Of a stretch of 64,000 nucleotides of DNA, positions 1 to 64,000 are shown piece after piece. The notes under the pieces were generated by a model that searched no databases, was not told where the DNA came from, and saw only the letters and a program-made list of their open reading frames with translations. Every line of letters begins with the position of its first letter. The stretch's first letter is position 1. Origin of the DNA: an uncultured Gemmatimonadaceae bacterium. GTDB lineage: Bacteria > Gemmatimonadota > Gemmatimonadetes > Gemmatimonadales > Gemmatimonadaceae. Location of the stretch: contig CAWHHI010000012.1 in the NCBI GenBank assembly GCA_963829055.1, positions 448,001 through 512,000 of the forward strand, in the 5' to 3' direction. Made by a program: the position numbers and the translations under genes.

Positions 1-555
1 TGGAACCTGCGATGCGCATGCCCTCCGCTCAGCTGGCCGAGCAACACGTCCGCTGCATCGTTGCACCGTTGGAGCTCACCGCTCTCGTCGATGATGCAGA
101 CGGCATCGGTGATCGCGTCGAACGTCGACTGCCCATTGCTCGGCCGCAATTCCGCACCTTCTCCTCGGCCGCGCGCACGCGCAGCAGCGCGCGAACGGTC
201 GCGATCAGCTCCTGCGGCTCCACCGGGTGCGTGAGGAACGCGTCGGCGCCGGCCTCGAGGCCCTGCGCACGCCATTCGCCGGTCGTGAAGCCCGGCGCGA
301 CGTGAATGATCGGAATCGGTTGCGGTCGCGGGGTCGGCCTTCAGCCGATTCGCGAACTCGAACGCCGTACGGCCGGGTAGCTCAGTGTCGAGCACGACGA
401 CGTCGGGACGATGCGCGAGCTGCGCTTCCAGCTCCGCCGCGTTCGACGCGTCCAGCACGTCGAATCCCGCCTGGCCGAAGCCAGAACCCGATGGCCTCGC
501 GACCGTCGCTCGCGTCGTCGGCAACGAGAATGGTTCGTGCTCGGGTTCCGCTCAC
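1..555 (-). CDS. N-terminal part of a receiver + PAS signalling protein (probably a hybrid sensor kinase); runs off the window edge; frameshifted
   Basis: GTG at 555 with a GAGGGG RBS. Receiver-like segments TILVADD and VEPQELIATVRALLR are followed by PAS-like WQSTFDAITDAVCIIDESG in another frame. Confidence 0.6.
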
Positions 556-695
556 GGTGTTCTTCCCCTCAATTTCCGAGTGCGCTTCGGAGTCGTTAGC
601 CACAGCCGTGCTGCGACACTGTGAAAGATGCGCGCCAATACGTCCGGGCAATTCTGTGTCCGCTGTCAATCCAACGCCCAACTACCCGACGACTG

Positions 696-2021
696 ATGCG
701 ATTGTCGCTCGGCCCACTCGTCGCCGCAATCGTTGCTCGCCCCAACTGCGCTCGCCGCACAAGGCGTCTGCGTCGGCGCTCACGCGCGAGATCGACCGCC
801 GTGCGCCGCAGCTCGAAGCGAAAGCCGATCGCGTGGCGACGTGATATCCACCAGCACCCCGAGCTGTCGAATCGCGAGGTGCGGACGTCGAAGCTCGTCG
901 CGGATCATCTCGCGCTCACTCGGGATCGAGGTCCGCACGCGTCGCCAAGACCGGAGTCGTCGGCATCGCTTCGCGGCGGGAAACCGGGCCCCGTCGTCGC
1001 GCTCCGCGCGGACATGGACGCGCTGCCGGTGGCCGAGGAGGTCGATGTGCCGTTCAAGTCGACCGTGCGGTCCACGTACAACGGCCAGGACGTCGGCGTG
1101 ATGCACGCGTGCGGTCACGACGCGCACGTCGCGATTCTGATGAGCGTCGGCGGAGCTGCTCGCCGGTATGCGTGATCAGGTTCCGGGGACCGTGAAGTTT
1201 CTCTTCCAGCCCTCCGAGGAAGGTGCACCGCCGGGTGAAGAGGGCGGCGCGGCGCTGATGATCAAGGAGGGCGCGCTCGACAATCCGAAGGTCGACGCGG
1301 TGTTCGGCCTGCACGTGTTCCCGTACGAGGTCGGGACGATGCACTATCGACCGGGTGCGCTCATGGCGAGCTCGGACCGATTCGAGATCGTCGTGCACGG
1401 CCGGCAGACACACGGTGCACTGCCCTGGAACGGCGTCGACCCGGTGGTCGTCGCGTCGCAGATCGTGCTCGGGCTCCAGACCATAACGAGTCGGCAGGTG
1501 AATCTCGTCGCAGTCGCCGGCGGTCGTGACCGTCGGGCGAATCAACGGCGGCGTGCGCTACAACATTGTGCCGGATAGCACGGTGCTCGAGGGCACGATC
1601 CGCACGTTCGACGAGGGCATGCGATCGGATATCCACGAGCGAGTGAAGCGAATCGCGGAATCGATCGCGGCAAGCGCAGGAGCGACGGCCACCGCGACGG
1701 TGTTTCCGTACACGCCGCGTGACGATGAACGACGTCGCGCTGACCGAACGCATGGCTGGCACGCTCAAGCGCGTGGCCGGCGCGGACAAGGTGGCGATTG
1801 CGAAGCAGACGACGACGGCCGAGGACTTCGCGCTGTACGAGCAGAAGGTGCCGGGCATGTTCTTCTTCCTCGGGATCACGCCGAAGGGGCAGGATGCGTC
1901 GAAGGCGGCGCCTAACCATTCGCCGCGATTCTTCGTGGATGAGGCCGCGTTGGTGCCGGGCATTCGCGCGCTCGCGAACCTCGCGGTCGACTACCTGCAA
2001 TCGGCAAAGCCGGCGCAGTAA
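696..2021 (+). CDS. M20D family amidohydrolase (frameshifted)
   Basis: Motifs RRDIHQHPELS, VALRADMDALP, MHACGHDAH, FQPSEEG, GRQTHGA, TAEDF and NHSPRF are spread over ORFs 621, 1168, 1526 and 1719. Confidence 0.9.
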
Positions 2022-2100
2022 GCCAGTGCAGTCCGCCGGCCCGGTGAAACCGCGTTCACCGAGGCCAGCCGTACGTCGGGAGACCTCAACCCCGACCCCC

Positions 2101-4543
2101 ATGCAGGCGGTTCTCAGAGACATCCGATACGGCGCCCGTTCGCTGCGTGAAGAGCCGCGCGCTGACGGCGGTCGCGGTCCTCGCCCTCACGCTCGGCATC
2201 GGACTCACGACGACGATGTTCAGCATCGTGTACGGCGCGCTGCTCAAGGGCATGCCCTTCCCCGATCCCGACGACTCGTCGCCGTGGCAGCGACAGAACC
2301 TGTCGCGCGGCAATCGAGCGCATGCTGACACCGATTCACGATTACCTCGACTACCGCGCGCAGCAGCGGAGCTTCACGGGCATCGCCGCGCTATCACAGC
2401 GGCACCGTCAACGTCAGCGGGGCCGAGAAGGCCGAGCGCTACGACGGCGCGTGGGTGACCGCCGAGTTGTTCGACGTGCTTCAGGTCCGACCGCTGCTCG
2501 GCCGTACGTTCCGCGCGAGCGAGGAAACGCCCGGGCTCGGGCAACGTCGCCATGCTGAGCCACTCGATGTGGCAGGATCGTTATGCGGGCGACCCGCAGA
2601 TCATCGGCAAGTCCATTCGCGCGAACGGGCAGTCCCGTACACGGTCGTTGGCGTGATGCCGCCGGAATTTCAGTTTCCGGATCAGCAGGCGATCTGGATG
2701 CCGATGCAGCTGGACGCCACGAAGCTCGAGCGCGGCAAGGGGCTCGGCGCTCGAGGTCGTCGCGCGACTCAAGCCGGGCGTGTCGCTCGACGCCGCGAAC
2801 GCCGACGTCAACGCCATCGCGCGCCGGATCGCGGCCGAGTACAAGACGACGAACGAAGGCATCACGCGCGTCGGCGCGGCCGATCATCGAGACGCAGATC
2901 GGCCCGCAGGCGCGTCGACTGCTCTGGACGATGCTCGGCGCCGTGTTCTTCGTGCTGCTCATCGCGTGCGCGAACGTCGCGAATCTGCTGCTCGACCGCG
3001 CCGCGCATCGGACCAAGGAAGTCGGCATTCGCACGGCGCTCGGCGCATCGCGGCTGGCGGTCGTTAGGCAGTTCCTGAGCGAAGCGCTGGTGCTCGCCGG
3101 CGCCGGCGCCGTGCTTCGGCGACGGTGCGTCGCGCAGGTCGGCGTGATGCTGTTCAACCGCGCCATCGCCGACACGAATCCACCGTTCTGGCTCGACATC
3201 CGGCTGCACCCGCCGGTGCTGCTGTTCGTCGCGGCGACTGCGGTCGTCGCGAGCCTGTTCTCCGGAGCGATTCCCGCGTATCAGTCGTCGCGCGCGGACA
3301 TCAACGAGATCCTGAAGGACGAGTCGCGCGGCGCATCGAGCTTCCGCATCGGACGCCTGAGTCGCGCGCTCGTCGTGTTCGAGATCGCGCTGTCGTGCGG
3401 GCTGCTCGTCGCGTCGGGGCTCATGGTGAAGAGCGTCATCGAAGCTCCGCGACGCTCGACCCCGGCGTCACGACGAAGAACATCTTCACGGCGCGCGTCG
3501 GGTTTCCCGATACGTACACCGACACGGCGGCCCAGACCCGCTTCTTCGACGCAGCTCGCGCCCCAGCTCGCCGCGATTGCCGGGCGTCCAGGGCGTCGTC
3601 GCTCAGCTCGCAGGTGCCGGGCACAGTGCTGCGGGCGGCAGCCTCGTCGCGATCGAGGGCAAGGCGTACGCGACCAGATCGCGATTATCCGCTCACGCAG
3701 ATCGCTCACCGTGTCGGATCGAGCTTCTTCAGGACGTTCGAGGTCGCTGCGGTGCAGGGACGCGTCGTTCTCGACGGACGACAAGGCGGAATCAGTCCCG
3801 GTCGTGATCGTCAACCAGTCGTTCGTGCGGAAGCACTTCGCGTCCGACAACCCGCTCGGCCGGCGGATCCGACTTGGCGGCGCGAATTCGACGGACCCGT
3901 GGCGCACCATCGTGGGCGTCATTCCGGACATCTTCACCGGCGACCCGGCAATCCGCGCGATGCCGGCATTCTGCGTTCCACTGCCCCAGAGTCCGATCGA
4001 ACGGTTCGTGAGCATCGCCGTTCGCGCGCCTAACGCAATGGCGCTCACGCCGCAGGTGCGCGCCGCGGTGGCCTCGCTCAATGCCGACATCCCGATCTAC
4101 TTCGTGTCGTCCGATGAGCGAGGCGGTGCGAGCGGAACGTCTGGCACATCCGCGTGTTCGGCGGCCTGTTCATGGTCTTCGGATGTCGCGGCGCTGCTGC
4201 TGGCCGGCTATCGGGCTGTACGCGGTGATGGCGTTCTCGGTCAGCCGTCGCGCGCGCGAGGTCGGCATCCGCATCGCGCTCGGCGCGCGCACGTCGCACG
4301 TGCTGCGCCTGGTGTTCCGCCAGGGGATCATCCAGCTCGCGATCGGCATGACGTTAGGCCTCGGCCTCGGCGCGCTGGTGTCGCAGGGCATTGCGCTGGC
4401 GCTGTTCGAGGTGCAGCCGCGGGATCCGGTGACCTTCGCGGCGGTCGTTGCGCGTGCTCACGGCGGCGGGACTGCTGGCGTGCTACATCCCGGCGCGTCG
4501 AGCGGCAAAGGTCGATCCCCTCAGCGCAATGCGAGCCGAGTGA
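2101..4543 (+). CDS. ADOP/MacB-like duplicated ABC permease (frameshifted)
   Basis: [79 protein letters not shown] and a C-terminal VDPLSAMRAE. Confidence 0.9.
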
Positions 4544-4600
4544 TACGGACACGGGCTGGCATCGCGGACGGCGTGCCTGTCGCGAGTGATCAGTGCGTGA

Positions 4601-4710
4601 GTCGTCGGTCATCAGTCATCAGTCCGAGTCGTCAGTAGCAGCGATGGCGGCTCGCAGCCGTTCGCCAGGCGAGACTGAAAACTGATGACTGACGACTGAG
4701 CACTGACGAC
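4601..4710. repeat. Inverted 7-nt-period repeat, (GTCATCA)n...(ACTGANN)n, between convergent genes
   Basis: Left arm gtcgtcg gtcatca gtcatca at 4601-4624; right arm actgaaa actgatg actgacg actgagc actgacg at 4674-4710. Confidence 0.7.
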
Positions 4711-4757
4711 ATGTTACTGCTAGACCGACTGCATGCCAGCCTAACGCCGCAGCAGCT

Positions 4758-6128
4758 CTAGAAGAACTTCGAGATCGTGTAGAGCAGTAGCCCCACGAGT
4801 CCGCCGACGAGCGTCCCGTTGATGCGGACGATACTGCAGGTCCTTTCCGATCTGCAGTTCGATCTTCTTCGACGTCTCCTCGGCGTCCCACTGCCCGACC
4901 GTGTAGGAGATGAGCTGCGCCGACCTCGCCGCGGAACTGCTCCACCGCGTAGAGCACCGCGTCCAGGATCCACTGGTCGATCTTCGCCATGAGCTCGGCG
5001 TCGCTTCAGCACCGCGCTCGCCGAGCTTCATGAGGCCCTGCTCGACCGCGCCCGGCGGGTCGGTCTCCTTGCGCTCTGCATAACGCGCGAGCGCGTGCTT
5101 GGCGTCGCCCCAGATGGTCGCGGAGAACTGCCGCACGGCCGGATTGGCGAGCATGTCCTCCTTGATCTCCTCCGCGCGCGCGATGACCTCGGGTGACGTG
5201 CGCAGCTTCTCGATGAACTCCGTGAGCGCGTGATCGAATCGCTCGCGCAGCGGGTGCGCCGGATCGGCCGCCACCTGATGCAGCGTGTTCTCGATCGCCG
5301 ACGACGACCTTGTCGTGAATCCGATCGTCCACGGCCTCCGGGAGCCACCACGGACTCTCCTCGCGGATGCGCTGCCGGATCAGCTCCTCGTTGCGCGACA
5401 CGCCGTCCGAGATCAGGCGCAGCGCTTCGTCGAGCAGCTCCTGATGGCGGTTGTCCGCCGTCAGCAGCGACAGGACGTTGCCTAGCACGGGTGCGACCTG
5501 CGTCTTCCGGACACGCGTGACCAGCGCGCGATCGATCATCGCCTGCACATCTTCGTCGCGCAGCACCTGCGCCGTGCCGGCGAGCCCCGATCGCGACGTG
5601 GTGCGCGATGCGCCGGCTGTTGGCGGGATCGCTGATCCATTTCGCGATGCGCTCCGCGATGCGCAGCCCGTGCAATCGCGCCGCGATCACCTCGCGCGAC
5701 AGGAAGTTGTTCTGCACGAACCCGCCAAGGCTGCGGCCGATGCGGTCCTTGCGGCTCGGGATGATCGCCGTATGCGGAATCGGAATGCCCAGCGGGTGGC
5801 GGAACAGCGCGGTGATGGCGAACCAGTCGGCGAGGCCGCCAACCATCGCCGCCTCGGCCGTCGCCCGAACGAACCCGAGCCACGGGAACTGTCGCTCGAG
5901 CACGAGCGAGACGACGAACAGCACGGAGGCGCCGACGAGCAGTCCGGTCGCCCGCCGCTTCATGCGGTCGAGCTGGATCTGCTTGTTCGGGTCTTCCTTG
6001 TGGATCGGCACCCGCGGCGCCGAGGCGCGGCACCGGCGGGTCCGGGACGCGACGATCGCGCCGCCCGTCGGTTCACTGGCAGCAGGCTGATCGGGCTCGG
6101 CAGGTGGGCGAAGTTGAGGTATCGCCAT
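4758..6128 (-). CDS. DUF445 family membrane protein (frameshifted)
   Basis: MKRRATGLL, AEAAMVGGLADWFAITALFRHPLGIPIPHTAIIP, IELQIGKDLQY and RINGTLVGGLVG. Confidence 0.9.
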
Positions 6129-6240
6129 GGTGTAAAGCTGAAAGGACGGCCGAGTGGGTGGAAGGGTTGCGGCCGAAGGCGCGGCGCGCATGCCTGGACC
6201 GTTGCGCGTACTGCGGCGTACGCCGCGCAGCATGCAGACC

Positions 6241-6669
6241 ATGGAAAAGCGCGACTACCTGCTCCGCCAGATCGAGGCCCTCGGCCGAATCCTCTCCCGA
6301 CTACGGGAGCTGATCGTCGGCGGTGCCACCGCGGCAGGCCGACGCCAGATCCGCGAGGAGATGCGGAACGTCGGCCTCGACCTCGCTATGGCGAACGCCC
6401 TCGACCCGGCGACGCTGCTGATGCTGCTCGGCAGCCCGGTCCTGGACACCCGGCGCGCGTTCACGGTCGGCTCGTTGCTCCATCATGGACGCGCTGCGCG
6501 CGCGCGCCGACGGCGACGAGGCTGGGCGGCGCGGAGCGTCGCCAACGCGCTCGCGTTGCTGCAGGCGGCGCAAGCCCATGCTCGATCCGAACGTGCCGAG
6601 CTCGCGGATCAGATCATCGACGAGATCGCTCGGCGCCAGCCGACGCGCTCATCGCTCCGTGCAGACTGA
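6241..6669 (+). CDS. Hypothetical protein, DUF6483-like
   Basis: N-terminus MEKRDYLLRQIEALGRIL resembles this small helical family; one probable indel. Confidence 0.55.
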   Translation: MEKRDYLLRQIEALGRILSRLRELIVGGATAAGRRQIREEMRNVGLDLAMANALDPATLLMLLGSPVLDTRRAFTVGSLLHHGRAARARRRRRGWAARSVANALALLQAAQAHARSERAELADQIIDEIARRQPTRSSLRAD

Positions 6670-6673
6670 CGCG

Positions 6674-7666
6674 CTAACTTGCCGGACTCGGGGATCCCGA
6701 ACCGCGCTTCCCGTTCCGCTGGAGCTCGCGCGATCGCGTAGTAGAGCTGCGCGTAGGCGACGTCCTCGACCGTCGGCGAGTCGACGCCAGCCGCGTTCGG
6801 CCCCATGATCGAGGACCACGCGCCCGTGTGGCCGAAGCCGATCGCGTGCAGCAGCTCGTGCGTCGCGACGCGCGACTCGCCCAGATACTCGTTCTGACTC
6901 ACCGTCACGAGCGCCTCGTAGATGCGACCGCTCTGCGTCGTACGTGATGAACGTCTTCCCGGCCGCGGACATTCCGCTGGTTCACCGTCACGAAGAATGC
7001 CGTCCGCGCCCGGCATCGACTTCCTCGAACGAGGCCGGACGGAAGAGCGTGCGGCCGAGCAGCCGCTCGAGGTTCCGTCGCCATCTCCCAGAAGCCGAGC
7101 GGAGTCGCTCGCCGAGATGAATCGGGTCGCCGCGCTCGTGGCGGAACGCGACTCGGATCGGAAAGCTGTCCGCGACCCAGCTCACCGGCGCGACCAGCGA
7201 GCCGGCCGCGTCGCGTCAGCCGCCAGTAGCCGGGACCGTCGCCGTACCGCGTCGTTGCGCGTGACCGGATCGATCGGCACGTCACGACCGTCGAACGGGC
7301 CGCCGCGAATGCGCCAGTGCGTCGGCACGAGCACGATGCGCGCTGGTTCGTTCGGCGCACCTGGGACCGAGCGTGACCACGCTCGTGTGGTAGCGCGGCG
7401 CGCGTCGAATCGCTGAAGACGCGCAGCGTGACGCGGCCTCGACGGTGGCGACGGGAACGATCCAACGAAGATGCCTGACGAGTCGATCAGCGGCTTCGTA
7501 GCGGCCCGCGCGCGTCGATCGCGACGACGTGGACGCCATCGAGCGCGCCGCTGTCAGCGGCGATGATTCGCCCGCCGAACACGTACGAATCGCGCGGCGG
7601 TGAGGCGAGTCGTGCATCGCGCATCACGCTGGCCAGCGCGACGGCGCACATCACCCGAATCCACAT
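6674..7666 (-). CDS. Exported metzincin-like zinc metalloprotease (frameshifted; 3' end uncertain)
   Basis: THELLHAIGFGH (HExxHxxGxxH) followed by the Met-turn SIMG; signal-like start MWIRVMCAVALASV. Confidence 0.6.
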
Positions 7667-7833
7667 GGGCACACCTGTCCATCCGGTCCTGACCCGCCGA
7701 CGCGTCACAACAAGAAGTCGTCGAGGGGCACCCGAATCTACGAGCGTGCGCAGGCACGCGCACGCTTCAGAAGCACAGCCGCTCGCGGGTGTCAGCCGCT
7801 CAGTCCGGCACGGTCACTGCGTTAGGGCTGGCT

Positions 7834-8680
7834 ATGCAATGTCCCCAAGGATTCCACGCGCGGCGATTCGTCGCGGTGCTGTGGGGAGCAACGGTTGTGC
7901 TCCCATCCATGCTGCCGGCGCAGGGGTCGGACTCCCTGCGTGCCTCGCATCACCCACCGGTCATCACGTGGCTCGACGCGGCGACGCTCGGCGCCGGCAT
8001 CGCGGGCTCGATCGCGCTCATGGGCAGCGACTCTCGGATCGCCAGGCGACTGCAGAGCGATCCGTACCAGAACAACGATCACTACCAGGACATCGCCAGC
8101 GTCGCTGGAAAGTTCAACGAGAAGAGTCTGTTCGCCGTCGGGCTGATCACGTACGGCGTGGCGAAGCTCGTGCACGCGCCGCGCACGACAACGGACATCG
8201 CGTGGCACACGACGGAGTCGATCTTCATCGCCAGCGCGACCGCGACGATCGCCCGCGGCATCCTCGGCCGCTCGCGGCCGTTCGTCACGGCGGATTCCGA
8301 TGCCTATGACTACAAGCCGGGCATGGGATTTCGGGAGTTGAAGTACCGCGCGTACCCGTCCATTCACGCCGCGTCCGCGTTCGCCACCGCATCCGCGCTG
8401 ACGACGGAGACGGCACGCCACTCCCACGGGGCGGCGTGGATAGTCGGCCCGCTCAGCTACTCGCTGGCGACATTGCCCGGCCTCGCGCGCATGTACGAGG
8501 ACAAGCACTGGGCGAGCGACGTGCTGATGGGCGCAGCGTTAGGCACGGTGACTGGCTGGGCGACGGTGCGCTATCATCACAACCGCGAGGGCAACCGACT
8601 CGACAAGTTCTTTCTCGGCCCGGCGCCATCGGCAACATCGAACGGCGGAGATCGCGCTCGACGTGGGGCTTCACGTTTGA
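7834..8680 (+). CDS. PAP2 family phosphatase
   Basis: GRSRP, YPSIHAASAF and ARMYEDKHWASDV match the PAP2 C1-C3 motifs; the 3' end is disturbed by an indel. Confidence 0.85.
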
Positions 8681-9365
8681 ACGGCTGTCATGGCTCCCTC
8701 GCCCGCCCGGGCCCGCAGCGCCGCCAGCGTCCACGATCTCGATACGCCCACCACCAAGCGAGCGAACCAGGCCCGCCGTTCGCAGCGCGTGCAGCTCGCG
8801 TACGATCACCTCGCGCACCGTCCCCAGCTCCTCGGCGAGCTGCTGTTGCGTCATGCCGAGCGCGATCACGGCGCGGCCGCGCGCGTCCGCGCGCGTCGTC
8901 AGGTATTCGGCAAGTCGAGCGGACACCGAGTGGAGCGCGCTGCGGTCGAGCCGCTCGACGACCTCGCGAACCCGCCGCGCGAGGCGCTCGAGCAGCACGA
9001 ACGCCGCGTCGGGACTCGAGCGGATCGCCGCGGCCAGTGCTTCACGCGCGATGACCGCACACACCGTCGGCTCCGCCGCTACCGCGGTCGCCGGGTAGTC
9101 GCCGCCCCCGAACATCGGAACCTCGCCGAGCGTGCCGCCAACGCCCTCGACATGGACCACCTGCGCGCGCCCGCCCGCGCGCCGGATCACGCGGACCTTG
9201 CCTTCGAGCACGACCATCAGCCCCGAGGCAGATTCGCCCGCGCGAAAGAGCGTCTCGCCGCGTCGCAAAACGTCGCTCGACAGCACGGTCGGCCAACGTC
9301 TGGACAGCCGCACGCGGGAATGCGGCAAAGAACGGAATGGCGTCGAGTCGGTCGCGTGAGATCAT
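8671..9365 (-). CDS. Crp/Fnr family transcriptional regulator (frameshifted)
   Basis: cNMP-binding fold (LFRAGES, VVLEGKVRV, GEVPMFGGGDYPATA) and HTH MTQQQLAEELGTVREVIVREL. Confidence 0.9.
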
Positions 9366-9524
9366 GCGTCGATGGTACACCGCGATCGACGCGTCGCCAG
9401 CAGGCGTTCGAGGAGTGACAGAAGTTTCACGTCAGCCGCGCCCGACTCGTTATCGTTGCCCTGAGCACGCGTAGACAGCGTTCAGCGGCGTCGTGCGCCC
9501 CATCACTTCTGGACATCTACTTCA

Positions 9525-10114
9525 ATGCGACTCCTCAACTTCAGCGGCACGCCAGCGGCACTTCTCATGATCTCGTTCGCGGCGGCCGCGCTTGCACGGG
9601 CAGACCATGGGCGGAATGGACCACAGCGCTCACGCCGCCATGAGCAAGACATCAGCGCCGATGCCCGCTGGCCAGGACGCGTACGCCACGGTCGCCGCGG
9701 TCGTTGCGGCACTGGAGGCCGATTCGACCACGGACTGGTCGAAGGTCAACATCGAGGCGCTTCGCCAGCATCTGCTCGTCATGAACGACGTGACGCTCGG
9801 GGCGCGCGCGACGCAGTCTCCGGTCGCCGGCGGCGCACGCATGGACGTCACGGGCGACGGCCGCGTCGCGCAGTCCATTCGCGCCATGCTGCACGCACAT
9901 GCGCGGCGAGCTGGAGAAGTTGGGCACGTACCACGCGACGGTCGACGACATTCCGTCGGGCGCCCGCCTAACGGTGACGGCGTCGGACGCCGGCAACACG
10001 GCGACCGATTGCGAAGATCCGCGGCTTGGGCTTCATCGGCCTGCTGACGTTCGGCGACCACCACGCGCCGCACCATATCGCGCTGGCCGCGGCAGACGAT
10101 GAGCGCATCGGTAG
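9525..10114 (+). CDS. Exported His/Met-rich conserved hypothetical protein (possible metal binding; frameshifted)
   Basis: Signal-like N-terminus, then MGGMDHSAHAAM, GQDAYA...LEADSTTDWSKVNIEALRQHL and C-terminal GFIGLLTFGDHHAPHH. Confidence 0.65.
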
Positions 10115-10125
10115 GTCTCAGGTCG

Positions 10126-11792
<1,667 letters not shown>

Positions 11793-12029
11793 GTGTCGCT
11801 TCCAGGAAGGTGAGTAGGCTAGTGGACTGAGCGGCAGATGGGCCGGAATCACCTGCTATCAACATCTCACCGACGCTCCACTAGTCAGCGGGGCGTCAGC
11901 ACTTTTGCGACGACTACTGCTCCAACATACACTTCAGGCGACGAGCAGCCCATACCCAGCCATGGCTGGTACCGCAGTGTCCACCAGTGCGTACCATCGT
12001 CCACCATCGGACCGCTCGGGAGCTCGGCC

Positions 12030-12472
12030 ATGAACATCTTCTCGACGACGCCGTCGCAACGTCAGCTCGGGCGTGGGCCTGCTCGTTCTGCGTCTCGCGC
12101 TCGGGCTCGTGTTCATCGTTCATGGCGGCCAGAAGCTGTTCGTGATGGGCCCGAGCGGCGACCGGCGGCATGCTCGGGCAGATGGGGATACCCGGCGCGG
12201 CACTGTTCGGGCCGATGCTCGCGATCGTCGAGCCACTCGCTGGAGTCGGCGCTCATGCTCGGCCTGCTCACTCGTCTCGCCGGCATTCGCGATCGCGTCC
12301 GACATGTTCGGCGCGATCGCTTATGTTTCACATCCACGCACGGCTTCTTCGTGCCGATGGGAATCGAGTTTCCGATGATGCTCTGCGCGAGCGGCGCTCG
12401 CGCTGGCCGCGCTCGGCGCGGGACCCTTCTCGATCGATCATGCCATCGATCGAGCGACGCAATGCAACCTGA
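12030..12472 (+). CDS. DoxX family membrane protein (CatD-like; frameshifted)
   Basis: GLLVLRLALGLVFIVHGGQKLF, LGLLTR, GIEFPMML and GAGPFSID. Confidence 0.85.
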
Positions 12473-12483
12473 GGAATCGCGTC

Positions 12484-13423
12484 ATGTCTGATGCGGATCC
12501 GAACCACGCGTCCGGTGCACGTCGGAAAATGCCGAGGATCGCGGCATCGCGCCGCCGGGATTTCGGCTCCCACCCGCGACGCACATAGGCGTCGTTCGCC
12601 TGCAGGTCGCGGACCTCGCGCGCTCGCTCGCGTACTACGAGCGCGTCCTCGGATTTCGCGTACGTGCGCCGCGACCGACGGGGTCGCGGCTCGGCACCAG
12701 TCGACGGCGAATCGCCGATCCTCGAGCTGCGCGAACGGCCCGGCGCGCAACCCGCATCCGCGAGCGCGGCCAGCTCGGACTCTTTCACTTCGCGATTCTC
12801 CTTCCCGATCGCGCGTCGCTCGGACGCTTCGTTACGCCACCTGTCGGAGATCGGCGCGTACGCCGGCATGTCCGATCATCTCGTGAGCGAGGCGCTCTAC
12901 CTCACGGATCCCGACGGACTCGGGCATCGAGGTGTACGCCGACCGTCCGCGCGCGGAGTGGACGTACGACGGCCGCGAGCTCGCAGATGGCGACGCTTCC
13001 GCTCGACGTGCAGGACCTCGTGGCGGCCGGCGGGACAGAGCGCTGGACGGGCATGCCTAACGGGACGACGATCGGCCACGTGCATCTGCACGTCGGCGAT
13101 CTCGAGGAGGCCGCCGCGTTCTACCACGAGGCGCTCGGCTTCGACAAGGTCGTCTGGAGCTACCCGGGCGCGTTGTTCCTCTCGGCGGGCGGCTACCATC
13201 ATCATCTCGGCACGAACACGTGGGCGGCGGCGCACCGCCGCGCGGGCGAGGATGACGCGAGCCTGCGTCGAGTGGGAGCTCGTGCTGCCTGACGCGGCGA
13301 GTGTCGCGCGGCGGCGGCGAGCGTCGAGCGGCGGGCGGGTCGAACGTTCGCCGGACGGCAGGTCCTCGCGCGCGATCCGTGGGGCACGGCCGTGAGGCTC
13401 GTCGCGGCTGAGGAAGACCGTAG
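12484..13423 (+). CDS. catE: VOC family protein, catechol 2,3-dioxygenase (CatE)-like (frameshifted; end approximate)
   Basis: [53 protein letters not shown] and DPWG; sits downstream of DoxX as in catDE. Confidence 0.8.
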
Positions 13424-13554
13424 AACCAATGACGGCGGACGACGCGAGGCGGAGAAGCGGTCATCCACGAGCGATCTCGTGATGCATGGCCGTCTCGACG
13501 CATCGAAGTCACTCGTCATGAGCCTCGGCGATCGCTCCTCGGAGACGACGCGCG

Positions 13555-16270
13555 CTAGTCCGCGCGGATCGAGATCAGCGGGTCGACCGCACACCGCGCG
13601 GCGCATCGGGCACCAGACACGCCGCGACCGCCGTCAGGAGCAGCACCGCCACGCCGATCGCGAATGACAGCGGGTCCGTGCGGCCGACGCCGTACAGCAT
13701 GTTCTCGAGCAGCTTCGACGCCCAGCGCGCGCCCAGCACGCCCGACGAGCGCGCCGACCGCCGCCATCACCACGCCGCGCCGGAGCACGGACTATCGCGA
13801 TCGTCGAGCGCGTGGCGCCGAGCGCGATCCGGATGCCGATCTCGCGCGTCTGCTGCGCGACCGCGTACGCCATCACGCCATAGAGCCCGACCGCGGCCAG
13901 CACGAGCGCGAGCACCGTGAACGCCACGAGCAGCGTCATCGTGAAGCGCGGCCGCGCGATCGACCGCTGCCATGACGTTCTCGATGTTGGTGACGTTCGG
14001 CGACGGCAGTGCGCGCGTCCGCCTGCGCGAACGAGCGCGCGGAGCGACGGAATCGGATCGGCGCCCGGCGCGACGCGAACCATGAGCGCCGGCTCGTAGG
14101 AGTCCGTCGCCGGCAGGTACAACATCGGCCGACTCGCGTCGCCCATGAGGCCGGCCGTGAGCGCATCCGCGACGACGCCGACGATCGTCGTCCAGTCGCC
14201 CTGGCCGTTGTAGACGACGCGAATCCGGTGACCTAGCGCCGACTTCCCGCGGCCAGTACTTCTTCGCGAAGCCGTCGTTGACGAGCGCCTGTCCGTGCCG
14301 CCTTCGACGTGTCGGTGATCGTCGAGCCTTCGACGAGCCGAATCCCCATGAAGCGGAAGTAGTCAGGCTCGACGCCGGTTGTAGTCGATGAACGACGTCG
14401 TGCCCGCCGGCGGCAGCGGGTCGCCCTCGATCTGCAGCGCACCGATGAGGAAGCTCCGCGACGGCGGCGCGCCGTCGGCGATCGTCAGCGGCCTCGACGC
14501 CGGGCACGTGACGCATCCGTTCGGCGATGTCCGACGAGGAACGCCTGCCGCGCCTCGGTCGTCGGATACTGCCTGCCGGCAGCGTGAGCTGAACCGCGTA
14601 CAGCCGCGACGGATCGAAGCCGGGATCGATGCGTCTGCAGGTGGACGATGCTGCGAATGAGCAGCGTCGCGCCCACGAGCAGGACCGTGGACACCGCCAT
14701 CTCGCTCACGACGAGCACCGAGCGACAGCCGTCGCTGCCGCCGCGACTGCGACACGGACGATGGCGCCTGCCTTGAGCGCATCGTTCGCGGAGAATCGCG
14801 CGGACTGCAGGGTGCCGAGCAGCTCCGACGATGAGTCCGGTCAGCGGCGGCGAGCCCCGCCGTCACGAGCAGCGTCGTCCCGTCCATTCGCGCCTCGCGC
14901 CAGCTCGGCGAGCGACTCCGGGCGCATCGCGACGCAGCGCGCTGCAGTCCGACCCAGCCCGACCAGAAGTCCACCAAGACAACCGGCGACGGCGAGCAGC
15001 AGACTCTCGGTGAGCAGCTGCCTGACGATGTCGAACGCCGACTCGCGCCCATCGCCGCGCGAATCGCGAGCTCGCGCTGGCGCGCGGCCGTCTTCGCGAG
15101 CAGCAGATGCGCGACGTTGCCGCAGGCGATGAGCAGCACGAGCGCGACGGCAACCGACAGCAGCAGCAGCGACTGACGGAAGCTCACCAGCTCGCTCGGC
15201 GCCGTGAGCTTGACCGTGAAGTCGCTCGCTCGCGCGCCTTCGGCCTGCTTCGCGGACGCTCGGGCGTAGATCGAGTCGAGCTCACGCGTCGCCGCGGCCA
15301 TGCGTCACGTTCGGCCGCAGCCGCCCGACCGAGTCGGCACGGCAATGCTGTCGTTGCGCAGGTCGAGCGGCAGCCAGACGTCGCTCACCGTTCTCCTCGA
15401 GCCTGCGGCAGCCGGTACCCGACCGGCATGACACCGATGACCGTGTACGGCTGATTGTCGAGCGCGATCGACTTGCCGATGATCGCGGCGGTCGCTCCCG
15501 TAGCGCCCACGCCAGAACGGCTCGCTCAACAGCGCGACGCGCCCGCCGTCGGCGATGTCGCGCGACGTGAACACGCGGCCGATGATCGGTTTCGTCCCGG
15601 TGAACTCACTGAACGACGGCAGGACCGACGCACGTTGACGCTGGCGGGTGTGCCGTCCGTCGTTCGCAGCGAACGGTCCGTCGCCGTGTACGCCTCGAAC
15701 GCCTCGAACGATCGGGCGTTCTCCTTCCAGGCGCGCACGACCTGCATGTCCGCGGCATGACCATCACGCTCATGCCGGTGTTGTTGCCGCGCGTCGGCTC
15801 GAGATACACGAACGCGATGCGATCCGCGTTCGGGTACGGCAGCGGGTGGAGCAGCAGCGTGTTGACGACGCTGAACACGGCGGTGTTGGCCCCAATGCCG
15901 AGCGCCAGCGTGATCACCGCGACGGCGGTCCAGCCCTTCTGCCTGCCTAACGTGCGCCAGGCGAACTGGACGTCGTGGACGAACGCGTCGACGAGCTGCG
16001 CGCGAGTCATGCGACGTTCCCTCCGGGAGGTGATGGCGATGCATTCGGCGCGCGCGCTGTGCGAGGTCGCCGAGTCGGCGCGTCGCGGCACGACGTGCGT
16101 CGGTCGTCGGACATGCCGCGCTCCATGTAGTCGCGTGCGCGCATGTCGATGTGAAACGCGAGCTCGTCGTCGACGTCGGCCTCCGCGCGCGGACCCCAGA
16201 AGCGCAGGTAGCGCCGCCACGTGGCGGCGCGTGGGCGTTCGGGGGCGGGCGCTTGCTGCGGATCGTTCAT
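13555..16270 (-). CDS. ADOP/MacB-like duplicated ABC permease with N-terminal prefix domain (frameshifted)
   Basis: [68 protein letters not shown] and [10 protein letters not shown]. Confidence 0.9.
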
Positions 16271-16285
16271 GAGCGGTCTCGCGAG

Positions 16286-16631
16286 TCAGCGCGGGCGCGG
16301 GGGCGGTCTCGAGCACCTTGAACACGGCGCCGGCGAACCGCGCCCAGTAGTCGCGCGACGCGGCGAGCTGCTTCTTGCCGGCGGTCGTTAGGCGATAGAA
16401 CTTCGCGCGCCGATTGTGCTCGGTGATCCCCCACTCGGCCACGATGAGGCCGCGCTCCTCGAGCTTGTGGAGCGCCGGATAGAGCGAGCCTTCCTCGACC
16501 TGGAGGACGTCGTCGGTGCACTGCTCGATCCAGCGCGCGATGCCGTAGCCGTGGGCGGGCGCCCAGGAGAGCGTCTTGAGCACCATGAGGTCGAGCGTGC
16601 CCTTCAGGAAATCGGTCGTCGAGTCGGGCAT
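16286..16631 (-). CDS. padR: PadR family regulator (acidobacterial type, ADOP-linked)
   Basis: FLKGTLDLMVLKTL..HGYGIARWIEQ..VEEGSLYPALHKLEERGLI..EWGITEHNRRAKFYRLT; the stop is shifted by a probable indel. Confidence 0.92.
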
Positions 16632-16671
16632 GGGATGCGGCGTCGGCGGCTCGGCGGCGGTGATCCGCGTC

Positions 16672-16710
16672 ACCTAGGACTCCTATGTATATACCTCGGA
16701 CTCCTAGGGT
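16672..16710. promoter_or_regulatory. Two tandem imperfect palindromes upstream of padR; candidate PadR operator
   Basis: ACCTAGGACTCCTATGT (16672-16688) and ACCTCGGACTCCTAGGGT (16693-16710) start 21 bp apart; consensus CCTAGGA-C-TCCTAGG. Confidence 0.6.
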
Positions 16711-16936
16711 ACGCAATATCGACTTCGCAGTGCCGGGCTGACTGCTTCGTAGCACGCGCGGAGCCGCAGACGACTCATTGGGCTAATGGCACAGCCGCTG
16801 CTAGAAGCGGTAGCGAGCAACGCGTCGGCATCACGCCAGCCGCTGCAAGCATGCCGGCGGCCGCATGCAGCATGCCAGCGCTTGCCTTCGGCCGATTTCG
16901 CGCGTAGCGTATCGGTCGACGTCATCCAGCGAGGCG

Positions 16937-18315
16937 ATGCGTGGTCGAGAGACGGCGTCCGCGGTTGATGCCGCTCTGCCTTGATTGTCGCGGTCGTGTT
17001 CGGACGATCGCGGCGCCGAGCGCGCGCGCACAGACGCCGGTCGACTCGGCGCTGCTCGCCTACATCAACTCGCATTCGCGCCGATCGACGTCCACGCGCA
17101 TCCAATGCGCCCGTGCCGCCGGCGCGCCCGCGGACACCGAGTTCGACGCGCTGCCGCTCGACGGGATTCCGCCGTTCGCCGTGTCCCGCATCGCCTCTCG
17201 CTCGACGACCCCATCTGGCGAAGCGCGCAGGACGCGCTGTTTCACGCGCCGACCGCGGCGAACGACAGCGTCTATCGCGCCGGCACTCCGCAGCGCGGCG
17301 CGAAGCGACGCGTCGCGCAGCACGGCGAGCACTTTCCCGACGTGGGCGCTCGACGCCGCCGGCATCGACGTGATGCTGGCGAATCGCATCGCCATGGGCG
17401 CCGGGCTCGCGAGCCCGCGCTTCCGCTGGGTGCCGTTCGCCGACCCGCTCATGTACCCGCTGGACACGCGCGGCGAGGCCGCTCGGACACCCGACACGCG
17501 CTCGCTGTATCCGAAGGAGGCTGCGCTGCTCAGGCGCTACCTCCGCGAGCTTCGGCATCGCCAAGCTTCCGCCGACGCTCGACGCCTACACGCGCACCGT
17601 CGTTAGGCCGACGCTCGAGCGATGGCGCTCCGGCGGCGCCGTGGGCATCAAGTTCGAGGCCGCGTATCTGCGCCCCCTCGACTTCGACGATCCCGACCCC
17701 GCAGCCGCACGCGCGATCGTACGCGCGATACGTCGCCGGCGGCGTCGCCGACGCGCGCCGAGTACAAGACGCTCGAGGACTACCTGATGCGCGTGATCGC
17801 CAGCGACGCCGGGGCGCCTGCGACCTGACGATCCAGATTCACACGCTCGAGACGTTCGGCGGCTACTACGCGTCCGCGCGGTGCGGCACCGCACCTGCTC
17901 GAGCCGCTGTTCAACGACTCGACACTCCGCGCGACGAAGTTCGTCATCGTCCACGGCGGCTGGCCGCTCATCGGCGAGACGCAGGGGCTGCTTGTCGAAG
18001 CCGAACGTGTACGCCGACATCTCGATGATGGACATCCTCCTCTCGCCGACGCAGCTCGCCGGCGCGCTCCGCCAGTGGCTCGGCGAGTGGCCCGACAAGG
18101 TGCTGTTCGGCAGCGACGCGTTCGACGGCGGGCCCGAGCAAGGGTGGGAGCAGGTCGCGTGGGTCGGTTCGACGACCGCGCGCCGAGCGCTCGCCATCGC
18201 GCTCACCGGCATGATGCGCGACGGCGAGATCAATCGCCCGCGCGCCGAGGCAGCTCGCGCGGATGGTGATGCGTCGAGAACGCGCTGGCCGCCTACGACC
18301 TCGGACGTCCGTTGA
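16937..18315 (+). CDS. Exported amidohydrolase_2 (TIM-barrel metal-dependent hydrolase; frameshifted)
   Basis: IDVHAHP, VGIKFEAAYLRPLDF, IQIHT, KFVIVHGGWP, PNVYADIS and KVLFGSDA. Confidence 0.8.
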
Positions 18316-18344
18316 ATCTCATCACCACCCTCCTCGCCTTCCCG

Positions 18345-19791
18345 ATGCCTGATTCGCGATGTCACCCTGGTTGCGGCGCTCGTCGTCGCCATGGCACCGG
18401 TGTCGCATGCCCGCGCAGGAGACGCCGACGGAGCGCGACGCCGCGCGCGTCGTCGTGCAGAAGCAGATGGACCCTCGAGCGCTCGCTGAACCTCGACGCG
18501 CTCGTCGCGCAAGCTCACCGGCGCCGAACCCGGCGCGCGACGCCGTCGCCGCGCGCGCCAAGGAGCTCATGGACACGGAGCTGCTCGCGTTAGGCGACGA
18601 CATCACGAAGCATCCCGGAGATCGGCTTCGAGGAGACGCGATCGGTGCAGCTGCTCATCGACTATCTCAAGAAGCACGACTTCGACGTCACCATGGGCGT
18701 CGGCGAGCTCAAGACCGCGTTCGTCGCCCGCTACAACAAGTCGACGCCGGGCCCGAAGCTCGGCGTGATCCTCGAGTACGACGCGCTCCGCGGCACGAAG
18801 GGCGCGTTCCACGGCGACCAGCACTCGACGCAGGGACCGATCGGGATCGCGGCGGCGGTCGCGGTCGCCGAGTTCCTGACGCGGACGAAGACGCCAGGCA
18901 GCGTCGACGGTGTTCGGCGCGCCGGGCGAGGAGATGATGCCGCCGAACGCGAAGACCGTCATGTACGAGGCGGGTGCGTTCAAGGGCATGGACGTGCTCG
19001 TGCGCAGTCACGCCGTCGAGCGCGACCAGTCGCCCGGCGGCCGGATTCGGCACGTGCTGCATGAACATCGACGGCGTGAAGTACACGTTCTTCGGCGCGC
19101 CCGCGCATCAGCTCACGGCGTGGAACGGCCGCAACGCACTCGAGGCGGTGATCCACCTCTTCAACAACATCGACGCCGATTCGGAGCAACATCCGCCCGG
19201 AGGCGCGCATTCAGGGCGTCATCACGGAAGGCGGCGCGGCGCCTAACGTCGTTCCCGACCGCACGGCGGCCGACTTCTACATTCGCTACCCGGACGAGGT
19301 CTATCTCGCGCAGGAAACCGAGATGGTGAACAACGCGGCGCGCGGCGGCCGCGCTCGCGACCGGAACGCAGGTGAAGATCGATCACTACGGGCGCAACCG
19401 CGACGGCATCGGCGTCGCGTCGCTCGACGAGGTCGGCTTCGCCTACATGAAGAAGTACGGCGCGACCGGCGTGCTGCCGGAGCCGGGCAAGCCGCAGGGC
19501 TACGAGGAGACCGGCAGCGTCTCGAGCAACATTCCGGGCATCGGGTTCAGCGCGAAGACCTCGAACGCGCCGAACCACACGTACGAGATGGAAGCCGACG
19601 CGCTGACGGACGTCGGGCACGCGCGGCTTCGTCATCGACGCGCAGGCGATGGCGTCGCTGCTGTACGATTTCGCGACACGTGCCGACTACCGCGCGCTCG
19701 TCAAACGCGAGTTCGACGGGCTCAAGGCGCTCCACGAGGAGTACCTCGAGGCGCTCCGCAAAGTCTACACGGTACCCAAGGTCGTCGGTGA
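18345..19791 (+). CDS. M20 family peptidase / dimerisation-domain protein (frameshifted)
   Basis: ITKHPEIGFEE, ILEYDAL, FGAPGEE, GAPAHQLTAWNGRNALEA and GVITEGGAAPNVVPD. Confidence 0.85.
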
Positions 19792-19938
19792 GCGAGCGTC
19801 ACCCTAACGTGACTCAACGAATGGCGGTGGCGGTCGCAGGCATCCGGGTGACCCGCACCTCCGCGCCGAGCTCGCAAGCCATCTCGCGATGCACATCGCG
19901 GAGAATATGCGGCGCGGCAACGAGCGCGGCGCCTAACG

Positions 19939-21876
19939 CTACTGGCGGCGCGCTCGCGCGAGCGCTTCCCCGAGCTCGTCCGTGCGGGCCTTCGACATCT
20001 GCGCGAAGCACTCCGACAGGGGCTCGGCCCACAGTGGCACAGTCCCGGGCGCGGGACTCCTCGTGCACTCACGGTCGCGCTGCACGATCCACGTCCGCTG
20101 CTCGACGCGCAGCTGCGTGACACCCGGTGGATCCGGCGCGCCACGCTGCGTTCCCGCGATGCGACGCAGCTCGACGATCAGCGAGTCGTACACACGCTGC
20201 AGCGCGGCATCGTTCACCGCGATGTGCGCGAGCAGGCACGCGCGCTGGTCCGCCATCGTCGGGGTGGCGCAACGCTGACTCGGCGCGGTAGTGCTGCTCG
20301 CGGTGGGGTGGGTGTGCCTGCGGTGGGCGTGCGTGCGGGGCGCGTGCTTGCTGACTCAGCCGCGCTCGATGGTCGCGCGACCGTTGGTGGCCTGAACGGG
20401 TCGTCGGCTTTTGCTTGCGTCCGAGTCGTAGCGGACGACGGCTCACGTCGTGGAGAAGCCGGCTGCCTGGACGCGCTGTCGGGAAGCGCGGGTCGTGGGC
20501 TCGGCACCGGCTGGGCCGCGACTGTCGTATCGGCCGCGCGCGCAGGCGGCGGTGTTACTCGTTTCGAGTTGGCCGCCGAGTCGGCCGTGCGCGCGGAGTC
20601 GAGCGCAACTGTGCCGGCGCTCGATGTGAGGCCGCCGTTAGGCTCGGTAGGCGACGCGTCCCGCCCACGCCCGCCGAGCACGATGTACAAGGATCCGGCG
20701 CCGATGAGCAGCGGGACGAGCAGCGCCAGTCCGCGGAGGATTGGCCGACGGGTGAGAAGGCGACGCGCAGAGCGTGGCGCGGCCGCGGCGGCGGGCGGGG
20801 CAGTGTTCCGGGTGCGCGTCGGAACTGGCCACCGCGGCGTCGCCTGTGACTGCTCTGCGTCCGCAATACCGTCGCGGTCGCGCGCCGGCTCGGCTGCCAC
20901 CGCCGGCGAGCTGGCCGGGAGCGCATCGTCGAGCGGCACTGAACCAGGCGACGGGATCGGACGGAACTTCACCGTCGGCTCGTCTTCGGTCGAGCGCGGA
21001 CCCGGCGGGTACGCCGCCGTCAGGACTGGTGGCGGGTTGTACGTTAGGCGACCGAGGAACTCCTCGATGCTCTGCCATCGCTGCGCCTTGTTCTTCACCA
21101 GCGCGCCCTCGATGGCGAACAGCAGATTTGCGGGAACGCGTGGCCTGAGCTCCGTGATGCGCGGCAGCTCCTCGTGCTTCTGCTTGTAGATGACGCCGTA
21201 AAGATTCTCTCCCGCCCACGGTCGGCGGCCCGTCAGCAGCTCCCAACCAAGCACACCGAGGCTGTAGATGTCGCTCCGACCGTCGACGTGGCCGCCGTCG
21301 ATCTGCTCGGGCGACATGTACTGCGGCGTGCCGAGTGCGGCGCCGAGCTGCGTGATGGCGGGGTCGCCGTCGATCTTCCGAGCGATGCCGAAGTCGGAGA
21401 GCAGTGCGCGTCCGGTACGCTCGTCGAGGAAGACGTTTTCCGGTTTCACGTCGCGGTGGACGATGCCGCGCCGATGCGCGTAGGCGAGCGCGTTCGCGAC
21501 GTCTCGCAGGACGGTCTCTGCCCGCTCCGCGTCGAAGGCGCCATACTCGCGCAGACGATCTCGCACTGTCCCGCCGGCGACGTATTCCATGATGATCGCC
21601 AGCGCGCGGTCGTCGATCTGCTCGATCGCTTCGGTACGTACGATGTTCGGATGGTCGAGGTCGGCGACGACGCGTGCCTCGCGCGCGAACCGCTGGAGGG
21701 CGTCCGGGTCGTCCAGGTAGCGCGCGCGGACGGCCTTGATGGCCACGAGGCGGTTGGAGTCCCGCCTGCCGCGCGAGATAGACCGCCGCCATCCCGCCCT
21801 GCCCGATCTCGCGGATCAGCTCGTAGTCGCGCTCGAGTGTTTGAAGGTCAGTGGGAAAGTCAGTTTCGGGCGGCAT
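19939..21876 (-). CDS. Membrane Hanks-type Ser/Thr kinase with C-terminal LprI/DUF1311-like domain (paralog 1)
   Basis: IGQGGMAAVY, AIK, HRDVKPEN, DFG, GTPQYMSPEQ, one TM segment, a Pro/Ala linker, then DQRACL..DAALQRVY..LRVEQRTWIVQRDREC..ECF. Confidence 0.88.
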
Positions 21877-21948
21877 CGGCTCGGCGGTGAATGCCGTCGC
21901 TATATGCCGGATGTATGCCGAACCGTGGAGACGCGGCCTCGACCGTCT

Positions 21949-22834
21949 TCAAGGGGCAAGCGGCAGACCGACACGCTCCGCGAGCCGTGCTGCGTCGAAC
22001 GGCGCGTGTACCTTCGCGTCGTTGTCGAAGTAGACATACACATCTCGGGCGCCCTTGGGCCCACTGCGCCACGCGTCGATCTTCGCCGCCCACGCATTGA
22101 GCTCGGCGTCGGTGTAGCCGCTCGCGTACAGCTCCTGCGATCCGTGCAGCCGCACATACACGAAATCCGCCGTGACTTCCTCGGCATAGGGGAACTTGCC
22201 GGCCGTATCGGCGATCACGAACGCGCAGCGGTGCGCGCGCAGCAGGCTGTAGAACTCGTCGTTGAAGTACGTGGGATGCCGCACCTCGAACGCGTGGCGG
22301 AAGGCGACGTTCGCTGACGCGTCCACGAGCGCCCCGCGACGGAGCCGATGGTCATGCTGGCGCGCGACGGCCTCGGCTTCCACGGCTAGTGCGCGGCAGT
22401 TGCCGCATGAACGCGTCCAGTCGCTCGGCCTCGAAGCGGTAGGTCGCGGGGAGTTGCCAGAGAAAGGGCCCGGTCTTTTGCCCGAGCGCGAGCACCCCGC
22501 TCGCGAAGAAATTCCCGAGTGAAGCTTCGGCATTCTTCAGCTTGAGATTGTGCGTGATGAAGCGGCCACCCTTGACCGCGAACACGAACTCACCGTTGGG
22601 AACTTCGGCGACCCACCGCTCGAACACCGCCGGCGATTTCAGGCTGTAGAACGTGCCGTTCAACTCGATGCTGTTGAAGCGGCGGCTCGCGAACTCGAGC
22701 CAGCGTCGAGCGGGCAGATCTTCGGGATAGAACCGGCCGCGCCAGGGTTTGTAGTCGTATCCGCTGATGCCGACGAACGCGCGGCCCGATGGGCGACCGC
22801 GCGCCTTCGCCTGCCCTACCGCTTGCTCTGTCAC
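21949..22834 (-). CDS. DUF72 family protein (one frameshift)
   Basis: VGISGYDY, FNSIELNGTFY, FITH, LWQLP, HAFEVRH, YVRLHG and YVYFDND. Confidence 0.92.
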
Positions 22835-22908
22835 CGGCCAACGGCGCTCACCGAACGAGACCGGTGATGACGCAAGGCAATCTGTGGGCCCGCTCAGCCC
22901 GTTCGGCC

Positions 22909-25027
22909 CTAACGCGGGATGACCGGAAGCACGACGTGCGACGGATGCGCCGCGTCATGCACGAGCCGTTGATGCGCGACCACGAACGTGCTGTCGCGCT
23001 CGTTGTTGCCGCCGGTGTTCAGATTCCGATCGTACTTCGGAAACAGTGCCGACGACACACTCACGCGGAGTCGGTGGCCCGGCTCGAACACGCGCGACGT
23101 GAACCAGAGGTCGATGTCGTACCGCTCGACGCTGCCCGGCGTGAGCGGCACCTCCTTGTCGAATCCCTGCCGGAAGCGCGCGCGCGCCACGCCATCCTGG
23201 ACTCGCTCGGCGTGACCATCCGGGAAGACGTCGAGCAGCATGACGTTCCAGTCCGTGTCTTTCGCGTCGGTCGCCGCCCACAGCGTCGCCGACATCTGAC
23301 CCGTCACTTCGATCGGCTTCGTCAAGCGGCTTCGACGTGAAGACGAGCGCGTCACGACGCGACGCGTTGAGTGACGTGAAGTCCTCGTTGAGCGACGTCT
23401 CGAGCTCGCGCGAATCGATGAGGTAGGGCGTCGGATTCGCGGGATCGTACGTGAACGTGTCCGCCGGCGCGCGCCGTTCGGCGGAATGGTGTCGAGCACA
23501 CCGTCGCCCGCACTCGTGTTCGCCTTGCCGCCCGACGACACGTACCACTTCGTCGGAACCGCGCGTGCGAGCGGCCACGCCGGTTCCTTCCGCCACGCGT
23601 TGTCACCGAACACGAAGATGTCCACCGGCGGCTCACTGTCGACGCCGTTGTCCTTGCCCAGCAGATAGTGATCGAACCAGCGGAGCTGGAGTCGTCGCGT
23701 GTCGACGCGCGACTCCGGACCGAACTCGCCGGCGACGTAGTCGACGCCCTTGTGCGCGCCCGGACCCATGACGAGCCGAACGAACGGATGCCCGGGCACC
23801 TTGTTCAGTGCGTTCGTGTAGTCGATCGGCCCGCGCGAATCGTCGTACCAGCCGGAGATCTGCAGCACCGGCGCGCGGACCTTCGCGATGTTCGTCGTCA
23901 CCGCGTGCGCGCGCCAATACGCGTCGAGCGTGGGATGCGCGATCCATCGATCCCACAGCGGCACGTCGCCGCAGCCGAGTTGCTGTGGCAGATCGCTGAG
24001 CGGCAGGTGCTTGAGCGCGGCGCCGATGTCGAGGTCGCTGATGTCCTGCAGCGTTCGCGCGCGCATGAGACACGCCCACGCGACGTTGATCGGCGAGAAC
24101 ACCATGTCCTCGTACGGAACGATGCGCCACGGATCGCCGGTCGCCGCCGACGGCGCGATGGCCGCGAGATGCGGCGGTGCGCTCACGGCCGCGTACCACG
24201 CGAGCCGCCCCTCGTCCGAGTGGCCGATCAACCCCACGCGCCCGTTCGCGCCCGGGAGCTTCGCTGCCCACTCGACGGCGTCGTAGCCATCGCGCACGTC
24301 GGTGTCGTAGTCGCCGAAATCCTTTCCGTCGGAGACGTCTCGGCCACGCACGTGCTGCGCGACGAAGATGTAGCCGCGCGACGCCCAGTAGCGGCCCGCC
24401 GGATGGAGAATGCGCGTGTACGGCGTTCGCTGCATAACGACGCCGAACGGTCCCTGCCCCACCGGACGCGCGACGTAGCTCGCGAGCTTCGCGCCGTCGC
24501 GCGTCGTCATGAAGACGAGCGTGTCTTCGGTGACGGCGTACTGCGAGTCGGACACGGCGCCAGGCCACAGCGTCGTACGTCTGCTCGGCCACGAACGGAG
24601 TCGCTTCGTCGCACGAGCCGAATGCGCCGACCCGACGGCTTCCCGTTCGCGAGCATGACTCCGGTGAGCGTGTCGCCATGCCACGCCGCCGCGATCGATT
24701 GGCTACCGCTCGCCACTCAGCGTGAGTGAATCGCCCTGCGTGACCACATGCGTGACGTCGAGCAGCGTGTCGCCGGTACGGCGGCGGATCGAGCCAGTGA
24801 CGCCTGAATCACCGCTCTGCGAAATGCGCGAATCCCATGCGCCGCCACCCCTCGAACCCGGGTCGCGTGGTCGAGCCGCTCGCGAGGTAGGCGTCCCAGT
24901 CGCCGGTGAGCACGGGCGCGCCGGCGGGCGAGCGCTTTTCGGTGGTACACGCGACTGCAGTGGCAACGGTAGCGATCGCGGCGAGAGCTCGTACGCGGCG
25001 CGCGGACGCGAAGCGGTGAGAGCGCAT
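22909..25027 (-). CDS. Exported CocE/NonD family hydrolase (frameshifted)
   Basis: MTTRDGAKLA, RTPY, DGYDAVEWAA, nucleophile elbow GHSDEG, GWYD and C-terminal GHRLRVSVSSALFPKYDRNLNTG. Confidence 0.9.
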
Positions 25028-25118
25028 GTCGTGGGTGACTCGGCTGGTGAAAACGGCGCACGTTCGGGAAGACCGACGATGCGCGCGCCACGCGGAGAGC
25101 GCTACCCTGTCTCGTCGA

Positions 25119-26531
25119 CTACAGCTGCTCCGGCACGAAGCGGGTCACTTTACCATCCGGCGTGAGCTCGATCGTGTAGTAGACGGTGCGGCCATCACCC
25201 TCGACCTTGTATCGATACACCCAGCGGACCTTCGAGCCGAAGCGCTCGATCCCCTTGCTTCCGTTGTCCTCCACTTCGAGGAACGCAATCCGCGCCGACG
25301 ACGCCTTGAACCCGCGCGCGGCCGTGGTGCGGACGGGCCCACCGGGGTTGCGCAGGTTCGGAGCGAGCATCTCCGAGTCACGGTTGTCGGCCACAGCGGC
25401 AAGCATACCCAGGAGTCGTTGGGACAGCGCCGGGTCAGGGTCTGGACGCTCGACGAGCGACCGCATCGCCAATCCGGGCACGTAGAAGCTTGCGACGTTC
25501 GTCGCCAGCACGTTGACGGCGTTCCAGCGGTCGATGTTGAACAGCACGACGACGCTCAGGTCATCGTCCGGGTATCGGTAGATCACCGACGAGAATCCGG
25601 CGACGGTGCTCCCGTTATGCAGCACCATGTGATGGCCTCTGAACTCGTCGAGGAACCACGCGATTCCGCCGCTGAACGTTGACCCATCGTTGAATCGAAC
25701 TGGCGTCGTCATCAACTTCATCGTCTCCGGCTTGACGATCGAGCCATTCGTCAGCGCGATGTTCCACCGCGCCATGTCGGCGGCGGTGCTCAGAACTCCG
25801 CCGTTCGGTGCGAGGATCGCCGGACGCAGCGGCTCGCCGTTCTCGAGTACACCGTCACGGTCGACGTATCCCGATGCATGGTTAGGCACGACGTCACTCG
25901 GGCGTCTCAAGCGCGTCTCCCGCATGCCGGCGGGCGTGAAAATACGTTCTATGACGAAGCGCTCGTACGGAAGGCCGGTGACCTTCTCGATCACCTTGCC
26001 TAACAACGGGAAGGCGCTGTTCGTGTACGAGAATCGGGTTCCCGGTGCGAAATCGAGCGGGTGACGTGCCACGAACGCGATGAACTCGGCAGTCGTGTAC
26101 TCGCGGCGGTAGGAGAACGCGGTATCCGCTTCCCAGTCTGGCAGCCCCGACGTATGCGTCAGCAAGTGACGCAGCCGGATGCCACCCCATTCCTGCGGAA
26201 GGCCGGTCAGATACTTCGAGAGCGGGTCCTCGAGACCTAGCTTCCCCTCCTCGACGAGCAGCATCACGGCCTCGGCAGCGACCTGCTTGCTCATCGACCC
26301 GATCTCGAACACGCTGTGCTCGGTCGCGGCGACGTTGAGCTCCAGGTTCGCCACGCCATACCCCGCCGCTTTCACGACCTGGTTATGATGGACGACCGAG
26401 ATTGCGGCTCCCGGGACGCGATGGCGCTGGAGGAAGTCGCGTACGAACGCGTCGACCGAATCGGGCGCCTGGGCGCCAAGCTGGCCAGTGAGCGCCAGGG
26501 TGGCGATGACACAATGGGCGAAGCCTCTCAT
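25119..26531 (-). CDS. Serine hydrolase, beta-lactamase class C/PBP-like family
   Basis: Signal peptide, SxxK (GSMSK), LLTHTSG, YTN and HNG; intact ORF. Confidence 0.9.
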   Translation of the reverse strand: MRGFAHCVIATLALTGQLGAQAPDSVDAFVRDFLQRHRVPGAAISVVHHNQVVKAAGYGVANLELNVAATEHSVFEIGSMSKQVAAEAVMLLVEEGKLGLEDPLSKYLTGLPQEWGGIRLRHLLTHTSGLPDWEADTAFSYRREYTTAEFIAFVARHPLDFAPGTRFSYTNSAFPLLGKVIEKVTGLPYERFVIERIFTPAGMRETRLRRPSDVVPNHASGYVDRDGVLENGEPLRPAILAPNGGVLSTAADMARWNIALTNGSIVKPETMKLMTTPVRFNDGSTFSGGIAWFLDEFRGHHMVLHNGSTVAGFSSVIYRYPDDDLSVVVLFNIDRWNAVNVLATNVASFYVPGLAMRSLVERPDPDPALSQRLLGMLAAVADNRDSEMLAPNLRNPGGPVRTTAARGFKASSARIAFLEVEDNGSKGIERFGSKVRWVYRYKVEGDGRTVYYTIELTPDGKVTRFVPEQL

Positions 26532-26730
26532 GCGGTCGTGACCCCCTCGAACGAGACCCGTGCAAGGTGCCGGCATGGAGGCGAGCGATTCAATACGCTG
26601 GACGAAGGCATTGCAGTGCTCGGACACCACCCCTCCATGCCAAGTCACCGGCCCCTCTACTTTTGTCCTCCCAACTGGCACAGGGACGGCGTATGTTGCC
26701 GCCTGGTTTGCCACCCCAACCGGAATCGAC

Positions 26731-27444
26731 GTGCGCATCAGCGACATGAACTGGATGCAGGTCGAGGAATACCTGCGACGTGACGACCGCGCCGTGCTGC
26801 CGCTCGGCAGCACCGAGCAGCACAGCCACCTGCGGCTGACCGTCGATTGCATTCTCCCCGAGCGCGTCGCCGCCGAGGCCGCCGAGCCGCTTGGCATTCC
26901 TGTGTTCCCCGTCGTGCCGTACGGCGTGACGCCGTACTTCCGCGAGTTCCCCGGCTCGATCTCGCTGCGAGTGGAGACGCACCTGCACGTCGTGCGCGAC
27001 ATCCTGGACGGCATGGCGCACAGCGGGTTCCGGCGGATCCTGATCGTCAACGGTCACGGAGGCAACAGCGCGGTGCAGCAGTACGTGCCGGAGTGGACGG
27101 CTGATCACCCGGAGTGCCGAGTGATCTTCCACAACTGGTGGAATGCGCCGCTGACGTGGGCCAAGGTGCAGGCCATCGATCCGGTCGCGTCCCACGGGTC
27201 GTGGATGGAGAACTTCCCGTGGACGCGTCTGCCTAACGTCGCGATGCCCACGACGCAGCGGCCGATGGTCGACCTCGCGACGGTGCGTGCGATCGACCCG
27301 GTCGGATTACGCAAGTATCTCGGTGATGGCAACTACGGTGGCGTCTATCAGCGGCCCGACGAGGACACGCTGGCCCTGTGGCAGGTGGCGGTCGAGGAGA
27401 CGCGCGCGTTGCTCACGGGTTCATGGGGCGAGCCGGTTGGATGA
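26731..27444 (+). CDS. Creatininase family amidohydrolase
   Basis: LPLGSTEQH, VNGHGGN and SHGSWMEN; GTG start at 26731. Confidence 0.9.
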   Translation: MRISDMNWMQVEEYLRRDDRAVLPLGSTEQHSHLRLTVDCILPERVAAEAAEPLGIPVFPVVPYGVTPYFREFPGSISLRVETHLHVVRDILDGMAHSGFRRILIVNGHGGNSAVQQYVPEWTADHPECRVIFHNWWNAPLTWAKVQAIDPVASHGSWMENFPWTRLPNVAMPTTQRPMVDLATVRAIDPVGLRKYLGDGNYGGVYQRPDEDTLALWQVAVEETRALLTGSWGEPVG

Positions 27445-27447
27445 GTA

Positions 27448-27589
27448 TGTCATTCCGAGCGGAGTTGTCATTCCGAGCGGAGCGAGCGCGAAGCGCCCGC
27501 GGAGTCGAGGAATCGCGCCTGTCCCGAACGAGAGCCCTCTACACGATACCGCCTCGATTCCTCGACTCGCTTCGCTCGCTCGGAATGAC
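27448..27589. repeat. REP/MITE-like palindromic element, GTCATTCCGAGCG...CGCTCGGAATGAC, with duplicated left end
   Basis: GTCATTCCGAGCGGAG at 27449 and 27467; inner stem GAGTCGAGGAATCG / CGATTCCTCGACTC; right end CGCTCGGAATGAC ends at 27589. Confidence 0.8.
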
Positions 27590-27594
27590 CACTT

Positions 27595-28639
27595 ATGCCT
27601 GAAACGAAAATGCGCTGTCTCATCTGGGGCGCCGGCGCGATCGGCGGAACGCTCGGCGCCTATCTCGCGCGCACCGGTCACGACGTGACCTTCGTCGACA
27701 CCGTGGACGAACACGTGGCGGCGATCGACCGCGCGGGACTTCACATCACGGGGCCGATCGCGGATTTCACCGTGCGCGCGCCTGCGTTCACGCCACAGAC
27801 GCTTCGCGGCGAGTGGGACAACATTATTCTCGCGACGAAGGCGCACCACACCGAGGCTGCTACGCGCGCGCTGCTCCCGCACCTGACCTCTGCCGGCTGC
27901 GTGATCTCGGCGCAGAACGGCCTCAACGAGCTCGCCATTGCCGACATTGTCGGAGCCGAGCGCACGGTCGGCGCGTTCGTCAACTTCGGCGCCGACTATC
28001 TGGAGCCGGGCGTCATTCACTACGGCGGACGCGGCGCGGTGGTGGTCGGAGAGATCGACGGGACGAATCACTCCGCGCGCCCTCGCGATCCGCGATGCGT
28101 GGCGCGACCTCGACGAGCGCGCGATCGCCACGCCTAACGTCTGGGGGTACCTGTGGGGCAAGGAGGCGTACGGCGCGATGCTGTTTGCCACCGCGCTCAC
28201 CAACGAGTCGATCGCCGACGCGCTCGCGAACCTCACGTACCGCGACCTGTACGTCGCGCTGGCACGAGAGATCCTTGCCGTCGCGGCGGCGCGCGGTGTG
28301 AAACCGGAAGCCTTCGACGGCTTCGACCCAGCCGCGTACCTGCCCGACGCTCCGCCCGACGCCGCAGCCCGCTCACTCGACAACCTCGTCGCCCACAACC
28401 GCCGCTCCGCCAAGACGCACAGCGGCATCTGGCGCGACCTCGCGGTGCGGAAGCGACCGACCGAGGTCGACGCGCAGCTCGGTATCGTCGTGACGTTAGG
28501 CCGCGAGGCCGGCGTTGCCACACCGATCACGGCACGACTCGTCGAGCTGATCCACGACGTCGAGCGTGGCGTCCGCCCACAGTCGCTCGAGACGCTCGAC
28601 GCGCTCGCCGCTACCCTCTCGTCCGACGCCCACCGATGA
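27595..28639 (+). CDS. Ketopantoate reductase (PanE/ApbA)-like oxidoreductase (one frameshift near 28067)
   Basis: GAGAIGG, LATKAH, SAQNGL, LWGKE and SGIWRDLAVRKRPTEVD. Confidence 0.85.
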
Positions 28640-29403
28640 ACCTCGATTTCACCGGCAAGACCGCCATCGTCACCGGCGCCGCGCATGGCTTCGGGCGCGC
28701 CATCAGCGTCGCGTTCGCGCGAAATGGGGCGCACGTCTGGGGCTGCGACCTCATCGACGATGAGCTTCGCGAGACGATGCGGCTCTGCGTCGAGGCCGGC
28801 GGCACGTGCAGCGTGCGAACGGTGGACGTCCGCGACAAGAGCGCCGTCGACCGCTTCGTTGCCGACGCGTCGGCCGCGACAGGCCGAGTGGACATTCTCG
28901 TGAACAACGCGGGCGGTGTGCTGGGCCAGGTCGGTCGCCCACTGGAGGAGATCACACCCGAGCAATGGCAGAGCATCTTCGACGTCAACGTCAGCGGCGC
29001 GTTCTACTTCTCGCAGGCGGTTGCGCCGGGCATGAAGGCTGCACGAAGTGGTCGCATCGTCAACATCTCGAGCGGCGCGGGCCTGGGGATCAGCCTCACC
29101 GGCATCCAGGCGTACGCGTCCGCGAAAGCGGCCCAGATCGGCCTAACGCGGCAGCTCGCGCACGAGCTCGGACCCTGGGGAATTACGGTGAACAACGTCG
29201 CGCCCGGTTTCGTGCGCTCCAACGCCGCGACCGAACGCCAGTGGGAGTCGTATGGCGAGCAGGGCCAACGTGATCTCGTCAATCGCATCGCGCTCAAGCG
29301 ACTCGGCACCGCCGACGACATCGCGTTCGGCGTGCTGTTCTTCGCGTCGGATCAGGCCAACTGGATCACCGGCCAGGTGATCTCCATCGACGGCGGCAAG
29401 TAA
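28636..29403 (+). CDS. SDR family NAD(P)-dependent oxidoreductase
   Basis: TGAAHGFG, NNAGG, YASAK and ITGQVISIDGG; ATGA overlap with the upstream gene. Confidence 0.93.
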   Translation: MNLDFTGKTAIVTGAAHGFGRAISVAFARNGAHVWGCDLIDDELRETMRLCVEAGGTCSVRTVDVRDKSAVDRFVADASAATGRVDILVNNAGGVLGQVGRPLEEITPEQWQSIFDVNVSGAFYFSQAVAPGMKAARSGRIVNISSGAGLGISLTGIQAYASAKAAQIGLTRQLAHELGPWGITVNNVAPGFVRSNAATERQWESYGEQGQRDLVNRIALKRLGTADDIAFGVLFFASDQANWITGQVISIDGGK

Positions 29404-30785
29404 TGGCTCTCGACCAGGTGCTCGGCGACCTTCGCGCGAACCATGATCGCGCGTTATCGGAACTGATCGAGTTCGCCGCGATTCCCAGCGTCAGCACGGA
29501 CCCGGCGCACGCGAACGACGTGAGCGCGGCGGCAATGTGGGTCGCAGGCCGGCTGGCAGACGCCGGCCCGTTCACGGTGCGGACGCTCCACACGGCCGGC
29601 AACCCGGTCGTCTACGCCGAGTGGCTCGGCGCGTTAGGCAGGCCGACGGTGCTCGTGTATGGGCACTACGACGTGCAGCCGCCCGATCCACTCGAGAAGT
29701 GGGTGACTCCGCCGTGGACACCGACAGAGCGCGATGGACGTCTCTACGCGCGCGGCGTATCGGACGACAAGGGTCCGATGCTGATCCCGATCCTGGTGGC
29801 CGAAGCTTTTTTCAATGCGACGGGTGGCCTGCCGGTGAACGTGAAGTGCCTGTTCGAGGGCGAGGAGGAGGTCGGCAGCCCGAGTCTCGACTCGTTCATC
29901 CGGGAAAATGCCGAGCTGCTCGCGTGCGACGTGGTCCTCTCGGCGGACGGCGCCATGTGGCGCATCGACGAGCCATCACTCACGGTGGCTAGCCGGGGAC
30001 TCGCTGGTCTCGAGCTGACGCTGACGGCGGCATCGAAGGATCTGCACTCCGGACGCCACGGCGGCGCGGTCGCGAATCCACTGCACGCCATGGCGCGACT
30101 GATCGCGTCGTTGCACGACGCGGACGGACGCGTCGCCGTCGCCGGGTTCTATGATCGCGTGCGCGAGCTGACGCCGGCGGAGCGCGCTGACATCGCCGCG
30201 CTGCCGTTTGACGAGGCTACGTACCTCGCGCAGATCGGAGCTCCGTCGGTATTCGGCGAGCCCGGGTACACGACGCTGGAACGTCTCTGGACGCGCCCCA
30301 CGCTCGAGGTCAACGGCATGTGGGGCGGGTACGAGGGTCCCGGCAGCAAGACCGTGATTCCGAGCGAAGCCCACGCGAAGATCACGTGCCGTCTGGTGGT
30401 AGATCAGGATCCGGAGGAGATCGTAGAGCTGGTTCGGCGTCACCTCGTGGCCCACGTGCCTCCGGGAACGCGCCTGTCGATTGCCCCAGGCGATCACGGT
30501 GCACGCCCGGCCCACGTCGACGCCGACAACTTCGCCCTCAAGGCCGCCGCCGAGGCGTTGCGGGACGTGTATGGCGTGCGGCCGCTGGTCGTTCGCATGG
30601 GAGGCACGGTGCCGATCTCGGAGCTGTTCCAGCGGCATATGGGCCGCGACACCGTGTTCTTCTCGTTCTCGACCGCGGACGAGGACTATCACGCACCTAA
30701 CGAGTTCTTTCGCGTGCACCGGCTGCACGAAGGACTGGAGGCATGGGCTCGCCTCTGGGACATCCTCGGTCGATCCGCCGCGTGA
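29403..30785 (+). CDS. M20 family dipeptidase
   Basis: YGHYDVQP, RGVSDDKG, EGEEEVGS, DLHSG and YHAPNE; TAATG coupling with the SDR gene. Confidence 0.93.
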   Translation: MALDQVLGDLRANHDRALSELIEFAAIPSVSTDPAHANDVSAAAMWVAGRLADAGPFTVRTLHTAGNPVVYAEWLGALGRPTVLVYGHYDVQPPDPLEKWVTPPWTPTERDGRLYARGVSDDKGPMLIPILVAEAFFNATGGLPVNVKCLFEGEEEVGSPSLDSFIRENAELLACDVVLSADGAMWRIDEPSLTVASRGLAGLELTLTAASKDLHSGRHGGAVANPLHAMARLIASLHDADGRVAVAGFYDRVRELTPAERADIAALPFDEATYLAQIGAPSVFGEPGYTTLERLWTRPTLEVNGMWGGYEGPGSKTVIPSEAHAKITCRLVVDQDPEEIVELVRRHLVAHVPPGTRLSIAPGDHGARPAHVDADNFALKAAAEALRDVYGVRPLVVRMGGTVPISELFQRHMGRDTVFFSFSTADEDYHAPNEFFRVHRLHEGLEAWARLWDILGRSAA

Positions 30786-30897
30786 CTGCCGCGACTCGAG
30801 GTTCCAGGTGATCGTTGCCGTGCTGCACCTGATCGCACTCGCCGCGGCCGCGATCGGTATCGTTGCCGTCGACGCGTGGCTGCGCAGGCCCGAGTAG

Positions 30898-31473
30898 ATG
30901 TACACCGGCCACGTCGCCATCGCGCTTGGCGTGCGCGGTGTGCGGCGCGACCTGCCGCTGTGGGTGCTCGTGCTCGCGGCCCAGGCTTGCGACTGGGTCG
31001 AGCTGCTCGTGCATCCGCTCACGCCGCGCACGTTCACGGACGTGTACTCTCACGCCTACCCGTTCGTCCTCGCGCCTGCCCTCGCCGTAGCCGCGCTGGT
31101 GTGGATATGGAAACGGTCGGTAGCTGCCGCCGTGATCGTGCTGCTGGTGTACCTCTCGCATCCTCTGGCCGACGTCGTCACGGGCTACAAGCCGTTGTGG
31201 TCAGGCGGTCCGGATGTCGGCCTTCGCATCATCCAGTACCCGGCGGCTGACTTCGTCGTTCAGACGTTGGTATGTCTGCTGGGATGCGCCATCTACTGGC
31301 GATCGCTTCCCCAGACGCGGCGCCGCCAACGGTCGGCGGTGTTGCCGCTCCTGCTGCTCGTGGCCCTTCAGGGGATCTCCGATCTCAGACTCGGGTGGAA
31401 CAAACACCGTCGAGAGAGGCTCAGGAACACGGCGGCGGTGGTGGTAGAAGCTCGACGTGAGCGAGGAGAATAG
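30898..31473 (+). CDS. Membrane-bound metal-dependent hydrolase-like protein
   Basis: MYTGH..., YSH and SHPLADV motifs within hydrophobic helices. Confidence 0.6.
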   Translation: MYTGHVAIALGVRGVRRDLPLWVLVLAAQACDWVELLVHPLTPRTFTDVYSHAYPFVLAPALAVAALVWIWKRSVAAAVIVLLVYLSHPLADVVTGYKPLWSGGPDVGLRIIQYPAADFVVQTLVCLLGCAIYWRSLPQTRRRQRSAVLPLLLLVALQGISDLRLGWNKHRRERLRNTAAVVVEARRERGE

Positions 31474-31500
31474 CGCTCCGGTCCGCGGTGGTTGCCGCGG

Positions 31501-32283
31501 CTACGCCGACCGCGGGTGGGCCGTCGGATCGCCGTCGATTGCGAGCTCTGGATGAAGCCGCTGACCAGTGGGACATAACGCGTACACCACACAGCGCCCG
31601 CAGGCCGGCCCACGGTAGTAGCAGCAATGCTGCCCGTGGAGCATCAGCACTTCGTGATTGTCGTATACCTGCTGCGGCGTTAGGCCCGCTGGTAACTGGG
31701 CCTCGAGTACCGCGTGCGACGGCCCTACGCCGAGTGTCTCGGGGATGAGGCCCAGCCGCTGTGCCACTCGATGGTGATGGCTGTCGACCGGGAGCGCGGG
31801 CATCCGGAGACGGCTGAACAGCAGCGTCGCGGCGCTCGTCTTCGGCCCAACGCCCGGTAGCTCCTCGAGCCACTGCCGGGCCTCCGCAACGGTGAGATCG
31901 GCGAGGAAGTCCAGGGACAGCTCCCCGTGACGCCGTGTGATCTCGCGAAGGACGTGCTGGATCCGCGGCGCCTTCTGCTCTGGCCACGTGACGGCCGCGA
32001 TCGCCTGCTCGACGTCGGACGTCTGAGCGTCGCGCACCGCCTCCCAGGAGTCGAAGCGCGCACGGAGCGTCTTGAAGGCGCGCCCGGAATCAGCGTTGCG
32101 CGTCCGGTGGGACAGGAGCGACGAGACCAGCTCGCTGACTGGGTCCATGTCGTGGAAGTACCGGATCGGGCAGCGATACTCCTCGCAGAGCATCTGGTGC
32201 ACCATCCACGCCTTCACGCGAAGCGCGTTGTCCGACATTTCGAGCTGCGCCGCTGACGCGGTCCGCCGAGCCTTTCCAGCCAC
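31501..32283 (-). CDS. Endonuclease III-like HhH-GPD DNA glycosylase with [4Fe-4S] motif
   Basis: LPGVGPKTSA HhH, PVDSH and C-x6-C-x2-C-x5-C (CYYRGPACGRCVVYALC). Confidence 0.88.
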   Translation of the reverse strand: MAGKARRTASAAQLEMSDNALRVKAWMVHQMLCEEYRCPIRYFHDMDPVSELVSSLLSHRTRNADSGRAFKTLRARFDSWEAVRDAQTSDVEQAIAAVTWPEQKAPRIQHVLREITRRHGELSLDFLADLTVAEARQWLEELPGVGPKTSAATLLFSRLRMPALPVDSHHHRVAQRLGLIPETLGVGPSHAVLEAQLPAGLTPQQVYDNHEVLMLHGQHCCYYRGPACGRCVVYALCPTGQRLHPELAIDGDPTAHPRSA

Positions 32284-32344
32284 GGTCCACTCCCGACTGA
32301 GCGGATCCGATCATTTCACATTGGGTGCCAGGCCCTGTTCCCGC

Positions 32345-34042
32345 CTAACGCAGCCCACGCCTCGCCACGGCGAGCGCGGCCGCCAGCTCGCTGCGCCGCG
32401 CGGCGGACATCGTCGTGAAACACTCGAATAGCGGCGGCGCCCAGAGGCCGACGTCGCTCGCCGCCTGATCTCGCATGCACTTGCGCTCGCGCATCGCGAT
32501 CCAGTTGCGCTGAGCGATCCGCATTTGACTCACTTCGTGCGGATCCGGATCGCCGGGCGCGACGCCCGCCGTTCGTCGCATCTCCGCGATCAGCGAGTTA
32601 TAGACGCGCTGGAGCGGGGCGTCCGCGAGTGCCAGTTGCGCGCGCAGGCAGGCGCGCTGGTCCTGCATCGTCGCGATACCACATCGTGGGCTCGGCATGT
32701 CGCTGGCCACGGAGTCGGGTCGGACGACAGGTGGCGTGACACGCGTGCCGGCTGTCGTCGCAGTCGAGTCATTCGCGTCACTCGAGCGATTCGTATCGAG
32801 TGCGACGGTTCCGGCACTGGATGTCACCGGCTTACCCGGCGCACCGAGACCCGGCGCATCGACGGTGGCGGACGGGGCGCCGGAGCGGCCGCCGAACCAC
32901 AGGTACCACGAGACTCCGGCGATCGCGAGCGGTACCAGGAGCGCAAGGCTCCGTGTGACCCGCCGCCGCGCGACGCCATCGCGCACGGGATACGCTGGCG
33001 TCGGCACGCTCGACGATTCCCGGAGTCGTCGGATCCACCCGTCCGGGTCGGGATCGGCAAAGTCCACATCATCAGGTCGCGGAATGTCGGCACTCATCGG
33101 CGTGGCCGACGGCGGCGTCGCTATTCGGCGGAATTTGACCGTCGGCGCATCCGCCGGCGCCGGCTCGCCCTCCCGCCGACTCCGCGCCAGCACCGGCGGC
33201 GGATTGTACGTGAGGTGCTCGAGGAACTGGTCGATGTCCTGCCAGCGCCCTTCCCTGTTCTTCACCAGCGCACCCTCGATGGCGAAGAGCAGATTCGCGG
33301 GCACGCGCGGCCTGAGCGACGTGATGCGCGGGAGGTCCTCGTGCTTCTGCCTGTAAATGACGCCGTACAGGCTCTCGCCCGCCCACGGCCGCTCGCCCGT
33401 CAGCAGTTCCCACCCGAGCACGCCAAGGCTGTAGATGTCGCTGCGGCCATCGACGCTCGCGCCGTCGATCTGCTCCGGCGACATGTACTGTGGCGTGCCC
33501 AGCGATGCGCCGAGCATGGTGATCTGCTCGTCACCCTCGATGCGCCGAGCAATCCCGAAGTCCGCGAGCAGTGCTCGGCCGGTTCGTTTGTCGAGGAACA
33601 CGTTCTCGGGCTTGACGTCGCGATGCACGATCCCGCGGCGGTGCGCGTAGCCTAACGCGTTCGCGACGTCCCGCAGCACGCTCTCGGCGTCCTCGGCGCT
33701 GAAGGCGCCATACTCGCGAAGGCGGTCGCGAGCCGTTCCGCCCTCCAGGTATTCCATGATGATCGCGACCGCGCGGTCGCCGATCTCTTCGATGGCCTCG
33801 GTGCGGACAATGTTGGGATGGTCGAGGCCGGCGACGGTGCGAGCCTCGCGCGCAAACCGGTGCAACGCGTCCGGGTCATCGAGATACCGTGCGCGGATCG
33901 CCTTGATCGCGACGAGGGTTCCGGTGACGCGACGCCGCGCGAGGTAGACGGCGGCCATGCCGCCTTGCCCGAGCTCGCGGATGAGCTCGTAGTCGTCTTC
34001 GAGTGCGCGGAGGTCGGTGGGGAAGTCAGTCTCGGGCTGCAT
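32345..34042 (-). CDS. Membrane Hanks-type Ser/Thr kinase with C-terminal LprI/DUF1311-like domain (paralog 2, intact)
   Basis: Intact 565-aa ORF with full kinase motifs, TM SLALLVPLAIAGVSWYLWF and CGIATMQDQRACL...QRNWIAMRERKC...ECF. Confidence 0.92.
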   Translation of the reverse strand: MQPETDFPTDLRALEDDYELIRELGQGGMAAVYLARRRVTGTLVAIKAIRARYLDDPDALHRFAREARTVAGLDHPNIVRTEAIEEIGDRAVAIIMEYLEGGTARDRLREYGAFSAEDAESVLRDVANALGYAHRRGIVHRDVKPENVFLDKRTGRALLADFGIARRIEGDEQITMLGASLGTPQYMSPEQIDGASVDGRSDIYSLGVLGWELLTGERPWAGESLYGVIYRQKHEDLPRITSLRPRVPANLLFAIEGALVKNREGRWQDIDQFLEHLTYNPPPVLARSRREGEPAPADAPTVKFRRIATPPSATPMSADIPRPDDVDFADPDPDGWIRRLRESSSVPTPAYPVRDGVARRRVTRSLALLVPLAIAGVSWYLWFGGRSGAPSATVDAPGLGAPGKPVTSSAGTVALDTNRSSDANDSTATTAGTRVTPPVVRPDSVASDMPSPRCGIATMQDQRACLRAQLALADAPLQRVYNSLIAEMRRTAGVAPGDPDPHEVSQMRIAQRNWIAMRERKCMRDQAASDVGLWAPPLFECFTTMSAARRSELAAALAVARRGLR

Positions 34043-34114
34043 CGGCTCGTTTGAGGGCTAACGAGAGGAACGCCGGATGCGTGCCGAAGCGACCGAGCAC
34101 CGAGCCCGTCAATT

Positions 34115-34249
34115 CGGGAATCGGGAATGGGAATCGGGAATCGACCAGCCCGGAGGCTCGAGTGAGCGTCTCTGGGTTGTTGCTTGTCGACCAGCGACCA
34201 GCACGAGCGACAGCTACAAGCTTGCCGTTGATTCCCGATTCCCGATTCC
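34115..34249. repeat. (GGGAATC)n ... (GATTCCC)n inverted heptamer repeat
   Basis: Four GGGAAT units at 34115-34143 and three GATTCC(C) units at 34230-34249. Confidence 0.85.
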
Positions 34250-34436
34250 GTCTCACAGTCGTTACGCGCGCTCCATGCTGGACGCAGTGCGTGACGCCGG
34301 ACGCCGCAGCGCGCCATGCCATACCGTCGACGCTGAATCCCGGATCGCCGCCTCGACAATGCGCCTTTCTGGTCATTGTCTCGCGTGCGGCGCGCGAGCA
34401 CCCTGTCGAGGGTCCTTCCGAACACAGGAGGATCGG

Positions 34437-35093
34437 ATGCTTACTCGTTCTCGTCGTCATCGTGTGTCCCTGGTGTGCGGTGTGACAGCCATCGCCTGCG
34501 CCGCCTCCGCGCTGCTCTCGCAGCCGGGAAGAGCGCAGGACACGCCGCAGGACAAGCTGGTGTTCGCACCCGTTCGCGCGAGCGACGTCATGTCGGCCGC
34601 CGACCGACAACGCACCGGCGTGGAGCGCCTAACGCCGGAACAGCGGTTCGCGCTCGATGCATGGCTCACGCGGTACTCGGCGGAGATCCGCGGCAGTGCG
34701 CCGCCGCAACCGCAGCAGGCGACCGGCCGTACGGTCTTCGCCTCGTCGGCTGACGACGCGTCAGCGACTGAACCCGACGACGAAGCCATCCAGCAGCGCG
34801 GCCGCCGCTACCGCGACCAGATCTGGACGCCGCTGATCACGGTCCCACCAGCCGCCCGGCTCGTCTCCACGCCGGACGACGGAAGTTTCGTTCGTCTCGC
34901 GGACGGAACGCTCTGGGAGGTGTATCTGCCGGATCGAACGTCGACCGATGAGTGGCACGCGGGCGACTACATCACGGTGTCGCTGGCATCCACCGCAGTC
35001 GGCGACTTCGACCACGTGCTCGTCGACACGAACGCCAATACGCGTGCACATGCCCGCTTCGTCGACCTCGTAGGAGGATCACGCCGCCGCTGA
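34437..35093 (+). CDS. Exported hypothetical protein
   Basis: AGGAGG RBS, ATG at 34437, signal peptide; MSAADRQRTGVERLTPEQRFALDAWL segment plus a C-terminal beta-rich domain (VRLADGTLWEV). Confidence 0.7.
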   Translation: MLTRSRRHRVSLVCGVTAIACAASALLSQPGRAQDTPQDKLVFAPVRASDVMSAADRQRTGVERLTPEQRFALDAWLTRYSAEIRGSAPPQPQQATGRTVFASSADDASATEPDDEAIQQRGRRYRDQIWTPLITVPPAARLVSTPDDGSFVRLADGTLWEVYLPDRTSTDEWHAGDYITVSLASTAVGDFDHVLVDTNANTRAHARFVDLVGGSRRR

Positions 35094-35445
35094 CCGCGGC
35101 AGCACCGACCGCTGCATGGTTTCGAATGGTAGGTATGGGAAACGAACAAGCGCGGGCGAGTGAGATTCCTCGCCCGCGTTTTCGCGCGTCATCTCGCTTT
35201 GTGTTCGCGGACGGCCTCGGTTCTCCCATCGAGTCGTAGGCGTGCAGCAACCACATCGATCGTGGACGCCGGGTCTATCGAGGACAAGAGTTGTGCCTAA
35301 CGCGGCCTCACAGCCGTATTGGTGCAACATCGTTCGGCACGAATGGTGACGCACGCTCCAACAGCCGGCCGCGGTTGGTTGACAGCCATTCTCGGCCGCG
35401 GTAGCGTCTCGCCGAGCAGTTGGGCTCGCCGACACCAGGTACTCA

Positions 35446-36102
35446 ATGGGGATAGCGCCTCCCGAGCCGCTCCAACGCCTCCTCTCCGCATGCGATCCAG
35501 GCGAGCGAGACCGCTGCTGGGCCTCATTCCTGGCCCAGTTCAGCGCGCTGATCCTGCACACCGCAAGGAGCCTCGGGGGCGAGCGCGACGCAGTCATGGA
35601 CCGCTATACGTTCGTGCTCGACGCGCTCCGCGCCGACGACTGTCGCCGGCTGCGCCAGTTCACGACCGACGGCAGGGGGAAGTTCACAACCTGGCTCGTC
35701 GCGGTCGCACGTCGATTGTGTGTCGACGAACATCGGCACCGCTACGGCCGACCCCAAGGCCCGCCGCCAACCGACAATCGGTGGCGCGAGCGCCGTCATC
35801 TCGTCGACCTCATCGCAGCGGAGGTGGAGGTCAGTGAGATCTCTGCGGGAGATGACGGTGCTCCCGACGAGGCGATCAGGCGGGCCGAGTTGTCCGGCGT
35901 GTTGCAGGCGGCGCTTCAACGGCTCGAGACCTCGGACCGCTTGCTCCTGCGGCTGCGCTTCGAGGACGGCCGCTCCGCGCCGGAAATCGCGCGTCTGGTC
36001 AATGTCCCCTCGCCGTTTCACGTGTATCGCAGAATCGACCGACTCCTCGAGATGCTCAGGGCCGAGCTGACGGCAGCCGGAATCGAGAGCTCGCGACCGT
36101 GA
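35446..36102 (+). CDS. ECF-type RNA polymerase sigma factor
   Basis: Region 2 KFTTWLVAVARRLCVDEHR and region 4 ALQRLETSDRLLLRLRFEDGRSAPEIARLV. Confidence 0.85.
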   Translation: MGIAPPEPLQRLLSACDPGERDRCWASFLAQFSALILHTARSLGGERDAVMDRYTFVLDALRADDCRRLRQFTTDGRGKFTTWLVAVARRLCVDEHRHRYGRPQGPPPTDNRWRERRHLVDLIAAEVEVSEISAGDDGAPDEAIRRAELSGVLQAALQRLETSDRLLLRLRFEDGRSAPEIARLVNVPSPFHVYRRIDRLLEMLRAELTAAGIESSRP

Positions 36103-36117
36103 GTTCATGCGCGATGG

Positions 36118-36145
36118 CGCAAGTCGGTTGCCCGTATCCGTGACA
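36118..36145 (+). promoter_or_regulatory. Candidate ECF promoter upstream of the anti-sigma gene
   Basis: CGCAA-N13-ATCCGTGACA; nearly repeated at 39753-39781. Confidence 0.5.
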
Positions 36146-36213
36146 TCTCCCATGAACGCCGCCACCGGGAGATCGTCGTGCGCCACTCTGCCCTTCTCTC
36201 TTCGAAGCGAGCC

Positions 36214-36856
36214 GTGGACAAAGGGCATTCTGACCGCGAGCGAGTTGGCTGGTTACGTCGATCATGCGCTGGACGCCGACGCGCGTCGAGCGGCCGAGGA
36301 GCATCTCGAACAATGCGCGGAGTGCCGCCACGAGGCGACGGCGATCATCAACGTAGCCGACTCGTACGAAGCCGACGCGCCCGTGGTCGAGGTGCGTGCG
36401 CACTCCGCCGCCACGGCTTCCGCGCGATCGCGTGCTGGTTGGCGCCGAGTGGCTGTGGCAATCGGTTCAGGCGTCCTCGCGGCGGGACTCGTCCTCAGCG
36501 TCGTCGCGCGACAACCTGACAGTCGTGATGAGCGGATCGCCGCTGTTCGCGCTCCGCACACCTCAGCGCGAGCAGGTGAAACCGTGGTGGCGGCGGCCGC
36601 GCCAGCGGATGGGGCCACGATCCCCGCTCGGGGCGCTGTGTTCAGCTGGTACCGCGCGACAACTGACACGTACCGGTTCACGCTGGCCACGCAGAGTGGC
36701 GAGCCGGTGTGGTCACGAGAGACCTCCGATACGAGCGTTGCCCTCCCTGCGGCAGTCTCGCTCGAGCCGGGTCGCACGTACTTCTGGCACGTCGACGCAA
36801 TCGCTGACGGCATCGTGGCCGCGTCAGCCGCGCGGCAGTTCATGGTCGCGCCGTGA
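36214..36856 (+). CDS. zf-HC2 (ZAS) membrane anti-sigma factor with extracytoplasmic Ig/Fn3-like domain (start uncertain; ORF track begins at 36107)
   Basis: ELAGYVDHAL...EEHLEQCAEC (HxxxCxxC), TM VAVAIGSGVLAAGLVLSVVA and C-terminal LEPGRTYFWHVDA. Confidence 0.8.
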
Positions 36857-39790
36857 CACTGTCGCGCGGGCACGTGCTCGCGCTCCTGCTTGCGGTGACT
36901 GTCGAAGGGTGCGGCCGTGGCGAGCGCCTCACGTCGCGCACGGCCGCCGACTCTGTCTGGTCTGCGGGTAAGGCACATTATGACGCGGGAGCGTACGACA
37001 GCGCGGCAGGACTCTGGACCGTCGGGCTGCGCCTAACGCGTCAAGCCGCCGACTCGGCCGGCCAGGCGCGAACGCTGACCTGGCTCGGCCTCGCGCTCTG
37101 GCACCTCGGGAACCTCGACAGCGCGCGCGCGCTCGAGGACCAGGCGCTGTCGCTCGAGCTACGCCCACAGGATGCTCGCTTGCGATGGCGCACGCTCAAC
37201 GCGCTTGGGTTGATCGAGCGGGATCAGAACCGCTACGAGGAGGCAGCCACCCGTTTCACCGAGGCACTCGCGAGCGCCCGCGCCGCCAACGACGCCGAGG
37301 GCATGGCCAAGGTCGCGGGCAACATTGCTCTCACGGCGGGAGATCTCGGCGATCTGCGCGGCGCTCGCGTCGGCCACCGCGCCTTGCGCGCGGCGGGTCG
37401 CCAGCTGGGCGACGCCGCGACGGAGGCGAACGGTCTTGCCAACGAGGCGATGATCGACGTCTGGGAGGGCAACCCGCGACCGGCGATCGCCAAACTCGAT
37501 ACCGCGTACAAGCTCTACGCCCGAACGGGGTTCGCGGCCGGCGAGCGTAACGTGTGGCGCCAGCTCGCGACCGCGTTCGAGCTCACTGGCGAGTACGATC
37601 GCGCTTTCGCCGCGCTCGACTCGGCGCTCGCGCTCGACCGGCGTGATCACGCGCGGGCGGAGGAGAGCGAGTCGCTTCGCTTGCTCGCCGACCTGCACGC
37701 CGACCTCGGCGACCAGCGTCGGGCGGCGCGCTTCTTCCGGCAGGCAGAGATCATCACCCGCGCGACCGGGGCCGCGTCGAACCTCGCGAGCATCTTGCGC
37801 GGCACGGCTGCGACCGAGCTCGCACTCGGCAACTCCGGCCACGCGCGTGCCGCAGCCACTGAGGCGCTCCGACTGCATCGCGCGTCCGGAGAGCCGCTCG
37901 ATGAGGTGGACGATCTCGTACTGCTCGCCGAAGTGGAAGCGCATGCGGGCAACCGCGACGCCGTCGTTGCGAGGCTCGGTGAGGCCCGCGAGATGGCTGC
38001 GAGGAGTGACGTGCGCGGCGCGCGCGCGACGGTAGCGCTCGCGGCCGCGCGCTTCGCCGACGCGTTAGGCGATGCGCCTGGCACCCTCGGCGCGCTGCGA
38101 GACATCGACTCGACAAGCCTCGCGCTCGACGCCGGCATCGGGCAGCATGCGAGCGCGCTGGCCGCACGCGCGTGGGCGCGACTCGGCCAGCTCGACTCTG
38201 CTGCGGCATCTGGTCGGCGGGCGTGGCGGCGCTCGAAGCGACGCGCGGCAGCCTGCCGTCGGACATGCTGCGCTCGGCGTTCGTCGCCGATCGCGCGGAC
38301 GTGTACGCGGACCTCGCGCTGGTGCTCTTACGGTTGCGGCGCACGGACGAAGCCTTCGTCGTCGCGGACGCCGCGCGAGGACGGGAGCTGCTGACGCATC
38401 TTGGCGCCTTGCGCGATGACGCTGCTGCGTCATCAGCGATTGCGCCGTCACTCCAACAACGCGCCGAGCTGCTGCGGCGCATCGACGCGCTCGTAGAGCG
38501 CGTTCGACGAGGCGGCTCCTCCAGTCGGCCGGAGCGCGGACCCGCCGCGAGGACAACGGACCGGGCCAGTGCCGACGTGGTCACGCAGCTCGCTGCGGCA
38601 CGTGACGAGTACGAGGCACTCATGAGCCGCGCTGCGGAGCGCGCACCTCGCCCCGTCGCGGTGCTCGGCGCGACCTCGCTCTCGGTCGCGCGCGTGCGTG
38701 AGGCGCTAGCGCCCGGCGAGCTTCTCGTCGAGTACCTGCTCACGCGCCAGGGTTTGCTCATCTTCGCCGTCGACCGAGCCGGCGTGCGGGTTGAGCACGT
38801 CGAGGGCTTGCGGGCCAGCGGAGCCGCACTCGTCGAACGGGTGCGTCTCCTTCGTGATCTCTGGGGAACACCACGTCCGGACTGGAGTTCTGGCCTCGCG
38901 GCGTCGTGGGCTCTGGACAGCGCACTCGTCGCGCCACTTCGCGCACGCGGGCTGCTGCGCGGCGTGTCGCGCCTGATCGTGGTGCCGCACGGAGTCCTCG
39001 GACAGGTCCCATTTGCCGCGCTTCAGGACGCCGCGTCGCGCCGGTTCCTGATCGAAGATGTCGCGCTCACACTCCTCCCGTCCGCCGCCGCGCTCCCAGC
39101 GCTCCGGGAGCGTGGCGCACACCTCAGCGGAGTCGAGGGCGCCGATGGCTTCGCGCCGTTCGACCGGCAACTCCCGGCGAGCGCCCGCGAGATCGCCACG
39201 CTTCGGAACGCTGCGAACCACCCACGACTCTGGATCGGGCCGCGAGGCCAACGAGACAGCACTCCGGTCCGCACTCGCCAGCGGCCAGCATCGTGCACGT
39301 GGCGACGCATGGTGTGCTCGACAGTCGAAATCCGATGTTCTCCCACATCGAGCTCGCGATCTCGCCGGCCGGCACCGCGAACGATGACGGTCGCCTCGAA
39401 GCGCACGAGCTGCTTTCCCTCACCGTCCGCAGTCCGCTGGTGTTCGTGTCGGGGTGCGAAACGGGGATCGACTGGAAGTGGAGCCTTGATCCCGTGCGCG
39501 GGAGCGGTGAGCCGACACTGGCTCAGGCCTTCCTGGCCGCGGGCGCGTCATACGTGATCGCGACGCTCTGGCGCATCGATGACGTGGGCGCGTCGATGCT
39601 GGCCGAGCGCTTCTACGCGCGCCTCTCGCGCGTGTCGGTCGCGGAGGCGCTCGCGGCGGCCCAACGCGATCTCCTGCACGACCCACGGTACGCGAGCCCC
39701 TACTACTGGGCCGGCTTCACGCTGAGTGGAGGCGGCGGCTTCGGAGCAGATTCGCAATTCGTCCGGTCGGCATCCGTGTCACCGAACTAG
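36853..39790 (+). CDS. Exported TPR + CHAT (caspase-like) protease (frameshifts near 38215 and 39245)
   Basis: Lipoprotein-like leader LLLAVTVEGC, TPR-like helices, LIVVPHGVLGQVPFAAL, catalytic HVATHG and VSGCETG, and PYYWAGF. Confidence 0.9.
39753..39781 (+). promoter_or_regulatory. Candidate ECF promoter embedded in the 3' end of the CHAT gene, upstream of the secreted lipoprotein
   Basis: CGCAA-N14-ATCCGTGTCA. Confidence 0.5.
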
Positions 39791-39831
39791 CAGATCCTAA
39801 GAGACGCCTAACGCTGCCAAGGAGCCGACCC

Positions 39832-41242
39832 GTGCGACCCTCATCCCGCCATTTTCTCGCCCGCACTGCGATGATCGCGTCGCTCGTGCTCGGTGCCCTG
39901 GGCACGACGAGCTGCACCGATCCCGCCGTCACCTCACCCGGCAGGGTGCCCGCGGCCATGACGCAGCGCGCCGCGGGGGTCAGCGTAAGCGCGACCAACC
40001 CGTCGTACGGCCACCAGGGCCAGACCGGCGAGCAGGTCACGATCACCGGGAGCGGGTTCGCCACGGGCGCCACGATCGAGTGGCAGCGCAACGGCGTCGC
40101 TGACCCTCACGTCGTCGTCCGGAATGCGACGGTCGTGAGCGCGACGCAGATCGACGCCACGATCGACATCGCGTCGGACGCGCAGCTCGCGGAGTATGAC
40201 GTCGCAGTGACGAACGCCGACCGCACCAAGGGGATCGGCAGCGAGCTGTTCGAGATCACCACGGCGACGAGCATCGGAACACTCGGCGGGACCACGCAGG
40301 CCTTCGCGGCGAACGACGTAGCGAGCGGCGCACGCGTGGCAGGCATCAGCTACGTCGGGCAGTCGCGGCACGGCTTCGTGTGGATCGCGCCTAACGGGCC
40401 CATGCGAGATTTGGGTCCTGCCTACGTGAACGCGATCGACATGGCCGGCACGACTGTCGCGGGCGAGACGCAGGGCACAGGGGCATTCCCGGCGCTGTGG
40501 ACACTCGGTGCGGACGGCATCACCTGGTCCGCGCCTGTCCGGCTGCCTCTCGCGCCGACCGCGACCGGCGGCACGGCGCAGGCCATCGGCTCCGACCCTC
40601 TGACCGGCAGCGCGATCATCGTCAGCGGCTCGCAGACGACTCCAGCGGCGAGGAACAAGGTCCTCGATCAGCCGGTGCTCTGGCGCTGGAACGGCAGCGC
40701 GTGGAGTCCAGACCGTCTTACAGCTCCCCGCCGCGTACCAGGGCGTCTCGTTTCAGGCCTACGGAGTGAACGCGCGAGGTCAGGCAGTAGGCGCGGGGGG
40801 TGCGGCGATCTTCTGGGACTCGTTAGGCACGCCCACCGTGCTGCCTGGTTCCCCGGCGGGCACGCGGGAGATCAACGCTGACGGGACCATCGTCGCGGGC
40901 CAGCACAACGGCGTTGCCGCCTACTGGACGGCGACGGTCGACGCTGGCACAGGACACCGAACGTGGAGTGGTCCGTTCGACCTGCCGGGCGGCTGCGACC
41001 AGGTGAGGGGCATCGACAAGCTAGGGAACATGGTCGGCCATGCGTGTCCAGGCTCCCGGTCCGGCGCTGTCGTGTGGCGGCCGCCGTACACGAGCTACAC
41101 GCTGCTTGGGGGGCTCGGTAACTCCAGCGACGCGGGTGCGGCGTACGACATTTCGCCGAATGGTTTCATCGTCGGCTCTGCCCCGACGGGCGTCCCGAAC
41201 AGCGTCACGGTCGGCGCGTACTGGACAATCCTCTCGCCGTAG
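39832..41242 (+). CDS. Secreted lipoprotein with IPT/TIG-like domain and HAF-like beta repeats (frameshift near 40720-40765)
   Basis: Lipobox-like LGTTSC; VTITGSGFATGATI..YDVAVTNAD; repeats such as GTLGG..AFAAND, VNARGQAVG, INADGTIVAG and AYDISPNGFIVG. Confidence 0.75.
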
Positions 41243-41298
41243 CACGGCACGTCGACCGACGTCTGTTCGGTCCGGCGCGCTACTACGGCAAGAATGGG

Positions 41299-41336
41299 CG
41301 AACGGGGCCCAGCGGGATTCCGCTGGGCCCCGTTCG
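41299..41336. terminator. Perfect 17-bp hairpin between convergent genes
   Basis: CGAACGGGGCCCAGCGG-gatt-CCGCTGGGCCCCGTTCG. Confidence 0.8.
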
Positions 41337-41407
41337 TCATTTGCCCACCGTCTGAGATGGTAGGGCGTTAGGCGCAACCGTGAAACCTGCCGATTCAGCG
41401 CCGTCGC

Positions 41408-42609
41408 TTACTGCACGGCGTTGATCATGTCGAAGATCGGCAGGTACATGGCGACGACCATGCCGCCGACCACCACGCCGAGGAACACGATCATGATCGG
41501 CTCGAGGAGGCGAGAGGAGGCCGCTCACGGCCGCGTCGACTTCCTCGTCGTAGAAGTCCGCGATCTTCGAGAGCATCTCGTCCAGACCACCCGTCTGCTC
41601 GCCGACCGCGATCATCGAGATGACCATCGGCGGGAACACCGCCGACTTCTGCAGCGGCGCGGCGATCGTGTCACCGCCGGCGATCGACGCGCGCGACTGC
41701 CATGATCGCGTCCTGAATGACGCGGTTGCCGGCCGTCTTCGCCGTGATCTCGAGGCCGTCGAGGATGCTGACGCCGGACGAGATCAGCGTGCCTAACGTG
41801 CGCGTGAAGCGCGACACCGCCGACTTGCGGAGCACGTCGCCCAGCACCGGCACCTTCAGCAGCAGCCTTGTCGATCGTGCAGCTTGCCCGTTCGGCGTCG
41901 CGTAGTACCGCTTGAGCAGGAAGAACGCGCCGGCGATCGCCGCCGCCGATCAGCGTACCAGTAGCCCTTGAGGAAGCGCGAGAGCCCGATCACGATGCGC
42001 GTCGGCAGCGGCAGCGCGAGGCCGACCGAGCCGAACATGGTCTCGAACACCGGAATGACGAAGATGAGCAGCACGCAGATCGCGATCACCGCGACGCTCA
42101 TGATGACGCCCGGGTAGATCATCGCGCCCTTCACCTTTCGGACGAGCGCGTCGTTCTTTTCCATGAACGTCGCGAGGCGCATGAGAATCGTGTCGAGAAT
42201 ACCACCCGCCTCACCGGCCGCGACCATGTTCACGTACAGGTCGCTGAACGCGTTCGGATGCTTGGCGAGCGCGTCGGCGACCGTGTGGCCGGACTCGACG
42301 TCGAACACGACCGCGCGCGTCACCTCCGACAGCACCTTGTTCTCGGTCTGCTTCGCCAGAATGTCGAGCGCCTGCACGAGCGGCAGACCGGCGTTGATCA
42401 TGGTCGAGAACTGACGCGTGAAGATGACGATGTCCCGCATCTTGATGGAGCCGCGGCGTCTTCGCCTTCTTCGCCTCCTCGTCGACCTTGACGACGCTCA
42501 TGCGCTGGCGCCTGAGCTGCGCGACGACCTCTTCGCGCGACGGCGCGTCGATCGTCGCGGTCTTGAGCTCGCCGTTTACCGCCCGCGCGGTGTACGTGTA
42601 TGTAGGCAT
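41408..42609 (-). CDS. pilC: Type IV pilus platform protein PilC (GspF family; frameshifted)
   Basis: [62 protein letters not shown] and AMYLPIF. Confidence 0.95.
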
Positions 42610-42638
42610 CGTCTGTTCTCCGTTAGGGATCTTGTTTT

Positions 42639-42718
42639 CGGGAATCGGGAATCGGGAATCGGGAATCGAGGCCGCGAACGCCGTTCCGAGTCCCGATTCC
42701 CCATTCCCGATTCCCGAT
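42639..42718. repeat. (GGGAATC)4 ... (GATTCCC)n inverted heptamer repeat between pilT and pilC
   Basis: CGGGAAT x4 at 42639-42666. The right arm from 42691 is identical over 29 nt to the arm starting at 60481. Confidence 0.88.
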
Positions 42719-42722
42719 GTCC

Positions 42723-43903
42723 CTACTTCCGTCCTGCTCCCGCCTTCTCCTTGTTCAACCCGCCCGTCAACGGCTGCTCGCCGTTGCCGTTGCTGCTACT
42801 GCCATCGTCGAGCGGCATGCGGCCGATCATGCGCAGGAACTCGTTCGGGTCGCCCGACACGCGAAGACACTCCTCGTCCGTCACCTCCCGGCTCATGTAG
42901 AGCTGGTAGAGCGCGTCGTTCAGCGTCTGCATGCCGTACTTCTTGCCCGACTGCATGAGCGAGTAGATCTGGTGGATCTTGTCGTCGCGAATGAGCGCGC
43001 GAATCGCCGGCGTCACGACGAGGATCTCCGCCGCCATCGCGCGGCCGCGACCCTTCGCCTTCGGCAGCAGCGTCTGCGTGATGATCCCCTCGAGCACGAA
43101 CGCGAGCTGCGCGCGCACCTGCGACTGCTGGTGGCTCGGGAAGACGTCGATGATGCGGTTGATCGCCTCCGCCGCCGAGTTCGTGTGCAGCGTCGCGAAC
43201 GCGAGGTGACCGGTTTCGGCGATCGTCAGCGCGGCCTGGATCGTTTCCAGGTCGCGCATTTCACCGATCAGGATCGTGTCGGGGTCTTCACGCAGCGCGT
43301 ACTTGAGCGCGTTGGCGAACGACTTCGTGTCCGTGCCGACCTCGCGCTGGTTGACGATGCAGCCCTGATGCCGGTGAATGAACTCGATCGGATCTTCGAC
43401 CGTGATGATGTGGCCTTTGCGCTCGCGGTTGATCTTGTCGATCATCGCCGCGAGCGTCGTCGACTTGCCGGAGCCCGTGGGCCCCGTGACCAGCACGAGA
43501 CCGCGCGGCTTCTCCGCCATCTTCGCGATCACGGCCGGAAGTCCGAGATCGGTGAACGAGCGGATGTTGAACGGGATCTGTCGAATGACCATCGACACGC
43601 AGCCGCGCTGCTTGAAGCAGTTGCCGCGGAAGCGCGCGAGGTTCTGGATGCCGAACGAGAAGTCGAGCTCGTCCTCCATCTCGAACCGCTTCTTCTGATT
43701 CTCGGTGAGCACCGAGTACGCGAGCTGCAGCGTGTCCTTCGGCGTGAGCACGTACTCGAGCTCGGCGTTCGTGATGTCGCCGTCGACGCGGAGCTTCGCG
43801 CGCTCGCCGGCGGTGATGTGCAGGTCGGACGCGTCGCGCTCGATCATCTCCTCGAGCAGCGCGCGAAGGTTGACGCTGGTCGGCGGTTGCTGGGAGCGGT
43901 CAT
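42723..43903 (-). CDS. pilT: Type IV pilus retraction ATPase PilT
   Basis: [54 protein letters not shown] and GMQTL. Confidence 0.95.
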
Positions 43904-44103
43904 GGAACCGGTGCGATGTGGCGTGTGCAGGTGTGAGGACCGACGTGTGAGCCGAACGACTCACCGAATCCGCTTCCTCTGCGCGATTGCGACCCACGAC
44001 GCGCTGCCTATAGAGGCGGCACTCAGCTACCAACGAGACGGACCGAGGCGCGCCGTCGCGTAACGTGCAGCGAATCCGGTGTGCGTTAGGTCACGCGGCG
44101 CTG

Positions 44104-44196
44104 CAGCCGTCAGTCGTCAGTCGCAGCCGTCAGCTACTGCGGCAGCTCACGGCTGACAGCTCGCGACGTTCGAGCTGATGGCTGACGACCGATGAC
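44104..44196. repeat. Degenerate inverted heptamer repeat, (GTCAGYC)n...(GCTGAYG)n, between pilB and pilT
   Basis: gccgtcagtcgtcagtcgcagccgtcagc ... ggctgacagc ... gctgatggctgacgaccgatgac. Confidence 0.55.
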
Positions 44197-44203
44197 TTAG
44201 CTG

Positions 44204-46039
44204 CTACTGCGCTCCGGTCTCGCGAATCACCTGCTCGAGTGTCGTGATGCCCTTCAGCACCTTGAGCCAGCCGTCCATGCGCAGCGTCAGCATGCCTTCC
44301 TCGATGGCGCCGTCGCGGATCTCCGCGGCGCCGACGTTCTGCAGGATCAGGCGCCGCAGCTTCGGCGTCATGATCATGACTTCGTACAGACCCTGACGGC
44401 CCTTGAGCCCCGTGCCGCCGCACGCGTCGCAGCCCTTTCCCTTGAAGTACGGCAGCTGGCCGATCGTCGTCTCGAGCGACAGCCCTTCGAGGTGCGGCGC
44501 TGCGTCGGGCGTTGCCCGCGACGCGCGCATTGTCCAGCGCTTCCTGCGTGAACCGGAGATCGCCGAGCGTCGTGTCGCGCGTCACCTTCGCGCCCGACGA
44601 GCTCGCTGTCGTCCGGCGTGTACTTCACCCGGCACTGCGAGCAGATGCGCCTAACGAGTCGCTGCGCGAGCACCAGGTTGAGCGCCGACGCCACGTTGAA
44701 CGGCTCGAGACCCATGTCGAGCAGACGCGTCACCGTCTCCGGCGCCGAGTTCGTGTGCAGCGTCGAGAGCACGAGGTGACCCGTGAGCGCGGCCTTGATC
44801 GCGATGCCGCCCGTCTCCAGGTCTCGAATCTCACCGACCATGATGATGTTCGGGTCCTGACGCAGGAACGCCTTCAGCGCCGCCGCGAACGTCATCCCGA
44901 TGTCGGTGCGCACCTGCACCTGGTTGATCCCGAAGAGGTTGTACTCGACGGGATCTTCGGCCGTCATGATGTTGACGTCGATGTTGTTGATCTTCGACAG
45001 CGCCGAATACAGCGTCGTCGTCTTTCCGGAACCCGTCGGGCCGGTGACGAGCACCATGCCGTACGGATTCTGCACCGCCTCCATCAGCTCGCGCTCGGCG
45101 CGCGGCTCGATGCCGAACTTCTCGAGGTCGAGCGTCAGGTTGCCCTTGTCGAGAATTCGGAGCACGACCTTTTCGCCGAACAGCGTCGGCAGCGTCGAGA
45201 CGCGGTAGTCGATGACCTTGTTGCCGTACTTCAGCTTGATGCGCCCGTCCTGCGGCACGCGACGCTCGGCGATGTTGAGCGACGCCATGATCTTGAAGCG
45301 CGAGATGAGCGCCGCCTTGAGCTTGATCGGGCGGCTTCATGACTTCGCTGAGCGCGCCGTCGATGCGGTAGCGAACGCGCAGCTCGTGCTCGAAGCACTC
45401 GAAGTGGATGTCCGACGCGCCGCGCTTCACGGCGTCGGTCATGATCGCGTTGATCAGCTTGACGACCGGCGCGTCATCGACCGCGGCCGCCATCGCCGCC
45501 GCCGAGACGTCGTCGTCCGCGTCCTCGAGCACCTCAATGTCGCCGAGCGCATCGGCGGCAATGTCCTCGAGCAGCGCGGCCATCTGGACGTCCGACCCTT
45601 CGTAGTGCTTCTCGACGAAGTTGCGGAGCGTGAACTCCCCGGCGAGCACCGGGAAGATGTCGTAGCGCGTGATGAACTTCAGGTCATCGATGACCGCGAT
45701 GTTGCTCGGATCGGCCATCGCGACGGTGAGCGTGCGACCGTCGCGCTTGAGCGGCAGGATCAGGTGCTTCGTCGCGAGGTCGTTCGGGATCGAGCTTGAT
45801 GATCCGCGGATCGACCTCGAACCGCGTGAGGTCGACCGCCGGCATGCGGTGCTGCCGCGCGATGAGCTTCGTGAGCTCGTTCTCGTCGATGAAGCCGAGC
45901 TTCACGAGGCAGTAGCCGAGCCGCATGCCGCTCTGCGTCTGCTCCTGGAGGGCGCGCGAGAGCTGCTCCTTGCGAGATGAGCCCTTCGCGGACGAGCACT
46001 TCGCCGATTCGATCCTGGAGTCGCTACCGGAGCTGCCAC
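44204..46039 (-). CDS. pilB: Type IV pilus assembly ATPase PilB (frameshifted)
   Basis: N-terminal MshEN-like [24 protein letters not shown], then [45 protein letters not shown] and GCDACGGTG. Confidence 0.95.
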
Positions 46040-46788
46040 GTTAGGCGGTTCGCGAAGATGAGTGAGCGTGGTGACGCGGTAGTGTTCAGTGTCGGCATGC
46101 ACCCGCGTGTCCGCATGCGCGCGTTGCGCGATGCGCATGCTACGGCGTGCGCTCGCGACGGCACGACTTCGACGGCGGTGAACAGGCTCCTAAGTCGCGG
46201 ATCGACAACCGCATTGCTAGGACGCGCCGTGCCCGAAAACGTCACCCGCCCGCGAAGCAGCGCGACGAGCGCATGGACCGACGCCGCGAACGCGCTCGAA
46301 TCCCGTCGAGCGAACCGAACGGCCCGTTGGCGGATCGGTCTTCGACAATGCGACGCGCGAGCACGGCGCCGATCCGTGGGAGCGATTCGATCTCGCTCTC
46401 GGTCGCGACGTCGAGATCCACGAGCGCACGGCTGCGCCGATGTGTCTCGCCACGGCATTCGACTCGAAGACAGCGCGAATCGAGCGGCTACGACGTGCCG
46501 TCCGCGAGATCCGATTCGGTGGAGTCGACCGCGCTGACGGAGTCCGCACGGGTCGCGGATGGCCACGCGGCCGACGAACGCTCCTGGTTCGATCGCGCCG
46601 CCCTTCTGACGTCGCGTCTTTGTCCGCGCGCCGAATCGACCGCGGCGAGCTGTCGCGCGAGCGCCTGGCGAGTTGCTGGCGTCCGACGATCCATCGTCGC
46701 GCGCGGCACGCACGACACGCACGCTCGCGCCGAGGACAATGACGCCGGCGAGGAACAGCAGCGCTTTGCGTTCGGCGGGAGTTGGCAT
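46024..46788 (-). CDS. comEA: ComEA-like helix-hairpin-helix DNA-binding protein (frameshifted; 3' end uncertain)
   Basis: N-terminal TM MPTPAERKALLFLAGVIVLG; VDLDVATESEIESLPRIGAVLARRIVEDRSANGPFGS..ERVRGVGP reconstructed across frames. Confidence 0.8.
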   Translation of the reverse strand: MPTPAERKALLFLAGVIVLGASVRVVRAARDDGSSDASNSPGARATARRGRFGARTKTRRQKGGAIEPGAFVGRVAIRDPCGLRQRGRLHRIGSRGRHVVAARFALSSSRMPWRDTSAQPCARGSRRRDRERDRIAPTDRRRARASHCRRPIRQRAVRFARRDSSAFAASVHALVALLRGRVTFSGTARPSNAVVDPRLRSLFTAVEVVPSRAHAVACASRNARMRTRGCMPTLNTTASPRSLIFANRLTWQLR

Positions 46789-47051
46789 GGCGCCAAGATG
46801 TCGCGGCGTCGACCTCCGGACTGCATCGAAATCGTGCGCGCCGTTCCCTTTTCCCGCATGAACCCATTAAGTTCCTGCGGCGCTCGCGACAGTTGTGAGC
46901 GCTTCCTGATCGCATTACCCACCGCGCCCCCGGGTGCGGGAGAGGCTTCGCTGGCCAGGCGGCCGTGAAGCGGTCGTTCGGCCTCGGGCCACACGCCAGA
47001 CGGCCTGAGGACATGGCCGCGACCTCCCGAGCACAGCGCCATGAAGGTCAT

Positions 47052-49907
47052 ATGACCGCACAATTCCGTCCGCGACGGGGTGCGTACGCTCGCCCTCGCC
47101 GCGGCGTATGCCGTTACCGCCGCCGTCGGCTCTGGCTCGGCGCGACGTTGCACGACACGCCGCCACTATGGCCCGCGGCTGGCCTCGCCATCGCCGCGTT
47201 ATGCATCGGTGGCGTGCGCCTCTGGCCGGGCGATCACGCTCGGGACGCTGATCGTGTTCGGCACCCCGCGGCAACGGCGCGTTGCTCACGGCGGCGATCG
47301 TCGCATCGACGACGCTGGAAGCCGGTGATCGGCGGCACTGGTGCTCAGCGGCGTCGCGTCGCTTCCGCCCAGACCTTCGCCGCACGCGTGATGCCTGTCG
47401 CGCTCGTCGTGACCGGCGGCGTCATCGCGCCAGCGATCGGCGCGCTCGTCGGCGCCGGGGCGTTCGCGCCTACGGCTCGCGCGATCGCCCTGGATCGTTC
47501 GGCGCCGAGTGGCTCGAATGGTTCCTCGGCGACGCGATCGGCGCGATCGTGTTCGCGCCGGCGGTCCTCGTGTGGATGCCGCAGGCGCGTCCGCGCACGC
47601 GCGGCCGGCGCCCGCGGGAAACGATGGCGTTCGTCTTCGGGCTCGCGGTGTCATCGTTCGTCGCCCTCGGCGGTGTGCCGTTGATCGGTGGTGAAGACAG
47701 GCCGCTCATCTTCATCAGCTTTCCGTTCATCGTCTGGGGCGCGTTGAGGCTCGGTCTCAGAACGACGATGACCGCGGTCGCGTCCGTCTCTGTGGCGGCG
47801 AGCGTCGCCGCGGCGATGCACATCGGGTCATTCGACGCATCCCGACACCGACGTCGGCACGCTGCTGCAGGCCTATCTGGCCGACCGCTGCGACGACGGC
47901 GCTGCATCGTGGCGGCGTCCGCCGCTGAGCGCCGTGACGCGACTCGATCGGCTGACCGAGAGCGAGCGTCAGCTTTCGCTCGTCTTCGACAGCAACTCGG
48001 ATACGCTGCTGCTGTTCGCGCGTCGACGGCCCGGACCAGTACCGACTGATCACGGCGAACGGGCGTTGCACGCGATGTTGCGTCGCCACCGGCCCGAAAT
48101 GGCCGATCGTCCGCTCGCGGCATCGCCGATGGAGGAGTTCATCACCGACGTGCTCGAGCTTCCCGCCGACCGCATACGCGAGGAACATCGAGTTCTTCCG
48201 CCGCGTCATCGATGACGAAGGCGCCGCTCTCGTACGAGAACATCGACTGGGGTCGGGCCGATCAGGTCTCGGAAGTCACGGTCATCCCGGTCTTCGATCG
48301 CGCCGGCCGGTGCACGCACGTCCTTCGATCATCGCGCGACATCTCGGCCCGCAAGCAGGCGGAGGCACTCGCTCCGGCTGCACGACTTCGTGATGACGAA
48401 CGCGCCGTTAGGTGTGCTGATGCTGAACGCCGTCACAGTCAGATCGTCTTCGCGAACGAGACGGCGTGCAGCCTCCTCGCTCGGCCGCACGCAACGAGTT
48501 GCTCGGGCGCCGGCTCGATGACCTGGACGCGCCGGGACTGGCGGACGCACTGGGCAGTCGCTGCTGGAGATCGGACGGCGCTGGGACGGCCACGAGCGTC
48601 GAGTTCGATCGCGTTGACGCGATGACGGCAGCCGACATCCACTCGAGCTGTCGATCGCGTATCCTCGCGTACGCGGGCAGCGACGTGTCGTGCGTGTTCG
48701 TCCGCGACATGTCGGAGCGTCGGCGCGCCGAGACGACGCGGCGCAACGCTCGAGGCGGAGCTGTTCCACGCGCAGAAAATGGATGCCATGGGCACACTCG
48801 CTGGCGGCATCGCGCACGACTTCAACAACATTCTGACCGCCATCGTCGGCAACGCCGAGATGGCGCAGATCGAGCTTCCGCCGAACCATACCGGCCGCCA
48901 GGACATCGCCGAGGTGCAACGCGCGACGCGTCGCGCGCGCGATCTCGTGCCGCAGATCCTCACGTTCAGTCGCAAGCAGCAGCCCGAGCGGCGGCCGGTG
49001 CGCGTCGCAGACGTCATCGATGACGTCGTGCGGCTGCTCCGCGCGACGATCCCTGTCGACGATCGACCTACGCTCGCGAAGCCGATTCACGAACGCGCAG
49101 ATCTTCGGCGAGCCGACGCAGTTGCATCAGGTGCTGACGAACCTGGGGACGAATGCCGCGCACGCCATCGGGCGAGCAGCACGGGGTGATCGCGCTCTCG
49201 CAGACGCTGGTCGACGTCGACGGGGAATCCATGCGCGGAGATCTGCTGCCGGGGCGGTACGTCTGCATCACGGTGACGGACACCGGACACGGCATGGATC
49301 GGCCGACGCTCGAACGCGCGTTCGAGCCGTTCTTCACGACGAAGGACCCGGGCGTCGGCACGGGACTCGGCCTCGCGGTGGTGCACGGCATCGTGAAGAA
49401 TCATGATGGCGTGGTGCTCGTGGAGAGCACGCCGGGCGAGGGTACGACGTTCCGCTGTACTTCCCTCTGCTCGCGGGCGACGCCGGCGAGCGACGCCCGG
49501 CGGAGGCGACGTGAGATCCCGCGCGGCGCCGGGCGAGCGAGTGCTGTTCGTGGACGACGAGCCCTCGCTCTCCGACGTGACTCGCCGGATGCTCGAACGC
49601 CTCGGCTACCAGGTCGTGGCGCTCCGCTCGGCGACGGACGCGCTGGCGGTGTTTCGCGCCGAACCCGACGGCGTTCGATCTCGTGATCAGCGACCTGACG
49701 ATGCCGGGCCTAACGGGCGCGCAGCTCGCGGTGGAGATGCGTCGCGTGCGGGCGAACGTGCCGGTGATCCTGTCGACGGGGTATCTCGACCGCCTCGACG
49801 GCGCGACGGCGGAGTCGTTGCGCGTGCATGAGCTGCTGATCAAGCCGTACACGACGGAGGCGCTCGCGACGGCGGTCCAGCGCGCGCTGAGCGCGGCAGC
49901 CGCCTAA
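47052..49907 (+). CDS. Hybrid sensor histidine kinase, MASE1-PAS-HisKA-HATPase-REC (heavily frameshifted)
   Basis: MASE1-like LWPAAG and [59 protein letters not shown] and SDLTMPG. Confidence 0.88.
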
Positions 49908-49917
49908 CGCCTCCCAT

Positions 49918-50012
49918 GTCATCCCGAGCGTCAGCGAGGGATCTTGTGATGTCATCGTAGCCGGACTGGCCACGAGTACTTCACGAAGGTCCCTCGCTGC
50001 GCTCGGGATGAC
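49918..50012. repeat. REP/MITE-like palindromic element, GTCATCCCGAGCG...CGCTCGGGATGAC
   Basis: GTCATCCCGAGCGTCAGCGAGGGATCT pairs with AGGTCCCTCGCTGCGCTCGGGATGAC; followed by (CCGCCGT)3 at 50024-50044. Confidence 0.8.
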
Positions 50013-50062
50013 GACGTTTTCTCCCGCCGTCCGCCGTCCGCCGTCCTCCTTCCGCGGCCTAA

Positions 50063-51003
50063 CTAGTCTTGCGCGCCTGTGATGAGCGCGACCGCCACAT
50101 CACCGACGATCTTCAACGACTGCGCCGACACCTTGTCGAGCGTGTCATCAGGCGTGTGGTGGTAGTTCGGCTTTCCCGAGCCCGGCGGGCCCAGGTAGTC
50201 GAGGTCGATGACGTCGATCACGCGCAGCCCCTTGTCGAGCAGCGGAATGTGATCGTCCGTCACCGCGTAGCCGGTACGCGGCGGGAAGTATTTCTGGTAG
50301 CCGAGCTTCGCCGCCGTGTCCCAGACGCGCGACACGACTTCCGGCGCCCGGTCCACGGAGTTCGACTCCTGCGGAATCAGCAGGTCCGCGTCACCGATCA
50401 TGTCGAACAACACGCCGAACAATCGGCTGATAGCCCGCGGGCAGATTGCGCCGCGAAATACGTCGAGCCGATCAGCACGTCGACGTCCGGCGGGCCGAAC
50501 GTGCCGTAGTCTTCGCCGTCGACGAACAGCAGGTCCACGCCAACCGTCGGCGGCGTTTTCTTCAGCACGTCGCCGAGCGCGATGAACAACGCCACGCCGG
50601 ACGCGCCGTCGTTCGCGCCGGGCACGGGCAACGATCGCTTCGCCGGGTCTTCCGCCTGATCCGAAACCGGACGCGAATCCCAGTGCGTGACGTAGAGAAT
50701 GCGCGTCGTCGCCTGCGGGCGAAACCGCGCGAAGATGTTCCGGAGCGGCAGCGTGTCGCCCTTGGCCGTCACGTGATTCCACTTCTGCTCGATGACGGTG
50801 TCCGCGCGCTCGCGCATCTGCGCGACGATCCAGTCGCCGGCCTTGCGCGCGGCCTCGGTGCCGGGGACGCGCGCGCCGAAGTCGAGCTGCGTTTTCACGT
50901 ACCCGCGCGCGACCTCGCCGTCGAACGGCGTGCCTTCGGTGGACGTGGTGCGGTCGCAGGCGCCTAACAACAGCAGCGCACAGGCGAGGAAGAACATTCT
51001 CAC
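50063..51003 (-). CDS. M28 family peptidase / glutaminyl cyclase-like lipoprotein (frameshifted)
   Basis: Lipobox LLLGAC, HWDSRP, GANDGASGVA, DGED, DMIGD, DDHIP and HHT; GTGA overlap with the sprA stop. Confidence 0.9.
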
Positions 51004-54000
51004 CTCAGGTCTCCGGCGAAGAACTGCATCTGGACGACGGCCGTGATCACGGTCTGTATGAGTCGTCGGTTCAAGTTACGATCGAAGTTCACGATGCGAG
51101 AGCCCTGGATGCTGAACGTCGCGTTCTCGGCGACGTCGGTGTCGGCGTTCAGCGTGAAGGCCTGACGGCCGTTGTCGGTGAGTCGACTGCGCTGCGATGC
51201 GGCGAACAGATTCTGAACGTAGCTCTTGGTGCGGGCCTGCTGGAAGCCGAGCCTCGCGCGCAACCCGCTCTTGAGCCCCCAATCCGACCGGCAGCGCGAA
51301 CGTGCGGCCGATCTCCGCGCTCGTCTCCTTCGAGTTGCCGTTCGTCACGCTCCCCGGCAGTGAATCCACCTGCGTGCGGTACGAGTAGCCCGCCGTGGTC
51401 GTCAGCTCGCCCGGTGCCCAGGTCATCGATCCATTGATCGGGTACGTCTGCACGCGCGTGGCACGCTCCTCGGCGTTCGGCGCCGGTAATCACCGCGGGC
51501 ACCACCAGCGACTGGCGCGTACGCAGCAGACGGCCATTGATCCCGGCCGCCTTCACCAGGCCGCCGAAGCAACGGACCGCGCGGACTCCAGCGCACGTTC
51601 AGGTCGGGGAACACGATCTGGTCACCGTCGATGTTGGTCTGCTCCGCCTCGAGCCGTCGCGCCCAGTTGCGCGTCGTCGTCCGCTGCGTGCGATTCGTGA
51701 TCGCGAGGTCGAGCGGCAGGTTGAGCCCACTCGAGAGCGACAGCTGCGCGCTGGCCCCGGCACTGTTCGCGACGTCGCCGCTGAGCGCGCGGAATCCGGT
51801 GATCGAACCGATGCCGAGTTGATACCCGATACCGGGCGCGTCGGACGCGGCGTCGTAGGAGCTCAGGATCCCCTGCGTCGATGGACACGTCGATCGGTTG
51901 GAGGTATTGCGCGATGCGCCCGGCCAGCGATGCCGGTCCGGCGTACTTGGTCCCGGCTTTCGCGACATCGATCCCCGCGCCGACGGTGATGGTTCGTGTG
52001 TTTCCGAGCCGCACGGCGAGACGCGGCGGTTCGGCGGAACGCAGGCGTCGATGGCAGCGAATCACGCGAACAGCAGCGGAGCATTCGGATCGCGCAGCAA
52101 CGAGAAGCTCGACGCGAGGTCCACGCGAGGACGCAGCCAGCCCGGCGATCTCGGGCGCATACGTGACTGAGCTCGCAGAGCTGCCGCTCGCGCTCGATGC
52201 CGGCGTCCATCCCGAGGAACGACTCCGCGGTCGGTCGGCCGCGGCAGCCCCGTTAGGCGTCATCGGGTCGTAGTCGCGGAGGTCGCGGAGGATGACGACG
52301 TCCGCGCGCGCTGTGAGGTGCGGCAGCGGCTGTAGCTCCAGCGACCGATGCGTTCCGCCACAGATCGCTCTCCCCCGTCGCCACCCGGCCCGGTATCGTC
52401 CACGGCGTCCGCGGGCTTGAGGAACGACTCGCGCCGCTCGGAGTCGCGCGCCAGGCCGCTCGTGAGGCGGAACGACGTGGGTCGCAGGTTGAACGCGCCC
52501 GGTGCCTGACCGCCGGTGGACAGCCACGGCGGCATGAGTGCGCGAAGACCACGCGCGCCACCGTCGCCGCCACCCGGGCCCGAGCCCACGACCGGCAGCG
52601 TCACGAAGTAGTCGCCGGAAAGCGTGAACCGGTGTCGTGAGCCCGTCCTGGAACTCGGACCGGTTGCCTAACGCGTAGATAGGTGCCGGTGACGCCGAGG
52701 TGGTTGACGATCGGCGCGTACCAGGCGCCGGCGAGCGGCTGTACCCGTCTGACGGACAGCGCGTAGCTCGTGGACGATGTCCGCGGCGATCGAAGCCCCT
52801 CGATCTCGTCGCCGGCCACGTCCGACTGCGCGAGGAACGTCGGGTCGACAGCGGCGTTCGCGTAGGAGATCGTGAGTGGGAGCGCCAGACCCGAGACGTG
52901 GCGGCAGGAACTGGTCGAGCCGGACGGTCGTGGCGAGCTCCAGGTCGTTGTTCGTCTGGAACGACGGTGCCTCGCCCGAGCTGACGGAAGTACGGGTCCC
53001 GGCGCGTCGTCGCGATCCGGACCGTCGCGAGGTCGCCTAACGCCATCGACAGGCCGATCTGCCCGGCGAACCCACTCGTGTTCACGACGTCCGTCGAGCC
53101 GGATGTCATCGACCCACACCTCCATCGTGTCGCTCGGCGTGAGCGGCGTGGGCCCGGTCGCGGAGTCGACGCGCACGATGCCGACCGCGAGCTCCTGCAC
53201 GCTGCCGAGGTTCGGCGGCGCGACGGCTGGATCCGTCGTGTACACCATGTAGCCGCCGTCACACGCGGCGAACCGGTTCACGGCCGAACCGACCGGCAGC
53301 CCCGATCGCACGATGAGCGCGGAGTCGGCGCCCGAGCACGAGAGTGAATCGGCGCGAGCCGTTCAGGTACGCGCCTTCGAGCTTCGCGCGCAACGCGAAG
53401 AACTTCTCGAAGCGCACGCGGACCTCCGGCTCCCACGCCGCGCGTGTCGCGCCCGCGCTGGCGGGCGTGCGGTAGAGGTAGAAGTTGTTCGGGTCGCGAC
53501 CGATCTTGATGAAGAACTGCAGCTCGCCGTTCTGACCCCAGCCGTTGCCGCGGCCGCGCGCCCACACGCGAAGCTCCTTGTAGCGACATGAAGCTCTTCT
53601 GTCCTTCGGGAAACCTGAAGAACGCTTCGGCGCGGTCGTACTTCGCGAGACCGCCAGCCTGGAGGCGCAGCGAGCGCTCGTTGATCTGCACGCGCGCGGA
53701 GTCGAACTGCGTCTGAAGATTGTCCGGCTCGTCGACCACGCCGGGCGGCGGCTCGTAGACCAGGCCGCGCGTCGAGTCCTGACTCTCCGTGCCGATCACG
53801 CCCGCCACTGACGTAGCCCGGCGGGCTCTGTTCGCGCTCCCCGGCGATTCCGGCGAGCGGCCGGCTGCTGCGCTTGAGCCACGGCGCGCCGACGAAGCGA
53901 AGCCGCGCGATCGCGGTCGTGATGAACGCGTCATCGCTGCGCCGAATTCGACGAGATGGTCGTGATGCGCAGCGCCTGGACCCGGCGCACAAGCGGGCCA

Positions 54001-57000
54001 CCGTTGATGGAATCGCCCGCGGCGGCGAACGGCAGGCGCACGTGGACCCAGCACAGCGGGGTCGTGAGCGGCCGCGCGCCGTTCGGATCGTCCGACCCGC
54101 GCGCCGCACTCGCCCACGCGGTCGTAGCTGGTCGAGTCCGTGAGATCGACGATGTACCGAAGGAGTCGCTCGTCGGTGCGCATCGAGTTGTCGGCGTCGA
54201 GATCCTCCTCGTCGAGGCGGCTGTTGGCAACGGTACAGTTCACGCGGGCATCGCCTAACGCTCGAACGCGGATGTCGCCGCGGGTGCAGATGCGCACGCC
54301 CGTGTCCGCACGCGGCGACGCCACTGCTCGACGACGACGAGCGTGTCGACCACGTCGCCCGGGAGGCCGGTGTCGTTGACGTCGACGTTGAAGGCGCGCG
54401 AGAACGGGTCGCGCTCGGAATCGAGCCGGTTGTAGCTTTGCAGCTTTTTTCCCGTGTACGTGCTGTCGACCGTTCCTCCCTGCCCTGTTCCCGACGGTAA
54501 GACGTCTCGGGTGCGAATGCCACCGAATTCTCCGACACGTCACCCAGGTCCAACACCAGAATGGGGTTCGATGACCGCCGTACCGCGTTCGTATCCACCA
54601 GCGCCCAGAACTCGATCGTCTCTACGCCAGTGAGATCCGCGCCCGACGGGCCTAACGAGGTGCGGATCGATCGCCACCGCGGGCCCGGCAACGTGTTCGA
54701 CGACCTTCCAGCGATAGGTGTTCGTGGTCGGATCGCGCTGTCCGCCAATCGCCAGCGGGTAGAGCGTGAGCCACAACAGTGTTTCCGGCGCCGAGACCCC
54801 GGCGCCCACGATGTTCGTCTGCGGGTCGATCTGCTCGATCGTGAACCGCACGTCGTTGCCGCTGCGATCGGTGCCGTTCGTCTGCCACGCCAGCGTCGTC
54901 GCCCGCGCGAGATCGAGCGCGCGTGCGCCGACGCGCCCCGGCAAGCGCGCGCCTAACGTCGGCTGACTGCTGTAGTACCACGCGTTGTCAGCCAGCGACA
55001 CCGTGAGCCCCCCTTCTCCCTCGAACGACTCGATGTACGCCTGCCCCTTCGAGTTCGGCCGCGGCCGGCTCACCGCGAACTCGCCCTGCAGCTCGATCTG
55101 TCGACGGGCCGACGAGGCTGTCGCGGAAGGGCATCGACCGGCCGATGAAACGCCCGAGCGGCGTCGGCATCGAACAGGAACGCGCCGTTGACTCCGGCGA
55201 CGAATGACGACGCCGGCTCGTAGCCGAGCGGCGGCCGATGTGAACGTCGTTCGCTGCGACTGCGAGATTGCCGTGAAGTTGAGCGCTCCGTGTTCGCCAG
55301 CGAACTGCGTCGTGATGCCGAAGATCGACGTCGGAGTCGTCGTGAACAGCGGATTCTCCTCGTAGCTGCACGCGCACGCGCCGCGCGAACGGAAACAGCG
55401 TGTCGGGACGCGCGAACGTCACGCGACCCAGCTCGTAGTCGATCTGGTAGTCCACGCCGCGCACGAGCTGGCGGCCGTCGATCAGGATACGCTCGGATCC
55501 CTGACGCAGCTGCACCGCGTTCAGCGCCAGCGTTCCGACCTCGTCGCCGACCTGTGACTCGTAGCGTCACGCGCAGCCGGTAGAACGACTGCGGGTGCCG
55601 CGTGGAGTAGAGGTATTCATCCGGCGTCCGGTAGATCGTGTCGTTCGCCGGATTCTCCAGCGGACCGGCGAGTCCCGCGCGCGCGAATGGCTGCAGCGAC
55701 GGGAAGACAAGGAAGAAGTCGCGGATGACGTCCTCGACGCCACCTCCCTGCGCCACGATCCGGTTCGGATCGTTAGGTCTCGGCCACAGTCGGTTGTCCG
55801 CATCGAAGCGTGCGTTGTTCGTCGCCTCCGCGATGCGGAACTGCTGGATGTACGTGTCCGCGCCACCGGCAGCCGGCTTCTCCTGTTCGGCGCTCCCGCC
55901 GGTGAGGATGCGAAGCTGAACGGTCTCGCGCCGCACGTCGCGTACCGCCGATGCGATAGACGGAGCGGATCTCTCGGCGGAAGGCAGGATCGTCCGGCGT
56001 GACCTTCGGATCCCACAGCAGGTTCGCGAACTGATCTCGCCCCGACACGAACTCGAGGTCGGGCGTCCCGCCCGTGCTCACGATCGTCGTGTCGCTGCCC
56101 ATTGATGCGCACGTTGTAGGCGACCACGAGCCGCTCGCTGTTCTGACTCAGCGGCGTGACGAGCGCGAACCACAGGAGCGACGGATCGATGTAATAGTCG
56201 ACGCGCTCCCGGAGCAGCTCGTACACCTGGCCACGCTGCGATGTCGGGTCGCCAATGATCCGGAACTGCGGGCCGTTCGGATTGCGCGGCTGTCCGCCAA
56301 GCAGCAGGCGGTACACGAACACCTTCGACGGCCGCACGGAATCGGGCAGGGCCGCCGGCGAGCGCGGAGAGCTGGCGACGGTTGAGGATGTCGACGTTGG
56401 GGTACGCCGCCCCGAACAGCAGCGGGTCGACGGTGAAGAAGAACCGCCTCGGCTCGATCTGATAGTCCTCGATGTCTCGCGTCCGTTGCTGGACCGTCCG
56501 GTCGCCGACGATGAAAATCGACGTCCTGCACGACGTTGCCCTTCTGCTGCGCGGCGATGGCCGAGAACGTCATCGGGCCAATGCGGCCGGCGGCCTGGAC
56601 GCCGTAGTTGCCGCTCGGAATGCCGGACGTGAGGAAGCGCGAGGTCGGCGGCGCGAACGAGACGTTCCCGACCTCGAGGCGCTGAAGGAACTCGTTGCCC
56701 TTCCCCTCGTAGCGGATGGAGATGTTGTTCGAGGCGTCGAACTCGCGCTGGGTGTCGTAGTCGACGTCCACGTGGACACGGTCGGCGACCGTACCCCGCG
56801 TGAGCAGGTTGAACTGAAAGTCGAACGTCGGTTGGAAGCTGCCCTGGCAGCTGAACGCGGTCGCGAACAGTTGCGTGGAGCCACACCGGTCGTTCTTGAC
56901 CTGCTCGCCCTTGACCTCGAGCCGGGAGTTCAGCCGCAGGTCCAGCTTCTCGAAGCCTGGCGGCAGCGACCCGGCCAGGTTTCCAGCGCTGTCAGTCTTG

Positions 57001-57212
57001 GCGCGCGCTGTGTCCCGGGTCGCGCGGCCGGCGGATCGTGTCGCCGGGCTGGCGGATCGTGTCCCGCGGAGCGCTCCGTCCAGTGGTGTCTCGACGGACC
57101 GTGTCCTGGACCGCGCTGACACCATCGGCGCGTCTCCGTCCCCACTCGCCCACGCGACCGACGGCAGGCACGCGAGGACGGCGACCAGACCAACCGAGAG
57201 GACGCGCACCAA
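51000..57212 (-). CDS. sprA: SprA/Sov-like giant outer-membrane beta-barrel (T9SS translocon homolog), about 2,050 aa, heavily frameshifted
   Basis: GTVADRVHVDVDYDTQREFDASNNISIRYEG..LQRLEVGNVSF, GSERILIDGRQLVRGVDYQIDYELGRVTF, AYIESFEG, LDLGDVSEN and DEEDLD; C-terminal beta strands ending QMQFF. Confidence 0.75.
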
Positions 57213-57429
57213 ATGACGAGAGGAGGGTAGCAGCTAAGGCGTGCGAGATTGGAGGGAGGTCGGGACGCGGCACACGAAGCCTCACGCGGACCTTGAATTC
57301 ACCCTCTGGGCGGGTGGAATATTCTGGCTGCCCTACGCCCTTCTACGACAGGGGCTGAGCCAGGTTCCCGTGAGTGTCCGACGTAACCTTCGCCAGCTAC
57401 CCTGACGGCCCGAGCGAGCTGATCGTCGC

Positions 57430-59285
57430 GTGAAGATAATCAACAAGTATGTGCTGCAAGAGCACGTCGGGCCGCTCGTGTTCGCCCTGACGGCGCTCAC
57501 GTCGCTGCTGCTGCTCAACTACATCGCCAAGCGATTCGGTGACCTCGTGGGCAAGGGCCTCGGCTGGTGCGTCATCGGCGAGTTCTTCCTGCTCTCGGTC
57601 CCGTTCACCGTCGCCATGACGCTGCCGATGGCGGTGCTCGTGTCGACGCTGTACGCGTTCAGCCGCCTGGCGGCCGAGAACGAGATCACGGCGCTCAAGG
57701 CGAGCGGCGTCGGCATGACGCGCGTGCTCGTGCCCGGTGCTCGTTGCGGCGCCACGGTCATGGCCGTGTTCATGCTCTTCTTCAACGATCAGGTGCTGCC
57801 GCGCGCGAACCATCGGCTCAGCACGCTCCAGCAGGACATTGCCCGCAAGAAGCCGACGTTCGCGCTCAAGTCGCAGGTGCTCAACGAGGTGTCGCCGGGC
57901 AAGCTGTTCGCTCAAGGCCGACTACATCGATCAGTCCACGAGCTGGCTCCAGGTCGTCACGATCTACGACTTCTCCGACCCGTCCGGCGCCGGACGATCT
58001 ATGCGGACAGCGGCAAGATGGAGCTGGTCGGCGACGATCTCCTGCTGACGCTGCTACAGCGGCAACATGCAGGAAGTGCCGAAGAACGATCCGACGCAGC
58101 TGCAGCGCCTGTTCTACGACATCGACCGCGTTCGCGTCGCGGAACGTCGTGAACTCGCTGACGCGCTCGGACAGCGACGAACACGTACAAGGGCGACCGC
58201 GAGATGTCCGTCTGCGAGATGCAGAAGGAGTTCGCGTCGCACGAGCTGGACTTCGCAGGTGGCGCAGCTACTCGCTGGAGCACGCGCTGGTGTCTGCCGT
58301 ACGCGAGCTGACGACGGGCACGCCCGCCGTTGCGCTCGAGCCGACGTCGTCGATGCCGCCGTCCGCCGGCATCGAGACGAGGCGAGCTCGCAGGCCGGGC
58401 ACACGCTCGCTCCCGCGCGGCTTCAAGCCGCAGCTGTCACGCACGCATTGGCGGCGCGTACTGCAGCCTCATGCGCGAAGTTCGAGAAGGCGAAGCTGCC
58501 GCCGCTCGTGAAGTCGGCGAGTGCGGCCGAGCCTCCGCGCACAACAGCCAGCGCAGGATACGGCGCAAGCAGCACGACTCGGCGCCACAGCGCGCATACT
58601 CATGGGCGGGGCCAGCACCGGAGCCGTCACCGACGCGCGCCCGTTCGAAGTCCGCCACGTGGGCGCGCCTAACGGTGCCAGCCGCCGGGGTCGCGGTCGT
58701 ACCGGGCGCCGCCGATCGCGCCAGCCGCGCGCCGGTGCCCGCGCGACTGCCGGTTCCACCGCGCTGTCGTGCCAGGCGTTCATCCCTGTCGTACCGCGGG
58801 AGCCGACGTCAGCCGCCGCCGTGCTCGACGTCGACTGCGGCGATCGAGACGGCTCGCGGCCGCATGCTCGAGAACCGGACGACGATGAACCGCTACGACG
58901 TCGAGATTCAGAAGAAGTTCGCGCTCTCGGCGGCGTGCATCGTGTTCGTGCTCATCGGCGCGCCGATCGCGCTGCGGTTCCCGCGCGGCGGCGTCGGTCT
59001 CGTGATCGGCGTGAGCCTCGGCGTCTTCGCGATCTACTACGTCGGCCTCATCGCGGGCGAATCGCTCGCGGACCGCGCGTTCCTCACTCCGTTCTGGGCC
59101 ATGTGGGCCGCCAACGTGATTCTCACGATCGTCGGGCTCGTTGCTCCTGGCGCGCATGGGACGCGAGGGCGCGACGTCGCGCGGCGGAGACCTGTCGGAG
59201 CTGATCGACGCGCATACGTGCCAACCTCGCGAAGCTCGGGCGCCGGATTGGCTTCCCCGCCGAACGCCGCCACCGGACTGCCTGA
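57430..59285 (+). CDS. lptF: LptF/LptG family LPS export permease (LptF-like) with low-complexity insert (frameshifted)
   Basis: MKIINKYVL, LPMAVLVSTLYAFSRLAAENEITALKASG, EIQKKFALSAACIVFVLIGAP and AMWAAN. Confidence 0.88.
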
Positions 59286-60385
59286 TGCGACGACGGACTC
59301 ATTCGACCACTCGACCGATACGTCTTCTCGGAGTTCTGGAAGATCTTCATGATGACGGCGTTGGGATTCCCACTGCTGATCATCATCATCGATCTCACGG
59401 ACAACCTCGACAAGTATCTCAACCGCCAGTTGCCGCGGTCGATCAGATCGCGCTGAGCTACCTGTATTTCATCCCCGATTCGATGTTCCTCGTGATGCCG
59501 GCCGCGGTGCTGTTCGCGACCGTCTTCTCGATCGGCGCCCTAACGCGGCACTCCGAGATCACCGCGGCGAAGGCGTCAGGCATCAGCTTCTACCGCCTGA
59601 CGCTGCCGATCTACCTCGGCGCGATCTTCGCGGCCGGCGCTGGCCCTCGCGCTCGGCGAGCTCGTGCCGATCACGAACTCCAAGCGCGCCGATCTGCTCG
59701 AGGAGAAGAAGTTCCGGCCGGGAAGCGATCGCTACAACTTCGCGTTCGCGGCCGAGCGCGGGCGCGTGTACAAGATCAGCTCCCTGAACGCCGAGAAGGG
59801 CAAGCTCGAGGGGCATCGAGATCGAGCGCAAAGGGCAAGGGGCTCGACTATCCGACGTACGTGCTCACTGCCGATCAGGGCGACTGGAACGCGAAGCGTG
59901 GCTGGGCGCTGACGAAGGGCGCGATCCATGTGATTCCCTCCGATACGCTCGCGGACGTCACGTTCGCGTTCGACTCGCTCCACGATCAGTGCAATGCGTG
60001 AGGCACCGACCGGAGCTGATCGCGACGCCGAAGGCCCCGCAGGAGATGGGGTATCGCGCGCTGAGTCGCTACATTGCGTCGCTCGAGCGGTCGGGGGGCG
60101 ACGCGAACGAGCTGCGCGTGGAGCGCGCGCTCAAGATCGCGATTCCCATCACCTGCATCATCATCGCGCTGTTCGGCGCGCCCCTTGCCACGAGCACGCA
60201 GCGCGGCGGTGCCGCGTACGGCATCGGCATCAGCCTCGCGACGACGGTCATCTTCCTGATGCTGATCCAGCTCACGAAGGCGGTCGGCGGAAAGGGTCTC
60301 ATCCCGCCGGAGGTCGCGGCGTGGATGCCGAACGCGGTGTTCGCGATGATCGGCACTGGTGATGCTGGCGAGGGTGAGAACGTGA
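59285..60385 (+). CDS. lptG: LptF/LptG family LPS export permease (LptG-like; frameshifted)
   Basis: LDRYVFSEF, PAAVLFATVFSIGALTRHSEITAAKASG, KIAIP and AAWMPN. Confidence 0.88.
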
Positions 60386-60510
60386 TCATCGGGAATGGGG
60401 AATCGGGAATCGGGAATCGAAAACCGCACGTGGCTACACGCGCGAGACACCGCGCAGCCGCGCGGTCTGCGCTAGCCGATTCCCGATTCCCCATTCCCGA
60501 TTCCCGATGA
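60386..60510. repeat. (GGGAATC)4 ... (GATTCCC)4 long inverted heptamer repeat between lptG and mlaE
   Basis: tcatcgggaatggggaatcgggaatcgggaatcg at 60386-60419 against gattcccgattccccattcccgattcccgatga at 60478-60510. Confidence 0.9.
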
Positions 60511-60557
60511 CATTCGGCGCGCATTACGAGCACCGCCCAACCGAAGCGTTCCCCGTC

Positions 60558-61357
60558 ATGCAGCGGACGGGGATCAAGTTCTTCCGGAAGGTCACCCAGG
60601 GCGGGGCGCGGCATCTTCGCCGGCATCGGCCAGCGCGGCTACTTCATCCGCGACATCTTCCGCGCGTTCTCCGAGCCCGCCACGTGGGGCCGCGAGACGC
60701 TCGGGCAAATGCGGAACATCGGCGTCGACTCGGTGCCGCTCGTTATGATCGTGGCCGGGTTCCTCGGCGCGGTGACCGCGTTCCAGGCGTTCTATCAACT
60801 CTTCGCGGGTGTCCAGCTTTCCGTGCTCGGTCTCCTCGTGCGCGGCAGCATCGTGCTCGAGCTCGGGCCGCTGCTCACGGCACTCGTGCTCACGGGCCGC
60901 GTCGGCGCGCGCATGACCGCGGAGATCGGCACGATGCGCGTCACCGAGCAGATCGATGCGCTCGAGACGCTCGCCTACGATCCGATCGCGTACCTCGTGG
61001 TGCCGCGCTTGTTGGCGGCGCTGCTCATGCTGCCCGTCCTCACGATCATTGCGAACGCGACGGCGATCGTGCAGCGCGTGGCTGACGCTCATCATCGCCA
61101 CGACCGCGACGACGAACGACTACGTGACCGGCTTGCGTCTCAGCTTCGCGCCGTTCCAGGTCGTCTACAGCGTGATCAAGGCGGTGTGCTTCGGTGGCGC
61201 GATCGCCATCGTCTGCTCGTACGAGGGCTACGTGACGGGTGCGGGCGCCGAGGGTGTGGGGCGGTCGACGGCGAAGGCGGTCGTCATCGCGTCGACGTCG
61301 ATCCTGGTGCTCGACGCGATCGTCGCGGCGGTATTTGCCCAGTTCATCGCCGCCTAA
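60558..61357 (+). CDS. mlaE: MlaE family lipid ABC permease (frameshifted)
   Basis: IGVDSVP, ELGPLLTALVLTGRVGARMTAEIGTMRVTEQIDALE and GAEGVGRST. Confidence 0.92.
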
Positions 61358-61385
61358 CGAACGTGTCGTTTCGATACGTCGCCAG

Positions 61386-61537
61386 TGTCATTCCGAGCGC
61401 GGTCTTGTCATTCCGAGCACAGCGCTCGCGACATGGGGCGTCGCGCCCGACCCGCTAAAACCGCCCGACACGGTTTCGGCCTGACGATTCCGGAACGACA
61501 CCTGCTAGGATTCGTCAGGCAATGGTCCCGGAATGAC
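61386..61537. repeat. REP/MITE-like element GTCATTCCG...CGGAATGAC with duplicated left end, between mlaE and mlaD
   Basis: GTCATTCCGAGC at 61387 and 61407; inner stem GCCTGACGA / TCGTCAGGC; CGGAATGAC ends at 61537. Confidence 0.7.
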
Positions 61538-61557
61538 GTAGTTCCAACCAATCCACT

Positions 61558-62439
61558 ATGAAACGACGAGACGAAGTTCTCGTCGGCATCCTGCTCACGG
61601 TCGGCGTTGTCATCGGCGTGCTCGGCACGATCTGGCTCGTGCGCGGCGGCTTCTCGAGAGGCTACCCACTCTACTCCCGCTTCAAGTGGGGCGCCGGTGT
61701 GAAGCAGGGACAGCCCGTGCGGCTGGCCGGCGTGCAGGTGGGCGTGGTGTCGGACGTCGAGCTCGACCCCAAGGGCACGATTCTCGTCACGATGAGCATC
61801 GAGAAGGTGTACTCGGTGCCGCGGAATTCGGTCGCCGCGGTGGTACCGGTCGGCATCTTCGGCGATCAGGAGATCGCGCTGACGCCGGCGGAGCCGAGCC
61901 CGATCTTCCTTCAACAAGGGTGACAGCGTTCCGCCAGCACTGCCAAAGGCAGGGCTTCCCGAGCTGACGGCGCGCGCCGATACGATATCGCAGCGGCTCG
62001 ATGACGTCGCGAAAGCGGTACAGGTCGAGCTCGTCGCGGGCGGCGGCATCGCGGACCTCCGGAAGACGCTCGCATCGACCAACGACCTCGCGCGCTCCCT
62101 GAGCGTGATCGCCACCGAGCAGTCGCGACAGCTCTCGCTCACGCTGACGCGCTTTCGGAACACCGCGGCCGCGCTCGATTCGACGCAGCTCGATTCGACG
62201 CTGCGCAATCTGCAGCTGACGTCGCACAATCTCGCGGCGTTCACGGACTCGTTGCGCGGTACGGCGCAGCAGCTCAACCGGTGCTCGCGAAGGCGAACAC
62301 GGGTGATGGAACGTTAGGCAAGCTGCTGAACGATCCGGGCCTCTACCACGACCTCCGCCGCCTGACGACTCGCCTCGACTCGCTGACGCTGGACTTCAAG
62401 AAGCACCCGAGGCGGTACATCAATCTCGAGATCTTCTAG
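61558..62439 (+). CDS. mlaD: MlaD/MCE family protein (frameshifted)
   Basis: MKRRDEVLVG, GVKQGQPVRLAGVQVGVV, GTLGKLLNDPGLY and DFKKHPRRYINLEIF. Confidence 0.9.
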
Positions 62440-62507
62440 TCGCCAACCGAACGGCTTTCACTGCGGCGGACGTCGACGGACTGGTCGACCGCCGATCGAA
62501 GTCGAAC

Positions 62508-62624
62508 GGCGAACGGATACCTCGGATCGAGCTGATTGATTCCGCAGTGGCGGGACGGATGCTGGCGCAACGGGCTGTTCGGCCATTCGGAGTCAGATCC
62601 GTAGATCCGGCAGATCCGTTCGCC
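62508..62624. repeat. Intergenic inverted element built from CGGAT/ATCCG units
   Basis: GGCGAACGGAT (62508-62518) pairs with ATCCGTTCGCC (62614-62624); AGATCCG at 62595, 62603 and 62612. Confidence 0.5.
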
Positions 62625-62702
62625 CCCTTCGTCTGAGGGGCCGGCTGAAGTAGTCCTCCGGCGGTGAATTGGCAGTGCGCCGCAGTGGACCATAGCACCG
62701 AG

Positions 62703-62743
62703 ACCCCTCGCGGCGCGCTCGAATCGAGCGCGCCGCGAGGGGT
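62703..62743. terminator. Perfect 19-bp hairpin downstream of the TonB-dependent receptor
   Basis: ACCCCTCGCGGCGCGCTCG-aat-CGAGCGCGCCGCGAGGGGT. Confidence 0.8.
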
Positions 62744-62793
62744 TCCAACATCAGGCGAGTAGCGCCTAACGGTGCCCCACGTCCACCGCTCCG

Positions 62794-64000
62794 TTAGAAG
62801 CTGTACCGCATTGACACCTGCGTGCGCCAGAAGTTGCTGACCGTCGCGCCCGGGGCATACTCACCGCCAGCCGGCGGCGTGAACTGCACCACCGGAATCG
62901 CCGAGTTCGCGTTCACGTTGCCTGTGACCACGCCACCCGTGCCGACGTAGCCGACGTGCGTCACGAGCGGGACGTTGCTGTTCGTCGTCGTCGGGGTGAC
63001 GAATGCGCGACCCCACTGCTTGTTCAGCAGATTGCCGAAGTTGAAGATGTCGAGCTGAATGGAAAGCCGCTGGTCGGCGATCAAGGGCAGATTCTGGCGG
63101 ATTGCCAGGTCGACCTGACTCACGAACGGCTGACGGCAGGAGTTGCGCTGCAGGATCTCGCCGCGGTGATCCTTGAGACACTCGGAGCTGTTGATGAATG
63201 CGTCGAAGAGCGATGCCTGCTGCGCCGCCGAGCTCAGAACCGTCGTCACACCACCCGTCGTGCGCGTGATGTCCCGGAAACGGATCTCGTTCTGATCGCC
63301 GACGTTCCTCGGAATGTAGATCAGATCGTTGCCCTGTACGCCATCACCGTTCAGGTCACCGGCACCACCGCTGCCGCCGTAGATGTAATCGTGCGGCGGG
63401 CCCGACGCGCCCTGGTAGAAGACAGAGAAGTCCGTCGCGAGCTTCTTCAGCCAGTTGAGCGTGTACGTGCCGCTCGCGAGAATCTTGTGCGGCTGATCGA
63501 AGAGACTGATGCCGGTGAACGCATCTGCCTGCGGCCCGGAGAGCGTACGACCGAACTGCCAGTTCGAGATCGCCGTGCTCGACGTGAAGCTCTGGACGTC
63601 GCGAGCGCGTGAGTACGTATACGCCAGCATCCCCTCCCAGTTGTCCGAATACCGCTTCCGCAACTGGGCGGTGAGGTTGTACGCGAAATCCTTGCTCTGA
63701 TTCCGAAGATCGATCGCCGTGGTGAACCGCGCCGTACCACCATTCGCCGCGACAGCCGGCGGGAGGATCAGCGTCCGGTTTCCGTTCGCGGCGGCGACGG
63801 TCGTGATGTAGAGCGTGCGCCCGCCCTGCCCCGTGCCCTGCGGCGCGGTGACGTTCTCGCTCACCGTGAACAGCTGGTTCAGCGTGCGCGAATAGAGGCC
63901 CTCGAGCGTACCCACGAGGTTCCACGGCAGACGGCGGTCGTACGCGAGCGACACGCGCAGCGGCTGCGGGAACTTCAGATCCTTCGCCAGGAAGTTCACG
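62794..64000 (-). CDS. C-terminal part of an Oar-like TonB-dependent receptor (continues beyond the window)
   Basis: DLKFPQ, YTYSRARD, FDQPH, DLNGDGVQGNDLIYIP, LDIFNFGNLLNKQWG and terminal WRTQVSMRYSF. Confidence 0.88.
   Translation of the reverse strand, partial: VNFLAKDLKFPQPLRVSLAYDRRLPWNLVGTLEGLYSRTLNQLFTVSENVTAPQGTGQGGRTLYITTVAAANGNRTLILPPAVAANGGTARFTTAIDLRNQSKDFAYNLTAQLRKRYSDNWEGMLAYTYSRARDVQSFTSSTAISNWQFGRTLSGPQADAFTGISLFDQPHKILASGTYTLNWLKKLATDFSVFYQGASGPPHDYIYGGSGGAGDLNGDGVQGNDLIYIPRNVGDQNEIRFRDITRTTGGVTTVLSSAAQQASLFDAFINSSECLKDHRGEILQRNSCRQPFVSQVDLAIRQNLPLIADQRLSIQLDIFNFGNLLNKQWGRAFVTPTTTNSNVPLVTHVGYVGTGGVVTGNVNANSAIPVVQFTPPAGGEYAPGATVSNFWRTQVSMRYSF

What the first reader, a model, noticed from the sequence alone, without database searches (positions are those of the whole stretch)
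1910..62771. Highly iterated non-palindromic octamer GCCTAACG, about 1 per kb, written into genes through rare codons
Seen: by eye I found 62 CCTAAC/GTTAGG cores. Of these, 57 extend to CCTAACG (34 on +, 23 on -) and 48 to GCCTAACG. Example starts are 3062, 4028, 4352, 8537, 9966, 10354, 11072, 13055, 15945, 16386, 17601, 18588, 19241, 21042, 27231, 28132, 28494, 29141, 29632, 33650, 37031, 38063, 40389, 41791, 44649, 49708, 52251, 53035, 54253, 54650, 54951, 58667 and 62312. Inside CDSs it is read in four ways: Leu-Gly (TTA GGC), Leu-Thr (CTA ACG), Pro-Asn (CCT AAC) and Val-Arg (GTT AGG). These use codons that are otherwise rare here, even in conserved segments (PilC RTLGTL, PilB QRLVRR, Pgi ERLTP, PadR FYRLT). 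An order-0 estimate at about 70% GC gives roughly 6 heptamers and 2 octamers, so enrichment is about 10-20x. Established: frame-independent iterated motifs include Neisseria DUS and Pasteurellaceae USS (uptake), cyanobacterial HIP1 (palindromic, methylase-linked) and Chi/KOPS (strand-polarised). Inference: this motif is non-palindromic and only weakly skewed, which fits an uptake signal or a protein-binding/methylation site. I do not recognise it as a described motif.
Basis: partly seen in the sequence, partly recalled or inferred. Interest (0 to 1): 0.88.

Follow-up and report, generated by a model that had tools for sequence, protein, structure and literature searches.

The report
Hyper-abundant genome word matching integron core
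This soil bacterium has written one eight-letter DNA word about once every 1.5 kb through its genes against its own codon habits, much like the DNA-uptake tags of Neisseria and Haemophilus; the word is spelled like the core of integron gene-cassette sites and also fills some bacteria of another phylum, but what reads it is unknown.

Summary

- **Abundance.** The genome holds 5004 copies. It is the top 8-mer under Markov orders 0-3 and 20x above a synonymous-codon shuffle.
- **Shape.** Flanks are not conserved and there is no strand polarity. Spacing is over-even.
- **Conservation.** 61% of sites are kept at orthologous places in a congener, against 26% for background 8-mers.
- **How it is written.** Mostly synonymous codons at invariant peptides, and stop codons.
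- **Where it occurs.** It fills all 7 genomes of the genus and a patchy, phylogenetically clustered part of the family (24 of 151 hold 1000 or more copies). It is at baseline in the rest of the phylum. Some Chthoniobacterales (Verrucomicrobiota) and a phage contig are rich in it.
- **Identity.** It is letter for letter the integron attC inverse-core/core site, but the dispersed copies are not attC sites.
- **Reader.** Presence of integrase, ComEC, PilT or four DNA-methyltransferase families does not track it within the family.

Best reading (about 0.4): a USS/DUS-like word kept up by biased DNA transfer plus recombination, reader unknown. A Chi/KOPS role and m5C/very-short-patch repair are rejected.

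This scan has already noted the same word in other genomes. I found no paper on it.

The parts
3062..3069 (-). GCCTAACG copy; read GTT AGG (Val-Arg) in the FtsX/MacB-like ORF
4028..4035 (+). GCCTAACG copy; read CCT AAC (Pro-Asn) in the FtsX/MacB-like ORF
4352..4359 (-). GCCTAACG copy; read GTT AGG
4739..4746 (+). GCCTAACG copy
8537..8544 (-). GCCTAACG copy; read TTA GGC (Leu-Gly) in the PAP2 ORF
9966..9973 (+). GCCTAACG copy
10354..10361 (-). GCCTAACG copy
11072..11079 (+). GCCTAACG copy
13055..13062 (+). GCCTAACG copy
15945..15952 (+). GCCTAACG copy; read TTA GGC in the PadR ORF (minus strand)
16386..16393 (-). GCCTAACG copy; read CTA ACG (Leu-Thr, YRLT) in the PadR ORF
17601..17608 (-). GCCTAACG copy
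18588..18595 (-). GCCTAACG copy
19241..19248 (+). GCCTAACG copy
19931..19938 (+). GCCTAACG copy
20636..20643 (-). GCCTAACG copy; read CCT AAC in a Ser/Thr kinase ORF
21042..21049 (-). GCCTAACG copy; read CTA ACG in the same kinase ORF
27231..27238 (+). GCCTAACG copy
28132..28139 (+). GCCTAACG copy
28494..28501 (-). GCCTAACG copy; GTT AGG in the long frame upstream of the SDR domain (coding status unsure)
29141..29148 (+). GCCTAACG copy; read CTA ACG in the short-chain dehydrogenase ORF
29632..29639 (-). GCCTAACG copy; read TTA GGC in the M20 peptidase ORF
31678..31685 (-). GCCTAACG copy; read CTA ACG in the HhH-GPD ORF
32343..32350 (+). GCCTAACG copy
33650..33657 (+). GCCTAACG copy; read TTA GGC in the second kinase ORF
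34627..34634 (+). GCCTAACG copy
35295..35302 (+). GCCTAACG copy
37031..37038 (+). GCCTAACG copy; read CTA ACG in the TPR ORF
38063..38070 (-). GCCTAACG copy; read TTA GGC in the TPR ORF
39806..39813 (+). GCCTAACG copy
40389..40396 (+). GCCTAACG copy
40821..40828 (-). GCCTAACG copy
41366..41373 (-). GCCTAACG copy
41791..41798 (+). GCCTAACG copy
44649..44656 (+). GCCTAACG copy; read GTT AGG (RLVRR) in the T2SSE/PilB-like ORF
46039..46046 (-). GCCTAACG copy
49708..49715 (+). GCCTAACG copy
49902..49909 (+). GCCTAACG copy
52251..52258 (-). GCCTAACG copy
52666..52673 (+). GCCTAACG copy
53035..53042 (+). GCCTAACG copy
54253..54260 (+). GCCTAACG copy
54650..54657 (+). GCCTAACG copy
54951..54958 (+). 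GCCTAACG copy
58667..58674 (+). GCCTAACG copy; read CTA ACG in the LptF/LptG ORF
61352..61359 (+). GCCTAACG copy
62312..62319 (-). GCCTAACG copy
62764..62771 (+). GCCTAACG copy

Best explanation
GCCTAACG is a DNA-level recognition word, not an RNA or protein signal and not a repeat element. The lineage keeps it at roughly one copy per 1-1.5 kb on both strands.

The most likely mechanism is the one proposed for USS and DUS. A DNA-handling protein prefers DNA that carries the word. The most probable candidate is part of the DNA-import route (type IV pilus/ComEC); a packaging or transfer step is less likely. Fragments with the word are then transferred and recombined more often, so the word spreads and is maintained wherever it costs the least. 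The cheap places are synonymous rare codons at x-Leu-Gly, x-Leu-Thr, Pro-Asn and Val-Arg, stop codons, and intergenic DNA. One copy per imported fragment is enough, which would produce the short-range exclusion.

Shown: the abundance, the anatomy, the conservation, the mode of writing and the taxonomic pattern.

Inferred: that transfer bias is the force, and that a protein reader exists. The identity with the integron core site and the occurrence in a second phylum suggest that its specificity is shared or transferable rather than lineage-private.
For: 1. **Density, strand balance and flanks.** 5004 copies in 7.78 Mb, 2457 on + and 2547 on -. There is no information beyond the 8 letters (0.13 bit or less per flank position).
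2. **No replication polarity.** 137 bins of 50 kb give chi-square 140.8 for a 50:50 split. Neighbouring copies share orientation in 2587 of 4982 cases.
3. **No transcription polarity.** 1531 sense against 1779 antisense.
4. **Over-even spacing.** Gaps of 0-100 bp are at 0.22 of the exponential expectation and 100-200 bp at 0.49. Gaps of 400-1200 bp are at 1.1-1.36. This repeats in G053: 23 observed against 41 expected under 200 bp.
5. **Maintenance at sites.** Over 165 kb aligned with congener G001 (82% identity), 59 of G000's 96 copies are intact in both genomes, against 26.3% of all 8-mer windows. There is turnover too: 37 copies only in G000 and 34 only in G001.
6. **Cheap writing.** rpoB of 17 rich genomes holds 43 copies and rpoB of 11 poor genomes holds 0. 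Eight of the 10 sites sit at peptides that the poor genomes also carry (five invariant in every row: ALGP, GLTR, ALGA/S, PLGV, ALGI); two sit at variable peptides. One site is shared by up to 10 genomes. 23% of [APST]-L-G sites and 46% of P-N-[VADEG] sites are written as the word. In G053, 12 of 30 TAA stops and 20 of 72 TAG stops lie in the word, against 0 of 326 genes in the poor G064.
7. **Motif-free stretches.** Stretches of 47-50 kb stand out inside the assembly, as foreign DNA does in USS/DUS genomes (that comparison is recalled).
8. **Import machinery.** ComEC is found in 24 of 24 genomes with 1000 or more copies. PilT and T2SSE genes lie in this window.
9. **Inherited trait with losses.** A 13-row clade of the RpoB tree is all rich. 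The label needs 5 changes against 9.6 in shuffles, and 0 of 500 shuffles are as low.
Against: - No uptake, transfer or binding was measured, and no reader was found.
- The competence genes do not discriminate. ComEC is in 139 of 151 genomes, most poor ones included, and PilT is in 5 of 5 tested.
- USS and DUS are lineage-private, with dialects. Here the same word is hyper-abundant in some Chthoniobacterales of another phylum: G313 has 2140 copies in 2.9 Mb, G348 2512 and G367 2028. A poor relative sampled over 400 kb has no word of its own.
- A genuine phage contig (terminase, portal, head, holin) carries 19 copies in 15 kb. An intracellular process or selection on phage DNA would explain this more directly.
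- G313 holds a second, unrelated hyper-abundant word, which is unusual for uptake systems.
- There is no excess of inverted pairs or terminator-like arrangements, unlike DUS.
- The exact match to the integron core is left unexplained by this model.
Confidence: 0.4

Rival explanations
1. The word is the binding half-site of a tyrosine recombinase of the integron-integrase/Xer kind, or of another chromosomal DNA-binding protein. The dispersed copies would serve that protein, for example as landing or titration sites or in chromosome organisation.
For: - The word equals the attC inverse-core/core site (RYYYAAC / GTTRRRY; passages of PMC3053210).
- It forms the R'' box of at least 26 attC sites in G015:C95.
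- It forms both R boxes of 8 attC-like hairpins near the intI hit in G000.
- A random octamer would contain GTTRRRY on either strand with a chance of about 0.4% (my arithmetic).
- In Chthoniobacterales, 7 of the 8 genomes with 340 or more copies have an integron integrase over the cut-off, against 44 of 113 others (Fisher p 0.0097). The five best-scoring integrases lie in enriched genomes.
- Integrons are on record in both phyla (passage of PMC8618304).
Against: - There is no association in the window's own family: 14 of 24 rich genomes against 74 of 127 others (p 0.59).
- Three rich g14 genomes and two of three g53 genomes lack an integrase over the cut-off, while the poor G120 has one.
- The Chthoniobacterales association may be kinship alone.
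- The dispersed copies have no attC flanks and no paired-site architecture.
- Genomic insertion sites of cassettes need only GWT (passages of bioRxiv 10.1101/2022.09.11.507474).
- 66% of copies sit in coding DNA, where recombination would be harmful.
Confidence: 0.2
2. The word is a self tag read by a nuclease or defence system. This would be Chi-like protection without replication polarity: resident DNA and successful phages both accumulate the word.
For: - A true phage contig carries the word at 1.25 per kb on both strands.
- Spacing is even.
- Motif-free stretches mark non-resident DNA.
- The density lies in the range of known Chi sites (recalled).
Against: - Known Chi and KOPS words are strongly co-oriented with replication (recalled). 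Here the split is 50:50. It is only about 53-59% across the one GC-skew switch I could see on contig C16 (my sums from the table).
- Enrichment of 20-50x through rare codons far exceeds Chi (recalled).
- The same word in two phyla is not expected of co-evolving RecC or AddB pockets.
- No candidate system was identified.
Confidence: 0.15
3. The word is a methylation site whose abundance is driven by modification-linked repair or regulation, as proposed for HIP1.
For: - The patchy distribution within a family, down to one genus (G062 and G162 rich, G120 poor), would fit a gained and lost enzyme.
- A large Eco57I-domain gene exists in G000, G062, G162 and G313.
Against: - No PF00145 and no Vsr in G000, G062 or G162.
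- No PF01555 in G000 or G062.
- PF02384 gave no hit in G000 and only weak fragment-level hits in G062 and G162.
- The Eco57I-domain gene is in 145 of 151 genomes, rich and poor alike.
- The word is not palindromic.
- No repair drive is known for m6A or m4C (recalled).
- Such a drive does not predict the roughly 200-bp exclusion zone.
- Raw long reads were not available: all 24 runs are held as contigs.
Confidence: 0.1
4. The word is a context-specific mutational bias with no reader and no function.
For: One-step neighbours in orthologous pairs are almost all transitions (ACCTAACG 13, GCCTGACG 10 of 28).
Against: - Sites are conserved 2.3 times better than background.
- Many gains differ by 2-5 letters from the partner sequence.
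- Spacing is over-even.
- The 8-letter boundary is sharp.
- The identical word occurs in a second phylum at 57% GC.
Confidence: 0.05

Closest known systems
DNA uptake sequences: USS of Pasteurellaceae and DUS of Neisseriaceae
   Same: - A short non-palindromic word at about 1 per kb, on both strands equally.
- Present inside genes in every open frame.
- More evenly spaced than chance.
- Conserved at orthologous sites and missing from foreign stretches.
- Clade-limited.

The USS/DUS properties are recalled from Smith 1995, Karlin 1996 and Treangen 2008, which I did not read here.
   Different: - No uptake bias has been measured and no receptor found.
- The word has 8 letters rather than 9-12.
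- The same word occurs in two phyla, with no dialects in poor relatives.
- No terminator pairs.
- A phage is rich in it.
- The word coincides with the integron core site.
Integron attC core / inverse core site (GTTRRRY / RYYYAAC)
   Same: Letter-for-letter identity. The word is used as the R boxes of true attC sites in relatives and in G000 itself.
   Different: - The 5004 dispersed copies are bare octamers without L boxes or a palindrome.
- Most lie inside conserved genes.
- They do not track integrase presence in this family.
HIP1 of cyanobacteria
   Same: A hyper-abundant octamer written into genes with a patchy lineage distribution (HIP1 facts are recalled).
   Different: HIP1 is palindromic and linked to cognate methyltransferases. 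Here the word is asymmetric, and no C5-methyltransferase or Vsr was found.
Chi and KOPS/AIMS polar words
   Same: An over-represented octamer of the core genome, also carried by a phage.
   Different: The defining replication-strand skew is missing, and the enrichment is far higher.

Membership tests
DNA uptake sequences (USS/DUS) | Short word hyper-abundant genome-wide (about 1 per kb), on both strands | tested here: met
   5004 copies in 7.78 Mb, 2457 on + and 2547 on -. Top 8-mer by z under Markov orders 0-3.
DNA uptake sequences (USS/DUS) | Competent cells take up DNA with the word in preference | not testable with these tools
   Needs uptake or transformation assays. No cultured strain was handled here.
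DNA uptake sequences (USS/DUS) | A receptor that reads the word (ComP in Neisseria) | tested here: inconclusive
   No candidate was found. A screen of G000 proteins against 603 kb of the rich G313 gave only housekeeping proteins as high-identity outliers.
DNA uptake sequences (USS/DUS) | DNA import machinery present | tested here: met
   ComEC is in G000 and in 24 of 24 rich genomes, but also in most poor ones (139 of 151). PilT is in 5 of 5 tested.
DNA uptake sequences (USS/DUS) | Spacing more even than random | tested here: met
   Gaps under 100 bp are at 0.22 of expectation and gaps of 400-1200 bp at 1.1-1.36. Repeated in G053.
DNA uptake sequences (USS/DUS) | Word private to one lineage, with dialects in sister lineages | tested here: not met
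   The same word is abundant in some Chthoniobacterales. No alternative word was found in 400 kb of the poor relative G064. The only difference is a +1 A preference in G313.
Chi / KOPS polar words | Strong co-orientation with replication | tested here: not met
   Chi-square 140.8 on 137 bins for a 50:50 split. Correlation with GC skew is -0.19.
HIP1-type methylase-linked words | Palindromic word with a cognate methyltransferase (and Vsr-type repair) | tested here: not met
   The word is asymmetric. PF00145 and PF03852 were not found in G000, G062 or G162. G000 is only 86% complete.
Integron attC sites | R''-L''...L'-R' imperfect palindrome of 57-141 bp | tested here: not met
   The flanks of the 5004 copies carry no information. 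Only 8 hairpin elements in the 90 kb leading up to intI on contig C20 qualify.
REP / MITE dispersed repeats | Conserved sequence beyond the core, mostly intergenic | tested here: not met
   (flanks). 3310 of 5004 copies lie inside called genes.

The most novel reading that the evidence does not exclude
The word is a public DNA tag tied to integrons rather than a private one. A transferable reader recognises the integron core octamer on incoming DNA.

As a by-product, the same bias has written the core site thousands of times into their own genes and into their phages. This would link natural transformation mechanistically to integron cassette capture across phyla.
Probability: 0.1. Interest if true: 0.95.

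Novelty: new variant of a known kind. Interest (0 to 1): 0.8.

Why it matters
Only two bacterial families have experimentally established genome-wide uptake words. A third case would matter for several reasons:
- It lies in uncultured-dominated soil phyla.
- Its signal-to-noise is very high: thousands of copies, against a baseline of about 5-40 copies per genome in relatives.
- It would give a direct handle on gene flow in soil. The word density marks resident against foreign DNA in MAGs, as the motif-free contig ends of this assembly show.

Two features are unexpected for any known class: one word shared by two phyla, and its identity with the integron recombination core. They make a concrete question testable: is there a shared reader that couples DNA import, phages and integrons?

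The data also show how strongly a DNA-level signal can bend codon choice and even stop-codon context. 46% of all TTA codons lie in the word, and 9.5% of genes in G053 end in it.

Tried and rejected
- **Apparent one-strand polarity in other genera.** The listings suggested it. It was an artefact of truncated listings: the 200-kb stretches fetched from G119 and G086 are mixed in nearly every 20-kb bin, 57+/67- and 52+/35-.
- **Same-strand clusters in poor genomes and in most IMG/VR hits.** The fetched G015 cluster is an integron cassette array; the same-strand IMG/VR clusters look like such arrays but were not inspected. They are not the dispersed phenomenon.
- **Integrase as the determinant.** No association within the family.
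- **Competence genes as discriminators.** ComEC and PilT are present in rich and poor genomes alike.
- **Methyltransferase and Vsr families.** Nothing tracks the word.
- **Dialect in a poor relative.** None was found in 400 kb of G064.
- **Screen for a shared, transferred reader.** I ran G000 ORFs against 603 kb (about 20%) of G313 with tblastn. The top outliers are LepA, ThiC, an ABC ATPase, AdoHcy hydrolase, NuoB, FtsH, GAPDH, MoaC, OTCase, TerC, PadR and FtsX. With 80% of G313 unsearched, this says little.
- **Operator-like paired sites.** The 25 pairs within 45 bp are mostly direct repeats with no common architecture.
- **Naming the organism behind contig L415.** The protein atlas gave mixed phyla.
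- **Modification signal.** It could not be looked for, because all 24 runs are held as contigs. Of the 484 differences that the laid contigs show, only 40 were printed, and none of those falls in a word copy.
- **Literature.**
  - A search for the word itself returned 478 papers. The 20 listed looked unrelated by title and abstract.
  - 'uptake sequence' plus Gemmatimonadetes returned 0 papers.
  - 'DNA uptake sequence', over-represented, octamer and soil bacteria returned 3 irrelevant papers.
- **Technical.** One search returned no answer and was rerun in a lighter form.

Full report
**Observation**

Dinucleotide-preserving shuffles give 0.98 octamers (largest 4) and 4.94 hexamers (largest 11).

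The window is G000:C12:448001-512000 of a 7.78-Mb, 20-contig, 66.5% GC assembly. Every contig carries the word at 0.48-0.80 per kb. The total is 5004 copies.

It is the highest-scoring 8-mer of the genome under Markov models of order 0 to 3. The expectations are 297, 131, 102 and 258. Under order 4 the excess shrinks to 1.7x, because the inner pentamers already carry it.

It gives 162 +/- 13 copies against 3330 observed (20 shuffles).

**Anatomy**

- *Boundaries.* Nothing is conserved outside the eight letters (0.13 bit or less per position). This is therefore not a repeat element.
- *Tolerated variants.* Variants are enriched at the two ends and at position 3: ACCTAACG 827, GCATAACG 583, GCCTAACA 435 and CCCTAACG 428. 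Most other neighbours that keep TAA sit at a few dozen or fewer.
- *Orientation.* It is random at 50 kb (chi-square 140.8 on 137 bins) and only weakly related to GC skew (r = -0.19). Neighbouring copies agree in orientation in 51.9% of cases. Sense and antisense copies in genes number 1531 and 1779. The signal therefore lives on DNA, not on RNA.
- *Spacing.* It is over-even. Gaps under 100 bp reach 0.22 of the exponential expectation and gaps of 100-200 bp reach 0.49. Gaps of 400-1200 bp reach 1.1-1.36, whatever the orientation of the pair.
- *Close pairs.* The 25 pairs within 45 bp are mostly direct repeats with no common design.

**How it is written**

Two of the six frames read a stop codon (GCC TAA, CGT TAG). 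The other four are all used.

46% of all TTA codons in called genes lie in the word. Of the tripeptide sites that could carry it, the shares actually written as the word are:

| Site | Share written as the word |
|---|---|
| [APST]-L-G | 23% |
| x-L-T | 19.5% |
| P-N-[VADEG] | 46% |
| V-R-[LPHQR] | 9.5% |

The high Pro-Asn share hints that some amino acids were changed to host the word.

rpoB of 17 rich genomes holds 43 copies, and rpoB of 11 poor genomes holds none. Eight of the 10 sites sit at peptides that the poor genomes also carry. Five are invariant in every row: ALGP, GLTR, ALGA/S, PLGV and ALGI. Two sites sit at variable peptides. Single sites are shared by up to 10 genomes of different genera.

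G000 looks indel-rich. Its rpoB is split, and my gene calls cover 77% of the genome and 61% of the window. I therefore repeated the frame and stop-codon analysis on 400 kb of G053, where calls cover 90%. The 298 copies there divide as follows:

| Class | Copies |
|---|---|
| TTA GGC | 141 |
| CCT AAC | 68 |
| CTA ACG | 13 |
| GTT AGG | 10 |
| Intergenic | 36 |
| At gene edges | 30 |

In G053, 12 of 30 TAA stops and 20 of 72 TAG stops lie in the word. In the poor G064 the figure is 0 of 326 genes.

**Evolution**

Against congener G001 (165 kb aligned, 82% identity), 59 copies are shared, 37 are only in G000 and 34 only in G001. So 61% of G000's copies are intact in G001, against 26.3% of all 8-mer windows. 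One-step partners are mostly ACCTAACG (13) and GCCTGACG (10). Many partner sequences differ by 2-5 letters.

- *Genus.* All 7 genomes hold 2501-5112 copies.
- *Family.* Of 151 genomes, 24 hold 1000 or more (up to 6360 in 5.1 Mb). Many hold under 50, although the reversed control word gives 100-400. One genus contains both states: G062 has 3896 copies, G162 has 4141 and G120 has 66.
- *Rest of the phylum.* Of 119 genomes outside the family, only genus g109 is raised (181-726). All others hold 91 or fewer.
- *Tree.* I built a quick RpoB tree of the 30 best-matching family genomes. Two rows took the wrong ORF. One 13-row clade is all rich, its sister clade is mixed and the outer rows are poor. 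The label needs 5 changes, against 9.6 in shuffles, and 0 of 500 shuffles are as low. Rich genera g45, g53, g60 and g78 were not in that tree, so a single origin is not shown.
- *Dialect.* The poor G064 has no comparable word of its own in 400 kb.

The closest named rpoB loci are Gemmatimonadaceae or Gemmatimonadota MAGs.

**The integron link**

In poor relatives the few copies cluster on one strand every 500-650 bp. In G015:C95 these are the R'' boxes of at least 26 attC sites of about 95 bp, with GTTAGGC at the other end.

The word is thus the canonical inverse-core/core site (RYYYAAC / GTTRRRY; passages of PMC3053210). G000 has an integron-integrase hit (265.7 bits against a cut-off of 265) at C20:208041-208958. 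It also has 8 attC-like hairpins spread over the 90 kb leading up to it, whose two ends are the word.

Integrase presence does not track word density in the family: 14 of 24 rich genomes against 74 of 127 others (p 0.59). Cassette insertion into genomes needs only GWT (passages of bioRxiv 10.1101/2022.09.11.507474).

**Beyond the phylum**

Earlier notes of this scan reported the same word in other genomes and in another phylum. I tested that lead in three steps.

- *A metagenome contig.* L415 has 59% GC and 16 copies in 18 kb on both strands. Its Der GTPase is only 39% identical to G000's.
- *A named order.* G280 is the genome behind L061, whose record is titled Chthoniobacterales. In its order, 121 genomes were counted. 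G313 holds 2140 copies in 2.9 Mb, G348 2512, G367 2028 and G337 948, while most hold 5-50.
- *Detail in G313.* The word is the second-ranked 8-mer. The top one, CCTAACGA, is the word shifted by one letter. The word is followed by A in 82% of copies.

In that order, 7 of the 8 genomes with 340 or more copies carry an integron integrase over the cut-off, against 44 of 113 others (p 0.0097). These genomes may simply be kin, so this is only a hint. Their intI genes are intact.

An IMG/VR contig with terminase, portal, major head, holin and repressor genes carries 19 copies in 15 kb on both strands. Five of them lie on stop codons.

**Search for a reader**

- ComEC is in 139 of 151 family genomes, including all 24 rich ones.
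- PilT is in 5 of 5 genomes tested.
- PF00145 and Vsr were not found in G000, G062 or G162.
- PF01555 was not found in G000 or G062.
- PF02384 gave no hit in G000 and only weak fragment-level hits in G062 and G162.
- An Eco57I-domain gene of about 1070 aa is in 145 of 151 genomes.
- A tblastn screen of G000 ORFs against 603 kb of G313 found only housekeeping proteins as high-identity outliers.

No reader was identified.

**Reading**

The anatomy fits a USS/DUS-type word kept up by biased transfer and recombination better than any rival, at about 0.4. The USS/DUS properties I compare with are recalled, not read here.

- Chi and KOPS are excluded by the missing polarity.
- HIP1-type m5C/very-short-patch repair is excluded by the missing enzymes and by the asymmetry of the word.
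- Repeat elements and attC sites are excluded by the bare flanks.

Three findings do not fit a private uptake tag: the same word in two phyla, its identity with the integron core, and a word-rich phage. They keep a recombinase or DNA-binding-protein site (0.2) and a polarity-free self tag (0.15) alive. They also motivate the novel case of a shared reader that couples DNA import to integrons.

**Claims that touch unpublished genomes**

G021, G047, G048, G146, G204 and G233 are counted in the tallies. G021 is also one poor row. No conclusion depends on them.

Noticed in passing
window 27448-27592 and 34114-34249: A dispersed repeat of about 140 bp with dozens of copies at about 80% identity across G000 and its congeners. 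The bins holding it reach depths in the hundreds to about 1260 in contigs of four soil runs. It looks like a MITE-type element.
   Followed up: no
G000:C19:47991-52509 (L040/L041); window T2SSE ORF 44377-45288: rpoB is split into two frames, and several window genes look truncated. The assembly seems rich in frameshifts, so ORF-based gene calls cover only 61-77%.
   Followed up: partly
G000:C20:119251-208958: An integron-integrase hit just over the cut-off. Eight attC-like hairpins of 60-128 nt are spread over the preceding 90 kb, and their two ends are the octamer.
   Followed up: partly
L021+L022 (G015:C95:1-24000); also G013:C3, G015:C43, G015:C80: A chromosomal integron cassette array with at least 26 attC sites of about 95 bp, in a genome that lacks the dispersed word. 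The other three clusters show the same one-strand spacing of 500-650 bp but were not inspected. Many one-strand clusters in IMG/VR contigs of 30-64% GC look like the same thing.
   Followed up: partly
G000:C6:5440-55037, C6:591808-623330, C11:1-46789: Stretches of 31-50 kb at contig ends without a single copy of the word. They encode ordinary housekeeping genes (PGM, DAHP synthase, GlnA, FolD, GreA) and one D5_N primase-like protein. They may be foreign DNA, chimeric joins or bin contamination.
   Followed up: partly
G313 (L459-L473, L477-L492): A second, unrelated hyper-abundant non-palindromic word, WTGTCGATCTT. It has about 1077 copies in 603 kb on both strands, with bare flanks.
   Followed up: partly
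L240 (IMG/VR contig, 15179 bases held): A temperate-looking phage (repressor, holin, terminase, portal, major head) with 19 copies of the word. Five of them supply the stop codons of its genes.
   Followed up: partly
G000 genome-wide; window 2583-4586 and 15609-16673: A large paralogous family of PadR regulators of about 110 aa (at least 13 copies hit one G313 gene), together with FtsX/MacB-like permease genes.
   Followed up: no
L122-L141 (G064:C1:1000001-1400000): The word-poor relative shows a modest 4.4x excess of CTGCTCGA/TCGAGCAG (104 against 24 expected). That is in the range of Chi-like words.
   Followed up: no
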